DNA of 64,000 nt from a bacterium (GCA_963674695.2 CAXXGI010000002.1:128001-192000); one strand, 5' to 3'; shown: positions 1 to 64,000, counted from the stretch's first letter. Notes: generated from the letters alone by a model not told the origin. Numbers and translations are program-made.

Positions 1-1
1 G

Positions 2-73
2 TCAGAGGCCGCAAAGCGGTTGGGTGTTGACGAAAAGACCTTATACAATAAGAGGAGAGAGTATAAGATCTGA
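2..73 (+). CDS. C-terminal Fis-type HTH of a probable sigma-54 enhancer-binding activator (partial)
   Basis: Frame 2 reads SEAAKRLGVDEKTLYNKRREYKI*, typical HTH_8 ending; two sigma-54 promoters lie downstream. Confidence 0.75.
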   Translation, partial: SEAAKRLGVDEKTLYNKRREYKI

Positions 74-87
74 ATAGTGAGGCAAAA

Positions 88-1050
88 ATGGTTTTGGATG
101 GCAATAGACTTCTTAAGAGGACGCTTCATGACGTAACTTCGGTAAAGCTCGATGATCTTCGTGATGTTCCAAAGAGATCATCTGACCAGAGTTTGTCAAA
201 AATCTCCGCACTTACTTCCCCTGCCAAGGCGCAAGTTTACTGCATTGCAAGTGGAAAAGGCGGAACGGGTAAATCGGTAGTTACTACAAATCTCGCAGTA
301 TTGATGGCAATAAAGGGTCGCAGGGTTCTGTTGTTCGATGCCGATCTAGGGCTTGCCAATGCGCATCTTCTCTTGGGTCTCTCCCCTATCCACGATATAT
401 CCCAGATGCTTTCCGGTGAAAAAAAGGTTGAGGAGATAATCATTCCCGGCCCTCATGGAATGCAACTTATCCCCGGTGGTTCCGGATTTAGTGAGCTTGC
501 TGAACTTAAAGACTGGCGCTTTCGGTATCTTGCCAGACAGTTTGGAAACCATGAGGAAAAATTCGACATCATTTTTGTTGATCTCTCTGCCGGCATAAGT
601 CCGCAGGTGATACGATTTCTGACGGCATCTCATGAAATCATCTTGGTCACTAACCCAGATATAACCGCCTTGATCGACGCCTACGCCACTATCAAATCCA
701 TTGCCATGATGCGTCAAGCAGTCAAAATAAAAATTGTAATGAACAGGGTCAGAAAAGATGCAGAGTTGCAGGCCGCATATAGCAAATTAACGGGAATCGT
801 GAATAAAAACTTTAAAGGAGTGGAACTGTCGCTCTTTGGCTGGCTGCCTCATAATTTCTATATTCAAAACTCTGTATCAAAGCGCGTCCCGGCGGCTTTG
901 CTTCACCCTAAGAGCTTTGTCACCAAACAACTTAATGAAATGGCCGGTGTGATTGTAGGTGAAAACGAAGATTGGAAGCGGCGTCAGGCCGGATCATCAA
1001 AACCCGACGCCTCTTTCTTCGCCTTGTTGGAACAGATGGTGTTTGAATGA
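88..1050 (+). CDS. MinD/FlhG/FleN-family ATPase
   Basis: Deviant Walker A SGKGGTGKS, DADLGLAN, PGGSG, DAYATIK, C-terminal amphipathic SFFALLEQM. Confidence 0.88.
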   Translation: MVLDGNRLLKRTLHDVTSVKLDDLRDVPKRSSDQSLSKISALTSPAKAQVYCIASGKGGTGKSVVTTNLAVLMAIKGRRVLLFDADLGLANAHLLLGLSPIHDISQMLSGEKKVEEIIIPGPHGMQLIPGGSGFSELAELKDWRFRYLARQFGNHEEKFDIIFVDLSAGISPQVIRFLTASHEIILVTNPDITALIDAYATIKSIAMMRQAVKIKIVMNRVRKDAELQAAYSKLTGIVNKNFKGVELSLFGWLPHNFYIQNSVSKRVPAALLHPKSFVTKQLNEMAGVIVGENEDWKRRQAGSSKPDASFFALLEQMVFE

Positions 1051-1802
1051 AACTCGTATATGCACAAGAGATGACTCACGAGCAGGACTTAAATCTCAAG
1101 GTCTGTGTATCCAAGTACAAAATAGAGCTCACTAAAGAGGATGTCGTTTCAATTTTAAATAACCAGATTGCCTTAGTGGAATCGGGAATCCATGTGTTGG
1201 ACAGGAGATTCCCTGTCCCCGGCTCCGGCCGGGTGGATACGGTTGCCGTTGACAAGAGAAACAGGTTGTTGCTGATCGATCTCGGTTCAGTATTGGACGT
1301 TAAAGGACTTTCAAACCTCTTTCTTCAGGCCGACTGGATGGCAGAGAATTTGGATGTGTTGCGACATATCTATCCCGATAGAATACTGGATAATAGCATC
1401 CGGCTTTGGTACTTGGTCGGAAAGATTCTGCCGGAGGCAGAGTCCCTATTAAAACGATTCGATAGCAGTATCCCGCTGGAATTATTTACATATGATTGCG
1501 TAGGATTCGCAAGTGAACGGTGGCTGGTGATACAGCCACATTCGGTTGAACATCTATCTGTAAAACCGGAAAAGGAATTGGCGGATGGCCAGCCGCTTAC
1601 CTTGATGAGCGAACTGCAAAAAGTCAAGGATCCTAAACGGGAAGATATAAATCATGGCCTAAAGAATCCCATTCTTACTCAAGATGAGATCGACTATTTT
1701 CTATCTGAAGACGGACATTTGCAGACAGGCGCAAAGACAGATATAGAGGCAGTTGCTGATAATGAGGATGAAATTACCTATGTCGGCCCAGATTTAAAGT
1801 GA
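1047..1802 (+). CDS. Hypothetical protein with degenerate PD-(D/E)XK (NucS/DUF91-like) fold and acidic tail
   Basis: GRVDTVAVDKRNRLLLIDL resembles the GxIDxLxxDxxGxLVVIExK motif but lacks ExK; ATGA overlap with upstream gene. Confidence 0.55.
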   Translation: MKLVYAQEMTHEQDLNLKVCVSKYKIELTKEDVVSILNNQIALVESGIHVLDRRFPVPGSGRVDTVAVDKRNRLLLIDLGSVLDVKGLSNLFLQADWMAENLDVLRHIYPDRILDNSIRLWYLVGKILPEAESLLKRFDSSIPLELFTYDCVGFASERWLVIQPHSVEHLSVKPEKELADGQPLTLMSELQKVKDPKREDINHGLKNPILTQDEIDYFLSEDGHLQTGAKTDIEAVADNEDEITYVGPDLK

Positions 1803-1879
1803 TCGACTTGGATATTTTAGATGTTGACAGTTCTACCTCTGTTGAAATAGAAGATTTGTCAAGAGTAAAAATCGAAAAT

Positions 1880-1968
1880 GGAACCCAGGTGCTTCGGTGC
1901 CTCACGCACCAACCCCTCCTGAATGATTACCCAAGCACCCCGGTCCCTTGATCATTAGGAGGGGGAGT
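1880..1968 (+). promoter_or_regulatory. Structured 5' leader of parA with anti-Shine-Dalgarno hairpin
   Basis: CCCCTCCTGAATGATTA (1913-1929) is complementary to TGATCATTAGGAGGGG (1949-1964); a second pairing links 1880-1896 with 1931-1947. Confidence 0.5.
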
Positions 1969-2727
1969 ATGTATACCATATCTATAGCCAATCAAAAGGG
2001 CGGATCGGGAAAGACAACCACAGCGGTAAATCTGGCAGCTGGGCTGGAGGGCAAGGGACGTAAGGTCTTAATGGTCGACCTCGATCCTCAAGGTCAATCT
2101 TCAACTTGGTGGAGGGCTGAAGAACAGGAAGTCAAGGGTTCGGTTTTTGATACGATACTTGAGACCCGGACAGCAACTGCACCTATTGCAACATTGGGAC
2201 TCAAGATAACAGACAATCTCACCTTACTCCAGTCGGAATCTATATCGGTAGACGATGAGGCACGGCTGGCACAGCAACCCAAGAGATTTTCGAGATTAAA
2301 TGAATCGTTAAGCAAGGTGAAGAACGACTACGATTTTGCCATAATCGATTGCCCTCCTACCCTTGGAGTGCTTACCCAAAATGCCCTGCTTGCATCTGAC
2401 GCGGTCATTCTGACAATAAAAACAAGTTTTTTGGCCCTTCATGGTGTGGGAAGGATGCTTGGGCTTATCAAGGAAATCCAGAAGAAGCATCCTCTCAAGA
2501 TCCTTGCCTTAGCCACGATGTTTGATTGCCGAACGAATTTCGCGCATGAGGTCCTTGAAAATATCGGCGAATATTTCGAAGATATGATGTTAAAAACCGT
2601 TATTCGCAATAATGTTCGTCTCGAAGAGGCGGCGAGCTCGGGTGAACCGATTATCAAATATGACCCTCGTTCCTATGGTGCCGAGGATTACACTGCGTTG
2701 ACGACTGAATTATTAAAAAGAATTTAG
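1969..2727 (+). CDS. parA: ParA/Soj-family ATPase
   Basis: NQKGGSGKTT, VDLDPQG, IIDCPPTLG; ATG 1969 follows AGGAGG. Confidence 0.9.
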   Translation: MYTISIANQKGGSGKTTTAVNLAAGLEGKGRKVLMVDLDPQGQSSTWWRAEEQEVKGSVFDTILETRTATAPIATLGLKITDNLTLLQSESISVDDEARLAQQPKRFSRLNESLSKVKNDYDFAIIDCPPTLGVLTQNALLASDAVILTIKTSFLALHGVGRMLGLIKEIQKKHPLKILALATMFDCRTNFAHEVLENIGEYFEDMMLKTVIRNNVRLEEAASSGEPIIKYDPRSYGAEDYTALTTELLKRI

Positions 2728-2742
2728 TTTTTTCTCCTCACA

Positions 2743-2758
2743 TGGCATGGACTTTGCT
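2743..2758 (+). promoter_or_regulatory. Sigma-54 (-24/-12) promoter
   Basis: TGGCATGGACTTTGCT = GG-N10-GC consensus. Confidence 0.7.
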
Positions 2759-2800
2759 GTTGATGTGTGTAGGGTTCAAGCCAGTGAGGAGGTTAGAGAA

Positions 2801-2974
2801 ATGATCTGCGGCATAATAAATTCGAAGCACATCATACTTCATCCGATAATATTGATCTCAACATTTGGAATCGTTGGATATTTTCATCTTCTTTCAAAAT
2901 GTGTGGACCCTGCCAAGCACTATTTTTTAAATCTCTGCTTTGATTTAGAACGAGAAAAACCGAACCAAAAATAA
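2801..2974 (+). CDS. Small (57 aa) hypothetical protein
   Basis: Strong SD GAGGAGG before ATG 2801, just downstream of a sigma-54 promoter. Confidence 0.55.
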   Translation: MICGIINSKHIILHPIILISTFGIVGYFHLLSKCVDPAKHYFLNLCFDLEREKPNQK

Positions 2975-3190
2975 GCCTTTCAAATTCTTATGTTAATGCC
3001 ATAATATTTTATGATGTTGTCCGGAAACGTCGATGGTGTTTAGATCACCGGCGTCGGCAATATATTCCCGATTCAATGTTGGTTTGAAAATTATTTTGCG
3101 AATATTGAAACTCCTCAAACGCCCACTGTGCGCAAATTTAATCGCGTATGATAAATTATTTTTATGGGCAATAACGAGAATAGTGAAATC

Positions 3191-3226
3191 GGGAAAGACT
3201 TCCCTGCTATATGGCAACCAGTTTCC
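3191..3226. promoter_or_regulatory. Candidate enhancer (UAS): two palindromic boxes 22 bp apart
   Basis: GGGAAAGACTTCCC (3191-3204) and GGCAACCAGTTTCC (3213-3226), 130-165 bp upstream of the gvpA sigma-54 promoter. Confidence 0.45.
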
Positions 3227-3355
3227 GATTTTTCTCCACCCACAACCATTGTGTCGTATATTATATAGCGCCTTTTAAATGCGCCCGTCGTTAATGTCTT
3301 GATTTATCGGCATCTTCGGTCAGTCATCAAGATATCCTATTTAAATTTAATAACT

Positions 3356-3371
3356 TGGCATGATTTATGCT
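3356..3371 (+). promoter_or_regulatory. Sigma-54 promoter of the gvp operon
   Basis: TGGCATGATTTATGCT, GG-N10-GC, with an AT-rich upstream tract. Confidence 0.75.
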
Positions 3372-3415
3372 GTAGCATGTTCCATGATGATAATTAATAG
3401 ACCAATAGTGAATCG

Positions 3416-3519
3416 AAGGGATTCCATTTTACTCGTAAAGACGGAATCCCTTTTTATTTTGTGCGAGGGCCTTAAGCGATTCTACAAAATGCCATTGTCC
3501 CCGGAATTGCTTAAGGTCC
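3416..3519 (+). promoter_or_regulatory. Two stem-loops in the gvpA leader; the first is terminator-like
   Basis: AAGGGATTCC/GGAATCCCTT followed by a T tract; GGGCCTTAAGCGATTC/GAATTGCTTAAGGTCC 16-bp stem. Confidence 0.55.
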
Positions 3520-3563
3520 GAAATTTTAATGCAGCAACAACAAATTGAAAGGAGGTGATTGAG

Positions 3564-3773
3564 ATGCCAGTCGAAAAAACCATAGCCAGTTCAAGTTTGG
3601 CAGAGGTTATCGATCGTATCCTTGACAAGGGTATAGTGATCGATGCCTGGGCACGCCTATCCTTGGTAGGAATTGAATTCCTAGCCCTGGAAGCTCGTGC
3701 GGTGGTCTCCGGTGTGGAGACATACCTGAAGTACGCTGAAGCCATTGGCTTAACGGCGACAGCAGCGCATTAA
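3564..3773 (+). CDS. gvpA: Gas vesicle shell protein GvpA, copy 1
   Basis: [21 protein letters not shown]...[13 protein letters not shown]; SD GGAGG. Confidence 0.97.
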
Positions 3774-3884
3774 GAATGCGTGAGGAGTGGTTAAATGGAT
3801 CTTTGAATTTGGGAAAAAGAATGTTGGCCGCATGGGTGCCATGGGGGCACTTGTGGTGGAACCAACAAGAAGGAGGGTAAAGAT

Positions 3885-4091
3885 ATGCCAGTTGAAAAAA
3901 CCATAGCTAGTTCGAGTTTGGCGGAAGTTATCGATCGCATCCTTGATAAGGGTATTGTGATCGATGCGTGGGCAAGGCTCTCGTTGGTCGGAATTGAATT
4001 TCTGGCCCTTGAAGCGCGTGCGGTTGTTTCCGGTGTTGAGACCTATCTGAAATATGCAGAAGCGATAGGCCTAACCGCCACTGCTGCATAG
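3885..4091 (+). CDS. gvpA: GvpA, copy 2
   Basis: Same signature; SD AGGAGG. Confidence 0.97.
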
Positions 4092-4167
4092 GTACCACTA
4101 ATTGGTCTTTTTGTTGGGTATCATGGTGATACCTAAAATGGAAGGCCAGTAAACATGGAGGGTTAAG

Positions 4168-4383
4168 ATGCCAGTCGAGAAAACCATAGCCAGTTCAAGT
4201 TTGGCAGAGGTTATCGATCGTATCCTTGACAAGGGTATAGTGATCGATGCCTGGGCACGGCTCTCTCTGGTCGGAATTGAATTTCTGGCCCTTGAGGCGC
4301 GTGTGGTGGTCTCCGGTGTGGAGACATATTTAAAGTATGCAGAGGCAATAGGGCTTACTGCTACTTCGGCAACGCCTGCGTAG
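4168..4383 (+). CDS. gvpA: GvpA, copy 3
   Basis: Same signature, ARVVV variant, SATPA tail. Confidence 0.97.
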
Positions 4384-4518
4384 TTTGACAACTTAATGGT
4401 GTGTTTTGCGATCTGTATGGGCATTTGTCGGGATATCCTTTTTGCAGATTAAGGATGTTGGCAGAGAGCGTATTCCGCCAAATAAACCGGCCCCATGTTA
4501 TGTTGAGGAGAAATAGTT

Positions 4519-5076
4519 ATGGCTGCTACGAATACAATGGTTGATCAGATGAGACAGGTGACAGAGGATCTTGTAGATACCTATTGTACGCGTATAGCAG
4601 CTGTATCTGAATTGATCACCGAGGCGTACGAAATAATGGCCGAGCATAGAAGTGTACAGGAGAGGCTTAAAATAGAACTCAAAGAGATGCTGGCCGTTAA
4701 AAATTCGCTGCGCCGGAAGGACTTTGATCTCCTGATCAAAGGGGCCTTGGAGCCCCAATATGTGAGAGAGCAGGAGGTTAAAGGGAGACTTCATAAGTTT
4801 CTTTCTTCTCAGAGGGAAGTGGCCGCTCAGTTAAAGACCGCCTTACATGAGGGTAATCTGGAAGAGGTCCGTAGATTAAAACGGGAAATAGAGACTGAAA
4901 TCAGAGAGATCAAGGAACTGGTCAAGGTCTTTCATTATCTCGAGACCTCGATTATCCAGAGGTTTAATGCCCTGCTTAAGAAAGGACCGCAAATCACCAT
5001 TGGTGAATTCAAAGAGGCGATGATTGAAATTCGTGAAAACTTTCGAAGGGAGGTGATTACAAATGGGATTTGCTGA
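4519..5076 (+). CDS. Helical/coiled-coil gas-vesicle-associated hypothetical protein
   Basis: SD GAGGAG; helical composition; lies between gvpA and gvpC. Confidence 0.7.
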   Translation: MAATNTMVDQMRQVTEDLVDTYCTRIAAVSELITEAYEIMAEHRSVQERLKIELKEMLAVKNSLRRKDFDLLIKGALEPQYVREQEVKGRLHKFLSSQREVAAQLKTALHEGNLEEVRRLKREIETEIREIKELVKVFHYLETSIIQRFNALLKKGPQITIGEFKEAMIEIRENFRREVITNGIC

Positions 5077-5650
5077 AGACATGACCAATTTGGGAGAACA
5101 TCTGGTATCGTCTTTTGATAACAGAGTAAAAGACGTTAAGAAATTCTTTGCTGCCTCTCATAACATGAGGAGGGAGGCTCAGAGTTTTCTGAATCAGACC
5201 CGTTCGGAGCAAAAAAACATGTTTCATAACCTCCACCATGATCTAAATAAATTTACCAAAAACCTTGCCAATGAGACACATGAAATGTTGAATTCATGTA
5301 GTCGCCAGAGGCGGGAACAGGCCAAAAAAGATCATAAAAGGAGGCGAGAATTTTGTTCTGATATAACGGATCAGGTCGGAAATCTGAGTAACAAAACCCA
5401 CCAGTTCATGAAGAAATGTGAGCAGCAGAGAGAGAAGTTACACGATGAATTCGAACGCGGCCACAAGAACTTTCAGCGTGCCATGAAGGAGAAAAACCGA
5501 CACATGAATGCTGTGCATTTTCAGGAATACAAGGAACCAGCGGAGCCGCATAAGGTAAAAAAGGCCAAAGCAGAAAGGGCCTCTCCTGTTGAGAAAATGC
5601 CAAAGCAACGTGGGCGACCGTCGAAAAAAAGAAGACGTGTAACCAAGTAA
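5063..5650 (+). CDS. gvpC: GvpC-like outer reinforcing protein
   Basis: Helical repeats REAQSFL / NETHEML / NKTHQFM spaced 33 and 40 aa; basic low-complexity tail. Confidence 0.65.
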   Translation: MGFAEDMTNLGEHLVSSFDNRVKDVKKFFAASHNMRREAQSFLNQTRSEQKNMFHNLHHDLNKFTKNLANETHEMLNSCSRQRREQAKKDHKRRREFCSDITDQVGNLSNKTHQFMKKCEQQREKLHDEFERGHKNFQRAMKEKNRHMNAVHFQEYKEPAEPHKVKKAKAERASPVEKMPKQRGRPSKKRRRVTK

Positions 5651-5728
5651 TATTCAAACACTGTGGGGTGCCCGGTCAATTGGATCGGGTACCTTACGGT
5701 TGTTTTTGACAGTAATGAAGAAGGGTTT

Positions 5729-6082
5729 ATGCCCAGTATTAAAGGCGAAATTCGGTTTCCTTCCCATAGGAAGTATGTAGCACAGATAAATTGCGCGTTC
5801 TGTAAGGGAATAGGAAGAGATCCTTTTGAAACAGTATCCATCTGTCCGGTGTGTCATGGGATGAAGGAGCATTATATTCTCAAACCCTTTTCAACATGCG
5901 CCTATTGTAAGGGAACTGGTATTGAGTTTGGTACACAGAATACATGTCTTTCTTGCCACGGGAGGGGAAAGGTTTCCAATCATAAAGGGAAGCAGAGGAT
6001 TTGTGATGTATGTCGTGGCTCGGGAATGGAGCAGGAGACAAAGTTAACGTGCCATAATTGTCATGGCAGTGGAGTTTTATAA
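5729..6082 (+). CDS. Stand-alone DnaJ-type cysteine-rich zinc finger protein
   Basis: Six CxxCxGxG-type motifs, no J-domain. Confidence 0.8.
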   Translation: MPSIKGEIRFPSHRKYVAQINCAFCKGIGRDPFETVSICPVCHGMKEHYILKPFSTCAYCKGTGIEFGTQNTCLSCHGRGKVSNHKGKQRICDVCRGSGMEQETKLTCHNCHGSGVL

Positions 6083-6139
6083 GTTTATGTTGCCGAGAGT
6101 GTCTGAGTTTTTCTCTGCATTCTCCGCAAGGAGGGTTAT

Positions 6140-7114
6140 ATGGAAAGGGATACAGAATCAATCACCATTATAGAACCTAGGGCAAGCCGCGATTTTGTGG
6201 AAACCCCCTTTGTAAAGGACATTATTAAGAGGTCTATGAATTATATAAAAGCCGGGTTTCCAATTCACTTGAGGGGCATCTCGGGGACGGGCAAGACCAC
6301 GATGGCGCTTCGAATTGCCGAGTTATTGGGTAAACCGCTGGTAATAATTCATGGCGATGAAGAGATGACCACTTCGAATCTGGTCGGGGGAGAAACGGGT
6401 TATCACCTAAGGAGGGTGAGAGATAATTTTATTCATTCCGTCCTCAAGGTGGAGGAGGATGCATCAAAGGAGTGGGTGGATAATCGTCTAACGCTGGCCG
6501 TTGAGAATGGTTATACACTGATTTACGATGAATTTACACGTTCGCGGCCCGAGGCCAACAACGTTTTACTTTCGATCCTTCAGGAAGGAATACTGGATAT
6601 TCCGGGCAAGAGGAACGGGGATTCTTATGTCAAGGTTCATCCGGATTTTTCTGCTATCTTCACATCTAATCCCGAAGAATATGCAGGTGTACATCGCTCA
6701 CAAGATGCACTGCGGGATCGGATGATCACACTTGACCTACAATCTTTCGATGAGAATACCGAAATCGCCATAGCGGCAAAAAAGTCAAGAATGCATCCAA
6801 AGGAAATAGCCAAAATAGTAAAGATAGTGAGGGACCTGAGGGCTTCAGGTCAATATGAGTTTTCTCCCACAGTAAGGGCATGCATTATGATTGCCAAGTC
6901 TATTGCAGTGAATCCGGGCAATGTTCAGGTCGCCTCTCATGACAGCGTCTTTAAGAATATATGCCTTGATATTTTAACTTCTGAAACCTCTCGAATTGGG
7001 AGTTCCTCCACGAGTGCCCGTGTTAAAAATATTGTGTGCGAAGCCATTGATAAACATTGCAGGAATGGCACCGGAAAACCTAGGAGAAAGGTATTGAAGG
7101 GGGTGAGCGAATGA
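6140..7114 (+). CDS. gvpN: Gas vesicle AAA+ ATPase GvpN
   Basis: GISGTGKTT, DNFIHSV, WVDNRLT, YDEFTRSRPEANN, SNPEEYAGVH. Confidence 0.95.
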   Translation: MERDTESITIIEPRASRDFVETPFVKDIIKRSMNYIKAGFPIHLRGISGTGKTTMALRIAELLGKPLVIIHGDEEMTTSNLVGGETGYHLRRVRDNFIHSVLKVEEDASKEWVDNRLTLAVENGYTLIYDEFTRSRPEANNVLLSILQEGILDIPGKRNGDSYVKVHPDFSAIFTSNPEEYAGVHRSQDALRDRMITLDLQSFDENTEIAIAAKKSRMHPKEIAKIVKIVRDLRASGQYEFSPTVRACIMIAKSIAVNPGNVQVASHDSVFKNICLDILTSETSRIGSSSTSARVKNIVCEAIDKHCRNGTGKPRRKVLKGVSE

Positions 7115-7443
7115 AGACTATGATTGATGTCAAACATGTAGGAAGCGTGAAATCCATACGTCACGTTATGACCAAGTCCAAGGGGGGATCGGTAAACCTG
7201 CCTTATCTGAATCTGTATGTCCATCAGATGAATAGATATAAGCTGGATAAGGAAAAACGTGCATTAATTAACCGCCTTGCAGAGATTGAAAAACAACTGA
7301 ATGATATCGATAGCAAATGCATGTCTTTGGGGCCGGAGATCATGACTACTCTAGGTGAAAAACCGAAGAGGCGCAAACGGGGGAAAGACCCCGACGGAAA
7401 TGGCAGGAGACGTGTGGTAAAGAAGTTAAAGGTTAGTTATTGA
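7111..7443 (+). CDS. gvpV: GvpV-like coiled-coil protein
   Basis: YLNLY...KLDKEK...RLAEIEKQL; ATGA-coupled after gvpN. Confidence 0.5.
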   Translation: MKTMIDVKHVGSVKSIRHVMTKSKGGSVNLPYLNLYVHQMNRYKLDKEKRALINRLAEIEKQLNDIDSKCMSLGPEIMTTLGEKPKRRKRGKDPDGNGRRRVVKKLKVSY

Positions 7444-7527
7444 TTCGTATCTCGTGAAGCGTGAAGCGTATCTCGAAATCAGAAATCTATTATTGTGAGA
7501 TACGAGATACGTTTCACGAGATACGAA
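7444..7527. repeat. Heptamer inverted-repeat element 1
   Basis: Four CGTATCT/CGTGAAG units, a 20-nt spacer, then four complementary AGATACG/TTTCACG units, between TGA and AAGGAGG. Confidence 0.9.
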
Positions 7528-7539
7528 AAGGAGGCTCGA

Positions 7540-8085
7540 ATGTTCAAAAAGAAAAAGAAGGATGAAGAACCCTTTGAACTCGATTTTGGAGTCGGCAAAA
7601 TTAACCTAGGAGGGTTACTCAAAGGATTTGGTAAATTAGTTGATTTCGCCGACGAGTTGGAAAAGGCCGGCGGTGAGATGAAGAAAGAGGGCGAATTCAA
7701 GGTCAAGGGGGCAAAGGACCTTAAAGGGGTTTACGGATTTTCCATCCGGACCGGCATAGGAAAAGATGGTACGGAAAGACCCATCGTAGAGCCCTTTGGA
7801 AATATTAAAAAGACGTCCAAGGGTGCGGTGGTGGAAGATACTAGGGAACCCATCGTAGATGTTTTCGATGAGAATGGGAAGTTGCAGATCGTCGCGGAAA
7901 TGCCCGGGGTTTCCGAACAGGAAGTAGAATATACCATTAACGGCGATGTGCTCATTTTAAACAGTATCGGGGAGAAGAAATACAGCAAAGAGATATTGCT
8001 CCCCTATCCGGTTTCGGAAAAAGATGCAGAGAAGAATTATAAAAACGGGATCTTTGAATTAAAACTTAAGAAGAGAGAGCAGTAG
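7540..8085 (+). CDS. Hsp20/alpha-crystallin (GvpH-like, archaeal-type sHsp)
   Basis: GVYGFSIR, EPFGNIK, REPIVDVF, AEMPGV, YKNGIFEL. Confidence 0.88.
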   Translation: MFKKKKKDEEPFELDFGVGKINLGGLLKGFGKLVDFADELEKAGGEMKKEGEFKVKGAKDLKGVYGFSIRTGIGKDGTERPIVEPFGNIKKTSKGAVVEDTREPIVDVFDENGKLQIVAEMPGVSEQEVEYTINGDVLILNSIGEKKYSKEILLPYPVSEKDAEKNYKNGIFELKLKKREQ

Positions 8086-8139
8086 CCCTGCCAGCTTTTC
8101 TAAACCCTTTCCTGTAGGGAAGGCTTTGAGGAACGCTTT

Positions 8140-10308
8140 ATGACTAAAGATAAGAATAAAACCGCAAAGAAAAAATCCGCAATTACACTTCGGGTATCAG
8201 AGGCTCAATCAAAAGATGTTGGTCGAGGTATTGCACGTATGGATCCTGTTGATATGGGGACCATTGGTGCGTCTATCGGTGACGTTATCGAGGTGAAAAG
8301 TAAAGAGCGAGATGCCGTTGCCAAGCTGATGCCTATCTATATGGAGGATCGTGGCAAGAAGATTATTCAAATAGATGGAATCCTCCGTGACAATGCCAAG
8401 GTGGGGATCGATGAAAAGGTGGAAGTGTTAAAAGTTGTTCACCATGAGGCCTTACGAGTGGTCTTAAAGCCGCTACAGGCTGCGTCACTTCGCGGTGACG
8501 AACAATACCTGGGCAAACTCTTTGCCGGCATACCGGTGGTAAAGGGTTCCAAGGTGCGTGCTATTCTCTTTGGTTCAAAGACCCGCGATTTTGAAGTGAT
8601 GGATACATCTCCGTCAGGAGTTGTCTTGGTAAGCCCGCAGACTACCATAGCAATCAAGGGAACAGAGCGTGAAGAGGCAGTAGAGAAAAAACCAGGGGTT
8701 TCTTACGAGGATATTGGGGGCCTGGGTAAGGAGATTCAGCGTGTTCGTGAAATGATAGAGCTTCCCTTGAAATATCCGCAGGTCTTTGACCGGTTGGGAA
8801 TCGATCCGCCCAAAGGTGTTTTGTTATACGGCCCTCCGGGGACAGGAAAGACCCTCATAGCGCGGGCAGTGGCTCATGAGGCTGATGCCAATTTCTTTAC
8901 CGTAAATGGCCCCGAGGTAATACATAAATTTTATGGAGAATCAGAAAAGCATCTTCGTGAATATTTTGAAAAGGCGGCAAATGCAGCCCCTGCTATATTA
9001 TTCATAGATGAGATTGATGCCATTGCGCCCAAAAGGATGGAGGTCCAGGGCGAGGTTGAAAAGAGGGTGGTAGCTACGCTCCTTTCCCAAATGGACGGTT
9101 TAAGAGGTCGTGGAGATATAATTGTAATAGGTGCCACCAACATTCCGGATATACTTGATCCGGCGCTTAGACGCCCCGGACGTTTTGATCGTGAGATTCG
9201 AATAGGAATACCTGATAAAGGTGGCAGAGAACAGATATTGGGCATTCATACGCGCGGCATGCCGCTTGCCAAGGATGTGGATATAAAAAAACTTGCGGAG
9301 ATTACGCATGGTTATGTCGGTGCGGACCTTGAGGCATTGGCCAGAGAGTCAGCCATGAGTTGTCTGCGCAGGTTGTTTGTCGGTTCAGGTGTTTCGCTTG
9401 ATGAAATTCCTCTCGAGAAATTGATGGAGCTTGAAGTTACTATGGATCACTTTATGGAGGCCATGTCAGAGGTAGAGCCTTCTGCGATTCGTGAGGTCTT
9501 TGTAGAGGTTCCTAACGTCACATGGGAAGACGTCGGCGGACTTGACGAGATTAAAAAACGCCTCAAAGAGTCGATTCAGTGGCCACTCGAGTATACCGGA
9601 CTTTTCGAACATGCACATGTCTCCCCGCCAAGAGGTGTCCTTTTGGAAGGCGCACCCGGCACGGGAAAGACACTGATAGCAAAGGCTCTGGCTAATGAGA
9701 GCGGAGTGAATTTTATCTCAATAAAGGGGCCGGAGTTGATGAACAAGTATGTGGGTGAGGCAGAGAAAGGTGTGAGGGAGTTATTCAAAAGGGCCAAGGC
9801 AGCCTCGCCCTGCATTATCTTTTTTGATGAGATTGACTCGATTGTTCCGGAGCGAGGCCATGGTGGTGGCGATTCGGGCGTTACTCAGAGGGTGATCAGC
9901 CAGTTTTTGACGGAGATGGATGGCATTGAGGAACTCAAAGGCGTGATGGTGCTAGGTGCCACAAACCGTAAGGATCTGATCGACCCTGCCCTTCTTCGGA
10001 CGGGCAGATTTGATTTTATCCTTACTGTCGGAATGCCGGATGCCGGAACACGAAGGGAGATATTCGATATTCATACGCGTGGGAAACCTCTGGATTCGAA
10101 TGTAAATATAGATTCGCTTGTTCAAAAGACAGACGGGATGAGCGGTTCAGATATTGAGGCCGTATGCCGCAGGGCTACCATGAATGTCTTGAGATCGTTT
10201 ATCCACGAGCATAAAGAGGCAGCTGATAAGAAAAAGAAATCACTTAAGATCGCAACTGGCGATCTTGAACAAGCATTGGAAGAGGTAAAAAAAGAGAGAG
10301 AAAAGTAA
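8140..10308 (+). CDS. Cdc48/VCP-family double AAA+ ATPase
   Basis: N-domain DVGRGIARMD; GPPGTGKT/IDEID and GAPGTGKT/FDEID; ALRRPGRFDRE. Confidence 0.95.
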   Translation: MTKDKNKTAKKKSAITLRVSEAQSKDVGRGIARMDPVDMGTIGASIGDVIEVKSKERDAVAKLMPIYMEDRGKKIIQIDGILRDNAKVGIDEKVEVLKVVHHEALRVVLKPLQAASLRGDEQYLGKLFAGIPVVKGSKVRAILFGSKTRDFEVMDTSPSGVVLVSPQTTIAIKGTEREEAVEKKPGVSYEDIGGLGKEIQRVREMIELPLKYPQVFDRLGIDPPKGVLLYGPPGTGKTLIARAVAHEADANFFTVNGPEVIHKFYGESEKHLREYFEKAANAAPAILFIDEIDAIAPKRMEVQGEVEKRVVATLLSQMDGLRGRGDIIVIGATNIPDILDPALRRPGRFDREIRIGIPDKGGREQILGIHTRGMPLAKDVDIKKLAEITHGYVGADLEALARESAMSCLRRLFVGSGVSLDEIPLEKLMELEVTMDHFMEAMSEVEPSAIREVFVEVPNVTWEDVGGLDEIKKRLKESIQWPLEYTGLFEHAHVSPPRGVLLEGAPGTGKTLIAKALANESGVNFISIKGPELMNKYVGEAEKGVRELFKRAKAASPCIIFFDEIDSIVPERGHGGGDSGVTQRVISQFLTEMDGIEELKGVMVLGATNRKDLIDPALLRTGRFDFILTVGMPDAGTRREIFDIHTRGKPLDSNVNIDSLVQKTDGMSGSDIEAVCRRATMNVLRSFIHEHKEAADKKKKSLKIATGDLEQALEEVKKEREK

Positions 10309-10319
10309 GGAGAAAAAAC

Positions 10320-11336
10320 ATGTGGTATTTATATGGAATTATTAAAAGCAAGGATGAATTAGATTTCGGCAATATCGGTTTTGCCGATCCTTATGGTGAG
10401 AACTCTTTAGTAAAAACGATTCCGTTTGAGGATATTTCGATGGTGATCTCCGAACTCGATGAGTGGAAACTGGATGAACGGAATAAAAAGTCGTTGATGA
10501 ATAAATTATTGACCCACCAAAAGACGCTCGAAGAGGTCATGAAAAAGGAATTAGTCATTCCTGTCAAGTTTGGCACGGTCATCAACGATAAGGAAGACAT
10601 AAACGTTATCCTTCGCAAGACATACCGTTCTTTTGTCAAGACGCTGGATGGAATGGCTGACAAGTTTGAGGTCAATCTCACAGTCAGTTGGGATGTGCCG
10701 GGAGAGCTCAAAAGGATTGCCGCCGAAGACGAGGAGATCAAGGAGATGAGACGCAAGGCCGAGGAGATCAGGAGCAAGGAACTGATTATGCAGGTGGGGA
10801 TGGTGCTTGAGGATAAACTCGAAGAACGTCGTTTAAAGATAGCCACTGAAATACTCAGATACTTTGTTGATTCATACGGAGAAACCGTGGAGCACGAAAG
10901 GTTGGAAAATACGATGATACTTAACAACTCCTTTCTAATTTCTAATGCACAAGAAAAGTCCTTTTTGGATTTAACATATAAGTTGGATAAAAAATTTGAG
11001 AGCCGATTTAATTTCAAGTGTCTCATGCCCCTCCCCCCTCACAGTTTTCAGACGGTTGTTATTCAAAAGATTACACCAGAACGATTGAGGAATGCGATGG
11101 AGCTGTTTGATGTAAACGAAAACACGACCCTTGAAATTCTCAAGCAAAAGAACCGTGAACTGACACAGAATTTTCATCCGGATGTAGCGAAGGATTGCAA
11201 TCATGAAGAAAAGTTTTCTGAAATTCACCAGACTTATGATTTGCTCAAGGCATTTTTTGAATGGCAGGAGAATCCTTTTCTCAATATTGACAGTGATCGC
11301 TGTTATTTGAGCCGCGTATTGGAGGGCGGTGTCTGA
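10320..11336 (+). CDS. GvpF/L-family protein with C-terminal J-domain
   Basis: YLYGII, IPVKFGTV, PLPPHSF, then LKQKNRELTQNFHPDV...EEKFSEIHQTYDLL (HPD J-domain). Confidence 0.85.
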   Translation: MWYLYGIIKSKDELDFGNIGFADPYGENSLVKTIPFEDISMVISELDEWKLDERNKKSLMNKLLTHQKTLEEVMKKELVIPVKFGTVINDKEDINVILRKTYRSFVKTLDGMADKFEVNLTVSWDVPGELKRIAAEDEEIKEMRRKAEEIRSKELIMQVGMVLEDKLEERRLKIATEILRYFVDSYGETVEHERLENTMILNNSFLISNAQEKSFLDLTYKLDKKFESRFNFKCLMPLPPHSFQTVVIQKITPERLRNAMELFDVNENTTLEILKQKNRELTQNFHPDVAKDCNHEEKFSEIHQTYDLLKAFFEWQENPFLNIDSDRCYLSRVLEGGV

Positions 11337-12079
11337 TGCGTGAGGGAAAGTACATATATTGCATTATAGCTACGGATGAAGCCAAGGAGTTTGGTCCCAT
11401 TGGCCTCGGTGGTCGTGGAGACGAGGTCCATAATGTCTGTTGTGGTGGACTATCCGCAGTTATAAGCAATACGCAGATGACAAAGTACGAACTAAGCCCC
11501 GAGACCCTTCTGGCCCACGAACGCGTGGTTGAAAAAGTAATGAAGGATTACGCTGTTTTGCCGGTCAGATTTTGTACTGTAGCAGAGAGCGTTACTGATA
11601 TCATGCGGTTACTTGAGCTGCGTCATAATGAATTTATTGGCCTCATTAAGGATCTCGAAAATAAAGCCGAGATAGGGGTTAAGGTGTTTTGGAAGGATAT
11701 GGAGATTGTCTTTAACGAAATAGTCAATGAGAACGCCGAGCTAAAAGATAAAGGATTAAAATTTCATCGTTTGGCGGAGGGCGACAGGGTTGAAATAGGT
11801 AAAGAGGTTGCAAAGATATTGGATGATAAAAGGGAGGAGGAGAGTGATATCTGGACATCATCCCTTATTAAGTTATCCAACCAGTATAAAATCCTCAAAG
11901 TTCAGAAAGAGAACATGGTTTTTAATGCCGTATTTTTGGTTGAAAATTTAAGGATGACCAAACTTGACGAAAAGGTGAATGAACTCGCAGGTAGAAAAGG
12001 AAATCGCTATGATGTTAAGTATATAGGGCCAACTCCCCCCTATAATTTTGTCAACCTAGAACTTAAATTAGGGAAGTGA
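11336..12079 (+). CDS. gvpF: GvpF/L-family protein
   Basis: GKYIYCII, LAHERVVE, LPVRFCT, GPTPPYNFV. Confidence 0.9.
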   Translation: MREGKYIYCIIATDEAKEFGPIGLGGRGDEVHNVCCGGLSAVISNTQMTKYELSPETLLAHERVVEKVMKDYAVLPVRFCTVAESVTDIMRLLELRHNEFIGLIKDLENKAEIGVKVFWKDMEIVFNEIVNENAELKDKGLKFHRLAEGDRVEIGKEVAKILDDKREEESDIWTSSLIKLSNQYKILKVQKENMVFNAVFLVENLRMTKLDEKVNELAGRKGNRYDVKYIGPTPPYNFVNLELKLGK

Positions 12080-12088
12080 GGTTTGTTA

Positions 12089-12817
12089 ATGTCTCATCCA
12101 AAATACATATACTGCATAATTCAAACGGCGGATGATTTTGATTTTGGTCCCATCGGTTTGAATGACGAGAGAGTTTACACCATTAAATGTGGAAAATTGG
12201 CCGCAGTAGTTAGCGATTCACAGGAAGAAGAATACAGTATGGCCGATGAGGCCCACGTCAAGGCACATGAAATGGTTTTGGAAAAGACAATGGAGAAATT
12301 TGAGATGTTGCCGATCAGGTTCGGCACCGTGGCTCCCAGCACGCACGAGGTCATGAGCTTCATCAAACAGCATCATCGCGATTTCAAGCACCTCATTAAA
12401 AAACTCAAAGGGAGAGTTGAAATAGAAATAGAAATCTTCTGGAAGGAGATGGATCGGGTCTTTGCCGAAATCGTGGAGGAAAGTAAGAGGTTAAAAAAAC
12501 TGAAATCATCCGGTAAACCGAGGAGCAGAGAAGATCTCATAATGGCGGGCCAACTCGTTGGCGCGAAACTTCGTGCTAAAAAGGAGAAAGAGATACTGAG
12601 ATATCTAAAATATATGAAGGGAACTTATGCGGATTTTCGAATAAATCCAACGGCAAAGGACGATCTTATTATGTATGCCTCATTTCTGGTGGATAAAAGT
12701 GGGCAGAACAAATTTGATGAGGCCGTTGATAAAATGGAGGAAGAGAATCGAAATCGCGTAAGGGTGCGTTATATCGGCCCCGTGCCGCCATACAGTTTTG
12801 CAAGTGTGAGGGTTTAA
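12089..12817 (+). CDS. gvpF: GvpF/L-family protein
   Basis: YIYCII, AHEMVLE, LPIRFGT, GPVPPYSF. Confidence 0.9.
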   Translation: MSHPKYIYCIIQTADDFDFGPIGLNDERVYTIKCGKLAAVVSDSQEEEYSMADEAHVKAHEMVLEKTMEKFEMLPIRFGTVAPSTHEVMSFIKQHHRDFKHLIKKLKGRVEIEIEIFWKEMDRVFAEIVEESKRLKKLKSSGKPRSREDLIMAGQLVGAKLRAKKEKEILRYLKYMKGTYADFRINPTAKDDLIMYASFLVDKSGQNKFDEAVDKMEEENRNRVRVRYIGPVPPYSFASVRV

Positions 12818-12818
12818 A

Positions 12819-13583
12819 ATGAAATCAGGACTATACATGTACTCTGTAATTCGTGTCGATGAAGATTGTTCATTCGGTCCTATTGGCCTTAGCGAGGATT
12901 CGGCAAAGGGGGAAGATGTTTATGTCGTAAGATTCAATGACATAGCCTGCGTGGTCAGCACCTCGGAGGTAAAGGAATGGGAGATAAACCGGGATAATGT
13001 GGTCAGGCATCAGAAGGTCAACGAAGAGGTTATGAAAACCTATACCACGTTGCCTATCAAGTTTTGTACCATCGCTGAAAGCAGCGATCAAATCGTCGAA
13101 AAGTTTCTAAAAAGTCGTTATGATGAGTTGATCGAGAAAATCGATTACTTCTCGGATAAGCGTGAATATGGTGTCAGGGCACACTGGATTGACATGGAAA
13201 AAACATATGAAGAACTTTTGGCTGAAAAGCCTCGTCTCAAGGAGTGGCGTGATCGCCTTGCCAAACTCCCATTTGAGAAGGCGCGAAATGACATGATCAT
13301 CATTGGTGAAGAGGTTCAAAAGGCCTTGAAGAATAAAAAGGAACTTTTCGGAGAAGAACTTTTTGAAGAGTTAAAACCCCTGTCCATAGAGGCAAAGACG
13401 GGAAAGATTATGGGTGATCGCATGGTCTTGAATGGTGCCTTTCTGATTCTTAAGGCGGCACAAAGGGACTTTGATGCCCGTGTAAATGTGCTGTCGGAAA
13501 AACATAAGCACGACCTGAAATTTCGATATGTGGGACCGACCCCGCCGGCAAACTTTATCGAGATCGTGGTCAGTTGGGATTGA
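12819..13583 (+). CDS. gvpF: GvpF/L-family protein
   Basis: YMYSVI, RHQKVNE, LPIKFCT, GPTPPANF. Confidence 0.9.
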   Translation: MKSGLYMYSVIRVDEDCSFGPIGLSEDSAKGEDVYVVRFNDIACVVSTSEVKEWEINRDNVVRHQKVNEEVMKTYTTLPIKFCTIAESSDQIVEKFLKSRYDELIEKIDYFSDKREYGVRAHWIDMEKTYEELLAEKPRLKEWRDRLAKLPFEKARNDMIIIGEEVQKALKNKKELFGEELFEELKPLSIEAKTGKIMGDRMVLNGAFLILKAAQRDFDARVNVLSEKHKHDLKFRYVGPTPPANFIEIVVSWD

Positions 13584-13586
13584 CGT

Positions 13587-13835
13587 ATGGGACTACTCTT
13601 TAACTTATTGGGTGCGCCTCTTGTAGGCCCGATCAAACTCACGCAGTGGGTGGCTGAAAAGATCAAAGAGGTAGCTGATCAACGGTTGGGAGATGAGGAA
13701 AAACTCAAATCGGAGCTTATTGAATTGCAGATGATGAGGGAGATGGATGAGATTGGTCAGGAGGCGTTTGAAAAGAAGGAAAAGGAGATTTTAAATGCAA
13801 TCAATGCAGCAAAAGAAAGAAAAAATAGGGGGTAG
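13587..13835 (+). CDS. gvpG: Gas vesicle protein GvpG
   Basis: LLGAPLVGP...WVAEKI...ELIELQM...EIGQEAFEKKEKEIL. Confidence 0.88.
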   Translation: MGLLFNLLGAPLVGPIKLTQWVAEKIKEVADQRLGDEEKLKSELIELQMMREMDEIGQEAFEKKEKEILNAINAAKERKNRG

Positions 13836-13837
13836 CT

Positions 13838-14101
13838 ATGAATATAAATGAGGCAAAGGGTAAGGTCGCGCAATTTATCTCCAAGGAATTAGGCAAGGAC
13901 ACCCAAGCTATAAAGTTCCTAAAACTTGCCAAAGAAGGTGAGAACTGGAGCTCGAGCGTGGAGATAACGGAGCAGAATGAATACATGAAAAAATTGGGTT
14001 ACCCGCCGATCTTCGATAAAAATGTGTACAAGATCGAACTCGATGATGCCGGCGAGGTAACCAGTTTTTGCAAAAAAGGCGAAGAGGAAGAGGAGTTTTA
14101 A
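13838..14101 (+). CDS. gvpO: GvpO/GvpR-like protein
   Basis: W..SVEITE...YKIELDDAGEVTSF pattern; gene context. Confidence 0.6.
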   Translation: MNINEAKGKVAQFISKELGKDTQAIKFLKLAKEGENWSSSVEITEQNEYMKKLGYPPIFDKNVYKIELDDAGEVTSFCKKGEEEEEF

Positions 14102-14197
14102 CTCGTATCTCGTCGTTCGTATCTCGTATCTCGCAATTCATCAGTGAGACGTTTCTTACGAGATACGCTTCACGAGATACGTTTCACGTAATACGAG
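14102..14197. repeat. Heptamer inverted-repeat element 2
   Basis: CGTATCT CGTCGTT CGTATCT CGTATCT ... AGATACG CTTCACG AGATACG TTTCACG TAATACG between TAA and ATG. Confidence 0.9.
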
Positions 14198-14202
14198 GCA
14201 AA

Positions 14203-16206
14203 ATGGGCGCAGGAGAAACACAAAATACTATTATTGGGGATGCTTCACAGCTTATCTTCGTCGGAGGTAAAGGAGGCGTAGGTAAGACCACTACTGCCGC
14301 TGCCCTCGCCCTTTCGTTAGCTAGAAAATTGCCAGATCACAAAATCGTGATTATTTCCACCGATCCCGCCCATTCCCTTTCTGACAGTTTTGGGATAGCG
14401 ATTGGTGGTGAGAAACCAGTTAGAATAATTACAAAGGGCAACTCAAACCTTTATGCCCAGGAACTCGATGCTGGTTCTCTGCTCAACAAATTCAAGAATG
14501 AAAATGAGGCAGAGATAAAATTACTGGCAGAGCGTGGAACATATTTTGACTCGGATGATATCCAGAGTTTTTTTCGCCTCTCCCTTCCCGGCATTGACGA
14601 AGTGATGTCTGTTTTGGAGATAGGCAGACTGCTTAAGGACGATAATATAAAACATCTGATAGTCGATACTGCCCCAACCGGTCATACCCTGTCGCTGCTT
14701 CGTTTGCCAAAGTTGCTTACAACATGGGTCGATGTTTTTGACCTTTTACAGGAAAAACACCGCATATTGCAGAGGCATTTTTCCGGCAAGGTGGTCAAAG
14801 ATAATGTAGATAATTTTATAGAAGTCATGCGTGGGGATATCAGGGATGTAAGAAATATAATTCAGGACAGGAACAAGTCCCAATTCATCGTTGTAATGCT
14901 GCCGGAGATGCTCAGCCTATTTGAATCAAAGAGGCTTATCGATACGTTAAAGAAACAAGGGATGCCGCTCCATAGTTTGGTATTAAATGGTATTCAAAAT
15001 GCCGGTAGCTGCATTGTTTGTAAGGCGGTTCGTGAAAAGCAGGAAAAAGTGATATCCCTATTAAAAGATAATTTCGCCGGTCTAAGTATTCATCAGGTAC
15101 CGCTCTCCACGCATTCTATTCAGGGCACGCAGGGTCTTGAATGGTTTGCTGCCCATTTAGAGGGCAGAAGCAGCGAAAAGGAAATGTATCTCGCAAATAA
15201 GAGATCACAAGACACCAAGGTACCAAATGCCAGGTATGAGCCACGATTTCATCAGGCATCTTTATCTAAACTACTAAAAGGTTCTCCAAAACTATTCATA
15301 GTCGGTGGCAAGGGCGGTGTAGGTAAGACCACTGTCTCGTGTTGTACATCTATAATGATAGCGGCCAGAGAACCGTCAAAGAAATTTCTGATCTTTTCCA
15401 TCGATCCGGCCCACTCGCTTTCCGATTGTCTAGGGATAAAGATAGAGAGCCGTGAGGCCAAGGTATGTGAGAATCTCTATGCCTCAGAGCTCAATGCCAA
15501 ACTACTTTTAGATGATTTCAAAAAGGAATACACCGACACTATCGATAATCTCTTTGATAAATTCTTTCAAGGTAGCACTTTAAACGCCGGCATGGATTTC
15601 ACTCATGATCGCAAGGTAGTTAAAGCCCTGATAGAGATGACTCCGCCGGGACTGGATGAATTGATGGCCCTGTATCAGGTAATAAATCTGATAAAAGGAG
15701 ACGGAAAGTATGATGCCATCGTCTTCGATACCGCACCCAGCGGCCATCTTTTTCGTTTTCTGGAACTGCCCCATCTGGTGAGAGAATGGCTAAAGGCGAT
15801 ATTCCAACTACTCATAAAATATAAACAGGCCATATCTCTTGGACCGGCTGCAGAAAAGTTGGTTGGGTTGTCTAAGAATATCAGGGAGATCATAGAGATC
15901 ATGCAGGATGAGAGCTTGTGCCGGACCATTGTCGTGTCGACGCCGGAGGCAATGGTGGTCTCGGAGACAAAGAGGTTTGTGAAAAATCTCGAACGCCTTG
16001 GAGTGCCGAGGAACCTCACCATCATCAATATGCTACGTGAAAATACAGAGTGCGATTTTTGCCGCGAAATAAGAAGAGGTCAGGAAGATATGTTGGAGGA
16101 GTTAAAAAAAATGGTATCCAAAGAGTGGATATCTATCCCCTTTCTACCGGAGGATATCAGGGGAATAGATAATTTAAATAAACTGGGCAAGGAGATATAT
16201 CATTAG
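14203..16206 (+). CDS. Tandem two-domain Get3/ArsA-family ATPase
   Basis: Two GGKGGVGKTT, DPAHSLSD, DTAP(T/S)GH sets, each half with a C-terminal CxxC. Confidence 0.92.
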   Translation: MGAGETQNTIIGDASQLIFVGGKGGVGKTTTAAALALSLARKLPDHKIVIISTDPAHSLSDSFGIAIGGEKPVRIITKGNSNLYAQELDAGSLLNKFKNENEAEIKLLAERGTYFDSDDIQSFFRLSLPGIDEVMSVLEIGRLLKDDNIKHLIVDTAPTGHTLSLLRLPKLLTTWVDVFDLLQEKHRILQRHFSGKVVKDNVDNFIEVMRGDIRDVRNIIQDRNKSQFIVVMLPEMLSLFESKRLIDTLKKQGMPLHSLVLNGIQNAGSCIVCKAVREKQEKVISLLKDNFAGLSIHQVPLSTHSIQGTQGLEWFAAHLEGRSSEKEMYLANKRSQDTKVPNARYEPRFHQASLSKLLKGSPKLFIVGGKGGVGKTTVSCCTSIMIAAREPSKKFLIFSIDPAHSLSDCLGIKIESREAKVCENLYASELNAKLLLDDFKKEYTDTIDNLFDKFFQGSTLNAGMDFTHDRKVVKALIEMTPPGLDELMALYQVINLIKGDGKYDAIVFDTAPSGHLFRFLELPHLVREWLKAIFQLLIKYKQAISLGPAAEKLVGLSKNIREIIEIMQDESLCRTIVVSTPEAMVVSETKRFVKNLERLGVPRNLTIINMLRENTECDFCREIRRGQEDMLEELKKMVSKEWISIPFLPEDIRGIDNLNKLGKEIYH

Positions 16207-16220
16207 AAAGGGGGATTTTT

Positions 16221-16580
16221 ATGGCTATAAAACCCGAAATGAAGGAGAGGGAGACGCTCGCTGATGTCCTTGATCGCGTATTGGATAAGGGACTCGTGAT
16301 CAATGCGGACATAGCGGTGTCGCTGGCAGGAACGGAACTCCTGGGTATCAAGATCAGGGCCGCCCTAGCCTCGTTCGAGACAGCGGCTCGCTACGGACTG
16401 CAGTTTCCTTCGGACACCAAACTGGATCTTCCTATATGGAAAGAGGCCAAGGTGGTCAAGGAGGAGTGTCCGCAGTGTGAAAAAAGGGTTGCCCGTCAGG
16501 AACTGCTGGAGAGTGGCTGTCCATGGTGCGGCTTTATGCCTAAACGTGGCATTGAGGCAGCACCTGCTGCGAAAAAATAG
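16221..16580 (+). CDS. gvpJ: GvpJ-like protein with C-terminal zinc ribbon
   Basis: LADVLDRVLDKGLVINAD...ASFETAARYG plus CPQC...CPWC. Confidence 0.85.
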   Translation: MAIKPEMKERETLADVLDRVLDKGLVINADIAVSLAGTELLGIKIRAALASFETAARYGLQFPSDTKLDLPIWKEAKVVKEECPQCEKRVARQELLESGCPWCGFMPKRGIEAAPAAKK

Positions 16581-16639
16581 CGGACAGCGTTGAGCGGATA
16601 GTAATTCATGCAATTCTATACGCTAACAGCTATACACTG
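16578..16639. repeat. Heptamer inverted-repeat element of a second sequence family
   Basis: TAGCGGA CAGCGTT GAGCGGA TAG ... CTA TACGCTA ACAGCTA TACACTG, from stop codon to GGAGG. Confidence 0.7.
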
Positions 16640-16650
16640 GGAGGTTCATT

Positions 16651-16884
16651 ATGCCGGATGCATTTAAAACAGTTAGGGCCATACAAAAAGGTCTGGATGC
16701 TATGTCCAAGAAACTCGAAAACTCCAGAAACGAGAGACTTCGCGAAATAGATAAACGCCTAAAAGAAGTAAATAAGAAGATCTCGGATCAATTTGGTGAA
16801 AGGATGGAAGGCAGTCGAAAGAGGCCTGCGATGCAGCACAAAGAGCCTCTTAGTATGAAAAAGCCTCCACGAAAAAAGAGGTGA
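16651..16884 (+). CDS. Small basic coiled-coil hypothetical protein
   Basis: SD GGAGG; operon context. Confidence 0.65.
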   Translation: MPDAFKTVRAIQKGLDAMSKKLENSRNERLREIDKRLKEVNKKISDQFGERMEGSRKRPAMQHKEPLSMKKPPRKKR

Positions 16885-16887
16885 TGT

Positions 16888-17178
16888 ATGAAAATCGATC
16901 TCGAAGGGGATAATCTTAAGGGGAGTCTCTTGGGGCTGGTCATAGCCATAGTAGAGATACTACACGAAACCCTTGAACATCAAGCCTTGCGGAGGATGGA
17001 TGGTGAGAGTCTTTCAGAGGCGCAGATCGAGCGTTTGGGTAATTCACTTATGAAACTCAAAGAGACGATAGAAGAGTTAAAGGAAGAACAGGGTATTTGT
17101 GAGGCAGTTCATAGCCTTCGCAAACAGTTAGATGGTCTTGTTGATGGATCTATATGGTCAGGGAGGGAAAAGGTATGA
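16888..17178 (+). CDS. gvpK: Gas vesicle protein GvpK
   Basis: LLGLVIAIVEIL...EHQALRRMDGESLSEAQIERLG. Confidence 0.92.
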   Translation: MKIDLEGDNLKGSLLGLVIAIVEILHETLEHQALRRMDGESLSEAQIERLGNSLMKLKETIEELKEEQGICEAVHSLRKQLDGLVDGSIWSGREKV

Positions 17179-17927
17179 GCGAAGGATATTATCTTTATTG
17201 TATTGTTGACGGTTCCGACAACGCTTCGCTAGGGCCGATAGGCGTCGATGATTCTTTTGTCATCACTATTTCAAATAAGGATATCTCTGCGGTCGTCCAT
17301 CATGTCACAGGAGATGTAAAGATCGAAGACACTGAAAAATCATTACAATGGGTGGGGAAGCATCAATCCGTGGTAGAAGAGGCATGGAAAAAATATAAGA
17401 CCGTCCTCCCCTTTGCCTTTGGTACGATTATTAGGGGCGATGAAGGTGAACTCAAAAAATGGATGGAGAAGGAGCATGACCGGTTGGTAAAAAGTATGAT
17501 GAAGGTAAAGGGCAAAGCGGAATATGGTGTGCAGATATTCTGGTTTCCTTCAAGATGCCTCGATCAACTTGTAAATTCCAGCGCAGAACTAAAAGACCTC
17601 AAGAAAAAATCAGAAGGGGAAAATTCCGGTACAGCCTATATGTATAAGAAGAGGTACGAAAAGGCCTTGAAGGACGAAATAGAACATAAGGCCTCGGAAC
17701 TTTTTAGGAGTTTCTTTGAGCGTATTAAAGCGTGTGTGACCGAAATAACGGTGGAAAAGATCAAGACCCTTGAGGAGGACAAACAGATGTTACTCAATGT
17801 GTCCTGTCTGGCCGACGAAGGTCAGGTGGAGGTGTTGGGTAATGTCCTTGAAGATATAGGGGCCGGCGAGGATCATCCGGTGCGATTTACCGGACCATGG
17901 CCCCCCTATTCATTTGTAGGTATGTAA
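17175..17927 (+). CDS. gvpL: GvpL/F-family protein
   Basis: YYLYCIV, HQSVVEEA, LPFAFGT, FTGPWPPYSFV. Confidence 0.9.
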   Translation: MSEGYYLYCIVDGSDNASLGPIGVDDSFVITISNKDISAVVHHVTGDVKIEDTEKSLQWVGKHQSVVEEAWKKYKTVLPFAFGTIIRGDEGELKKWMEKEHDRLVKSMMKVKGKAEYGVQIFWFPSRCLDQLVNSSAELKDLKKKSEGENSGTAYMYKKRYEKALKDEIEHKASELFRSFFERIKACVTEITVEKIKTLEEDKQMLLNVSCLADEGQVEVLGNVLEDIGAGEDHPVRFTGPWPPYSFVGM

Positions 17928-17930
17928 ACT

Positions 17931-18170
17931 ATGAAACCCATTCGAGAAAAAGAGGCGACGCTAGTAGACCTGCTGGATCGCTTGTTGGACAAAGGCCTAG
18001 TGTTAAACGCCGATCTGGTGATCACTATGGGTGATGTCCCCCTGATCGGTATCAACCTGAAAGCGGCCATTGCCGGGATGGAGACCATGCTGCAATATGG
18101 ATTGATGAGAGAGTTTGATAAAGAGGTCAGCGAAGAGCGTGAAGCGTATCTCGTGAAGAGTGAAGCGTAA
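17931..18170 (+). CDS. gvpJ: GvpJ/GvpM/GvpS-like minor GvpA paralogue
   Basis: LVDLLDRLLDKGLVLNAD...AAIAGMETM; C-terminus encoded by the heptamer repeat. Confidence 0.85.
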   Translation: MKPIREKEATLVDLLDRLLDKGLVLNADLVITMGDVPLIGINLKAAIAGMETMLQYGLMREFDKEVSEEREAYLVKSEA

Positions 18171-18233
18171 AATCCGTGAAGCATCGTTCGTGAAGTGCTT
18201 GCGAGATACGAAATGCTCTTCACGAGATACGAG
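18131..18233. repeat. Heptamer inverted-repeat element 3
   Basis: CGTGAAG/CGTATCT array overlapping the gvpJ 3' end, then AGATACG/CTTCACG array before GGAGG. Confidence 0.85.
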
Positions 18234-18245
18234 GATGGAGGCAAT

Positions 18246-18734
18246 ATGATTAAAAGTGGATTGGATTTACATCGTGAACTCCCCTCTCCACAATTGGAGT
18301 CTGGAGAAAAGGTGATAAGAAAATGCACGGGGACACTCGATACAGGACGTGCCGCCTTCTCTACATTTCGCCCATGCAACATCTATTTAACCGACCGGAG
18401 GCTTCTTTTGGCACAGGTGAGAAAGGTCATCAAAGACTTCCGCTATTCTACGATTAGAGAACTTACTGTTGTGAAAAGAAAATGGTTGGCCGGCAAGATG
18501 GTTCCCCAACTGCAAATTACACTAAAGGACGGGAAGGTACACTTTGTGGTTATGAATGAACCGTGGGTGTGGCTTGCGGATATGGCTGGATTTGGAGAGA
18601 TGAACATAAAACAACAAATTGACGAGTCAGCCCCCATTTCTCTACCTGAGAAAATTTCGGATGAGAAAAAATCCCTAAGGGGACAGAAAAAAGGGAAAGT
18701 TCGGCAACATCGAGGCGTGAAACGTCGTTCGTGA
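18246..18734 (+). CDS. Hypothetical protein with PH/GRAM-like domain
   Basis: LESGEKV...IYLTDRRLLL...YSTIREL pattern; SD GGAGG. Confidence 0.6.
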   Translation: MIKSGLDLHRELPSPQLESGEKVIRKCTGTLDTGRAAFSTFRPCNIYLTDRRLLLAQVRKVIKDFRYSTIRELTVVKRKWLAGKMVPQLQITLKDGKVHFVVMNEPWVWLADMAGFGEMNIKQQIDESAPISLPEKISDEKKSLRGQKKGKVRQHRGVKRRS

Positions 18735-18778
18735 AGCGTGAAAAACGAGATACGCTTCACGAAATACGAGATGCGAGG
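18716..18778. repeat. Heptamer inverted-repeat element 4
   Basis: CGTGAAA CGTCGTT CGTGAAG CGT ... ACG AGATACG CTTCACG AAATACG AGATGCG, ending just before the Hsp70 ATG. Confidence 0.85.
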
Positions 18779-18782
18779 AAAA

Positions 18783-20534
18783 ATGGCAGTAATAGGTATA
18801 GATCTCGGCACAACTTATAGCGTTGTGTCCTACATTAAAGATGGTGTGCCAACTATTATACCCAATGCAGAGGGTGAAGATCTCACACCTTCAATAGTCG
18901 GGTTTGATAATTCCGGCCATGTCTTTGTGGGTAAGCTTGCCGAAGAGAGATCTATTCTGGATTCAGAGGGGACCGTTCGCTCAATAAAGAGAAAAATGGG
19001 GAGCGATTTTACGGCGTTGGTCCGCGGACGATACTATACCCCAACCATGATATCATCCTTTATTCTCGGAAAACTTAAAAGGGATGCCGAGAGTTGTCTT
19101 GGTGAGAAAGTTTCAGAGGCGGTTATTACTGTTCCAGCATATTTTAGTGATAAGGCGCGGGAGGCGACGAAAAATTCTGCCGAAATTGCCGGACTTAAAG
19201 TTTTGAGGATCATCAACGAACCTACGGCAGCAACGCTTGCCTATGGCATTTCTCAAAAAGAAGGTGAACAGGTCATGGTCTGGGACCTCGGCGGTGGCAC
19301 CTTCGATGTGTCTATCCTCGAGTTCTCCGGCGGTGTTTACGAGGTTAAATCTACAAGTGGTGATATGAAACTGGGCGGAGACGATTGGCGCGACGCCTTA
19401 TCACGGCACTTCTTAGACCTTCTTTGCAATCAATACAAATCTGATTTTGTAGAGACTCCGGATATGTTGAACCGCATATTGCTCATTAGCGAAAAAGCCA
19501 AGAAGGATCTCACCAATAATGAAGAGACGAATATCAGCTTATCATTTCCCGGCTCTGAGGGTAAGTGGCATGTGGGGCGGATTGTTGTAACTCGTCAGGA
19601 ATTTGAATCACTGTCATCGCATTTATGCGATAGATTGATCCTCCCGGCCAAGCAGGCATTAAAGGACGCAAGGGTGACGACCGGAGACCTCGATAAAGTT
19701 ATTCTTGTAGGCGGGGCAACCCGGATGCCAATGGTCAGGCAGAGAGTAGCCGAATTTGCAGGCAGAGAACCATATATTGATATCGATCCTGATAAAGTAG
19801 TGGCCGTTGGTGCTGCGATACAGGCGGGGATACTTACCGGCGCACTAAAGAAGGCGGTGCTGGTTGATGTAATTCCACTGTCGCTTGGGATAGAGACGCA
19901 GGGGGGAATATTCACCAAATTAATCGAACGCAATACAAAGGTGCCGATATCTAAAGATAGGATATTTACTACGGCAATGGACAATCAGCCCGAGGTGGAA
20001 ATACACGTCTTGCAAGGGGAAAGAGCGCTCGCCGAACACAATGTCTCTCTTGGTAATTTCACGCTTACTGAAATACCGGAGGCATCGAAGGGAATTCCAA
20101 AGATCAGCGTAATCTTCTCGGTCGATATAAACGGCATACTAAATGTCCGTGCCGAAGATGTCTATACCGGAAATGAGAGGGAGATGATTGTGCGGTCGGA
20201 TCGCCTGCAGCAGGATGATATCAATAAGTTGATTAAAGAAGCAGAAAACTACAAGGAGAACGATGATCTCCTTAAGGACACGATAGTCGCCAGGGTTGAA
20301 CTGGAGAGGATTGTGGAAGCGGCCAAACAGTCTATTGATGAGATGAAAATACAATCGTCCGACAAATCTTATAAAGAGGTGGTTTTATTGATTGAGAAGG
20401 CAGAGGACATGTTATCAAACGGCGATTTAATGGGGTTGAAAGAGATATCTCAAAACATAGAGGATACGATGGATTTAATATATGATAGGTGGAAAAACGA
20501 AACAAAAGAGGCCGAGCCAGCAACGGCAGGATGA
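18783..20534 (+). CDS. Hsp70/DnaK-family chaperone (operon-specific paralogue)
   Basis: GIDLGTT, VITVPAYF, INEPTAA, DLGGGTFDVS, VGGATRMP, DVIPLSLGIET. Confidence 0.95.
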   Translation: MAVIGIDLGTTYSVVSYIKDGVPTIIPNAEGEDLTPSIVGFDNSGHVFVGKLAEERSILDSEGTVRSIKRKMGSDFTALVRGRYYTPTMISSFILGKLKRDAESCLGEKVSEAVITVPAYFSDKAREATKNSAEIAGLKVLRIINEPTAATLAYGISQKEGEQVMVWDLGGGTFDVSILEFSGGVYEVKSTSGDMKLGGDDWRDALSRHFLDLLCNQYKSDFVETPDMLNRILLISEKAKKDLTNNEETNISLSFPGSEGKWHVGRIVVTRQEFESLSSHLCDRLILPAKQALKDARVTTGDLDKVILVGGATRMPMVRQRVAEFAGREPYIDIDPDKVVAVGAAIQAGILTGALKKAVLVDVIPLSLGIETQGGIFTKLIERNTKVPISKDRIFTTAMDNQPEVEIHVLQGERALAEHNVSLGNFTLTEIPEASKGIPKISVIFSVDINGILNVRAEDVYTGNEREMIVRSDRLQQDDINKLIKEAENYKENDDLLKDTIVARVELERIVEAAKQSIDEMKIQSSDKSYKEVVLLIEKAEDMLSNGDLMGLKEISQNIEDTMDLIYDRWKNETKEAEPATAG

Positions 20535-20544
20535 AAAAAGCCTG

Positions 20545-21126
20545 ATGGAATCGTCTGCCGGCATCCTGATGTCAGAGGAGAGCAGATGGTGCATGGGAAA
20601 GTGTAATGCAGCCCAGCGTGCCATTGACTTTTTTTCAGATCATCAGGTTATGTGGTCATGTCCATATAAAGATATTGCAAGCCTGAATATGGAGGAACGA
20701 CCATTCGCATTTGGCACCAAGAAGGCGTTGAGGGTAGAGTATCGGTGTAATGGTCAATTAAAGCTGGTCTGGCTTGTCCTAGTTGAATATCAAAAACTGG
20801 AGAAGATTATCAGGGTTCGTGCCTTCCCATGCGCATTATCAGAGGAAGACATATGCTGCGTGGCGGGGGGCGTTGATAACGTCAGCGAACAGTTTTTATG
20901 GTATCTCTGGAAAAAGCAGCATGCCACAATCGATGAACTGACCGCACTCGGCATCATTGACGATCCTGAGGAGGTATTGAAGAAGATCAAAGGGGTCATA
21001 AATCCAGTCGCCGAAGAGATACTGGGATATCCTTTGTTTGTTTTCAGGAATACAAGATTTGATCCGGCGACCAACAGGACATTTGAAAACTGCTGGTGCA
21101 TATTTGATCCGATGAGTGACTTATGA
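20545..21126 (+). CDS. Hypothetical protein (PH-like N-terminus, winged-HTH-like C-terminus); start uncertain
   Basis: [15 protein letters not shown]...[10 protein letters not shown]; fills the gap between hsp70 and alaC. Confidence 0.6.
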
Positions 21127-22322
21127 GTATGAAATTCAAAAGAGTAAATCAACTTCCCCCATATCAACTGGGAATAGTTGCCGGACTTATGAAAGAGGCT
21201 CGCCTGCGGGGAGAGGATATTATTAATTTAGGGATGGGGAATCCTGACCTTCCCACTCCCCAGAGGATCGTGGATAAACTGAAAGAGGCCGCCGACAAGC
21301 CGGCTAATCATCGCTATTCACTGTCACGAGGTATTCCTAAACTTCGGGAGGCTGTCTGTGATTGGTATCGGCGTCGATTCAATGTGGATATCGATCCGGA
21401 AACTGAGGCAGTGGTTACCATTGGTGCCAAGGAAGGTCTGTCGCACCTGATGCTAGCCACCACCGAGCCCAACAACATCGTCCTTGTCCCCGATCCCGGA
21501 TATCCGATCCATAGGTACGCCGCCGTCATTGCCGGGGCGTTTACCCAGAGTATCAAGATCGATGGTGAATCAGATATCTTGACCAACCTGGAAGGTGTTT
21601 TGAGGGCACAGGGCCTGTTGGTTAAGGTGCTGATCCTGAATTTCCCGTCAAATCCCACGACTCAGGTGGTGGATATTACCTTTTTTAAGCGGGTTGTAGA
21701 GCTGGCACGGGAGTACGATCTGCTTATTGTCCACGATTTTGTCTATGCCGATTTCTGTTTCGACGGTTATCAGGCCCCTTCCATTCTGGAGGTCGAGGGC
21801 GCCAAGGATGTGGCAGTTGAGCTTACCTCCTTATCAAAGAGTTACTCTATGCCCGGTTGGCGTGTCGGTTTTGTATGTGGAAATAAGGAGGTCATCTCTG
21901 CACTTGCTAAACTGAAAAGCTATGTCGATTATGGCATGTTCCAGCCGATCCAGATCGCCTCTACTGTGGCCCTGAATCACTCTGAAGATAATGTAAAAGA
22001 GATTATCGCAACATACAAAAATCGTCGTGATGTCTTATGCGATGGATTAAATAAGATTGGATGGAATGTACCCCGGCCGCAGGCCACGATGTTTGTCTGG
22101 GCGAGGATTCCGGATCAATTTATAGAAATGGGATCCATTGCCTTTAGCAAACTCATTTTGGAGAAGGCAAAGGTTGCCGTGAGTCCCGGGATAGGATTTG
22201 GCGAACACGGCGAGGGATATATCCGTTTCGCATTGGTCGAAAATGAACAGCGTATAAAACAGGCCGTTCGAGGTATTAAATTGCTTATGTCGGAAGATTC
22301 CACAATACCGAAGAAAAAATGA
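21123..22322 (+). CDS. alaC: PLP-dependent class I/II aminotransferase, AlaC-like
   Basis: [57 protein letters not shown]...RFALVEN. Confidence 0.82.
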
Positions 22323-22382
22323 TCCTCTGTTGTAGCTGCAACAAGAGGATGATACGAAACAACCAAAGGAAAGGGGGAAGTC

Positions 22383-22805
22383 ATGGAGGTAACACCTGAA
22401 GTCCAGACGGCACTATGGACGGGGATGAGTACGGTGCAGATTGTAGGTGCTCTAGCAATCGGCGTGGTGTTCTATCTATTCTTTGCCTTCTGTCTGGCGA
22501 TGATCGCCAAGCGATTAGGGAGGCCATTTGGAAAGAGCCTTATCATGGCCATCATCCCGATTGCTAATGTGATCCTAATCCTTCAGATGGCCAGAAAACC
22601 GTGGTGGTGGATATTCCTGCTATTGATTCCGATTTTGAACATCGTTCTCTGCGTCCTGATATGGATGTCCATCTCAAAGGCAAGGGGCAAACCCGGATGG
22701 TGGGGCATAATAATTGCTTTGGTCCCGATAGTTGGAGCCATCTTTTTCCTGATCCTGACCTTTGGGAAGGCAAAAGCCGCTTCACCGACTCCGACAGCCG
22801 CGTAA
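22383..22805 (+). CDS. DUF5684-like membrane protein
   Basis: Hydrophobic, repeated IIPIAN / LIPILN / PWWW motifs. Confidence 0.75.
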   Translation: MEVTPEVQTALWTGMSTVQIVGALAIGVVFYLFFAFCLAMIAKRLGRPFGKSLIMAIIPIANVILILQMARKPWWWIFLLLIPILNIVLCVLIWMSISKARGKPGWWGIIIALVPIVGAIFFLILTFGKAKAASPTPTAA

Positions 22806-23035
22806 TAAATCTGGCCTAGATGGACATAACCTTGCGATATTGCGCAAGATTTTATAGATCATCCCCTTGGGTGGTTGGTGTGGTGGATTGTGGTTACTTC
22901 TCCATAATTTCAGTTGTTAAAATAAAGTTATCACTAATATTTTGTAATCTAATCGGATGAGTTTTACTATTGACACCTATAATTCTGACGGTTATGTCCT
23001 GTATTCACAACGAATTTCTAATATCGGTGATGCTT

Positions 23036-23416
23036 ATGGATAAAAAAGAGTTCTATGCCTTGCTTGTAAGCAACATCCGCAAGTTGAGGAAAGAAGCCGG
23101 GCTGACACAGACCGAAATCGCCCGTCGCCTTGGCGTAAGACAGGCGACATATTCGGCAATGGAATGTGGGCGGCAAAAAATATTCACCGATTATTTGCCG
23201 ATCATCGCTGAAGCACTGGGAGTAAAGATATCTGACCTGTTTAATGAGACAGTCTCGCAATCATCGGGAACAGAGCAATGGGCGCAGGATTTGTTAAGGA
23301 TGGTGGATGATCTCAGCACTGAGGAAAAAGAAGCGATTCTTAACATTGCGCATATGATCAGCAAAAAGCGCGGTTTAGAGAATTCCTCAAATAATAAAAT
23401 GGAAAATAAGGAGTAG
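23036..23416 (+). CDS. XRE-family HTH regulator (controller-like)
   Basis: IRKLRKEAGLTQTEIARRLGVRQATYSAMECG. Confidence 0.88.
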   Translation: MDKKEFYALLVSNIRKLRKEAGLTQTEIARRLGVRQATYSAMECGRQKIFTDYLPIIAEALGVKISDLFNETVSQSSGTEQWAQDLLRMVDDLSTEEKEAILNIAHMISKKRGLENSSNNKMENKE

Positions 23417-23417
23417 C

Positions 23418-26400
23418 ATGCAACCTTCTGCACTTAAACCAAGTCATATTATCAAGGGCTCAATACTTCCGGAGCCCGTAAGAATCATTTCGTTAGTTTC
23501 ACTTGGGGATTCCGTTAAAATTATCGGGGAGGGAATGGAGACCGGAAAAGTCCACCAGCCGATACTGACCGCTGAGCAAATCAATTTACTCGAGATATCG
23601 CCGGAAACGGAACCCTTCGATGGTGATTCCTTGAATTTTCGTCTGGGGATCGAAGCGATGCGGCTTGGCCTTGCCTATGAATATGATCCCTATTTCAGCC
23701 TTTCAATTGCCCGTGTCGATCCACTGCCACATCAGCTCGAGGCGGTTTACGACTACTTTATGAAACTGCCACGGATCAGGTTTCTGTTGGCCGACGATCC
23801 GGGCGCAGGTAAGACCATTATGGCCGGTCTGCTCATTAAAGAACTCAAAGTTCGCGGGCTTATTAGCAGGGTTCTTATTGTTACACCGGCAAACCTGTCG
23901 TTCCAGTGGCAAAGAGAACTTCAGGATAAATTTCGTGAGACCTTCAAAGTCATCCGCAGCGATATTTTGCGGGCCAGCTATGGAGCAAATCCGTGGCAGG
24001 ATTTCGATCAATGCATCACGTCTGTTTCATGGGTGTCGCGCATTGAAGACGCAAAGGATAGTCTGCTTCGCAGTCACTGGGATCTCATCATCGTAGATGA
24101 AGCCCACAAAATGAGCGCATACGGAGAAGAAAAGAAGACTCTCGCTTATCAGCTCGGCGAAACGCTGTCTGACATGACCGATCACTATCTTCTTATGACC
24201 GCAACGCCGCACAAGGGCGATCCAGACAACTTCAGTCTATTCCTCCGGCTACTCGACAAAGACGTATATGGCGACATCAAAAGTTTAGAAAGAGCAATGG
24301 AAGAAAGATCTGCGCCATTCTATTTAAGGCGCGTTAAAGAGGCTCTCGTAACGTTCCCCGATCCTGACACTGGCAAATCAAAGAGCCTTTTTACGAAAAG
24401 AAATGTTCACACGGTAGGGTTCCAAATCGACGATGATGAACTCGATTTCTACGACAACCTCACCCGTTATGTTGAGGATCAATCAATCAAAGCATCACAG
24501 GATGATTCGGCCAGAGGACGAGCCCTCGGCTTTACGATGGCAATGCTCCAGCGCCGGTTTGCATCCAGCGTTTATGCGGTGCGCCGCACGCTGGAGAGGA
24601 TGAAAGAGAAGCGCGAAAAGATTCTTGATGACCCAGAGGCTTATCGGCAGGAACAGATACTCAAGAAGGTTCCCGAGGACTTTGACGAACTGCCTGAAGA
24701 AGAACAGCAGGAGATTCTTTCCAATCTCGAAGATGTCGTCGCCTCAATCGACCCCGCTGACCTTCGTGAAGATATTTTGGAACTGGGCAAACTTGTAGAT
24801 CAGGCACGCTCTCTGGAGGAACGTGAGATAGAGACCAAACTAAATAAGCTCAAAGATGTTATTACGCAGGGAGGGATTTTTCAGGACGACAAAATGAAAC
24901 TCCTGCTCTTTACTGAACACAAAGATACGCTGGATTATCTGGCGGGAGATGGAAAGGAAGGAAGACCACTCGGCAAACTTCGTGAATGGGGTCTTAATGT
25001 TACCCAGATCCATGGTGGAATGAAAATCGGTGACAGAGATACACCGGGTTCAAGAATCTGCGCCGAGAGAGAGTTCCGCGATGATAGTCAGGTTTTAGTT
25101 GCAACTGAGGCCGCTGGCGAAGGAATAAACCTCCAATTCTGCTGGTACATGATCAATTACGACATCCCATGGAATCCAAACCGCTTAGAACAGAGGATGG
25201 GCCGTATCCATCGCTACGGACAGGAGAAAGATTGCTTGATAACAAATTTTGTCAGCACAAACACACGTGAAGGCCGCGTCTTTGAAAAATTATTTGAGCG
25301 AATCAGACAGATAGAAAACGATCTCGATCCAAACCGCACCGGCAAGGTATTCAATGTTCTGGGCGATATATTCCCTGCAAATCAACTGGAACGCATGTTG
25401 AGAGACATGTACGCACGAAACCTGACCGAAGCGGTAATCAAAGACCGAATCATTCAGGCCGTAGATACCGACCGCCTTAGAAAAATAACAGAATCAACCC
25501 TTGAGGGTTTGGCAAAACGTGAACTCAATCTTTCCGCCATTGTTGGAAAATCAGAAGAGGCAAAAGAGCGAAGGCTTGTGCCGGAGGTAATTGAAGATTT
25601 CTTTGTTCAGGCGGCACCGTTGGCCGGTATTACACCAAGGCAAAGCAAGAAACAGGAGCATATTTATCAGCCGGGACGGTTGCCGAGAATCATAATGCCA
25701 TACGGGGAACGGCTGGAACCGAAGTTCGGCAAATTGGGGCGTGAATATAAGCAGATCGCATTTGATAAGAATTTACTAACCAAAGACCCGACATTGGAAT
25801 GGGTAACTCCGGGACATCCCTTATTCGAAAGCGTACGCTTGATGATTGAGGAACACGTGCAGCAGGATCTTCGGAGGGGTGCCGTCTTTTATGATATATA
25901 CCGCACAGAACCGGCCTTGTTGAATGTCTTTTCTGCCGAAATCCGTGATGGACGCGGACACACATTGCATAAAAGATTGTTTGTTTCCCAGTCTGCGAAA
26001 GACGGATCAATTTCAATTAAACAGCCGACCATATTCCTTGACCTTGCCATTGCGCCTCAAGGAACCAAGACTCCGGATATGCAGGGATTGCCCAGCAAGG
26101 AAGATGTAGAAACACTTCTCTATAATCAGTCGCTCATCCCCATTCTCAAAGCGGAAAGTATCCAGCGTGAAAAAGAGGTAAACACGATTTCCAAGCATAT
26201 GGAGATAAGTCTTAACGCCATAATAGATCGTGTGCAGATTCAATTGGGTGATCTACTGAATCAAAAGGAATCGGGTTCAACTGAATCGGGGTTGGATGGT
26301 CGCATTAAAATGCTGGAGGATAAGCTTGATGAACTGAATTCCCGTTATGAACAGCGTCAAAAGGATTTGGAAAAGGAGCAGAAATGCACAATTACCAATA

Positions 26401-26870
26401 TCCAGCATTTAGGTAGTGCATGGGTTCTTCCACATCCAGATAGAGCCACCCCCCAAGTCAGGAACATGGTAAGCAATCCCGAGATCGAAAAGATAGCCGT
26501 TGATGCTGTTACGGCTTTCGAAGAAGCTCGTGGTTGGAAAGTTCAAAGCGTAGAACAGGAGAATCGCGGTTTTGATCTGATTTCAAGAAAGCCTCATCCA
26601 GAGGATCCGAGCACGGCCATCGAGGTTCGGTTTATTGAAGTGAAAGGACGTTCTCAGGTGGGCGAGGTAGCACTTACAACAAATGAATATAAAACTGCTG
26701 AACGGCTGAGAAAGGACTTCTGGCTCTACGTGGTATTCAATTGCGCAGATAAACCCGAGGTTCATTTAATTCAGGATCCATCTCGTATGGGTTGGAAACC
26801 TGTTGTTACCGTTGAGCATTATCATGTTGGTGCAAACGAAATATTAAGATCGGAAACCGTAGATGAATGA
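23418..26870 (+). CDS. SNF2-family helicase with C-terminal DUF3883 nuclease-like domain
   Basis: LADDPGAGKT, DEAH, TATPH, EGINLQ, QRMGRIHRYGQ; GFDLIS...FIEVKGR. Confidence 0.92.
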   Translation: MQPSALKPSHIIKGSILPEPVRIISLVSLGDSVKIIGEGMETGKVHQPILTAEQINLLEISPETEPFDGDSLNFRLGIEAMRLGLAYEYDPYFSLSIARVDPLPHQLEAVYDYFMKLPRIRFLLADDPGAGKTIMAGLLIKELKVRGLISRVLIVTPANLSFQWQRELQDKFRETFKVIRSDILRASYGANPWQDFDQCITSVSWVSRIEDAKDSLLRSHWDLIIVDEAHKMSAYGEEKKTLAYQLGETLSDMTDHYLLMTATPHKGDPDNFSLFLRLLDKDVYGDIKSLERAMEERSAPFYLRRVKEALVTFPDPDTGKSKSLFTKRNVHTVGFQIDDDELDFYDNLTRYVEDQSIKASQDDSARGRALGFTMAMLQRRFASSVYAVRRTLERMKEKREKILDDPEAYRQEQILKKVPEDFDELPEEEQQEILSNLEDVVASIDPADLREDILELGKLVDQARSLEEREIETKLNKLKDVITQGGIFQDDKMKLLLFTEHKDTLDYLAGDGKEGRPLGKLREWGLNVTQIHGGMKIGDRDTPGSRICAEREFRDDSQVLVATEAAGEGINLQFCWYMINYDIPWNPNRLEQRMGRIHRYGQEKDCLITNFVSTNTREGRVFEKLFERIRQIENDLDPNRTGKVFNVLGDIFPANQLERMLRDMYARNLTEAVIKDRIIQAVDTDRLRKITESTLEGLAKRELNLSAIVGKSEEAKERRLVPEVIEDFFVQAAPLAGITPRQSKKQEHIYQPGRLPRIIMPYGERLEPKFGKLGREYKQIAFDKNLLTKDPTLEWVTPGHPLFESVRLMIEEHVQQDLRRGAVFYDIYRTEPALLNVFSAEIRDGRGHTLHKRLFVSQSAKDGSISIKQPTIFLDLAIAPQGTKTPDMQGLPSKEDVETLLYNQSLIPILKAESIQREKEVNTISKHMEISLNAIIDRVQIQLGDLLNQKESGSTESGLDGRIKMLEDKLDELNSRYEQRQKDLEKEQKCTITNIQHLGSAWVLPHPDRATPQVRNMVSNPEIEKIAVDAVTAFEEARGWKVQSVEQENRGFDLISRKPHPEDPSTAIEVRFIEVKGRSQVGEVALTTNEYKTAERLRKDFWLYVVFNCADKPEVHLIQDPSRMGWKPVVTVEHYHVGANEILRSETVDE

Positions 26871-29799
26871 ATATTGTAAAAGATTGATAGAAGTAGATCT
26901 GCCTATAAAGCGGATATCTGTACATGCTCGAAGGGAAAAAAGCATTCGGCATGGACATATTTCAACGCTCCATATCTGGTGGGCAAGAAGGCCATTAGCC
27001 GCATGCCGCGCTGTAATATGCGCATCGCTCTGGCCTGATCCTGCAGATGAAAAGTGCCCTGAAAGATTTCGCAAGACGGCCAGAGAACAGATGACGAAAT
27101 GGGCAAAGGATCATCTGCGATTGCTCAGCGAAGAGAGTTGGACAAGGTTCGTCGCCATTTCAAAAGATGAGAGAAAACTGGATGATCCTGTCGAATTACG
27201 TGGAGCATTGCTCGATTTTATTACAGATTTTTCCAATTGGGATAATTCCACTAAATCAGAATATCTTGAGACCAGCCGACTTCTGACCCAGTCTGCACAC
27301 GAAGCCCTTGGGGGTGAGGCAGGTTCTCGTCCTTTAGTAGTCGATCCATTTGCTGGTGGTGGCTCCATCCCTCTTGAAGCCCTTCGTGTTGGAGCTGATG
27401 CTTTTGCTAGTGATCTAAACCCTGTGCCGGTATTGCTCAATAAGGTCATGCTTGAATATATTCCTAAATATGGGCAACGTCTTGCAGATGAAGTTCGTAT
27501 GTGGGGTAAGAGGATCAAGGAAAAGGCAGAAAAAGAACTTGCTGGCCTCTATCCCAATGACCCTGATGGTGCAATACCCACTGCATATATTTGGGCAAGG
27601 ACAATCCAATGTGAAGGCCCTAGTTGTGGTGCATGGATACCATTATTACGTTCAACTTTATTGTCAAAGCGTAGCGGACGCGAAGCATTTATTCAACTAT
27701 CTGTTGATAAAAAGAAATGTATTGTTAATTCGAAAGTCGTTTTTGGTGTACCAAGTAAAAATGATCTGAATAGCACAGTATCTCGAGGTAAGCCGACATG
27801 CCCTGTATGCGGCTATACAACTTCCTTGGATAATGTTAAAAAACAGTTTCGTTCTAGAAACGGTGGCACATTAGATGCTCGGCTTATGGCAGTTGTATTA
27901 AACAATGGGTTATTCCATGATCCAGGACAAACCGATAAAAAAGCAATCGCGAATGCGGCTACCAAACTTGATGCAATTAAAAAGGAATGGAACGGAGATT
28001 TATCCTTCGTACCTAATGAAGACACTACTCATTACCATACGTTTGTTAATAGAGCCTCTGTTTACGGTTTATCAACGTGGGAGGATTTTTACACAATCCG
28101 ACAGCGACTTGTATTGGGTACGCTTTGTCAACTAGTTTCCAATTTAGATTTATCTTCTCTTCAAGATTCTGATTTTGAAAAGGCGGTGCGAACATTGCTC
28201 GCTTTTTCAATTGATAGAGGCGCTGACTATTGGAGCTCATTAGCAACATGGGCAGGTGATTTTGTTGCCCATACATTTGGCAGGCAAGCCCTTCCTTTTG
28301 TTTGGGATTTTGCAGAGGTGAATCCATTTGCGGAAGCCTCAGGAAATTTTGCCGGAGCACTTGACTGGATAGCGCGTGTAGTTGAACGTGAATCTATCAG
28401 CCATTCACATCCCGGCCAAGTACTGCAGGGTAGTGCAACAGAATTAGCATTGCCTGACGATTCAGCAAGTGCTGTTATAACCGATCCACCATACTACTAC
28501 GCAATCCAGTACGCAGATTTATCGGACTATTTTTATGTTTGGTTACGTAGAAGCCTTGGATCACATTATCCATCTCTATTAAGTAACGATGAAACTCCGA
28601 AACAAGAGGAAGCAATAGTTCAATCTCCCGGAGATCAAGATGCGTTAGAAGGTAAAAACAGAGAACATTATGAGAGAATTATGCGCAAGGCATTACTTTC
28701 CTCTCGTCGAGTGGCTCAGCCGAATGGTGTAGCAGTAATAGTGTTTGCAAATGCCACAACTGCCGGTTGGGAATCACTATTAGATTCGGCAATTTCGCAA
28801 GGTTGGGTAATCACTGCCAGTTGGCCTATTGATACCGAACGGCCAGGGCGGGTTATTTCTTCGGGACGAGCTGTGCTTGCCTCCTCCGTTCATCTTGTTT
28901 GCCGTCCTCGTGAAAATCCTGACGGGTCTGTTCGCACGGATGATGTCGGCAATTGGCGTGATGTTCTTGAAGAACTCCCCAAACGTATCCACGAATGGAT
29001 GCCACGTCTTGCCGAGGAAGGTGTGGTCGGTGCAGATGCGATATTTGCTTGTCTGGGACCGGCACTGGAAATTTACTCCAAATATTCGTCGGTTGAAAAA
29101 GCCAGTGGTGAACAAGTTCTATTAAAGGAATATCTTATAGAGGTATGGGCGGCAGTATCACGTGAAGCGCTGGATATGATTTTTAGGGGAGCTGACGCGT
29201 CCGGCTTTGAAGAAGATGCACGTATAACCGCTATGTGGCTCTGGACGTTGCACACTGAATCCAACGGAAATTCGAGTGAAGAGAATAAGGTGCAATCCTC
29301 TCATGGTTATTCGTTGGAATACGATGCTGCCAGAAAAATTGCTCAGGGGCTTGGTGTGCACCTTGAGAACATGACAAATTTGATCGACATAAAAGGCGAT
29401 ACAGCCACACTGCTTCCAGTCGCTGGGCGAACGCGATACCTTTTTGGCAAAGATGCAGACGAAGTGCCCAAAGAAAAAAAGAAAAAGAAAATCGTTCAAC
29501 AATCCCTTTTCGATTTTGAAGAAGATCTCAAAGAAATCGAAAAGGAGGCGGGAAAGATATCCGGCGAGCTATCAGGCAAGCCGGGCACAACAGTTCTGGA
29601 TCAACTCCATCAATGTATGCTTCTCTTTGCTGCGGGGCGTGGCGAGGCGATGAAGCGCCTTCTTGTTGAAGAAGGCATAGGTCGCAATCCGCTTTTCTGG
29701 AGATTGGCGCAGGCTCTGTCTGCCCTGTATCCTTCAAGCACTGATGAAAAAAGGTGGGTGGATGGTGTCTTGGCACGCAAAAAGGGTCTGGGGTTGTAG
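26863..29799 (+). CDS. DUF1156 adenine DNA methyltransferase
   Basis: LHIWWARRPLAACRA, DPFAGGGSIPLEA, zinc ribbon, TDPPYY. Confidence 0.92.
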   Translation: MNEYCKRLIEVDLPIKRISVHARREKSIRHGHISTLHIWWARRPLAACRAVICASLWPDPADEKCPERFRKTAREQMTKWAKDHLRLLSEESWTRFVAISKDERKLDDPVELRGALLDFITDFSNWDNSTKSEYLETSRLLTQSAHEALGGEAGSRPLVVDPFAGGGSIPLEALRVGADAFASDLNPVPVLLNKVMLEYIPKYGQRLADEVRMWGKRIKEKAEKELAGLYPNDPDGAIPTAYIWARTIQCEGPSCGAWIPLLRSTLLSKRSGREAFIQLSVDKKKCIVNSKVVFGVPSKNDLNSTVSRGKPTCPVCGYTTSLDNVKKQFRSRNGGTLDARLMAVVLNNGLFHDPGQTDKKAIANAATKLDAIKKEWNGDLSFVPNEDTTHYHTFVNRASVYGLSTWEDFYTIRQRLVLGTLCQLVSNLDLSSLQDSDFEKAVRTLLAFSIDRGADYWSSLATWAGDFVAHTFGRQALPFVWDFAEVNPFAEASGNFAGALDWIARVVERESISHSHPGQVLQGSATELALPDDSASAVITDPPYYYAIQYADLSDYFYVWLRRSLGSHYPSLLSNDETPKQEEAIVQSPGDQDALEGKNREHYERIMRKALLSSRRVAQPNGVAVIVFANATTAGWESLLDSAISQGWVITASWPIDTERPGRVISSGRAVLASSVHLVCRPRENPDGSVRTDDVGNWRDVLEELPKRIHEWMPRLAEEGVVGADAIFACLGPALEIYSKYSSVEKASGEQVLLKEYLIEVWAAVSREALDMIFRGADASGFEEDARITAMWLWTLHTESNGNSSEENKVQSSHGYSLEYDAARKIAQGLGVHLENMTNLIDIKGDTATLLPVAGRTRYLFGKDADEVPKEKKKKKIVQQSLFDFEEDLKEIEKEAGKISGELSGKPGTTVLDQLHQCMLLFAAGRGEAMKRLLVEEGIGRNPLFWRLAQALSALYPSSTDEKRWVDGVLARKKGLGL

Positions 29800-29801
29800 A
29801 T

Positions 29802-30380
29802 ATGATCAACATGGAACACTGGAAAGAGGATTTCTTTAAGACCGTAGTTGCGGACAAGTATGTAAATAATTTGAAGAAGGCTTCTTTAAATGGTGATCTT
29901 AAACAGTGGACAAAATTACTGACGAATGTCGTCGTCAATGTATGTAATCGCACTGGTTGGGCAGTAGCCGCAAAGGGACACCGGTTGGATGTCGTACCTG
30001 AGCCTCGAGAGGAATATTTCGGCATCGATGTTATGGCTTTTGAAAAATTGGAATTGCCTTGGTTATTTCCCATCGCTGCGATAGAGCTGGAAAATAGCCA
30101 GAAGGACGACAGGATATGCTATTCACTTTGGAAAACGCTGAACGTGGATGCACAGATTCGTATTGTATTTTGCTATCGAGCTGAAATGGATGAAGGGACA
30201 CACCTTGTAAAGTATCTTGCCGATCAAGTTCTTTCGTCTATGAGCATTGAGCGCCGTTCAAAATTAAGCGGTGAAACATTTATTGTTGTTGGCTATCGTA
30301 ACAGGGCAGAGACATTTCCATATAGCTTTTTTAAATGGTGGATAATGAACGGTAACACGGCCCAATTTGAACAGTATTAA
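29802..30380 (+). CDS. Putative restriction-endonuclease-fold protein
   Basis: EYFGIDVMAF...AAIELEN...LWK resembles a PD-(D/E)xE variant. Confidence 0.55.
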   Translation: MINMEHWKEDFFKTVVADKYVNNLKKASLNGDLKQWTKLLTNVVVNVCNRTGWAVAAKGHRLDVVPEPREEYFGIDVMAFEKLELPWLFPIAAIELENSQKDDRICYSLWKTLNVDAQIRIVFCYRAEMDEGTHLVKYLADQVLSSMSIERRSKLSGETFIVVGYRNRAETFPYSFFKWWIMNGNTAQFEQY

Positions 30381-30393
30381 AGAAAGGATTTTT

Positions 30394-33339
30394 ATGTCCA
30401 AGCTAAAACCCTGGTATAAAGTCGTTACTCCGCGTGAAGATCTGCGCGAGGGCAAACCACTCGATGCGTCCGAATTTGCTGTTCATCTCGATCAGGTTCG
30501 AGATGGCAGAGCAAATAATGACTATCAAAATCCAGCCCGGTTTTTTGAAAGGACATTTTTGACCAAAAGCCTGCTACAGATGTCTTCTGAAGTGGTGCGA
30601 AGACTATCAGGTGAAAAAACAGAAACCTCGGCCGTGTTTAATATGGCTACGCAATTCGGTGGCGGTAAAACACACGCCTTAACACTGCTATACCATTTGG
30701 CCTCTAACGGACAAAAATCGCGCAAATGGACAGGTGTATCCACTATCCTTGAAAGTGCAGGCATCAAAGAAGTTCCAGAATCGGCTACAGCCGTATTTGT
30801 TGGAACTGAATTCGATTCATTGCATGGCCGTGGAGGCGATAATGGCGAGCCTATACGAAAAACCCCTTGGGGTGAAATAGCGTTCCAGCTCTCTGGTGAA
30901 GAGGGCCTTAAAGCCATAGCCGCACATGAAGAGAAACTCATTGCTCCTGCCGGCGATGCAATACGGAAATTTCTGCCGAAGGACAAACCTAGTCTTATCC
31001 TTATCGACGAGCTACTAAACTATATCAGCCGTAATCGCAAAAGTGGCCTGAGTGCCCAGCTATATAATTTTATCCAGAACCTTTCTGAGGAAGTTCGCGG
31101 CAATGACAATGTTGTACTTGTTGTTTCTATTCCCGCTTCGGAATTTGAAATGACGGCAGAGGACAGGTCGGATTATGAGCGTTTCAAAAAGGTGCTGGAT
31201 CGCTTGGGAAAAGCAGTCATCATGTCTGCTGAATCAGAAACCTCCGAAATTATAAGAAGACGGCTGTTTGAATGGGATACAAGAGCAGTCGGCGGAGATG
31301 GACGGATACTGCTTACTGGTGATGCAATCGCCACTTGCAACGAATATGCGGATTGGCTGGGTGATAATCGGCCACAAATACCGAGCTGGTTTTCCATTGA
31401 TCATGCAAAAGAGCAATTTCAAGCCACCTATCCGTTTCATCCCATGGTTTTATCAGTCTTCGAGAGAAAGTGGCAAGCGCTGCCACGATTTCAGCAGACG
31501 AGAGGAGTCTTGCGTCTTCTCGCACTATGGGTTTCCAAAGCCTATCAAGAAGGATTCAAAGGTGCACAAAAGGACGCATTGATAGATTTGGGTACCGCGC
31601 CGCTAGACGATCCGCAATTTCGATCCGCAGTATTTGAACAGATGGGAGAGTCTCGCTTGGAAGGTGCTCTTACGACAGATATATGTGGGAAAAGAGACTC
31701 CCATGCAATTCGCTTGGATCAAGAAGCCGTCGATACAATAAAGAAGGCTCAGATTCACAAGAAGGTGGCAACCACCATATTCTTTGAATCAAATGGCGGC
31801 CAGACAAAAGATGATGCGAGTCTTCCCGAGGTACGATTGGCTGTGGCCGGTCCAGATACGGACATTGGCAATGTTGAAACTGCTTTGGAAGGGCTGACGG
31901 ACAATTGCTATTATCTCACATCCGAAAAGAACCGCTACCGCTTCAGTCTAAAAGAGAATCTCAATAAACGTTTTTCCGATCGCAGGGCCAGCGTTAAAGT
32001 ACAGGACATCGATCGGCGAGTACGCGATGAGATACAGAGCGTTTTTCTAGCCACCGAAGGGGTTGAGCGCATTTTCTTTCCGGATAAGAGCGGCCAGATA
32101 CCGGATCGCCCAGTCATTACAATGGTAGTCATGGGGCCGGATCGTTCGATTCAAGAATCTCCAGATGTAAAAAAAGATATTGAAGGCATGATAAAGGAGT
32201 ATGGGAAATCTGCCCGTACCTTTAAGAGCGCTTTATTATGGGTTGTCCCCGAGTCTGGTGACCAGCTACATGATGAAGCGCGAAATCAGATAGCGTGGGA
32301 AGACATCCGAGATGAAGGTTTAAACCTAGATGAACCGCAGCGAAAACAACTTGAAATTAGCATCAAAAAGGCACGCCGCGATTTGACTGAGAGCGTATGG
32401 AGAACCTACAAAAATATAATATACCTTGGGAAGGACAACCAAATCGAAACGACCGATCTGGGGCTCGTGACATCAAGCGCTGCAGATTCTTTGACAAATC
32501 TTATTGTATCAGCGCTACGTCAAAAGGATATCGTCGCAAAGGACGTCCCTCCGCGTTATCTTGTCCGGAGCTGGCCTCCGGCATTTACTGAATGGAGCAC
32601 CAAGGCAGTCAGGGATGCTTTCTTTGCCTCGCCACAGTTTCCAAGGCTTCTATATCCGGCCACCATTAAGGAAACTATAGCTCGAGGGGTATCTGAGGGG
32701 CTCATCGCCTATGCCGTTAAGTCTCCCAAGGGTGGCTATGATCCGCTTGCATTCAATAAGATGATGGATGCCTCTGATATTGAGTTGTCCGAGGATACTT
32801 TTATCTTACAAGCCTCGGAAGCCGAAAAGCATATTGAACCTCCCAAACTAGCTCGAATACTCGTTTTGCCGGAGAATGCCAGAATCAAGCCCGGCACAAA
32901 ACAGACATTTACAATCGAAGGCTTGGATCAGTTTAATCGTCCCATAGAAGCCAGTGGTTTCGAATGGAGCGCAACAGGCGGCACAATCGACGTAGACGGA
33001 GTTTTTACTGCAGGTGCGGATGAAGGCAATTTTCTTGTATCTGTTAAGGCACAGAATGTAGCCGGCACTGCCGGTCTGAATATCAGTAAAGAAGAAACAA
33101 AACATGTTCCGCTGCCACCCAAGGGGCCTAACTCTTTCTCATGGAGCGGAGACGTAGCGCCCCAAAAGTGGACAAATCTTTACATGAAGGTGCTGAGTAA
33201 ACTCGTTTCAAAGGGCGACCTCAAGATCAATGTCAGCATAGAAGCAACGTTGAAAGAGCCAGCATCTGAACAACAGATGGACGAAATCAAAGCCGCCCTG
33301 CGTGGGTTGGGGTTGGATGATGAGATCAATGTTGGATAA
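30394..33339 (+). CDS. DUF499 (BrxC-related) AAA+ ATPase with C-terminal Ig-like domain
   Basis: LKPWYKVVTPREDL, EFAVHL, TQFGGGKTH, LIDEL, YPFHP, FQQTRGVLR. Confidence 0.92.
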   Translation: MSKLKPWYKVVTPREDLREGKPLDASEFAVHLDQVRDGRANNDYQNPARFFERTFLTKSLLQMSSEVVRRLSGEKTETSAVFNMATQFGGGKTHALTLLYHLASNGQKSRKWTGVSTILESAGIKEVPESATAVFVGTEFDSLHGRGGDNGEPIRKTPWGEIAFQLSGEEGLKAIAAHEEKLIAPAGDAIRKFLPKDKPSLILIDELLNYISRNRKSGLSAQLYNFIQNLSEEVRGNDNVVLVVSIPASEFEMTAEDRSDYERFKKVLDRLGKAVIMSAESETSEIIRRRLFEWDTRAVGGDGRILLTGDAIATCNEYADWLGDNRPQIPSWFSIDHAKEQFQATYPFHPMVLSVFERKWQALPRFQQTRGVLRLLALWVSKAYQEGFKGAQKDALIDLGTAPLDDPQFRSAVFEQMGESRLEGALTTDICGKRDSHAIRLDQEAVDTIKKAQIHKKVATTIFFESNGGQTKDDASLPEVRLAVAGPDTDIGNVETALEGLTDNCYYLTSEKNRYRFSLKENLNKRFSDRRASVKVQDIDRRVRDEIQSVFLATEGVERIFFPDKSGQIPDRPVITMVVMGPDRSIQESPDVKKDIEGMIKEYGKSARTFKSALLWVVPESGDQLHDEARNQIAWEDIRDEGLNLDEPQRKQLEISIKKARRDLTESVWRTYKNIIYLGKDNQIETTDLGLVTSSAADSLTNLIVSALRQKDIVAKDVPPRYLVRSWPPAFTEWSTKAVRDAFFASPQFPRLLYPATIKETIARGVSEGLIAYAVKSPKGGYDPLAFNKMMDASDIELSEDTFILQASEAEKHIEPPKLARILVLPENARIKPGTKQTFTIEGLDQFNRPIEASGFEWSATGGTIDVDGVFTAGADEGNFLVSVKAQNVAGTAGLNISKEETKHVPLPPKGPNSFSWSGDVAPQKWTNLYMKVLSKLVSKGDLKINVSIEATLKEPASEQQMDEIKAALRGLGLDDEINVG

Positions 33340-33364
33340 AGTTCACCATGTATAGAGGATAGTT

Positions 33365-35758
33365 GTGAATGAAACTACCAAGACAATTACTGTTAATAGA
33401 CGATTGCGCCCAATACGTTTAGCTTTTCTCATCGAACCGAAGGATAAACAAACACTCCGTAAAATATTGCAGATCAACACCTGTCTTTGGGGTGGACGAT
33501 TTAATGCAATCATCCCAGTGTATAAGAGAACTCCCAAATCGTGGGGAGACAAATATATTCGTCCACCAGCTGCCAAAGAGGTTCTTTCCGGTTATATTGA
33601 TGCATTTGAACCAGATTATCTTGTAGTTCCTAATTCCGAATATAAGATAAGGCCACAATTTCCTGAAGATCGTGTAATAACATTAAAAGACATCCTCGAT
33701 CCCAGCGCAGACAATCCCATCGGTTTTGGCATAGATGTCATTGAGCTCTTTTCGTATCTCTATGAAAAAGAATTCCAGTTTGTCAGAAGACATCCTCATG
33801 AAGTCATACTTTTAAAGTCGAAATATCGTCAAATGGACATTTTCAAAGCAGCCTGTTTCGGTGAGTTTCCGAAAGCTAGGGAATTAGCATATCTAGTAAA
33901 TGGCTATAAAGACGCCTTTGATGCTAAGGAAATGGATTTAAACGAGAGTAATCTTTTTCAGTTTTTCAAAACGAATAAATTTACTCCACTTCGACTAGCC
34001 TGTGATGGTATTTCAGTCCATGATAGAGGGTGGTCATTAGGGCCATCACTATTTTACATGGATGGCACATCTCCGCTTGATCTAATCGATTATTGGAATT
34101 TACGAGCCGCCGGATACAGGATAGTACCCTTACCTAGTCAGTGGGCTCCTAATCTTGTCGACGATTGCACAGATTTTATAACGCAAAATCATCGTCCATA
34201 TAGACACAACAAAGAAATGATGCATATGACGACGATGATATGCTCGAGGTCATCCAAATTTGAAGATGTTCAAAATTATGCAAAAACGCTCAAGACGCCA
34301 AGGGGGGCATTATCTTGCCAACACTGGTATCCGCGCATATGGGATGAATGGGCACGTGATAAAGATCACGTAGTGAGAGCAAATGTAACATATAAAGAGG
34401 GCGATATCGATGTTCAGTCGTCAAATCACAGAATAAATTTCCCTGATATCTCACCGGCATTTGTAGAACGATTTGGTGGAAGAAGTACTCCGCGTTGGGT
34501 GAACGTAATTCAGCTCAGTGATTATTCTCATTCGCCTGATTTTGCTGCAGTCATCCCACCTAATACACCTGATCTTGATAAAATATTAGAAACATTAGAT
34601 CGAAATGGCGTGTGGTCAACTAGCGAAGGCATAATTATCCCATCTCAACATTTCAAGTGGACACATCGATGGAATCTTCCAACCGCTACCGAAATATTTT
34701 CTGGTTGGATGACAGCGAAGGGATTTCAGTTTCAAACATCAAGCGCTGGCAATATCACATCACAGATCGTGCGATGTCTAGGTGGATCATGGGGCATATC
34801 TGCTATTGCTGATGATGAGATAATTTATTTGCTAAACAAAATGGCCAGCGGTAGTACCGTGAATATAAAACAATGGATGGGTCTTCTTAAAAAAACAAGC
34901 AGAAATCATGCTACTATTGCCCAAAGGCGTCTAAAACATTTGCTGGCCCATAAAGTCCTTCAACTTGGTTTGAGAATTCAATGTTGTTATTGTTCTCAAC
35001 ATACGTGGTATTCACTAGATGCTGTACGTGAAACATTAACATGTGAAAAATGCTTACAGTCTTTTGATTTTCCTGTGGACGCGCCGCCAAAGGATAGCTG
35101 GCACTATCGTACCATAGGCCCGTTTTCAGTACCCAATTTTGCTCAGGGTGGTTATTGCGTAGCTATTGTATTACGCTTTTTCAGTCATACCCTTCACTCG
35201 GAGGTATCATGGATGCCTTCGTTTACACTGCAGGGGAAAGACATTCAATTAGAATCTGACTTTGGAGTTTTCTGGCAGCAGTCCAAGTATCAGAGAAGTG
35301 AGCCGATACTTATACTAGGTGAATGCAAAACGTATGACCGATTTGAGAAAAAGGACATAGATCGTGCTCGAAAACTAGCTGAGATTTTCCCCGGAGCAGT
35401 CTTTGCGTTTTGCACCTTAAGAAAAGAATTGGATGCACCTGAAAAGAAAAAGATTGCGGCGTTTGCAAAAAGGGGTCGCAGATATTGGAAGTCTGAGAAA
35501 TGGTATAATCCTGTCTTAGTTCTAACTGGTATTGAGCTATTTAGTGATTTTGGTCCCCCACATTGCTGGAAAGACGCTGGTGGCAAGTATAGTACGCATG
35601 GTGAGTCCTACCATGGCTACAACGATATACAGGAACTATGCGATGCAACACAGCAACTGCATTTGGATATGGAACCATATTGGACGTGGTATCATAAAAA
35701 GGTTGAAAAACAAAAACGCCGCCGCAATATGATAGCCAAGCAGAAAACATCTACATGA
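33365..35758 (+). CDS. Large hypothetical protein with zinc ribbon and C-terminal PD-(D/E)XK-like nuclease
   Basis: CCYC...CEKC; ESDFG...LGECKT; GTG start with SD GAGGA. Confidence 0.7.
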   Translation: MNETTKTITVNRRLRPIRLAFLIEPKDKQTLRKILQINTCLWGGRFNAIIPVYKRTPKSWGDKYIRPPAAKEVLSGYIDAFEPDYLVVPNSEYKIRPQFPEDRVITLKDILDPSADNPIGFGIDVIELFSYLYEKEFQFVRRHPHEVILLKSKYRQMDIFKAACFGEFPKARELAYLVNGYKDAFDAKEMDLNESNLFQFFKTNKFTPLRLACDGISVHDRGWSLGPSLFYMDGTSPLDLIDYWNLRAAGYRIVPLPSQWAPNLVDDCTDFITQNHRPYRHNKEMMHMTTMICSRSSKFEDVQNYAKTLKTPRGALSCQHWYPRIWDEWARDKDHVVRANVTYKEGDIDVQSSNHRINFPDISPAFVERFGGRSTPRWVNVIQLSDYSHSPDFAAVIPPNTPDLDKILETLDRNGVWSTSEGIIIPSQHFKWTHRWNLPTATEIFSGWMTAKGFQFQTSSAGNITSQIVRCLGGSWGISAIADDEIIYLLNKMASGSTVNIKQWMGLLKKTSRNHATIAQRRLKHLLAHKVLQLGLRIQCCYCSQHTWYSLDAVRETLTCEKCLQSFDFPVDAPPKDSWHYRTIGPFSVPNFAQGGYCVAIVLRFFSHTLHSEVSWMPSFTLQGKDIQLESDFGVFWQQSKYQRSEPILILGECKTYDRFEKKDIDRARKLAEIFPGAVFAFCTLRKELDAPEKKKIAAFAKRGRRYWKSEKWYNPVLVLTGIELFSDFGPPHCWKDAGGKYSTHGESYHGYNDIQELCDATQQLHLDMEPYWTWYHKKVEKQKRRRNMIAKQKTST

Positions 35759-35773
35759 TTTGATGCAGACAAA

Positions 35774-37210
35774 TTAAGAGACAGTTTCTTGATTTTTGAG
35801 AAACCTTTCTAAAATATCTTCTATGGGCATTGGTTCAATACGTATCTTTTGAAATAGTTCATCGACACTCATGCCAAGTGATTCGAGATCAATATCGCCA
35901 TCTCGCAAAGGCAGGGTATTGATTTTTTTGATCAGTTCCCGGGTACGTTCTTCTTGGTGTTTTTTCATAAAGTCTTGCAACTCGGTTAAATCGTTACCAT
36001 GGCTCCGTGCCCACTCTGTATATTTTTTCAAAACAGTATCGCGTTTGGTACGAATGATTCCAGCTGTTCGATCAAAATAATCCGTTGCCGATAAATCTGT
36101 CAGGATAATTTGTGGAGCTAAATGCAAAAGGAATGCCGGGATTGCCGTAATTCCGGGGGCAACAATTTCGAGTTTCCGCCCAGCGCTAAATTCCAACCAT
36201 TCCCTTATGATAACGTTAATATGGATATCGGCAAAACCGTATCCAATACAAATCAGCGAAGTTACATGGTTTATGTTAGATCGAAAATGCTTAAGCAAAT
36301 TATGCGGCAGAACTTGGCTTTGCCGAGTATCAAATTTGAAAGCCCCTGCCAACAATGACCTACGGAGAAACTGCATTTCTCCAGTACGATCAGAGTATGT
36401 GATTTCATTTGTTGTTTTAACTGGTTGTCCATGTTGGAGTGGATGAAGGAAAAGCAATTCCTCATTGGCAATGCGTAATGACTCAATCACTCCTGAAAGA
36501 GTTGGATTAATTGGAAGAAGTTTGAGTAGGTCTTTCCCATCATTAAATGCAAAGACATCCAGAGCACCATGAATTTTCAACAGGTTGATTCCCGAAGAGC
36601 CAGACTTTAAGAAAGGCATGGCTCCATTTTCAATCTGTTCTCCAGCAATTATTTCTGCTCTCAATTCGCCAATGATTTCACCAGACTTGTTCCTTCGTGG
36701 CAGCGTCATAGTCTCGGTCGTAAACCCAGAATTCAATGTAATGCTATATTTTGCACTCACGCACTCAATAATGAGATCGTGGTTTAGTGAGAAGATCCAT
36801 AGGGGATTGTTTTTTTCTGCAAGAGATACAATTCCCTCAAAATAGCCAAGGTTATTTTGAATGTACGCAACATTATTTGTATGTCGAAAATAAAGTATGT
36901 AATAGATCATCTCCACCATCCAGGCATATAGACCGTGATAGTCGTGTTTTAATGGTGAAAGACGTCGAAATTGAGTTTCCAAGTGACCGAGAATACTTTC
37001 GTAATGTTGACCATCTAGGAGGAGCATATTTGAAAGATCATCGATCACAGCATTAGAATAACCGCCTTGCTTATCTTTCCACACTTTATTAAGTGCTCGT
37101 AATTTCTCTGGTGTGAGCCATGCCTTTAATTCGGAGGTAAGATCTTTAACAAGAGGCATTCCAATTTCATAAGAGGCGCCCGCACCAATCAGAAGACCAG
37201 TGAGATTCAT
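35774..37210 (-). CDS. SIR2-like (SIR2_2) NADase-domain protein
   Basis: LIGAGAS...GMP, SLNHDL, LKIHGAL, IGYGFADIHIN. Confidence 0.85.
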   Translation of the reverse strand: MNLTGLLIGAGASYEIGMPLVKDLTSELKAWLTPEKLRALNKVWKDKQGGYSNAVIDDLSNMLLLDGQHYESILGHLETQFRRLSPLKHDYHGLYAWMVEMIYYILYFRHTNNVAYIQNNLGYFEGIVSLAEKNNPLWIFSLNHDLIIECVSAKYSITLNSGFTTETMTLPRRNKSGEIIGELRAEIIAGEQIENGAMPFLKSGSSGINLLKIHGALDVFAFNDGKDLLKLLPINPTLSGVIESLRIANEELLFLHPLQHGQPVKTTNEITYSDRTGEMQFLRRSLLAGAFKFDTRQSQVLPHNLLKHFRSNINHVTSLICIGYGFADIHINVIIREWLEFSAGRKLEIVAPGITAIPAFLLHLAPQIILTDLSATDYFDRTAGIIRTKRDTVLKKYTEWARSHGNDLTELQDFMKKHQEERTRELIKKINTLPLRDGDIDLESLGMSVDELFQKIRIEPMPIEDILERFLKNQETVS

Positions 37211-37224
37211 AAAAAATTATCCCC

Positions 37225-37968
37225 CTAATTATCTAGGTTTTTAGTAAGCAACTGGTAGTTACAATACTCACATCCATCTTGACATCTCGGTATTTGATCG
37301 GATGCTAAGCATAACTGTGCATCTCGCACTGCCTTTTCAACCCATGAAGAATCTCCGGCATATGGCAATAACTGGACGTCAAAGCATAATGTTCCGTTAA
37401 AGCCATCCAAATCCTTGCGAGCGTTTGCATATACGAAGTATCCGGTATCTGAAACGTCGAAGCCCATATTGCGCATAATCCACTGATAGATCTCCATCTG
37501 GCGCTTGTAGGCTTCCTTCCATTCATCGTCCAGCGTAACCTCTCCGTTCTTGCTGGTCGATTTGTAATCCACGATGAAGAGTTGGCCGCTCGGCTGTACC
37601 CATACATCATCGATTGCACCGGTAATGATCAGGTTCGTTTCTTTATGATGATATTCCAGTCCCTTGAAATTCTCACGCCAGATATCGAGATCTGGGTGAC
37701 TATAGGGAATGGCATCGACGCCGTTCTCTCTCATTATCGGATGTGGTTCACCCTTAGCGCGATAGATATCGAACTCTTTCTTTAATAAGACATCCACTGC
37801 GGAATTCAGGGTGAACGCCGGCATCGATGGCCTATCGATTCCCAGCCGTCGATCGAGATAAAAGCACCGGGGACATCTGATGAAATTCTCCAGCCGAGAC
37901 CGGCTTATTTTGAATGGTTCTTTTGAACTCGGATCATAAAGAAAACGAGTCCTTATCTTGAGAGGCAC
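37225..37968 (-). CDS. Cas4/RecB-like PD-(D/E)XK nuclease
   Basis: ISRSRLENFIRCPRCFY, GAIDD, IVDYKS, QMEIY, C-terminal C..CEYC. Confidence 0.85.
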   Translation of the reverse strand: MPLKIRTRFLYDPSSKEPFKISRSRLENFIRCPRCFYLDRRLGIDRPSMPAFTLNSAVDVLLKKEFDIYRAKGEPHPIMRENGVDAIPYSHPDLDIWRENFKGLEYHHKETNLIITGAIDDVWVQPSGQLFIVDYKSTSKNGEVTLDDEWKEAYKRQMEIYQWIMRNMGFDVSDTGYFVYANARKDLDGFNGTLCFDVQLLPYAGDSSWVEKAVRDAQLCLASDQIPRCQDGCEYCNYQLLTKNLDN

Positions 37969-38049
37969 ATACGCTCCCTTCTTAAAATTGCGGATAAACC
38001 TATCTCAAACGACCCCGTATATCCACCAATGATTTCAAACCATCGCCGA

Positions 38050-38253
38050 TTACTTCTTGCGATTATATGGCGACTGATTCGTAGGCTTCAGTGAGACACT
38101 TTTCTCACCGGCCTTCGCATAGACCGATTCCGGGGTGCGTCCCAACTTCAGGCCAATGACCCGTGTCGGCGTGTTTTGTTTTGCCAGCTGTTTCAGCTGC
38201 TGTTCCTGCTTCGGCGTCCATGCTTTTCCGTGGTTTGTTGGTTTTTTTGCCAT
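38050..38253 (-). CDS. Small basic HTH/Myb-like hypothetical protein
   Basis: GKAWT...PTRVIGLKLGRTPESV...LKPTNQSPY; SD AAAGGAG. Confidence 0.75.
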   Translation of the reverse strand: MAKKPTNHGKAWTPKQEQQLKQLAKQNTPTRVIGLKLGRTPESVYAKAGEKSVSLKPTNQSPYNRKK

Positions 38254-38266
38254 TGTGATTCTCCTT

Positions 38267-38737
38267 TCAATAAGTGCGTCCGAGTGCCCTCAACAAGGAC
38301 GTGAGTGGTTGTGGTTGTTCGGAAACTGTAAACTGTGTGTCGAGCAAGGCGTTCGTGCCCGAGGTAGAAATAACCGTATGCTGAAATGGAAAGTGACTGA
38401 CGTATTCGGTGTTGCACGTTGGCTTGTGCCTAAATATCAAGGCCGCCTCTGCCCGAGTACGATTGGCCGGATATGAGACGCCTGCCATCGAGAAGCAGAG
38501 CCGCTCCCCAAGTAAGAGTTGTTGCTTCCATGCATTCCATTTTTCGTGCCCCTGAATGCGCTTGAGCACACTATCTGCCTCGCCGATATAGAGGAGCCTT
38601 ATCAAACTTACCTGGTTGGCGAGCGAATTATAGGCACACGCATAAACGCAATAAACCCCCGAGGTATCGGGCATTGCGTTAGTATTCACATCGAGCCAAT
38701 ACCCAGAAAAAGTCAGATTAAAATTATTTGAGAACAT
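38267..38737 (-). CDS. GIY-YIG nuclease
   Basis: SGVYCVY...LLYIGEA...RI..H...AEAALIF..KP..N; SD GGAGG. Confidence 0.85.
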   Translation of the reverse strand: MFSNNFNLTFSGYWLDVNTNAMPDTSGVYCVYACAYNSLANQVSLIRLLYIGEADSVLKRIQGHEKWNAWKQQLLLGERLCFSMAGVSYPANRTRAEAALIFRHKPTCNTEYVSHFPFQHTVISTSGTNALLDTQFTVSEQPQPLTSLLRALGRTY

Positions 38738-38779
38738 TCAAAAACCTCCTTGCTTTGTGATAATTTGTATTGTAAAAAG

Positions 38780-38821
38780 TGACGTTAGCGTCATATAGAT
38801 GTTGGGTAACATTATTGTTAC
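38780..38821. promoter_or_regulatory. Candidate operators in divergent intergenic region
   Basis: Palindromes TGACG-N4-CGTCA (38780-38793) and GTAACA-N4-TGTTAC (38806-38821). Confidence 0.45.
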
Positions 38822-38852
38822 AGTTCGTCAATAAAAAAAATACGGAGTCGTC

Positions 38853-39209
38853 ATGGCCGAAAAAGAACCCCTAACGGTCTTCCCCGAGCGTTTGAAACAT
38901 GCCCGTGAATTGCGGGGACTCAACCAAAGTGATCTAGCAGCCAAGACAGGCCTACAGGCCTCTGCCATTTCGCATTTTGAGACAGGAGCCCGGAAGCCCT
39001 CATTTGACAATTTGCGGCGACTTGCAGACAAATTGGACGTCACCACTGATTACTTGTTAGGACGTGTGGAGGAACCAACTCAGTATGCAGGATCGGGAGT
39101 GATGTTCCGCCACTTTGATCGACTTTCCTCGGACCAACGTGAAGCAATCGAAGAGACCATCAAATCTCTGGCAAATAAAAGAGATGCGCAGGAGAAGAAA
39201 AATGGCTGA
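38853..39209 (+). CDS. XRE-family repressor (ImmR/CapH-like)
   Basis: RLKHARELRGLNQSDLA...ISHFETGARKPSFDNL...DYLLGR. Confidence 0.9.
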   Translation: MAEKEPLTVFPERLKHARELRGLNQSDLAAKTGLQASAISHFETGARKPSFDNLRRLADKLDVTTDYLLGRVEEPTQYAGSGVMFRHFDRLSSDQREAIEETIKSLANKRDAQEKKNG

Positions 39210-40071
39210 CGATTTCATGTCCGAAATCACTTGTCGCCAGGCGGATGCCTTTATGCGCGAGCATGGTGTTTCTGCTCTACCCATAGATTTACCCTCTTTG
39301 TGCAATCGACTAAATATAGGTCTACATCAATCAACAAATATGGATGGCCCCCCAGGCATGTTGATTCATGAACGAGGGACATTTGTTATCGCTTATGCCA
39401 CAAACACCGGAAATAAAGGATTTGAAAATTTTTGTATTGCCCATGAACTTGGGCATTATCATTTGCCCGGTCATGTAGAAGCATTATTCAAGACCGGAAC
39501 AGTTCACGAGTCGAAGTCTGGTTTCGTGTCTGACTCAAAATACGAACGAGAAGCAGATAATTTCGCCGCGTCACTACTAATGCCAAGAGACCTTTTCAAA
39601 AACGCTATACCAAACGCTGATGCCGGAATGTCTGCAATACAGACGCTCTCAGCACAATTTACAACGTCGTTACTGGCAACGACCATTCGATATACGAATC
39701 TCACAGATGATCCCATAGCAATGATAGTCAGTACAAAGAACACAATTGACTATTGTTTCATGTCTCCCTCGTTAAAGGAAATCAAAGGTCTCGATTGGAT
39801 CCGGAAAAATTCTCCGCTACCACGGGCCTCAGCCACATTTACTTTCAATCAAGACCCCGAGAAGATCACGACATGTCAAACTGTAGAGAATTCTTCAGAT
39901 CTAAGTGAATGGTTCGGTTCAAAAAAAGAAATTGAGATTAATGAAGATGTTGTGGGTCTTGGCAAATCTGGAAAAACCCTTACATTGTTGTATGGCATCG
40001 AACTACCTGATGAAGACGACATTGACGAAGATGAATTACACGAATCGTGGACACCGCGATTTCGTCGATAA
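39202..40071 (+). CDS. ImmA/IrrE/CapP-family metallopeptidase
   Basis: FCIAHELGHY (HExxH), EREADNFAASLLMP, C-terminal GAF-like region. Confidence 0.9.
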   Translation: MADDFMSEITCRQADAFMREHGVSALPIDLPSLCNRLNIGLHQSTNMDGPPGMLIHERGTFVIAYATNTGNKGFENFCIAHELGHYHLPGHVEALFKTGTVHESKSGFVSDSKYEREADNFAASLLMPRDLFKNAIPNADAGMSAIQTLSAQFTTSLLATTIRYTNLTDDPIAMIVSTKNTIDYCFMSPSLKEIKGLDWIRKNSPLPRASATFTFNQDPEKITTCQTVENSSDLSEWFGSKKEIEINEDVVGLGKSGKTLTLLYGIELPDEDDIDEDELHESWTPRFRR

Positions 40072-41505
40072 CTATCCAAACACCACCGGCAGATCTACAC
40101 CTGTCAAAGTATATTGCCTTACATATCGACCAATGCCGAGGGACATGACTAGGTCGTCGTGCTTGCCGGACTGGGCCTCTGCCTTGCCCTTCTTTGACCA
40201 TGCAAAATGGAGGAGTTCGTTGACCGTGCGGATTCCCTGAACCCCGATCGTTTCGTCGCGTATGCTCCGGTCGAGTTCCTCGATGATGAGCGGTCTTGTT
40301 AATGAGTTCGTAGGAAATCCAAGGTCTAACTGGTTCTTGGGCTTCAGGGGATTGACATATTCATAGATATTCGGGTAATCGCCGTTTTGAAAATACAGAT
40401 TCGTGGCAATGCCCATGTTGTTATTTTCAATCGCAGAGAGCGCATAGTGATATTTTACCCCAAGCTTGAAAAGCCTGTCGTTAAATTCCTTCAGTGGAAT
40501 GTGCGTCCTGTATTCAGCCATTTGCTTGCCTGTCGACCGGTCTAAGATATGTGCCGCGTGATAGTCTCCGGCGCCTCCCTTTGCCGGATCCGCACATAAA
40601 ATATAATCTCTGTTTGTCTGGGGAGTTTCGAAGATATAAAGGCCGCACTTGAAATTCGGGTCAATTTCTTCAGAATAAAATTCTTCGATGGGTTCTATCA
40701 TCGAGCACTCTTCCTGCAATGCCCGGAGCGCTGCGACGTCAAAGACAAGGTTTCCGCTAGATATAAAATCCCCATAAACCTCTTGGGCCAGTTGCAATGA
40801 GCTCATATTGGCCTTTTGAATCTGCAGCCACATATTATCTCGTTCGGGGTGATACCACCAGTTGATCCGGATCGGATTGAAAAGGCTCTTGCCCTCTAAT
40901 GTGCGTGTCCAAAGTTCATAAAAGAAATTATCCATACCGTTCGGCGTACTAAGGATGATGGCCGAACCGCCGGTGCTAAGTGTTGGAAACGATGCCTGCC
41001 ATATATCCTGAATCCACCTGACAAATGCGGCCTCATCAATGATCAATAGAGACAGAGACTCCGAGCGACCGGCCTCCTCAGATGTCGGCACAGATTCCAC
41101 TTCACTATCTGTGGAGAACGACATCTTGGACATATTGTTATCGACGAGTTCAGGTTTTAGAAACGGTGGGAGGTTGTTGTAAAGAAAGCGAACCTTTTTG
41201 AGCAGTGCCTTTGCTGTTGCATCCTTGATCGAGATCATGAGGACTTTCTTGTCCTCAAAAAATATCGTGAGCCACAGGGCAACACCTGCCACCAGCCAGC
41301 TAAGCCCCATCTGTCTGCATTTTAAGACGATATTAAATGGACTTTGGAGAAATCTATTGAGTGTTATCTGCTGGAAACGGTAGAGTTTGAAGGGAACCTT
41401 GCCCCGCATAGGATCACGTATGAATCCATAGGTATCCAAAAAATAATTGGGTGAAGATTTACACTTTGCAAGTTCTTCCAATTCATACGCGGTTAATGGC
41501 TCCAT
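40072..41505 (-). CDS. terL: Terminase large subunit (T4 gp17-like)
   Basis: VLKCRQMGLS, LIIDEAAF, LSTPNG, CADPAKG, HDDLVMS. Confidence 0.93.
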   Translation of the reverse strand: MEPLTAYELEELAKCKSSPNYFLDTYGFIRDPMRGKVPFKLYRFQQITLNRFLQSPFNIVLKCRQMGLSWLVAGVALWLTIFFEDKKVLMISIKDATAKALLKKVRFLYNNLPPFLKPELVDNNMSKMSFSTDSEVESVPTSEEAGRSESLSLLIIDEAAFVRWIQDIWQASFPTLSTGGSAIILSTPNGMDNFFYELWTRTLEGKSLFNPIRINWWYHPERDNMWLQIQKANMSSLQLAQEVYGDFISSGNLVFDVAALRALQEECSMIEPIEEFYSEEIDPNFKCGLYIFETPQTNRDYILCADPAKGGAGDYHAAHILDRSTGKQMAEYRTHIPLKEFNDRLFKLGVKYHYALSAIENNNMGIATNLYFQNGDYPNIYEYVNPLKPKNQLDLGFPTNSLTRPLIIEELDRSIRDETIGVQGIRTVNELLHFAWSKKGKAEAQSGKHDDLVMSLGIGRYVRQYTLTGVDLPVVFG

Positions 41506-41507
41506 GA

Positions 41508-42299
41508 TTACTTCGCATCTTCCGTTGCCTCAAACTCTTCAAACCCCTGATTTGGATTTCTGTCTCCATGCCCCATGACTGCAACATCCTGTTTGGGCAG
41601 ATTCGATGGGATCTTCGATTCAATCAGGCGAATGGCCTCTGTAAAATGAATCGGTTGTTCGCCATTCGCGTTCGGATGTATATCCACATGGATATTTGGA
41701 ACAGGAAGCCTCTTTTCCGAACCGTGCGTAAATAAAGAGAGGAAGTCGCTCAGTGCATGTGATGTACTCGACAGGATCTTCAGGCTCTCAGACTTTTGGC
41801 TATAGAGATTCCGAAGATATGACATGAGGCTTGTTACTTTTTTTCGCTTCCTGTTGAATTCCGTATAGCTGCCCTCGGACAACGCAAAGGCATAATCGAA
41901 CTCCTTTGTGATCCTTGAAATTTGGCTGTCCAACTGATCCGCGTATATAACCGCTCTCGCACGATCATCTTGTATCTGATAGAGCAGTTTTGAAGCCACG
42001 CTGAATATTTGTCGGCGGACGCTCTCCCTATCCTCAAACTGCTTTGTAAAATCCTTTTGAACCTGTGCAATAAGTTTAGAAAGTTGGTTTTCTGTAACAC
42101 CCATCTTACCGGCCAGTTGAACCTGTGTCAGGCGCTCACCGTCGAGAACGTAACCGTTGCACTGCCACGACATTACAGCCTCGATCTTATGTTTTAGGGA
42201 AAGGCTATCCAGACGTTCATTGCCAGTGGCCTCTTTTGCGATCTTCAGGCGGGATAGCCTTTTGCGTCTCGCCCGTGTTTTTTTATTCATTTCTTGCAC
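41508..42299 (-). CDS. HTH + coiled-coil protein, possible terminase small subunit
   Basis: LTQVQLAGKMGVTENQLSKL; immediately upstream of terL. Confidence 0.5.
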   Translation of the reverse strand: MQEMNKKTRARRKRLSRLKIAKEATGNERLDSLSLKHKIEAVMSWQCNGYVLDGERLTQVQLAGKMGVTENQLSKLIAQVQKDFTKQFEDRESVRRQIFSVASKLLYQIQDDRARAVIYADQLDSQISRITKEFDYAFALSEGSYTEFNRKRKKVTSLMSYLRNLYSQKSESLKILSSTSHALSDFLSLFTHGSEKRLPVPNIHVDIHPNANGEQPIHFTEAIRLIESKIPSNLPKQDVAVMGHGDRNPNQGFEEFEATEDAK

Positions 42300-42676
42300 A
42301 AGTTCCTCTTGGTAGAAATGGTGACTTCGCTCGGCTCTTCAATCACCTCCATGAACTTTATTATGCGTGGATACTCCCTTCGCATCTTCTTGAAGATAGC
42401 TCGGATCCATACAGGTGTTACCTCGTATTTATCGGCAAGGAGCCGGACAGTTTCATTGCATTGGGCATGACAGATTGTCTCGTAGATATCGATATTGCGT
42501 TTCAATTCCTTTATCTTTGTGTAGGATGGTATGGTGAGTTTCACCCCTCCAAATATAGATATCAGTTTTAGTGTGTCTTCCTCTCCGATCTCCTCGTAAA
42601 TTTCTGGCAGGAGTGTGTCTCTGTATAGATAATAAATCATCTGCTTCAGACCAAAGTCCAAACGTGTTCTTACCAT
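42287..42676 (-). CDS. Mor-like transcription activator
   Basis: EEIGEEDTLKLISIFGG..LTIP...RNIDIY...LADKYEVT..WIRAI. Confidence 0.75.
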   Translation of the reverse strand: MVRTRLDFGLKQMIYYLYRDTLLPEIYEEIGEEDTLKLISIFGGVKLTIPSYTKIKELKRNIDIYETICHAQCNETVRLLADKYEVTPVWIRAIFKKMRREYPRIIKFMEVIEEPSEVTISTKRNLCKK

Positions 42677-42677
42677 T

Positions 42678-43277
42678 TTAAACCTCTGCAAAATTCTTAC
42701 GAAGAACGACAAGGGCATAATCGACCAAAAAATCGATCTCTTTGGGTGGCCTGCCGCTCAACTTACACAACTCGTTGATAATCTGTTTTCTGTTCCTGTC
42801 GAATGACCGAAAGTACAATGCAACGCCGATCCTCCTGATAATATAGACCGCTAATGCACCATTAAATCGAGTATGAACCTTAATACTCAAATATTGTTCT
42901 ACGGGGGCTGCCGACTTGTCCTCGTGATTTATATAGGGTTCCACATCTTCAACCATGAGCGATCTGTTGTCCGATTTATTCCGTCGAAAATAGCTCGCAA
43001 TCCTGTTGGACAGACATTTATAAAGGAATGTCTTTAGAGACCCGCGTTCCGGATCCCACCTGTGCAATTTTTCCAAGATTTCAACCCAACACTCCTGCTT
43101 GAGATCATCAACAATATTCTCGGAATATCTTCTGGAATAAATAAAGCTTCTGATTAACGAATTCAGGTATCCATGAATACTATCAAATGCAGCATTATTG
43201 CCGGCAATATATGCCAGCGCATTAGTTCTGATTTTTGTCTGCTGCAAGGCATCTTGTCTCTCGTTTGATATGTTCAT
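42678..43277 (-). CDS. Sigma-70-like factor (region 2)
   Basis: DDLKQECWVEILEKLHRWDPERGSLKTFLY...NRIASYFRR. Confidence 0.75.
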   Translation of the reverse strand: MNISNERQDALQQTKIRTNALAYIAGNNAAFDSIHGYLNSLIRSFIYSRRYSENIVDDLKQECWVEILEKLHRWDPERGSLKTFLYKCLSNRIASYFRRNKSDNRSLMVEDVEPYINHEDKSAAPVEQYLSIKVHTRFNGALAVYIIRRIGVALYFRSFDRNRKQIINELCKLSGRPPKEIDFLVDYALVVLRKNFAEV

Positions 43278-43545
43278 ATGTTTTTCTGCTCCACGTAAAT
43301 CTTGGAAGATAACGGTCTGGTATATCAAGCGCATTCAGGGTCTGAGGATGAGACCCCTTTTTTGCGCAATGAAAACTCATCCGGAATTTTCCAAGAGAGG
43401 GAAAGAGTATCTCTCTTCGCTGAATTAAGTCTCTCACGATCAGATCAGTTACCGCATCAAGAACCTTTGCGATCTGATACTGATACAGGCCGGTTGTTCG
43501 GGCTACTCTCTCGATAACTTCTGCACGATGTGTTTTATTTTTCAT
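43222..43545 (-). CDS. HU/IHF-like DNA-binding protein
   Basis: FPSLGKF...GSHPQT...IP...PRF. Confidence 0.75.
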   Translation of the reverse strand: MKNKTHRAEVIERVARTTGLYQYQIAKVLDAVTDLIVRDLIQRREILFPSLGKFRMSFHCAKKGSHPQTLNALDIPDRYLPRFTWSRKTYEHIKRETRCLAADKNQN

Positions 43546-43567
43546 ATTGTGATGTCGCCCAGAATAT

Positions 43568-43777
43568 TCATTCCTTTTTGTCCTTTGCGGTCTTTGTTTT
43601 CTTTTCTCTTCGCATCTCCTGTTCGATCTCCTGTCTTAAAAGATAAGTGATCGAACCAAGAGTTCTACGGATCTCCGCCTTTACCGTGTCGTGCAGTGTT
43701 TGCAGATCATTGCCGAACTTAGTAGACAGGCGGTGATACGTAACGTCGATTATCTTCTGAATTTTCGATGGCTCCAT
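43568..43777 (-). CDS. Hypothetical protein
   Basis: SD AAGGAG; co-oriented with neighbours. Confidence 0.55.
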   Translation of the reverse strand: MEPSKIQKIIDVTYHRLSTKFGNDLQTLHDTVKAEIRRTLGSITYLLRQEIEQEMRREKKTKTAKDKKE

Positions 43778-43796
43778 ACATGCTCCTTTCCGTCAT

Positions 43797-44297
43797 TTAA
43801 GTGGCAAACATTGCCTGCACACGATCAATATAAATTTTCAGCACTCTTTCGAATTCCTTTAGATTGTTGCCGGTAAAATAGTATTGTCCGCAACACTTCT
43901 CATGGCTGATTGATTGGCGAATCTCGGGTGGAAAACTCTCGCGCTTTTTGAGACGAACGAAGCGCACAGTTCCATTGAGACGCATTGTCTGAAGGCGTGA
44001 GCAATATAGCAAGCTACGGCCTTTATTATCTTTTATGGCAATATAGTATCGTCTGAAATGTGCTCTGAGACCAACGGATTCACAGAGCTCGATAATCTGG
44101 CTGACGATTTTAGAAATCGGCGGTTTGAGATAGGCGCTTGAATTTGTCTTTGATGTCTCTTTTGTCGATGCAAAGACAGATTGTCTGATATTTCTCTGAA
44201 CTTCCTGCCTGCATTCTGAACGGACCTCACATATATCCCTGCATGGTGTCAAAAGTTGGTCATAGAGTAGTCCGAAACAATCATTTTTCTTTTCCAT
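43797..44297 (-). CDS. Hypothetical protein with Cys-rich N-terminus
   Basis: DCFG...PCRDICEVRSEC. Confidence 0.6.
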   Translation of the reverse strand: MEKKNDCFGLLYDQLLTPCRDICEVRSECRQEVQRNIRQSVFASTKETSKTNSSAYLKPPISKIVSQIIELCESVGLRAHFRRYYIAIKDNKGRSLLYCSRLQTMRLNGTVRFVRLKKRESFPPEIRQSISHEKCCGQYYFTGNNLKEFERVLKIYIDRVQAMFAT

Positions 44298-44413
44298 CGC
44301 ATTTCATTATCTCTGAAGCGATGAAATATTTCAAATAAAAATGAGACAATTCATTTGGTATTACGCATAGTTAGCGCATTTTACGCACCGGTGATGCAAA
44401 AAATAGCTGCCGT

Positions 44414-44593
44414 CTATCTTTTTGATTTCCAGTCGATGATCCTTCCAGCGATCGATTTGATGATGCCGGGGAGATTCACCTTTGTGAAGGCGGTGATCAG
44501 AAGAAAGATAACCGTTACTCCTCCGGCGATCCATTCAATGGGGCCGCCCTGTGTAAAATAGGAAACGCACTGTTCGAGATCTGTCTGTGTCAT
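44414..44593 (-). CDS. Small single-TM protein (59 aa) after endolysin; not in ORF track
   Basis: MTQTDLEQ...WIAGGVTVIFLLITAF...KSKR*; SD AAAGGAG. Confidence 0.6.
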   Translation of the reverse strand: MTQTDLEQCVSYFTQGGPIEWIAGGVTVIFLLITAFTKVNLPGIIKSIAGRIIDWKSKR

Positions 44594-44604
44594 ATATCTC
44601 CTTT

Positions 44605-45129
44605 CTAATCCCTTATGTGATGAGGGCCGAAACGGATTTTTTCATATGGCAGAACGCCGAATATAAACTCCCTCAAGTCCTTCATATTGATGTCGGGACA
44701 GGTTTTGTTCGGATCGATTTCATGGTGACCGATGAAGTCCTGCTTGGAAAGATGCGGCCACGTTTTTTTGAGTTGCTGACACAGGGTTTCAAGTGTGAGT
44801 ATTTGTTTTGTTGTGAATATGCCGTCTTTTCCAATCAGGCATATTCCGACCGAGTCTCTGTTCCAACCATAGGCATGCGCTCCGATCTCGCTATCCTCTA
44901 TAAACGTATCATCGTCAAAAGGCCGTCCCCACTCGATCTGCCCATCTGCCCAATGCCATCTCTTCTTTTCTATATACATCTCATTGGTCGGTATTCCGTT
45001 TGTAATGACAGCGCCATAGCCGATACATTTCCATCCGCGCTTGCGGTGCCAATTGTCTATCAAGAGTGCTGTCCCCCACGGGGAATCGCTTGAATGAATA
45101 ATGACTTTTCTGATTTTCTTCACATGCAC
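44605..45129 (-). CDS. N-acetylmuramoyl-L-alanine amidase endolysin
   Basis: IIHSSD, IDNWHRKRGW..IGY, GAHAYGWN, GHHE...KTCP. Confidence 0.9.
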   Translation of the reverse strand: MHVKKIRKVIIHSSDSPWGTALLIDNWHRKRGWKCIGYGAVITNGIPTNEMYIEKKRWHWADGQIEWGRPFDDDTFIEDSEIGAHAYGWNRDSVGICLIGKDGIFTTKQILTLETLCQQLKKTWPHLSKQDFIGHHEIDPNKTCPDINMKDLREFIFGVLPYEKIRFGPHHIRD

Positions 45130-45132
45130 CTC

Positions 45133-45477
45133 CTAGTCTTTGAGTTCGCGTATATCCTGCTCCACCAGGCTTAGGTCTCTACGCGTTGCCTTCATCTCGT
45201 TGACCATCTCCTGAAATGCCTTTGTCTGAACATCGATATTGTCGCTTAATTTTCTGATCGCATCTTCAAGAGAACGGCGGACGTACCAAATCTTGACGCC
45301 ATCATTGTCTGTGACGTTGTGCCAATTCCAAAGATCCTCGACCCAATTGTACATTTCGGTAAACTTGCGATCCGGATAACCACCATTCTTCCGAATGCGC
45401 AGAAAATTAAGAACCTCTCTGATTACCAATACGGCGAATATTCCGCCGACTCCTAGTTCTGTAACAGTGTTCATCAT
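45133..45477 (-). CDS. Holin-like protein (one N-terminal TM plus coiled coil)
   Basis: ELGVGGIFAVLVI; precedes endolysin. Confidence 0.6.
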   Translation of the reverse strand: MMNTVTELGVGGIFAVLVIREVLNFLRIRKNGGYPDRKFTEMYNWVEDLWNWHNVTDNDGVKIWYVRRSLEDAIRKLSDNIDVQTKAFQEMVNEMKATRRDLSLVEQDIRELKD

Positions 45478-45489
45478 TGGCTAAACCTC

Positions 45490-46152
45490 TTAACAACAGT
45501 TCACGCGCAAGCTTTTTGAAATCAAGACCTCTCCCTTTGAATCTTTAACGTAACATCTGGCCAGTTCCTTCGAATTTGTGTCCGGCAGATGCCATTTGAA
45601 AGATGCCTTGCCGTTAACTACATTGATTATTCCATTTCTTGGCGTAATTCGTCCGTGCGTGCATTCGGCTGCAAATTCTCCATCGATGTCGTTTACATTT
45701 TTATCCTTATCATGTTTTTCAATATCGCTTTGAGTGGTCTTAACCTGAACCTCCATATCCAGAGTCACCTCTCCTTCGGTATCAACGTCGTGAAGGCGAT
45801 ATCTGTCACGTTCCTCACTTTTTATGACATTGGGACTTTGTTTTATTTTCAGACAGATGTACGGCCGCCTCTCCAGCCTTGTTGTCCCTTCAACTAGAGA
45901 GGGTTTATACTCATTGTATCCATAAGGAATATCGTCGGCGTAGATGAGACCTAAGTTATCAGGGTCATGATCCGTGACGCGTTCAAGAATGTCAGGCCAT
46001 TTGTTTCCGGTTCGGATATCTTCCCAACATTCCGTCAAATCTACGTCCTCATATTTCAACCTGCCGGGATTATCCACATCCTTGACTTGATGAATATTTC
46101 TGCCGATGATTTTATTTGTTACCTTGTCATAAAAATATGCGCATATCGCCAT
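45490..46152 (-). CDS. Hypothetical protein (possible fibre chaperone, Ig-like C-terminus)
   Basis: Coupled to tail fibre gene. Confidence 0.55.
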   Translation of the reverse strand: MAICAYFYDKVTNKIIGRNIHQVKDVDNPGRLKYEDVDLTECWEDIRTGNKWPDILERVTDHDPDNLGLIYADDIPYGYNEYKPSLVEGTTRLERRPYICLKIKQSPNVIKSEERDRYRLHDVDTEGEVTLDMEVQVKTTQSDIEKHDKDKNVNDIDGEFAAECTHGRITPRNGIINVVNGKASFKWHLPDTNSKELARCYVKDSKGEVLISKSLRVNCC

Positions 46153-47786
46153 TATGAAGGCCCTCCTGTGTTATCGGTACATTCGATTACCCAATACATA
46201 TAACCGCAGACGAGATCTTCGTTTCCTGCGGATTGCTCTAAACGGAACTCCCAATTACCACCGCTATATTGGGGAATGCCCGGAGAATGGAAACCACTGA
46301 AACTTATATATCCCGTGCCTCCAATTTGGGCATTGTTATCGCTGTCGTATCCACCTCCGCCCTGCGTCATATCGATCATCATAATTCCACAGCCGGCCGC
46401 ATCAGATGAAGTGTATCCACCAATCGTGTAGATATCGTTGACGGCGCTGTTTCGAACCTGTTGACCTCTGGCGTTTAGACTTCTGCCTAAAGAGAGGGAA
46501 TGGGTATGGATGCTGATATTTACGCCATCGATAGTTACGCCGGCATCACAGCCCACATTGCCGGTCAGTGTGCCACCACTTCTTAATAGGTACTGTGAAT
46601 GATCGTTATCTCCCAGACCCGCAAGATTGTGATGTTGGATTTGCGGTCCACCTGTTCCTCCCGTATGTCCGTGAGAACCGACATCGACACCATCGACGAG
46701 TCTGCCAGCTGCAAGATCAATATTCTGATTGAACGTCCAGACCTGAGAGATCGTTTCATTTTGGTCTTTGTGCGTATATTGTGGGTGGTCATCATCACCA
46801 AGCCCGCCTAAGCCTCCATGATCGGTTATGTTCACTGAATCTATATAACCTTTTGTTGCGAGATGATTGGCTGCGATGGGATTTTGTCCAATCACCGGCT
46901 GTGCAAAAGTCCACTGGCCATTGACGGTTTCATTCTGATCAATATGAGAGTATTGAGGATGATCATCATCAGCGAGTCCCTGAATATTACCGTGCTCGAT
47001 AGAGCCTTCGGTGAAGTGTATTGTTGCATCGTCTACGTGATCGCTGACATCCACACCATCAACTGTCCCTATCGTTGTGATATTGCCTGTTTCACTATCA
47101 ATGCGTGCCGTTTCTGTGAGACCGTCATCGGAATAGAATATAAGATCGTAACCATTGATAAAACTCTTGTCGCCTTCGATATCCTCGTCACCGAAGTTGT
47201 GAATGACCGTTGCGTCTCCGTGAAGTTTAAGTTCTTCCTTAACGGTCGTGTCGATATCAGCATCTTCAATTGTGCCGTCTCCAAAGGAGATCGTCACATA
47301 GGCAAGTAAAATACCGCCATCGCCGGGGTTGGGCGGGGGATTGGCGTTGCCTATGGTGTCTTCGGCACCTTGATAGAGCTTGAACTCCACATCCTCTTCG
47401 GTGAATTGATAGACAGTATCTCCAAAGCCATCGATTGCCGGTTCTTTGTCCGTTATGTGATAGTAGACATAAACGGAGACAATCTTTTCGTCCCCGGGAT
47501 TTGCTACTTGGATCGGATCGCCATTTGCATCTTCGATAAAGGGGATGTTGTATGTCTGATTGTTGATTATGCGCCGACCATAGGTATCATACGCAACGCC
47601 GGAATTAGCATCGACCGAGAAATTAGGACCGGCACCGCGCTCGGTTACCTCCATGCCGAAGATCACGCCAGTGTCCTGCGTGAGTTCGAGCAGAAGGTTC
47701 CACATTGAGTGGTCGATATCCTGATGATGACTCTCTAGCCAGTCGACGTCCGCCAAGAATCGAAAATACCAGTTGTGTTTATCCAT
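46152..47786 (-). CDS. Tail fibre protein
   Basis: Baseplate-anchor N-terminus (GVAYDTYGRRI), repeated H..L.GL.DDDHPQY and VDGVDV motifs. Confidence 0.75.
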   Translation of the reverse strand: MDKHNWYFRFLADVDWLESHHQDIDHSMWNLLLELTQDTGVIFGMEVTERGAGPNFSVDANSGVAYDTYGRRIINNQTYNIPFIEDANGDPIQVANPGDEKIVSVYVYYHITDKEPAIDGFGDTVYQFTEEDVEFKLYQGAEDTIGNANPPPNPGDGGILLAYVTISFGDGTIEDADIDTTVKEELKLHGDATVIHNFGDEDIEGDKSFINGYDLIFYSDDGLTETARIDSETGNITTIGTVDGVDVSDHVDDATIHFTEGSIEHGNIQGLADDDHPQYSHIDQNETVNGQWTFAQPVIGQNPIAANHLATKGYIDSVNITDHGGLGGLGDDDHPQYTHKDQNETISQVWTFNQNIDLAAGRLVDGVDVGSHGHTGGTGGPQIQHHNLAGLGDNDHSQYLLRSGGTLTGNVGCDAGVTIDGVNISIHTHSLSLGRSLNARGQQVRNSAVNDIYTIGGYTSSDAAGCGIMMIDMTQGGGGYDSDNNAQIGGTGYISFSGFHSPGIPQYSGGNWEFRLEQSAGNEDLVCGYMYWVIECTDNTGGPS

Positions 47787-47797
47787 AAAAGACCTCG

Positions 47798-48913
47798 CTA
47801 ATGTACAAATGTATTTATGCCTACCTCGGAAACTCCGACCTCCCAGTGATCCACAAAACCGGGATCGACGGGCTGAATGATCCCGTAATGGGTATGGGCA
47901 GGCTTCATAAAGTCAGCGATTACGCGCAGTAACGCTTCTTCGTCCTCATCTATGATCTGTGGTGTCTGGATGAAGAAGTGAAAGACCCACGCCCCCGGCC
48001 GATCGCCGTCTGCAGCATTATTCGTCGTCTGGGCGTAGGGGGTGTTTATATTGTCGTCACGAACGAGTTCGGCACCCCAAGCGTATAGATCATCCGGAAT
48101 GCCGTCATCTGTCCTTAGAATAAATCTGACGTTGCCACCCGTTACAGGGAAGAATTTGTGCTGAAAAGTAAATCGCTGCCAATTTGTGGTTATGTTCAGG
48201 ATGGCCTCACTGCTATCCAGAGGGTCGTCCACAGATTGAATGATGGCCTTGATGGAGATCGGATTTTTGGCCTTCAGAAATATCGAACCTGCAAAATCCT
48301 CATCGCCTGTGAAAAAAGGTGTGACCTCCTGATATATTTCAGCTCCCGGCGCACTCATATCGAGCCGGTCGGCCGGTCTCGACCATGGGGTTGGGCCTAC
48401 CGTTTCGTCCGGAAAGACGACTAAGTCCGTCTTGATCCAGTCTGGAACCGTAAAATCCTCGCTCCAGTTGAGGATATTGCAATAGAGCCTGCGGCCACCG
48501 GCGTATGTGGAGAGGCCGAGTTCGCTCGCACCGACATGCCAGCCGTCCTCGGGATAGGCGTGGGGATCGATAATTTCAACATCGAAGCCCATGAGAAATT
48601 TTGACGCCTTGGCGATTCCCTTTTCCTTTCCAAGACCTTTCTGGTTGTACATCGGTATCAGGAGGCGAACGAGTTTTCGCTTTTGAATATCTGTAAGGGG
48701 AAAATCAGAAAACGGACTTCCGAGTTGCGCGAGCATCAGATCAACGAACTCTATCGGGGCAGTGTCCGGATCAGTGATCTGATCGTATTTGATAATCGCC
48801 TGCCTGAATTCCGTGGAGATTTTGGCGACCAGATCCTTCCAGAGTTTCAAAATACCATCAGGATCGTTCTGATGATAAATACGTGGCGGCAGATTTTTTT
48901 CGTTCTCGCTCAT
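47798..48913 (-). CDS. Baseplate wedge protein (P2 gpI-like) with inserted beta-sandwich
   Basis: DPDTAPIEFVDLML, YNQKG, FMKPAHTHY. Confidence 0.8.
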   Translation of the reverse strand: MSENEKNLPPRIYHQNDPDGILKLWKDLVAKISTEFRQAIIKYDQITDPDTAPIEFVDLMLAQLGSPFSDFPLTDIQKRKLVRLLIPMYNQKGLGKEKGIAKASKFLMGFDVEIIDPHAYPEDGWHVGASELGLSTYAGGRRLYCNILNWSEDFTVPDWIKTDLVVFPDETVGPTPWSRPADRLDMSAPGAEIYQEVTPFFTGDEDFAGSIFLKAKNPISIKAIIQSVDDPLDSSEAILNITTNWQRFTFQHKFFPVTGGNVRFILRTDDGIPDDLYAWGAELVRDDNINTPYAQTTNNAADGDRPGAWVFHFFIQTPQIIDEDEEALLRVIADFMKPAHTHYGIIQPVDPGFVDHWEVGVSEVGINTFVH

Positions 48914-48922
48914 AGCTTCCCT

Positions 48923-50680
48923 TTAAGATGTTGAGAAGATTACCGAGTGCGTTGCAAACTCGTTGATCTCCATTCCTGTATCACTTGCAGGACTTACCAG
49001 ATTAAAACTTTTGACTCCTTCCACATCCTGAATGATCCAGATGAGACGATTGCGATATATCGTGGTTCCAAAATCGACCTTGGGATTGTCTCCATCGTCA
49101 CTGATGTCGCGGCCAAAGTAGTTGTTGAGAGCGGTCTTTATTGCGGCCTGAACGGTTGAGTCCTCTCCATTCTCAAAGCTATCGCCAGAGCTATTGAAAT
49201 TCGCTGTAGCACCGTCTGTCACCTCAATCGTGTAGTCGTTCCCATGAGCGCCCGGCGTCTTGACGGTCATGTTGATCGTCGCAATATCAATCTCTGCCTG
49301 AATCTCAGGGATGGCCACTTCAATGACCGTTGCCAGGTTGCTCGCCGAGGCGTTGAGATCGCCGCCCGGAAGCCAATCGACAAATACCTCGAAATCAATG
49401 CCGTTTATCGTCACCGTATCGCCGGGATCAAAATTGTTATCCAAAAGTTCTATTGAGGCAGTGGCCTTGATGCCGATGTCATTTGCATACTCTGGCATTG
49501 TCACGAGATCTCGAATATCTATAGCGATGGGGACAAACTGCGGATCGACGATGATGAGGCGCTGTGTTAGCGGCGGGGGATTATCTTCAAGCGCAAGCTC
49601 AATTTGCGCACGGAGCGCCTCCGATACAGTATCTCCCTCAGCCGGCAGAACTACCGCAAGGACGGTGTTTTCCTCGATCAGGGGATTGTCGTTTACTGTC
49701 AGAATACGGACGCGACCAATGCCGGGAACGTTTCCGATGATTGCCTCAAAATCCTCATAATCGATCGTTACCTCTTTAGCCCCGATCGATTTTGGGATGT
49801 TGATCTTGGTTATTGCCATTGCCTCTCTGTCAGCGCCGCCTTGAGACGCATCGTCATTTGTAACTGTGAGGGCTACTGGATTTCCTCCGGCGTCAATAAA
49901 TGTATCGTCCAGAATTGTAACCGTTCCCGGCGCTACGATACCCTTTGCGCCGCCTCCGACTTTATAGGCAAAGACGATTATATCTTCTACCGGCGGGATC
50001 TTGCCGTTGTTGTTGTCTCCAAAGATGACAGTTGGCCGGCCCTCGGAATCAACCTCGAGGACAAAGTGCTCGCTGTTGCCGTCAGAGTTTAAGAAATTGT
50101 CGACATGCACCCACGAGACGCCGGCTACTTTGACCCCCATCGTTCCTTCGATATATGGAACATGGCTCAAGACCGCACGATAATCAGACGTTCCGTCGCT
50201 GGTTGTTGTTTCTGTTATCGTCTCCTGATGTTTTGAACCAACTACACCGGAGATAGATCCTTCCGACATGATGAGGTTTTCGATTATCTCGAAGATCAGA
50301 CTCTCTTCACCGGTTGTCCTTGCTTGTGTTCCGACAGGGATGATCAGGTCGTTTTCGAGCGGCTGATCGTCTGCCGTGCGAAACGTAAGATCAACCGATG
50401 CGGCGACATTACTCGGAATATGATAGTCAAACTGTTTTGCGAGTTTTGTGAGATTCTTCGCCTCGGTGACTGTGGGGACAAAGTGCTGCTTTGCCTGAAA
50501 ATTTTGCATCCATGCCATGTTGGCCGAGATGAAGGCAAGCCACTCAATGAATACGACACCCTGATTGGATTCCAAGATATCCGTCCACTCTGGGAACCTT
50601 GCCTTGGCGATGCCAAAGAGGGACTCTTTAAATCCATCGAAATCAAACGGACGAAATTCTATGTTATCAAATGTTGGCAT
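48923..50680 (-). CDS. Baseplate J-like wedge protein
   Basis: DFDGFKE..FPEWTD, FGDNNNGKIP, YKVGGG, GGADRE. Confidence 0.88.
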   Translation of the reverse strand: MPTFDNIEFRPFDFDGFKESLFGIAKARFPEWTDILESNQGVVFIEWLAFISANMAWMQNFQAKQHFVPTVTEAKNLTKLAKQFDYHIPSNVAASVDLTFRTADDQPLENDLIIPVGTQARTTGEESLIFEIIENLIMSEGSISGVVGSKHQETITETTTSDGTSDYRAVLSHVPYIEGTMGVKVAGVSWVHVDNFLNSDGNSEHFVLEVDSEGRPTVIFGDNNNGKIPPVEDIIVFAYKVGGGAKGIVAPGTVTILDDTFIDAGGNPVALTVTNDDASQGGADREAMAITKINIPKSIGAKEVTIDYEDFEAIIGNVPGIGRVRILTVNDNPLIEENTVLAVVLPAEGDTVSEALRAQIELALEDNPPPLTQRLIIVDPQFVPIAIDIRDLVTMPEYANDIGIKATASIELLDNNFDPGDTVTINGIDFEVFVDWLPGGDLNASASNLATVIEVAIPEIQAEIDIATINMTVKTPGAHGNDYTIEVTDGATANFNSSGDSFENGEDSTVQAAIKTALNNYFGRDISDDGDNPKVDFGTTIYRNRLIWIIQDVEGVKSFNLVSPASDTGMEINEFATHSVIFSTS

Positions 50681-50683
50681 TGG

Positions 50684-51073
50684 CTACTCCACAAAACGTG
50701 GGAAGGCGACGGCAATGTTGTCGACGATCCCTCTGTTCATTATTACGTAGTGACCGAATATTTCGACGCGGTTTGCATCGGGATTTATATTTACAATGAC
50801 TTCATTGAGTTCTACACGCGGCTCCCATTTCTCGATCGCCTCAATTGTATATGAACGGGCCAGGGCTATTGTAATCTCGTCTATCGGTTCAAAGAGGAGT
50901 TCAGGGAGGCGGGAACCGAACTCAGGCACCATCACTCTTTCGCCAATATAGGTGCCGAGGATTTGATAGATCGAATGTTTGATCAGTATCCGTATGTCGG
51001 ATGCAAACTCGATGAATCCCTTTGCATTGATCTTCTGCGGGAACGTCATCCCATTGTCTGCAATAAGCGCCAT
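50684..51073 (-). CDS. gp25/gpW-like sheath initiator
   Basis: ILGTYIGERVMVPEFGSRL...KWEPRV. Confidence 0.92.
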   Translation of the reverse strand: MALIADNGMTFPQKINAKGFIEFASDIRILIKHSIYQILGTYIGERVMVPEFGSRLPELLFEPIDEITIALARSYTIEAIEKWEPRVELNEVIVNINPDANRVEIFGHYVIMNRGIVDNIAVAFPRFVE

Positions 51074-51948
51074 TAGTTGACTCCTCCGGTGTTACCGCCA
51101 CCGGGCTCGACGCCGCTGTGATTATGAGTAAGGAATTTGCGCCCCTGAATAAATACGCCGCCAGCATTGATCTCGACTGTGTTACCGCCCACGTCAAAGG
51201 CGATCTGGTTGGGGCTCAATGTAATTGTGGTCGCGCCGAACTGCATCGTAGAAGCCTGCGTTGCGACAAGTGAAAAACCCGCACAGTTGATGCTTTTATT
51301 TCCTGTGAGCATCTCCGCGCTGTTTCCGTTCACCTGTTCTGTTTTATTGCCGCTGATTTGTTTGGAGTGATTCCCATCGATCTCTTCTGATTTATTGCCT
51401 GTTACATTGTGTGCAGCATTGCCACTCGTTTGAACAGACTCATCACCTTTGACCGTGAGATTCAGGTTTCCCGTCGTGGTGTCGAACTCAAATGTGTTGC
51501 CTTTCTTTATATCCGTGATCTTGAATTTCTCCGCACCCTTGGTGTCGTCCATTTCAAGAATCCAGTTTTTGGTCTTCATCACGCGGTTGTCCGGAGGATT
51601 CTTTTTCCCTTCTTTTGGAGTGTTCCCCTTGGACCATGCACCGCCTTCCCACAAGGGGTGAGATGGATCACCGTTTTCAAATGTCACCCAGACCATCGAG
51701 TCTTTAGGCGGAATCTTGAAATCACCGAAATCTTTTCCTGCAATCTGACCTCGCGGCCATGCCCACGTCTGCATAATATTCTTTGCAGCTATCTGTGGGA
51801 CATGGAGTTTCAACCGACCAAGAATATCAGGATCACGGTTGTCGACTACAAAACCGCGATACGTTCCATAATAAAGACCGAAATACTCGAAACCGTATTT
51901 TTTGACCGTATCGATGTACTCGCTTATATTTGTCGGTGTATCACCCAT
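51073..51948 (-). CDS. Baseplate spike (gpV/gp5 OB-fold plus beta-helix)
   Basis: YRGFVVDNRDP..GRLKL, VWVTFENGDPSHP, C-terminal HNH. Confidence 0.9.
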   Translation of the reverse strand: MGDTPTNISEYIDTVKKYGFEYFGLYYGTYRGFVVDNRDPDILGRLKLHVPQIAAKNIMQTWAWPRGQIAGKDFGDFKIPPKDSMVWVTFENGDPSHPLWEGGAWSKGNTPKEGKKNPPDNRVMKTKNWILEMDDTKGAEKFKITDIKKGNTFEFDTTTGNLNLTVKGDESVQTSGNAAHNVTGNKSEEIDGNHSKQISGNKTEQVNGNSAEMLTGNKSINCAGFSLVATQASTMQFGATTITLSPNQIAFDVGGNTVEINAGGVFIQGRKFLTHNHSGVEPGGGNTGGVN

Positions 51949-51950
51949 AG

Positions 51951-53210
51951 TTATAATCCCAAAAGTTCTCTTCCTCTTTGCCCGTAGGTCATCAGGCTCT
52001 TGGAACCTTTTATAATAACCTCAATTGATTCCATGGCCTTTTCGATCGGATTCTTCATATTGATCGGGCCGTTGAGACTTAAGCCCGATGGAAATATATC
52101 GGTAGCGCCGACGGCATTCCTTTTTCCCTTTACCGAGTATTTATATCCGTCAGTCAGATCATGTGTGATTGCCTCGATCTGATACATCCCCGAAAACTTT
52201 TTGCCGATTCCATGAATTTCGATAAGATCACCGCTGGCAAAAAACGGATCGTTGCTCGACGCTGATATCTCGAACTGGGCTTCAACATTACCTAGAAGTG
52301 CCTTACGCCTGTAACCCTCGACGATGGAGTTCATCTCTTCATTTGTCTTGGGCGGCAGGGGGAGCGATTTTCCTGTGGACGTTGGCAGGATCGTGTGAGG
52401 AATGGAAGCCGACAATCGCTTTAATATCTTGCTTGTAAAACTCGTTGCGTAGTTCTTTGTGGTTCTCACCGGTCCTAAGTTTTCGGTAGATACTGTCCCT
52501 TCGTCTGCCGCAAATGAGCGCGTCTTGTGCGTGAACGGATCGACCGTAACGGCTGTCGTCTGAATAGAACTCTTGGCATTGTCCTGATCTTTGACCTGTA
52601 TCTCAAATGAGAGGATTCTCGAATCCCGACCCGGCGTATAGGCAAGGCGTGCTACAGGAGGCGCATTAAGTTTGCGTTTAACAAAGTGGAGCGTATCGCC
52701 AACGACCTTGAATACATGATCCTGTGCCCGGGACTGCAGATGTTTCAGGATATCGAAATCGGTCTTTCCGCCCTGAGCAAGAAATGGGATCGCTAGTTCA
52801 AGTGCTTCTGTTTTAAGTTTCAGACCGTGCCGAAGGGCGATCTTTTTGAGGATACTCTTCATATCTGTCTTTTGAAATGTTCCCCAGTGCTCCTCGAGTT
52901 TGAGTTCAGAACCCTTGTCGAGCGCCTGAACCTCTACCAGCCCGTGGACAAATCGCGGGCGCTTGACCAGAAACTTACGCGCCTTATAGAGATGGCCGGC
53001 AAATCCCCACTGGACAATCCATTCCGTCCCTTCCTGAAACTGGTTTGAATCGACGAGCTCGTTCCAAGGATCGCTGAACGTTGCGGTCAAAAGATCGTCC
53101 TCCTTTTCGCTGTCTTCATAACGAAACTCGGTGACATGGGCGCCAAGCCCTAAGCGAAGAGGCTGACCTCTTGCCACGATCTTAACTATCACTGCTTCGG
53201 AGACTGGCAT
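51951..53210 (-). CDS. Baseplate hub / late control D-like protein
   Basis: IALRHGL, Q..TDFDIL, GIGKKFSGMYQIEAITH. Confidence 0.85.
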   Translation of the reverse strand: MPVSEAVIVKIVARGQPLRLGLGAHVTEFRYEDSEKEDDLLTATFSDPWNELVDSNQFQEGTEWIVQWGFAGHLYKARKFLVKRPRFVHGLVEVQALDKGSELKLEEHWGTFQKTDMKSILKKIALRHGLKLKTEALELAIPFLAQGGKTDFDILKHLQSRAQDHVFKVVGDTLHFVKRKLNAPPVARLAYTPGRDSRILSFEIQVKDQDNAKSSIQTTAVTVDPFTHKTRSFAADEGTVSTENLGPVRTTKNYATSFTSKILKRLSASIPHTILPTSTGKSLPLPPKTNEEMNSIVEGYRRKALLGNVEAQFEISASSNDPFFASGDLIEIHGIGKKFSGMYQIEAITHDLTDGYKYSVKGKRNAVGATDIFPSGLSLNGPINMKNPIEKAMESIEVIIKGSKSLMTYGQRGRELLGL

Positions 53211-53511
53211 TGATATATGTCCTTTCTAACGTATCCCTGCTTGGAACACGAAGTGTCTTTCCAATAAACAACTGCGTAGCCATCGCATCGTTGATCTGGT
53301 TGTAGTGCATGATGATAAACATGTGTCGGGGATCACCTAAAAGTTTGTAGGCGACCAAATCGAGACGATCGCTTTCGCGTAGGATATAAAATTGATCGTC
53401 ATCGCGCCTGATTGGTTCAGGCAGATCAATGATCCCCCACGTATATTCACCTTGCACCTCGTCAAAATATGGATCGGCAAACTTGAAGATGGAGTCGATG
53501 CGAACTTTCAT
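53182..53511 (-). CDS. LysM/gpX-like baseplate protein
   Basis: DRLDLVAYKLLGDP...IMHYN...GKTLRVP. Confidence 0.85.
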   Translation of the reverse strand: MKVRIDSIFKFADPYFDEVQGEYTWGIIDLPEPIRRDDDQFYILRESDRLDLVAYKLLGDPRHMFIIMHYNQINDAMATQLFIGKTLRVPSRDTLERTYINASLRSSDS

Positions 53512-54152
53512 AGCCGGATCACCTCGTTATATGTTTTTGCGCGGCTCCTGATTTCAACTAGCGTAAGATTTACCTGAACCTCGCTTGGAATTTGGCTAAC
53601 TGGGTCCATCGCATCTCCCCATTGAACATTAAAATCACGCACGAGCCATCTGTCCTGCGAGTAGAGCCTCCCCTGAACAACGACAACCGGATGTGGGGCA
53701 ACGTCGAGTTCACCTCCGCTTGAATAATCGGGATAGGCAAGACTCTGTAGAAATCGGACAGAGCGCCTGATGTCGTTTCTGGCGCGTTCCTGCATTGTAA
53801 AGACAAGTGGGAGTTCCAAGACGCGCTCCTGACCGCCTTTGTAATGAAACTGTGGAACGGAACGGGCAAGAACCTGATGCGTGGCATAGTCAGCACCGCC
53901 GCTCTCACGGGCGGCAACATTATATTGAAATACGAGACGCTCCTTCGTGACCGTATCGACTATGAAACCATGATTCTTTAGAACCCTCCGAATGAAACTG
54001 GGTACGCCGCCATCCTCTGCCAGGACTCCGTAAAAGAGATCGGTGGCAAAACCTCCGATGGCAGAATCACTTGTAATGCTCGATGCCGCCATCTTTGCCG
54101 TGTCGACATATTGTCCGATATCTGTGAATAATTGAAATCCTCCAAATGCCAT
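53508..54152 (-). CDS. Tail tube initiator (gpU/CIS tube-like)
   Basis: FQYN, P.FHYKGG, FLQSLAYP, V.LTLVE. Confidence 0.75.
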   Translation of the reverse strand: MAFGGFQLFTDIGQYVDTAKMAASSITSDSAIGGFATDLFYGVLAEDGGVPSFIRRVLKNHGFIVDTVTKERLVFQYNVAARESGGADYATHQVLARSVPQFHYKGGQERVLELPLVFTMQERARNDIRRSVRFLQSLAYPDYSSGGELDVAPHPVVVVQGRLYSQDRWLVRDFNVQWGDAMDPVSQIPSEVQVNLTLVEIRSRAKTYNEVIRL

Positions 54153-56266
54153 CAGTTTGCCCTCACTGTCTGCAGTTGTTGATATTCGAAGATCACCTTG
54201 CCGACCTTTTGTTTATCCAAAATCACGTCCGCCGGCTGAATCTTTGCCGGCTGGACGTTTATGTTGTTATTGACGATAGGCGATTGAACCTGAACGTTCG
54301 GGTTGCGACTGGCCGATAGTTGCAGATTGCGGCTTTCTTCGAGGTTGCTTGTTTTTGAGAGTGCCGGAGTTGTTTCCGCGACAGTGATGCCGGCGTTTTG
54401 TTGCCTAATCTCTTCGGCACGTGCGCTGAGTGCCCCCTTGCCCTCTGAAATCTTCGAACTGATAAAGTCGCGGATCGACTTACCGGTTACGATATCCCAG
54501 CCCTCTCGCACAAACTCGAATATCTTTTTAATCTGTGGAAACTGGTTGATGAACTCTTTTACCTTCTCGATAAGATTGGTGACCCATTCAACCATGGCAG
54601 AGAATCCCTGTACCGCAGTTTCATGCAGATATTTGACTGCATCGATGATCGGCTGAAAAACCGGAAGGATGTCTGTCTTAAAGACGAGCCATGCATCCCT
54701 CATAAACTGAACTGTGGTCTTGGTGTTATCTATGATTGCCCGAAAGATAGGGACGACAACCCGCAAAATACCGCCGAATACTGCGGCCATTGCCCTGAAT
54801 ACCATCTGATAATACCAGATGACTATCTTGGCGACGGCCTTGATTATCGGCCACACGGCGTTTGCAAACTCTGTCCATGCCGCCTTGATATCCTGAATGA
54901 CGTCCTGATTCTTCTCCCAAAGTTCCTGCAGAACCGGTTTCAATGCTATGAAGGCGGCAATAACAAGGCCTACGACTATTGCAATCTTCGCAAATACGAT
55001 GAGTGCTGGAATGCTCACAAGGGCGATGACCCCCATGATAGCGGCAACGGCACCGAGCGCAACTCCAAGGGCAGCAAGGATCCCGAGGCTTCCGGCGACG
55101 ACCTTTGCAATCTTCGGGTGCTCTTCTAACCACGCACCGATCTTTTGGCCGATTTCACTGATCTTATCTACGACCGGTCCCAGCGCTTTGATCAAAGGAG
55201 TTCCGATGCTATTTTTAAGAAGCGTAATGCTCCCTTTGAACCGGTTCATCTGCTGAGAAAACGTGTTGCTCTGTATATCAAACTGTTTCTGAGTAAGTCC
55301 CGCAGAGTTTTTTACAAGATCGAGAGCTTCCTGAAAATCCTTGGCGCTGTCTCCGACCAATGGAAATAAGACACGAAGTGCCTCTGTCGATCCAAAAAGT
55401 TTGACCAGCACCTCTTCCTGACCTTGGGTCTTGTTTCTGAGTTCAGTCAAGAACTGCGAAAGTCCCTTTGTCTTTAGTGCCGTAAAATTAAATTCAAACC
55501 CTAACTTCTTTGCAATCTTCACGGCGTCAGATGTTGGTTTTTGTATATTGGCGATCATCTGAACGAGGGCAGTCGATGCCTGATTGGAGTCTTTGGTCAC
55601 ACGAGTCAGCGCCGATACGGTGGCCAGCATTTCGTCGAGTGAAATGCCCGCTGTCTTTGCAGTGCTCGTAAGAAAGGGAAGTGCCGCTGCCATTTCGTTA
55701 AGATCGGTCTGGCCGAACTGGGCGGCGGCATTTAGCTTGTCCATAACATTGGCCGCACCGCTTGCCTCAATGCCGTATGCACGAAGGGTCTTTGAGAGGA
55801 CTTTTAGAACCGGTTCAGTCTCGGCCGCTCCTGCAATGGATCCCTTGATCACTGTGTTAAAGAAATCAGTAGCCGTGCCTATATCGCTAAATCCTGCGGA
55901 TACAGCGGCAAATAGGGTAGAGGTAGCCTGCTGGACGTCAACGCCTTGAGCAATCGCGCTCTTGGCAAGGTCTGTAAACGACCTTCTTGTCTCTTCAGTA
56001 GCATCAGGCATCAGGGTGAATATCTTTGCCATGCCGGTTTCCAAATCGGCAGAGGCATTGATCAGCGCTCCAAAGGCACGACGACCGGCCATGAATATCG
56101 CGGCACCTGCAGCGGCCTGCATCGCTCCCTGCATACGCTTCATGGAGTCCACGGTATCCCGCGCCTGACCACGCATATGCTTCATCGAATTGCCGGCCTT
56201 GCCCGCTGCCGGTGAAAACCGGTCTCTAAGCGATATCGTAATACCTAATCCAAGGTCTTCTGCCAT
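54152..56266 (-). CDS. Tape measure protein
   Basis: LGITISLRDRFS, TP901-type core, hydrophobic segment, amphipathic W/F repeats. Confidence 0.92.
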   Translation of the reverse strand: MAEDLGLGITISLRDRFSPAAGKAGNSMKHMRGQARDTVDSMKRMQGAMQAAAGAAIFMAGRRAFGALINASADLETGMAKIFTLMPDATEETRRSFTDLAKSAIAQGVDVQQATSTLFAAVSAGFSDIGTATDFFNTVIKGSIAGAAETEPVLKVLSKTLRAYGIEASGAANVMDKLNAAAQFGQTDLNEMAAALPFLTSTAKTAGISLDEMLATVSALTRVTKDSNQASTALVQMIANIQKPTSDAVKIAKKLGFEFNFTALKTKGLSQFLTELRNKTQGQEEVLVKLFGSTEALRVLFPLVGDSAKDFQEALDLVKNSAGLTQKQFDIQSNTFSQQMNRFKGSITLLKNSIGTPLIKALGPVVDKISEIGQKIGAWLEEHPKIAKVVAGSLGILAALGVALGAVAAIMGVIALVSIPALIVFAKIAIVVGLVIAAFIALKPVLQELWEKNQDVIQDIKAAWTEFANAVWPIIKAVAKIVIWYYQMVFRAMAAVFGGILRVVVPIFRAIIDNTKTTVQFMRDAWLVFKTDILPVFQPIIDAVKYLHETAVQGFSAMVEWVTNLIEKVKEFINQFPQIKKIFEFVREGWDIVTGKSIRDFISSKISEGKGALSARAEEIRQQNAGITVAETTPALSKTSNLEESRNLQLSASRNPNVQVQSPIVNNNINVQPAKIQPADVILDKQKVGKVIFEYQQLQTVRAN

Positions 56267-57159
56267 TTACTTCCTCTTTTTTGACGCCTTCTCGATCTGT
56301 TCTCTTTCAAATTCTATCTGCCTTCGCAGTCGATCAACAAATCGGCGGCGAAGTCGTGTGGGCATATCGAGTGAACTGGAGGCAAGGTAGGAGCATCCAT
56401 TGTAGTCGAAGAAGAAGATGTCTTCGTCTACATGGAATGAGGGAATAAAAAATCGAGGTTACCTACCATGTCCAAGCGGTTCATCGTCCCACAATGAGGG
56501 CACTTGATCTCCATCATCGTATCCAAGACGCATTCTGCGTTTTTCACCGCACGCCTGATATCGACGATCCACTTCGATTTTAGCTGGTCGATATTGACCG
56601 GCAGTTTGCCGGTTTCAGTTTCTTCCCACATCCGCATGCACCGAAGTTTTGTGTTAATGTCGGGGATCGTCTCTTTTGCTATCTTGGCCTCAGTCTCTCC
56701 GGTGGAAATCTCAAAGTGTATAATCCCCGGGCCAACGCTGACTTCGAATTCACGCTGGTCTCCCTTTGGGTAGGGCTTCATAGTCTCGATGGAATCATCG
56801 ATATTGATCTCATGTTCGGACTTTACGCCGCAGTTTGAACAGGCGTGTTTGTGTTCGATGATGGACCCGTGAGTCAGTTTTCGGATATGAAGAAGGATCG
56901 CCGTCCGATCGCCGGTCAGCATCTTCTTCAATTCTTTGGACGGGGGCTGCCCGCCCTTGCCATCTACCCCCTCGGTGCACGACGCCAGAAAGTCGTTGAT
57001 GACATCGAAGTTTTTGTCGTTCTCTAAGCGCGAGAGAAGGCGCTCTTCACGTCCGGTGCTTTCGAGGACTGTGATCTTTCGTCCAGAGGGGAGCGTGACT
57101 TCCACGCTCTCACGATCGATCACCTTTGAAAACGCACTGCTTGTTTTTTCGTTTGGCAT
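56267..57159 (-). CDS. Tail assembly chaperone (56428-57159) with -1 frameshift extension to 56267
   Basis: VTLPSG, two CxxC; slippery T TTT TTA at 56446-56452; -1 frame open to TAA abutting tape measure ATG. Confidence 0.8.
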
Positions 57160-57177
57160 AGATTCACCCCTTTATGT

Positions 57178-57642
57178 TTATGAAGTGCGGACAACATAGT
57201 CGCACGATAAGACGACACGTTCGATAAGGTCGTCACTCGAAACCTTGTCCAGTTCATCCTTTTCAATTTCCTTCGGCCAGCATCCAACCACCTGCCACTT
57301 TTCCAAGATGGTCTCGAGGTCTGGGGCCTGCAGAATGATGTAGCCGTTTCGCTTATATTCTGACGGAATCCCCATCGTGCCGGTTTCTGGATTGCTGACC
57401 TGTTTGAGCCAGTCGTAGGCCCAGTTCTCGTTCTTATCCATGAACATGAGCTTGTTGAGCTCGATATCCGCGACCTTGACCTTGCTGCCGGTCTTGATCA
57501 GGATGTTGGAGGATCCGTGTTCGGTTGCATCGACTGATACGACAGGAATTTTGACCCGCTGAACGAGGGCGGGCTCCAACCCCTCAAACTCAACAGTCCA
57601 CGGAAACTTCTTTCTGGGATTTACAGGCGTTGCTAATGGCAT
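57178..57642 (-). CDS. Tail tube protein (T4 gp19-like)
   Basis: NPRKKFPW.VEF, YKRNGYI, W...GCWPKE. Confidence 0.9.
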   Translation of the reverse strand: MPLATPVNPRKKFPWTVEFEGLEPALVQRVKIPVVSVDATEHGSSNILIKTGSKVKVADIELNKLMFMDKNENWAYDWLKQVSNPETGTMGIPSEYKRNGYIILQAPDLETILEKWQVVGCWPKEIEKDELDKVSSDDLIERVVLSCDYVVRTS

Positions 57643-57728
57643 GGCACACCTCCTTTACAGGGATATATGTTCTTGAAGAAAACTAAGCTGCGTGATACAG
57701 TTGAAAAAAGACACAGGAGGCAATATTT

Positions 57729-58475
57729 ATGAATTATTACGAGGAGTTAGCCAATGCTACAGTGAAAGTTGAATATAAGAATAGTTGTGGTTCCGGCTTC
57801 TTTTTTTTACAGCCGGGTATAGTTGTAACGAATCATCACGTTGTGGAAGAAGCACTTTTAACAAATGATTCAGTTATAGCAATTACTCAAGATGCAAAAA
57901 GACATCAGACTGAAATATTATCATATTCCGATAAGTCCGAACATGATTATGCAGTGTTACGGATCAAAACAGATAATGTAAATTATCCCATCCTCAAACC
58001 TAGAGATGATAGTAGAATTGTACTGGGTGAGGAAATTTTATTTTCAGGCTATCCTCATGGAATTAGTCATTTACTCATTCATAGAGCAAATATATCTTGC
58101 GTTATTAATCAAACGACTTTTTATGTTGATGGTTCTGTAAACGGTGGAAACTCCGGGGGACCTATTATTGATGTAAGCAGTGGGGATGTTGTCGGAATAA
58201 TCACTCAACGACGTTTTCTTGGTGGCTCCGAACTTTCCCAGCTAGGCAAAGAGGCAGAGGATTTATACAACTATTGTCAGGGATTACTGGTAAGCGGGAG
58301 TAGTGCGCAAATAATGGGAATCGATTTTGGTGGTTTATTATCATTAATATCTCGATCTTTATTGCTCAACAAAAAAATTCTCGTAGCCAACGCCAATACA
58401 GGAATTGGAATTGGCTACTCAATTGAACAAGCGACACAAGCAATAGAAAAATTAAACATTACCTCTACAACCTAA
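57729..58475 (+). CDS. Trypsin-like serine protease (moron)
   Basis: GSGFF, TNHHV, DYAVL, GYPHG, GNSGGP; AT-rich; SD AGGAGG; opposite strand. Confidence 0.9.
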   Translation: MNYYEELANATVKVEYKNSCGSGFFFLQPGIVVTNHHVVEEALLTNDSVIAITQDAKRHQTEILSYSDKSEHDYAVLRIKTDNVNYPILKPRDDSRIVLGEEILFSGYPHGISHLLIHRANISCVINQTTFYVDGSVNGGNSGGPIIDVSSGDVVGIITQRRFLGGSELSQLGKEAEDLYNYCQGLLVSGSSAQIMGIDFGGLLSLISRSLLLNKKILVANANTGIGIGYSIEQATQAIEKLNITSTT

Positions 58476-60651
58476 TATCCAGCAACTCCTTAAAATTGGC
58501 GTTGGATTTCGTTATAACTGCTTCGAGGCCGAAATACTTTAAGGTACGTGTTGGCTTGAAAAATAGGCGGCAGACGAACTCTCCTCGGTCAATCCTCTCC
58601 GGTGTATTCAAGATGGCATCCGCGATGCTTTTGGCATCCTGATCGCACTGGATCAGGTACTCATAAAAGGCCCTCCGGTTAAGGAGGTCGGCCATCCATG
58701 GATCGATCAGATTGAAGACGCGCCTCCATGTGATTGGGTCATTCGGTTCAAATAGAAATATCCGGTTTACCTTCATGAGGGCCTTTCGCATAAAGATAAG
58801 TAGGCGTCGTATATGAAGGGATTGAAGGGCGCTTGGCGTCCTCTGTAATGTCTGTTCTCCCCAGATGACCGTTCCATCATCCGAGAAATCAACTATGGGA
58901 TTGATCTGATTATTTACGAGGTCATCCATCTCGCTCGACCTGCCCGGAGTTCCAACATTATAGTGCACTCCCAGAGTGTTCGGAATCCGCGCCCTCTGAA
59001 GGCCGGCAGGCGCAAACCAGACCTCGGCCTTGGCATCGCTGAATGCATGGACGCCAAAGACGTCACCCATGTTGCCAATATCGGTCACTTGATTGACCTT
59101 GGGATTTCTGATCTTTGGCCTTCCAAAATAGATTGCACCATAGCTTGTGTTGAAGGCCGGGTGTGCCCATTCTCCCTGACCGAGCCTGAAGTCGATGGCG
59201 TCTTGTGCTGAACTTACGCTTGCGGGCGGTTCAACATAATAAACCATGTCTTCCCTCTTTGCGCAGTAGGCAAGACCCGCCGCGACCACCGCCGGGGAAG
59301 AGCTCTCAAGAGTTGCCACTCCCATGGCGTCATCGATGTCGTCGAAGGCATAAAGACCCGTTCTCGTGGCAGGGTCTCCGATCCAATCATCATCGTCGAT
59401 ATTCTGTATGCCGTCTTCACCACCGGCAAGGTTGACAGGGCCGATCGGTGCTGGATTATCAACTGTTACGGGATCGGTTGAGAATGTGATCGAACCGGTG
59501 GCGGCGACCGCATCCTCTCCACCTTCAAGTGTTGGACCCGATAACACCAAGCCATCAAGGCTGTTCTGTTCCATCGCAATCGCATTTCCGGCGATCCCCG
59601 GCGTTGCCGCTGTAACGGTGATCGTAATACCGTCTTCCGCAGCAATCACACTCTCGAGGGCATCAATGAGTGCTGTAAGTTCACCTATATTTGTGAATTC
59701 GCTTGGACCGGGACCAGCCGCCACACAGGTGAACAGATTTTCGTCAATCGTTACGGTATCTCCCTCAATCGGAGCCCCGTATGTAATTGTTCCTTCGGCA
59801 GCGACTGCATCTTCACCGCCCACAAGTGTTGCCCCTGATACCGTGATATTATCGCCTGCGGAATCTGCCGAAAGCGCGATAGCATTTCCGGCAAGCCCTG
59901 GTTCCTTGGCAGTCAAATCGATAACATTATTATTTTGAACGGCATCCACTGATGCGGAGGTCGCATTTATTGCATCAGCAAGTGACTGAACCATCACGGG
60001 GATATTGTCGATGTGAACTGTCCAATCATCACCGGCATCAAACACATCGGCACCAACCGTGAGAGAGTCGTCCTCAAATGGATTGCCGGCCTCGAGATCT
60101 TCCACCTGAATAAGGTTTGATTTATCGTTTATGACCTTGACCGCATAAAATTCGTCATCGGTCTCGTCCATTGTGAGATATTCGTAATGTTCGCTCAGTG
60201 AGGACTGTTCCGGATATTCAATCGATATATCAAAGCGGTTGTCATCGACGCTGTTTTGAGTAACGGTTATGAGCAAAGTATTGCCCCATGTCCCTTCATC
60301 TGTCGCCTCGACCTTTAATGTATCACGATCCTCGGTATCTTTGAGCGTATATGATGCCTTCACTGCAGCAATCGTGGTGATATCTGACGGGTTTGTGTAA
60401 TGAACGGCCCTGTTGATATAGAGAACTGCGCCGCGATCAAATGCCCGCTGAACAAGCAGGTCTGAATCAGAACTGTCGATAGGCAGGCCATAAACTTCCC
60501 TGAATTGCTTGAGCGATCCGATAAGTCTCGGTTTATTTACTGGCCCGCGTCTGGCTGTGAGTTGGACGCAGTTTCTCCCTTCGGTGACGGCCTGTATGAA
60601 AAAACTTAAATCACGTTCAGTGAATGTAACCTTGGCTGCTCCTTGTCCCAT
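58465..60651 (-). CDS. Contractile tail sheath with inserted repeated domains
   Basis: RGPVNKP, GTWGN, WFAPAGLQR, INPIV, IRRLL, FEPND. Confidence 0.93.
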   Translation of the reverse strand: MGQGAAKVTFTERDLSFFIQAVTEGRNCVQLTARRGPVNKPRLIGSLKQFREVYGLPIDSSDSDLLVQRAFDRGAVLYINRAVHYTNPSDITTIAAVKASYTLKDTEDRDTLKVEATDEGTWGNTLLITVTQNSVDDNRFDISIEYPEQSSLSEHYEYLTMDETDDEFYAVKVINDKSNLIQVEDLEAGNPFEDDSLTVGADVFDAGDDWTVHIDNIPVMVQSLADAINATSASVDAVQNNNVIDLTAKEPGLAGNAIALSADSAGDNITVSGATLVGGEDAVAAEGTITYGAPIEGDTVTIDENLFTCVAAGPGPSEFTNIGELTALIDALESVIAAEDGITITVTAATPGIAGNAIAMEQNSLDGLVLSGPTLEGGEDAVAATGSITFSTDPVTVDNPAPIGPVNLAGGEDGIQNIDDDDWIGDPATRTGLYAFDDIDDAMGVATLESSSPAVVAAGLAYCAKREDMVYYVEPPASVSSAQDAIDFRLGQGEWAHPAFNTSYGAIYFGRPKIRNPKVNQVTDIGNMGDVFGVHAFSDAKAEVWFAPAGLQRARIPNTLGVHYNVGTPGRSSEMDDLVNNQINPIVDFSDDGTVIWGEQTLQRTPSALQSLHIRRLLIFMRKALMKVNRIFLFEPNDPITWRRVFNLIDPWMADLLNRRAFYEYLIQCDQDAKSIADAILNTPERIDRGEFVCRLFFKPTRTLKYFGLEAVITKSNANFKELLDIRL

Positions 60652-60671
60652 GGTAGTCCTCCTTCAAACCC

Positions 60672-60914
60672 TTATAATTTCTTGAGGGCGATATAGCCTT
60701 TCTTTTCAAGTTTTCGCATTGCCGGTGTAATGGCTGACGCCGTAATGACCGGCGGCACTTGCCCACGACGTCTCTTTTGCAGGCGCAGGTTCAAAAACGC
60801 TGTCTCACCATTCTCTTTATAGTAAGGCACCGGGAACATCTTCTGCGCCATATTGATAATCTGAAATCGTGCTGGTGACGGCGTCAGTATATTTTCTCTC
60901 TTTTTCTTTGGCAT
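60672..60914 (-). CDS. Small phage hypothetical protein
   Basis: SD AGGAGG; co-oriented. Confidence 0.65.
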   Translation of the reverse strand: MPKKKRENILTPSPARFQIINMAQKMFPVPYYKENGETAFLNLRLQKRRRGQVPPVITASAITPAMRKLEKKGYIALKKL

Positions 60915-60924
60915 AACAATCCTC

Positions 60925-61542
60925 CTAAAGATCGGGCGTAAGACTTACCTCTTCGATCCGTTTAGTCTTTGCATACAGTTCGATAATCGGCACAGTGATG
61001 ATCTTTCGCATGGTTGTAAGCAGATGACTCGGTACCCATACCTCGATCTTGTATCGATACACTTTTTCCCGAATGTTCTCTGTCAGGTCATCCAAATCCT
61101 GAACTCCTAAGAGTTCGATCGGAAAATCGAACACATCACCATTTATAGGTAGACCCAAGACGCCACGTTCAGGAAATGTGGCAAGGATGGCCAAATCCAT
61201 GGCGATTGAAGTCTGGCTGTCGTGGCACCACGTGTCTATTTCATAAAAGAGATCAACAGGAAGCGGATGGCTGACACTAAACTCCGAGGGAACTGTAAAC
61301 TCCTCGCCATCGTAGATATAACTACCTTCCGCAGTGGCTTTATAGACCTGATGAATCGTTCTTCTTCGATCGATCTCATATCCACCGAATGAGATATGCA
61401 TTGCAACCTTGGGAAGGGTCGGACGGGTTTTACCGTCGTCAAAGCCCAAGAACGCAAGACCCGGAACGCTACCAATCCCAGCCATCTTGTCGTACATGGC
61501 CGCGTGCAAATGCGCTATGTTATCCAATATTCCTGCCGACAT
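60925..61542 (-). CDS. Tail terminator/cap-like protein
   Basis: PLPVDLFYEIDTW; position before sheath. Confidence 0.65.
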   Translation of the reverse strand: MSAGILDNIAHLHAAMYDKMAGIGSVPGLAFLGFDDGKTRPTLPKVAMHISFGGYEIDRRRTIHQVYKATAEGSYIYDGEEFTVPSEFSVSHPLPVDLFYEIDTWCHDSQTSIAMDLAILATFPERGVLGLPINGDVFDFPIELLGVQDLDDLTENIREKVYRYKIEVWVPSHLLTTMRKIITVPIIELYAKTKRIEEVSLTPDL

Positions 61543-62026
61543 GGTTTGTGACCTCTTTCAATGCTATTCTGTACCGTTTAGCGATCTCCGGTTTTACTTC
61601 TTTAAGTGTTGGCCGGAAGAGCGGCCGCGCATCTATATGACGCGCTGAACTGCCATACTCGTGGATCGCTGCAATAAGCACCGGCTTTTCTCCATCCTTT
61701 CGCTTACCTGTTCTTAAAACTCCCACAAACGCGGACATCTTGTCTGGTGCTTCCTGCGTTGTAATCGACTGCATCATCTGTGAAGTGGAGATCAGTGTAG
61801 CCGTACTAAGTCCTTTTTTGCGCTTCCACTCACGGTATTTATCGTTCAGTTTCTTCCACCCCAAATCCTGCTTTTGCAGATGTTTTACGAGACCTCGTTT
61901 TGTCACTTCAGCACTTTGCAATGTTGCGAGTTTCAGACGTGACAAAAGGGCAATTTTCAATCTCAGTAGATTGCCTTCGTATTCTCTCCATGGTCCGGTC
62001 AGTTGATTCATAAAGCCTTTGCCCAC
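61520..62026 (-). CDS. Tail completion / virion morphogenesis protein
   Basis: LISTSQMMQSIT, IAAIHEYGS..IDARPLFRP. Confidence 0.8.
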   Translation of the reverse strand: MGKGFMNQLTGPWREYEGNLLRLKIALLSRLKLATLQSAEVTKRGLVKHLQKQDLGWKKLNDKYREWKRKKGLSTATLISTSQMMQSITTQEAPDKMSAFVGVLRTGKRKDGEKPVLIAAIHEYGSSARHIDARPLFRPTLKEVKPEIAKRYRIALKEVTNHVGRNIG

Positions 62027-62439
62027 TTTCGTTTAATAAGCAGATAAACAAATGAGGGTTTCTTGCTCATCTGCGCTATGCCATCGAATGAGATGATTTC
62101 GTATTCTTCACCTTCCATAACGATGATGTCGTTGTGATCCAGCAGAACCTTCATATCTCCATCGACGAGTCCCACGTCTTCAAAATCCTGCCAATGAATA
62201 AAGAGACGGATTTCATGCGCGGCATCTGGCCCCAAATCGTTACGATACCGGTCTGTCGCGCTTTGTGACACGAACTCCCGAATCGCGTTGAATTGAAATT
62301 CTTCGCCATTGGCGTCCGTCCTAAATGCACCTTGGTCGTAGTTTGTCCGCCGGATCGTTACAGGAAACGAAAACGTCTCACTGAGATCGTGAAATACGTC
62401 CCTGATTTGTTTGACCTGTTCTGGCGCAAGTAAATCCAT
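62008..62439 (-). CDS. Head closure-like protein
   Basis: Position; D.I..EGEEYEII motif. Confidence 0.55.
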   Translation of the reverse strand: MDLLAPEQVKQIRDVFHDLSETFSFPVTIRRTNYDQGAFRTDANGEEFQFNAIREFVSQSATDRYRNDLGPDAAHEIRLFIHWQDFEDVGLVDGDMKVLLDHNDIIVMEGEEYEIISFDGIAQMSKKPSFVYLLIKRKWAKAL

Positions 62440-62949
62440 TTATACCCCAAACGTTAGGCTCCCTGATGCGCAGGGAGAATCTTTGCATTTGTCATCCGCC
62501 GGGTCCTTGCATGCCCTGACTTTTTTAAGTAGCGCCGGCGGTCCATCGGATGAAGCAAATCCCAGTTGTCCCTCGAGCCCTTTGAGTTTCTCCGCCAACT
62601 CCTCGATCAAAGTCTTGAGCCACGCGAGTTTGTCCTGACGGAACTTTGCGTTGGCAGGACCGGCCTGTGCATCGATGACGTCTTCTTTGTAATAGGAGAT
62701 GGCGGAGTTGATGAGTTCAACGGCCGCCGCTGTTGCGATCAGTTCCGATTGCAGGATGGTTAAACCAGAATGATCATGATAGGTATCTTCCGATCCGTCG
62801 CCTTCGTAATAACCATAAAGACTTGCTGCATATTGCAGTGCCGCGTTTTTATTTTCGTCTTTAAGGGCATCATCGCCTTCTCCCAAGATATCCTTTGTGC
62901 GGAGAAGGATACGATTCAGCCTGTGTATGGTTCCAAAGGCGAGTGCCAT
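62440..62949 (-). CDS. Head-tail adaptor-like protein
   Basis: Position and size after capsid. Confidence 0.5.
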   Translation of the reverse strand: MALAFGTIHRLNRILLRTKDILGEGDDALKDENKNAALQYAASLYGYYEGDGSEDTYHDHSGLTILQSELIATAAAVELINSAISYYKEDVIDAQAGPANAKFRQDKLAWLKTLIEELAEKLKGLEGQLGFASSDGPPALLKKVRACKDPADDKCKDSPCASGSLTFGV

Positions 62950-62961
62950 CGAATGCCTCCA

Positions 62962-63417
62962 TTATTTTTTGTCCGGTTTTCGGGGTTTGCGGGCAGGCTT
63001 CGCGGCTTCTTCTTTTTCCTTTGGCTGTTCCTCTTCAGGCTCTGGCTTATTTGGCTGAGTCTCCTTTGGTTTGTCTTCGATTTTTGTCTCCGATTCCTTT
63101 TTAGGTTCCGCGTTGGGTGTTTCCGCAGTGGTTTTATGTGCTGACTCTTTTTCTATTTTATTCTTTGGTTCAGCAGTAGATATCTCAGCATCTTTTACAG
63201 ATATTTTCTCTTCAACCTTCGGCTCTGCCTCCTGTTGTTTGAGATACAGCGCTTTGTCGACGATCTTTATTCCGCCTCTCCTGACCCATCTCTGCATAGT
63301 TCGCGTCAATTTCTTTGGATGCTCTACGATCTTTCCCCTCGGAATCTTGAACTTCGTCTTAGGGTCGATATATGTCATCTCGGTATTGCGGCATCTTATA
63401 TAAATTTTCTCTTCCAT
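62962..63417 (-). CDS. Hypothetical protein with E/K/P-rich tail
   Basis: Follows capsid; low-complexity C-terminus. Confidence 0.65.
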   Translation of the reverse strand: MEEKIYIRCRNTEMTYIDPKTKFKIPRGKIVEHPKKLTRTMQRWVRRGGIKIVDKALYLKQQEAEPKVEEKISVKDAEISTAEPKNKIEKESAHKTTAETPNAEPKKESETKIEDKPKETQPNKPEPEEEQPKEKEEAAKPARKPRKPDKK

Positions 63418-63432
63418 TTTATCCTCCAGAGA

Positions 63433-63999
63433 TTAAATTGACGGTTCCATCCAGATCGGGAAGTCGTTGAAGGCAACATCCAGCGAATCGTCGATGATCA
63501 CCCGGGCATCACGGAAAAGGACGGCAAATCCAGTTGTGATGGAGCTATAGGCCTCCTGAATCTGCTTGCTGATGATCTTGTCGCCCTCGACATTTAAAGG
63601 CGATGATGTCAACTGAACCATGGCAAATCTCGGATCCAAGACAATGAACTGGTGCTCATCGAGTTGGCCGCTGACAAAGACTTGGCTCTGATTGGGGAGC
63701 GATTCATTTATAATGAGAGACGAGAAGGCTGTACCCGACTGCTTATTCTTGAACTCTGGAAGATTAAGTAATAGATTTGCGCCTCTCTCACTTGTGACAA
63801 TGCTATCGTAGCGCCGCCCAAGCCTGCTGGCCCGTATCCATGCATAGACCAAATCTCTAAATGTAAGATTGTCGGCGATATTGACGACACCGATTGTAGC
63901 AGAGGCCTCGCTTCCATCTTCCTGATCGCCATTGACCAACACTTCCACGGCGGCGTTATTTAGCTTATGCCCCAGTTTCACGCCGACATCCTGCAAAAA
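63433..63999 (-). CDS. Major capsid protein, HK97 fold (C-terminal part)
   Basis: DVGVKLG...LVNGDQ.DGSE, LNVEGDKIISKQ...SITTGFAVLFRDARVIID. Confidence 0.8.
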   Translation of the reverse strand, partial: FLQDVGVKLGHKLNNAAVEVLVNGDQEDGSEASATIGVVNIADNLTFRDLVYAWIRASRLGRRYDSIVTSERGANLLLNLPEFKNKQSGTAFSSLIINESLPNQSQVFVSGQLDEHQFIVLDPRFAMVQLTSSPLNVEGDKIISKQIQEAYSSITTGFAVLFRDARVIIDDSLDVAFNDFPIWMEPSI

Positions 64000-64000
64000 T

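Follow-up and report, generated by a model that had tools for sequence, protein, structure and literature searches.

Can a gas vesicle gene cluster carry an Hsp70 chaperone system of its own, with a J-domain attached to a GvpF-type protein? The question is raised by a 64,000-nucleotide stretch of bacterial DNA (hereafter the window), in which a sequence-only reading had recognized, within one operon, an Hsp70 paralogue, a GvpF/L protein ending in a J-domain, a separate DnaJ-type zinc finger, Hsp20, Cdc48, GvpN and a tandem Get3-like ATPase. Open reading frame calls and searches of Pfam and NCBIfam recovered all seven components on the + strand. They lie within 5729-20534 as that reading had proposed, but the cluster itself is wider; a complete gvp cluster, tightly packed and with all named parts on a single strand, begins with gvpA at 3885 and closes at 21126 with a conserved accessory gene:

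3885-4091, + strand: gvpA, major shell protein (PF00741 56.2 bits; NF006874 GvpA 122.9 bits against a cut-off of 100)
4519-5650, + strand: two coiled-coil genes (4519-5076 and 5063-5650), both kept in related loci (tblastn); the second bears a weak likeness to GvpC (PF01304 E 0.0051, under the cut-off)
5660-5700, + strand: hairpin with an 18-bp stem and then a T run, between the GvpC-like and zinc-finger genes, a candidate attenuator or terminator (consensus scan, in which terminator-like sites overall were not above shuffles, 21 versus 17.8)
5729-6082, + strand: DnaJ-type zinc-finger-only protein (PF00684 44.5 bits against a cut-off of 32.7)
6140-7114, + strand: GvpN AAA+ ATPase (TIGR02640 345.6 bits against 266.8)
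7111-7443, + strand: 110-aa protein, no family above cut-off in Pfam or NCBIfam, homologue in related locus L011
7495-8085, + strand: Hsp20/alpha-crystallin protein in a GvpH-like position (NF041800 archaeal Hsp20 E 6.4e-37, 126.7 bits, below the equivalog cut-off of 140; weak in Pfam, 18.1 bits, under 20.8)
8140-10308, + strand: Cdc48-type double-ring AAA+ ATPase, with the N-domain and two AAA rings of the Cdc48/p97/VAT family and above its cut-off (TIGR01243 916.6 bits against 802.65; CDC48_N, CDC48_2, two AAA domains)
10320-11336, + strand: GvpF-J, with a GvpF-type part (residues 1-245), a J-domain (about 250-315, HPD at 286-288) and a C-terminal strand
11336-13583, + strand: three more GvpF-type paralogues without a J-domain (PF06386 183-193 bits), nearer the GvpF than the GvpL model
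13587-13835, + strand: GvpG (PF05120 64.3 bits)
13838-14101, + strand: 87-aa protein, weakly GvpO-like (PF05800 E 0.0019, below cut-off)
14068-16206, + strand: tandem ATPase of the Get3/TRC40/ArsA family, two fused halves, above the family cut-off (PF02374 425 bits in 2 stretches; TIGR00345 420.1 bits against 135) and short of the ArsA arsenic-pump equivalog (186.5 against 650)
16221-16580, + strand: GvpJ-like protein
16651-16884, + strand: 77-aa protein
16888-17178, + strand: GvpK
17154-17927, + strand: GvpL (NF045778 GvpL 208.6 bits against 200)
17931-18170, + strand: GvpM-like protein (NF046091 GvpM 92.2 bits, below 109)
18195-18734, + strand: P0004, PH-like-domain protein, tied by jackhmmer to the N-terminal domain of P0005; nothing matched in Pfam or NCBIfam; true start probably the Met at 18246; identical position in L011, L012 and L197
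18738-20534, + strand: Hsp70 paralogue (PF00012 596.8 bits), its start likely the Met at 18771 or 18783
20482-21126, + strand: P0005, PH-like and winged-helix protein (AlphaFold model pLDDT 91.5, PH-domain fold matches)

The N-terminal part of GvpF-J matches PF06386 with 160.9 bits (against 23.6) and is nearer to the GvpF than to the GvpL model in NCBIfam (90 versus 47 bits). Against PF00226 the protein alone scored 26.1 bits (E 9.1e-6), slightly below the Pfam cut-off of 27.8, and the J-domain stretch reached 30.3 bits, over the cut-off, in a six-frame search of the whole genome. A profile built from 56 fusion proteins matched the GvpF structure 6l5d (E 2e-38) and, at positions 260-316, PDB J-domains including that of E. 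coli DnaJ (E 1.7e-14). The AlphaFold model (pLDDT 93.9, pTM 0.84) has 6l5d (E 3e-14) and 4qsg as its top fold matches in Foldseek and superposes on J-domains with an rmsd of 1.4 A over 51 columns (probability 1.00); helices I-III are present, HPD lies between helices 271-285 and 293-312, and a fourth helix is not evident. Given this profile match and superposition, chance does not account for the J-domain similarity. No DnaJ match was found in Pfam for the four other GvpF/L paralogues of the window.

HPD was invariant in all 12 of the first homologues, down to 26% identity. Among 80 related fusion loci from 16 named phyla, 27 of them with both flanks complete, it is retained in 75, even at 23-30% identity, and is missing in L053, L071, L080, L088 and L089; counts from this set are not independent, because the loci were picked by likeness to the GvpF-J of the window and are related to one another. 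In a library of 1.84 billion proteins, 146 of the best 150 cluster representatives (50% identity) span the whole fusion, past profile position 312. Family profile, predicted fold and conservation thus agree with the earlier claim of an intact HPD J-domain, and the superposition speaks against the refuting case that the C-terminus does not fold as one. Judged by profile and predicted fold, the C-terminus is a genuine J-domain under selection, and GvpF-J would be a class C J-domain protein predicted to stimulate Hsp70 ATPase activity.

The components co-occur well beyond this genome, as the sequence-only reading would have it. In gvp clusters a modular set of chaperones is built around GvpF-J, and Cdc48 and Hsp20 are nearly always part of it (22 and 24 of the 27 fully covered loci, respectively; Hsp20 in 57 of all 80). 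The variable members are Hsp70, one to six DnaJ-like zinc-finger proteins, the Get3/ArsA ATPase (26 of 80 loci) and the PH-like/winged-helix protein. To our knowledge, no module of this kind belongs to the gvp clusters studied in Anabaena, Halobacterium, Priestia megaterium and Serratia, which nevertheless make vesicles, and it is therefore not universally required.

The cluster Hsp70 is a paralogue, as had been claimed. A separate housekeeping DnaK is encoded on another contig (PF00012, 882.5 versus 529.6 bits), and the cluster copy stays below the equivalog cut-off of each of two DnaK models (NF001413 639.4 against 648; TIGR02350 622 against 822.55), so that its identification as the housekeeping DnaK was rejected; identification as HscA was likewise rejected (532.3 against an equivalog cut-off of 708.55). 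Over residues 17-518 it aligns colinearly with Geobacillus DnaK 2v7y, and its nucleotide- and substrate-binding domains, ATPase motifs and interdomain linker are intact (GIDLGTT, DLGGGTFD, NEPTAA, VGGATRMP and the linker DVIPLSLG), as is the Arg of RIINEPTAA. A 100* branch of the tree places it on the same side as 10 further gvp-linked Hsp70s. The gvp-linked Hsp70s form two groups, and a single clade was rejected (p-AU 0.023), which suggests that an Hsp70 was probably recruited twice. The tree is a quick one, however, and with the long row L122 taken out its starred branches by themselves are compatible with a single origin. The closest metagenome relative (57% identity) has the identical order GvpL, GvpM, PH-like protein, Hsp70 and P0005. 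No GrpE is encoded in the window, as previously observed, or carried by any fusion locus; the sole genome-wide profile match lies at C2:606027-606506, about 414 kb past the window end.

The proposal that GvpF binds GvpA agrees with published reports: in the text available from these sources, GvpF is the primary GvpA binder (PMC7688916) and is named as the shell protein's primary binding partner and its likely chaperone (PMC11445434), with a role in the early binding of new GvpA and in early assembly. No description or characterization of the GvpF-J fusion or of this chaperone arrangement was found in the literature searched, consistent with the earlier statement that none was known. From the observed domain identities, conservation, paralogy and co-occurrence we infer each binding and functional step of the model that follows. 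We moderately favor GvpF-J as a client-specific class C J-protein that would pass GvpA-family proteins to Hsp70. Its GvpF domain would bind the hydrophobic shell proteins of the GvpA family, and its rigidly attached J-domain would set off ATP hydrolysis in Hsp70; the shell protein may thereby be captured, held soluble and released under control for insertion into the growing vesicle. The partner in this genome would most likely be the cluster's own Hsp70 paralogue; in the many fusion genomes that hold no second Hsp70, it would have to be the housekeeping DnaK.

The same genes might instead serve disassembly or recycling, with Hsp20, J-protein/Hsp70 and Cdc48 as an organelle-dedicated, disaggregase-like triad that pulls GvpA from collapsed or misassembled vesicles marked by GvpF-J, in an auxilin-like or ClpB-DnaK-like manner. 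A small heat shock protein, Hsp70 with its J-protein and an AAA+ unfoldase together make up the canonical bacterial disaggregation system, and gas vesicles are not known to be re-inflated once collapsed, both of which favor this reading. It is also consistent with the prevalence of Cdc48 and Hsp20 in the fully covered loci, with Cdc48 as the commonest gene immediately upstream of the fusion (33 of 80 loci) and with its association with the fusion in an unbiased sample (9 of 12 versus 5 of 21 loci, p 0.009). However, six clusters (L163, L165, L166, L168, L170 and L190) contain Cdc48, Hsp20 and GvpN without a J-domain or Hsp70, and Cdc48 therefore needs no J/Hsp70 arm. The published role of GvpF, as far as the available text of the reports goes, is the early binding of new GvpA (PMC7688916; PMC11445434). 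Disassembly in place of assembly appears rather unlikely, but the observations fit either process, and assembly and recycling could both be true.

How far the fusion depends on a private Hsp70 bears on another alternative, namely that GvpF-J recruits the housekeeping DnaK here too, while the cluster Hsp70 has a task of its own, such as acting as a holdase on other Gvp proteins together with the zinc-finger and PH-like proteins. The fusion is far commoner than the cluster Hsp70, which was found within 10 kb in 25 of the 80 loci; among the 27 with full coverage it is present in 15 and absent from 12. In the phylum to which the window belongs, it is also absent from three of the seven clusters that could be evaluated. 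No Hsp70 was found in 21 gvp loci that lack the fusion and span at least 12 kb, and the unbiased GvpK-centered Chloroflexota sample gave 1 of 12 fusion-positive versus 0 of 21 fusion-negative loci, which is not significant (p 0.36). The "dedicated Hsp70" of the sequence-only reading therefore does not hold for the fusion in general, and a private Hsp70 is optional. A single full-length Hsp70 is present in four fusion-bearing assemblies (G008, G010, G105 and G106). A separate job also fits the genes with which the cluster Hsp70 travels, the zinc finger (20 of 25 Hsp70-positive versus 24 of 55 Hsp70-negative loci, p 0.003) and P0005 (12 of 25 versus 2 of 55), and its retention in L080 and L088, where the J-like domain lacks HPD. 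In contrast, no other J-domain open reading frame occurs in any of the 80 loci, so that the cluster Hsp70 would otherwise be without a local J partner, and in eight loci Hsp70 is the gene immediately upstream of the fusion. Only two of 39 Hsp70s lack the Arg of RIINEPTAA, and they belong to the two loci in which HPD is gone from the GvpF J-like domain and the Hsp70 was sequenced; this joint loss represents one lineage, as the loci group as sisters in the tree. Use of DnaK in this genome as well seems quite improbable.

That the J-domain and the neighboring chaperone genes are passengers, either chance neighbors or a decaying fusion, would suit the five fusions without HPD and the accessory genes that differ between loci, yet it is very unlikely because of conservation, with HPD kept across distant phyla, the full fusion in at least 146 distinct 50%-identity clusters, tight packing on one strand, and a tree and AU test that suggest more than one Hsp70 recruitment.

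The client-specific J-protein that we favor can be compared with several known systems. Auxilin/GAK-Hsc70, which drives clathrin disassembly, likewise joins a C-terminal J-domain to a binding module for a self-assembling coat protein and brings Hsp70 to that assembly; it differs from the published early-assembly role of GvpF, in the text available, and the homology is confined to the J-domain. The earlier analogy with this system is retained as one possibility only, and HscB-HscA-IscU, a system of Fe-S cluster biogenesis, is the closer known parallel. There, too, the non-J part of the J-protein binds one dedicated client; the J-protein is paired with a specialized Hsp70 paralogue and has its gene in the operon of its client, where no dedicated GrpE is encoded. 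Homology is limited to the J-domain and Hsp70, however, and in the gvp set the client-binding part is a GvpF fold, not every locus has a private Hsp70, and the cluster Hsp70 misses the HscA cut-off. Like GvpF/GvpL (PF06386; 6L5D, 4QSG), GvpF-J has a clear GvpF fold in residues 1-245, but GvpF-J carries a C-terminal J-domain in addition, whereas the match of the solved GvpF chains (250 and 253 residues) is confined to profile positions 2-245.

With class A DnaJ the gvp set shares a J-domain with HPD and a CXXCXGXG zinc-finger repeat, the latter on a separate protein here. The zinc finger of DnaJ has four such motifs, whereas the gvp protein consists of six and nothing else, with Cys and Gly columns invariant or nearly so among 43 homologues; G/F region, zinc finger and C-terminal client-binding domains are all absent from the fusion itself, and the two proteins together were rejected as a class A DnaJ. 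The zinc finger co-occurs with the fusion and with Hsp70 in related loci, but its genes are often multi-copy, up to six per locus, and adjoin gvpN as frequently as the fusion gene, and the "split Hsp40" of the sequence-only reading is unproven. Plastid DnaJ-like zinc-finger chaperones of the BSD2 type are similarly small, with CXXCXGXG repeats only and no J-domain, and are tied to the assembly of one abundant oligomeric client; this likeness is one of domain type only. Not described in the literature searched, chaperone-driven handling of a very hydrophobic shell protein is what this chaperone set points to.

The gene identities in the gas vesicle (gvp) cluster were assigned with Pfam and NCBIfam profiles. 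All genes from 3885 to 21126 lie on the + strand, and the ORF calls place them a few bases apart or in short overlap:

3885-4091, +, gvpA
4519-5650, +, two coiled-coil genes, the second weakly GvpC-like
5660-5700, +, strong hairpin (18-bp stem) with a T run, between the GvpC-like gene and the zinc-finger gene
5729-6082, +, DnaJ-type zinc-finger-only protein
6140-7114, +, GvpN
between the GvpN and Hsp20 genes, +, 110-aa protein without an assigned family
7495-8085, +, Hsp20
8140-10308, +, Cdc48
10320-11336, +, GvpF fused to a J-domain
11336-13583, +, three further GvpF-type paralogues
between the GvpF paralogues and the Get3/ArsA gene, +, GvpG, then a GvpO-like protein
14068-16206, +, tandem Get3/ArsA ATPase
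between the Get3/ArsA and GvpL genes, +, GvpJ-like protein, 77-aa protein and GvpK
17154-17927, +, GvpL
17931-18170, +, GvpM-like protein
18195-18734, +, P0004, a PH-like protein
18738-20534, +, Hsp70
20482-21126, +, P0005, a PH-like/winged-helix protein

The components listed by the sequence-only reading were correct, and its range runs exactly from the zinc-finger start to the Hsp70 stop, although the whole gvp cluster is somewhat larger. The true GvpL is the fifth GvpF/L paralogue of the cluster (208.6 bits, cut-off 200). The hairpin is a candidate attenuator that may part highly expressed structural genes from accessory genes. Two ParA/MinD-type ATPases are encoded just upstream of gvpA (88-1050 and 1948-2727, +). 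Elsewhere in the window, a probable defence island (22970-37968) contains genes for an HTH protein, a SNF2/ResIII helicase with a NOV_C domain (23418-26870), a DUF1156 protein (26863-29799), a DUF499 ATPase (30367-33339), a 797-aa protein without an assigned family and a PD-(D/E)XK nuclease (37225-37968, - strand). A myovirus-like prophage or contractile-tail element at 39115-60651 encodes an IrrE-like M78 peptidase, a large terminase, a sigma-70 region 2 protein, baseplate J, a gp5/VgrG-like spike, a tape-measure-like protein, a T4-type baseplate protein and a sheath.

The J-domain of the fusion protein (GvpF-J, HPD at residues 286-288) is real, and the comparative evidence for it is stronger than the score of the single protein, which matches PF00226 with 26.1 bits (E 9.1e-6), just below the cut-off of 27.8. 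HPD is present in 12 of 12 sequences (the window protein and eleven database homologues) at identities as low as 26%. A genome scan yielded 192 relatives out of 250 candidate stretches, and 80 loci were kept; all 80 have a J-profile match on a GvpF ORF and 75 retain HPD, the exceptions being L053 (HKD) and L071, L080, L088 and L089 (degenerate loop). A profile was built from 56 fusions picked among HPD-bearing sequences, so the invariance of HPD in this alignment is by construction. Positions 2-245 of this profile match two solved GvpF structures (E 2e-38 and 2e-33), and positions 260-316 match dozens of solved J-domains (best E 1.7e-14), that of E. coli DnaJ among them. The AlphaFold model of GvpF-J on the 56-fusion alignment (pLDDT 93.9, pTM 0.84) places helices at 253-262, 271-285 and 293-312 around HPD and a last strand at 328-335; Foldseek matched the model to GvpF 6l5d (E 3e-14) and its C-terminal part to J-domains (rmsd 1.4 A over 51 columns). 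Homologues, profile and predicted fold thus bear out the proposal of an intact HPD J-domain on a GvpF/L protein, which is of the GvpF rather than the GvpL type (90 vs 47 bits, NCBIfam models). Among the 1.84 billion cluster representatives of a protein library, the fusion profile has 1314 matches at E <= 1e-30, and 146 of the 150 best representatives extend past profile position 312 and are therefore full fusions. A 1002-codon open frame in L027 that appeared to join Hsp70 to GvpF-J was rejected, its junction being a run of masked bases.

The records of the 80 fusion loci bear labels of 16 phyla, with 50 loci from Chloroflexota and six without a phylum label, and include cultured Ktedonobacter and Oscillochloris strains. 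The Ktedonobacter loci L046 and L069 and that of Oscillochloris sp. ZM17-4 (L086) encode Cdc48 and GvpF-J without an Hsp70 in the cluster. The gene immediately upstream of the fusion encodes Cdc48 in 33 loci, Hsp70 in eight and a zinc finger in eight, and the downstream neighbour is another GvpF in 65.

Components within 10 kb of the fusion gene, in all 80 loci and in the 27 of them with both flanks complete
Cdc48: 56/80; 22/27
Hsp20: 57/80; 24/27
GvpN: 55/80; 23/27
Zinc finger: 44/80; 17/27
ArsA: 26/80; 10/27
Hsp70: 25/80 (from a locus set biased toward the window's relatives); 15/27
P0005 family: 14/80; 9/27

The expected co-occurrence of the components is therefore found far beyond this genome, but Hsp70 accompanies the fusion in only 15 of the 27 fully covered loci. 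Within the small phylum of the window, GvpK was detected in 10 of 93 genomes searched, and Cdc48 followed by GvpF-J occurs in all eight evaluable clusters. Hsp70 is present in four of these (the window, G031, G036 and G051) and absent from well-covered flanks in three (G070, G086 and G073); in G091 the contig stops before its presence could be judged.

As an unbiased control, 401 Chloroflexota genomes were sampled by GvpK, which was matched in 46 (counting the unpublished G145, which was left out), and 45 loci were fetched. At least one GvpF is encoded in 42 loci, 12 of which have the fusion, and the comparison was limited to loci of at least 12 kb.

Components of fusion-positive and fusion-negative Chloroflexota control loci
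Cdc48: 9/12 vs 5/21 (p 0.009)
Zinc finger: 3/12 vs 0/21 (p 0.04)
Hsp70: 1/12 vs 0/21 (p 0.36)

This sample is too small to prove an association between Hsp70 and the fusion. No gvp locus clearly with Hsp70 but without the fusion was found; L193 and L195 contain Hsp70, and their contig ends cut the side where the fusion would be. Six Chloroflexota loci (L163, L165, L166, L168, L170 and L190) encode Cdc48, Hsp20 and GvpN, but none of their GvpF proteins has a J-domain and Hsp70 is absent; therefore a Cdc48-containing cluster type exists without the Hsp70 arm.

A search of the whole host genome placed the housekeeping DnaK (882.5 bits) on a different contig, at C3:597734-599515, and detected a single GrpE (C2:606027-606506) and four J-domain genes besides the fusion. 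The cluster Hsp70 matches PF00012 (529.6 + 67.5 bits) and falls below both DnaK equivalog cut-offs and the HscA cut-off of NCBIfam, which confirms it as a paralogue distinct from the housekeeping DnaK. Its ATPase motifs, its linker and the Arg of RIINEPTAA, which is R167 in E. coli DnaK and contacts the J-domain there, are all intact. Pfam positions 74-104 are unmatched in its ATPase domain, but this apparent deletion is no special feature, as the protein aligns colinearly with the DnaK proteins of Geobacillus and Mycobacterium. The insert that it lacks is carried by the host DnaK and some gvp-linked Hsp70s, and we take it to be the known insert separating Gram-negative-type from Gram-positive-type DnaK.

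Hsp70s were also searched for in fifteen genomes of related loci. G001-G005 each encode a DnaK (855-896 bits) and a weaker copy (617-790 bits) on the contig of the gvp locus, and in G009 a second copy lies about 1 kb past the fetched flank. G008, G010, G105 and G106, assemblies of unstated completeness, each have a single full-length Hsp70, so that the J-domain there can only address the housekeeping DnaK. The idea of a dedicated Hsp70 may hold for this genome, which has a private copy, but not for these four or for the many fusion loci without Hsp70.

In quick IQ-TREE runs on 39 Hsp70s, the gvp-linked proteins form two groups: eleven divergent Hsp70s from several phyla, including that of the window, outside the DnaK clade, and thirteen from Chloroflexota nested among Chloroflexota DnaKs. 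Forcing the 24 into a single clade lowers the log-likelihood by 28 units (p-AU 0.023). When the long row L122 was removed, the eleven divergent sequences shared one side of a 100* branch, and the starred branches alone no longer forced two origins. Two recruitments of Hsp70 to gvp clusters are therefore likely but not settled, as the AU test favours two and the starred branches without L122 do not force them. The gene order GvpL, GvpM, P0004, Hsp70, P0005 recurs at the nearest metagenome relative of the window Hsp70 (57% identity).

Only two of the 39 Hsp70s have another residue in place of the Arg of RIINEPTAA, those of L080 (Lys) and L088 (Gly). No other locus with a sequenced Hsp70 has a GvpF J-like domain without HPD, and the Hsp70 of L088 has further degenerate motifs. 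Such a joint loss, seen in the alignments, would be expected if the fusion J-domain meets the cluster Hsp70 at one interface, and it probably represents a single event because L080 and L088 are sisters in the tree. These two loci belong to one Chloroflexota lineage and may hold a decaying or re-purposed GvpF-J/Hsp70 pair; L071, L089 and L053 are further cases of a lost HPD.

The zinc-finger protein consists of six CXXCXGXG motifs and nothing else, and its Cys and Gly columns show little or no variation across 43 homologues. It was detected in 20 of 25 Hsp70-positive vs 24 of 55 Hsp70-negative loci (p 0.003, uncorrected for relatedness). These traits fit a chaperone role. Its proposed part as the missing half of a split DnaJ is unproven: besides the six motifs, there are up to six copies per locus (L025), and the gene may adjoin the fusion gene, adjoin gvpN or lie about 2 kb downstream. 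A complex prediction for GvpF-J with the zinc-finger protein, run without controls, scored 0.00 (mark 0.32) and counts neither for nor against their binding. BSD2 is a stand-alone assembly chaperone, and by analogy a protein of this kind would be at least as good an explanation of the zinc finger as a DnaJ half. Four to six tandem six-motif paralogues per gvp locus occur in five Anaerolineales loci (L022, L024, L025, L032 and L041).

No GrpE-like ORF was found in any of the 125 loci. P0005 was considered as a GrpE-like exchange factor and rejected, since its model (pLDDT 91.5) combines a PH-like barrel with a winged helix and its fold matches are PH domains; an ESM Atlas search with P0005 gave no usable match. 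It travels with the cluster Hsp70 (12 of 25 Hsp70-positive vs 2 of 55 Hsp70-negative loci), and its Chloroflexota homologues have an extra C-terminal alpha-crystallin (Hsp20) domain. The PH-like module also occurs in P0004 and, as repeats, in proteins of about 370 residues, some with a GvpA-like N-terminus fused to them; the family includes L013:15939-17012, L014:9653-10885, L193:7621-8709 and both window proteins.

In the literature, GvpF is the only partner reported for GvpA (PMC7688916) and is described as the shell protein's main binding partner and its probable chaperone (PMC11445434). PMC6107691 and PMC11445434 call gas-vesicle accessory proteins "possible chaperones" and give no mechanism, and PMC12848028 states that proteotoxic stress from the shell protein restricts heterologous gas-vesicle expression. 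No description of a gas-vesicle cluster with the GvpF-J and Hsp70/Cdc48 arrangement was found in open-access papers or bioRxiv, in agreement with the initial statement that no characterisation was known. One JGI automatic name, "gas vesicle protein GvpL/GvpF/DnaJ-like protein", shows that the pairing of GvpF with a J-domain is visible to annotation pipelines.

GvpF-J and Hsp70 are a case of a specialised J-protein/Hsp70 pair, a known kind. The core of the original interpretation stands, namely a J-protein with GvpF as its inferred client-binding part and a private Hsp70 in this genome, whereas "dedicated", "split Hsp40" and the disassembly analogy were too strong. The GvpF-J arrangement occurs widely, seems not to have been described in print and can be tested directly. 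It is conceivable, if rather unlikely, that many uncultured bacteria possess gvp clusters with a complete organelle-private proteostasis machine, which would supply GvpA to vesicles as they grow and pull it out of those that have collapsed. Its parts would be the GvpF-J adaptor, Hsp20, the Cdc48 unfoldase, a Get3-like holdase and BSD2-like zinc-finger chaperones, and its Hsp70 would run without a GrpE of its own, with P0005 possibly a new cofactor. If true, it would settle a long-standing question, namely by what means an extremely hydrophobic, amyloid-prone shell protein stays competent for assembly and is recycled.

The permanent attachment of a J-domain to GvpF gives a clue to the mechanism of gas-vesicle assembly, as it predicts Hsp70 action on GvpA-family proteins. 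GvpF-J, its matched Hsp70, the zinc-finger chaperones and Cdc48 are ready-made parts that might raise vesicle yield in engineered hosts. GvpF would be a client-binding module new to the catalogue of specialised J-proteins, and in the gvp clusters an Hsp70 paralogue may have been recruited to a single organelle more than once.
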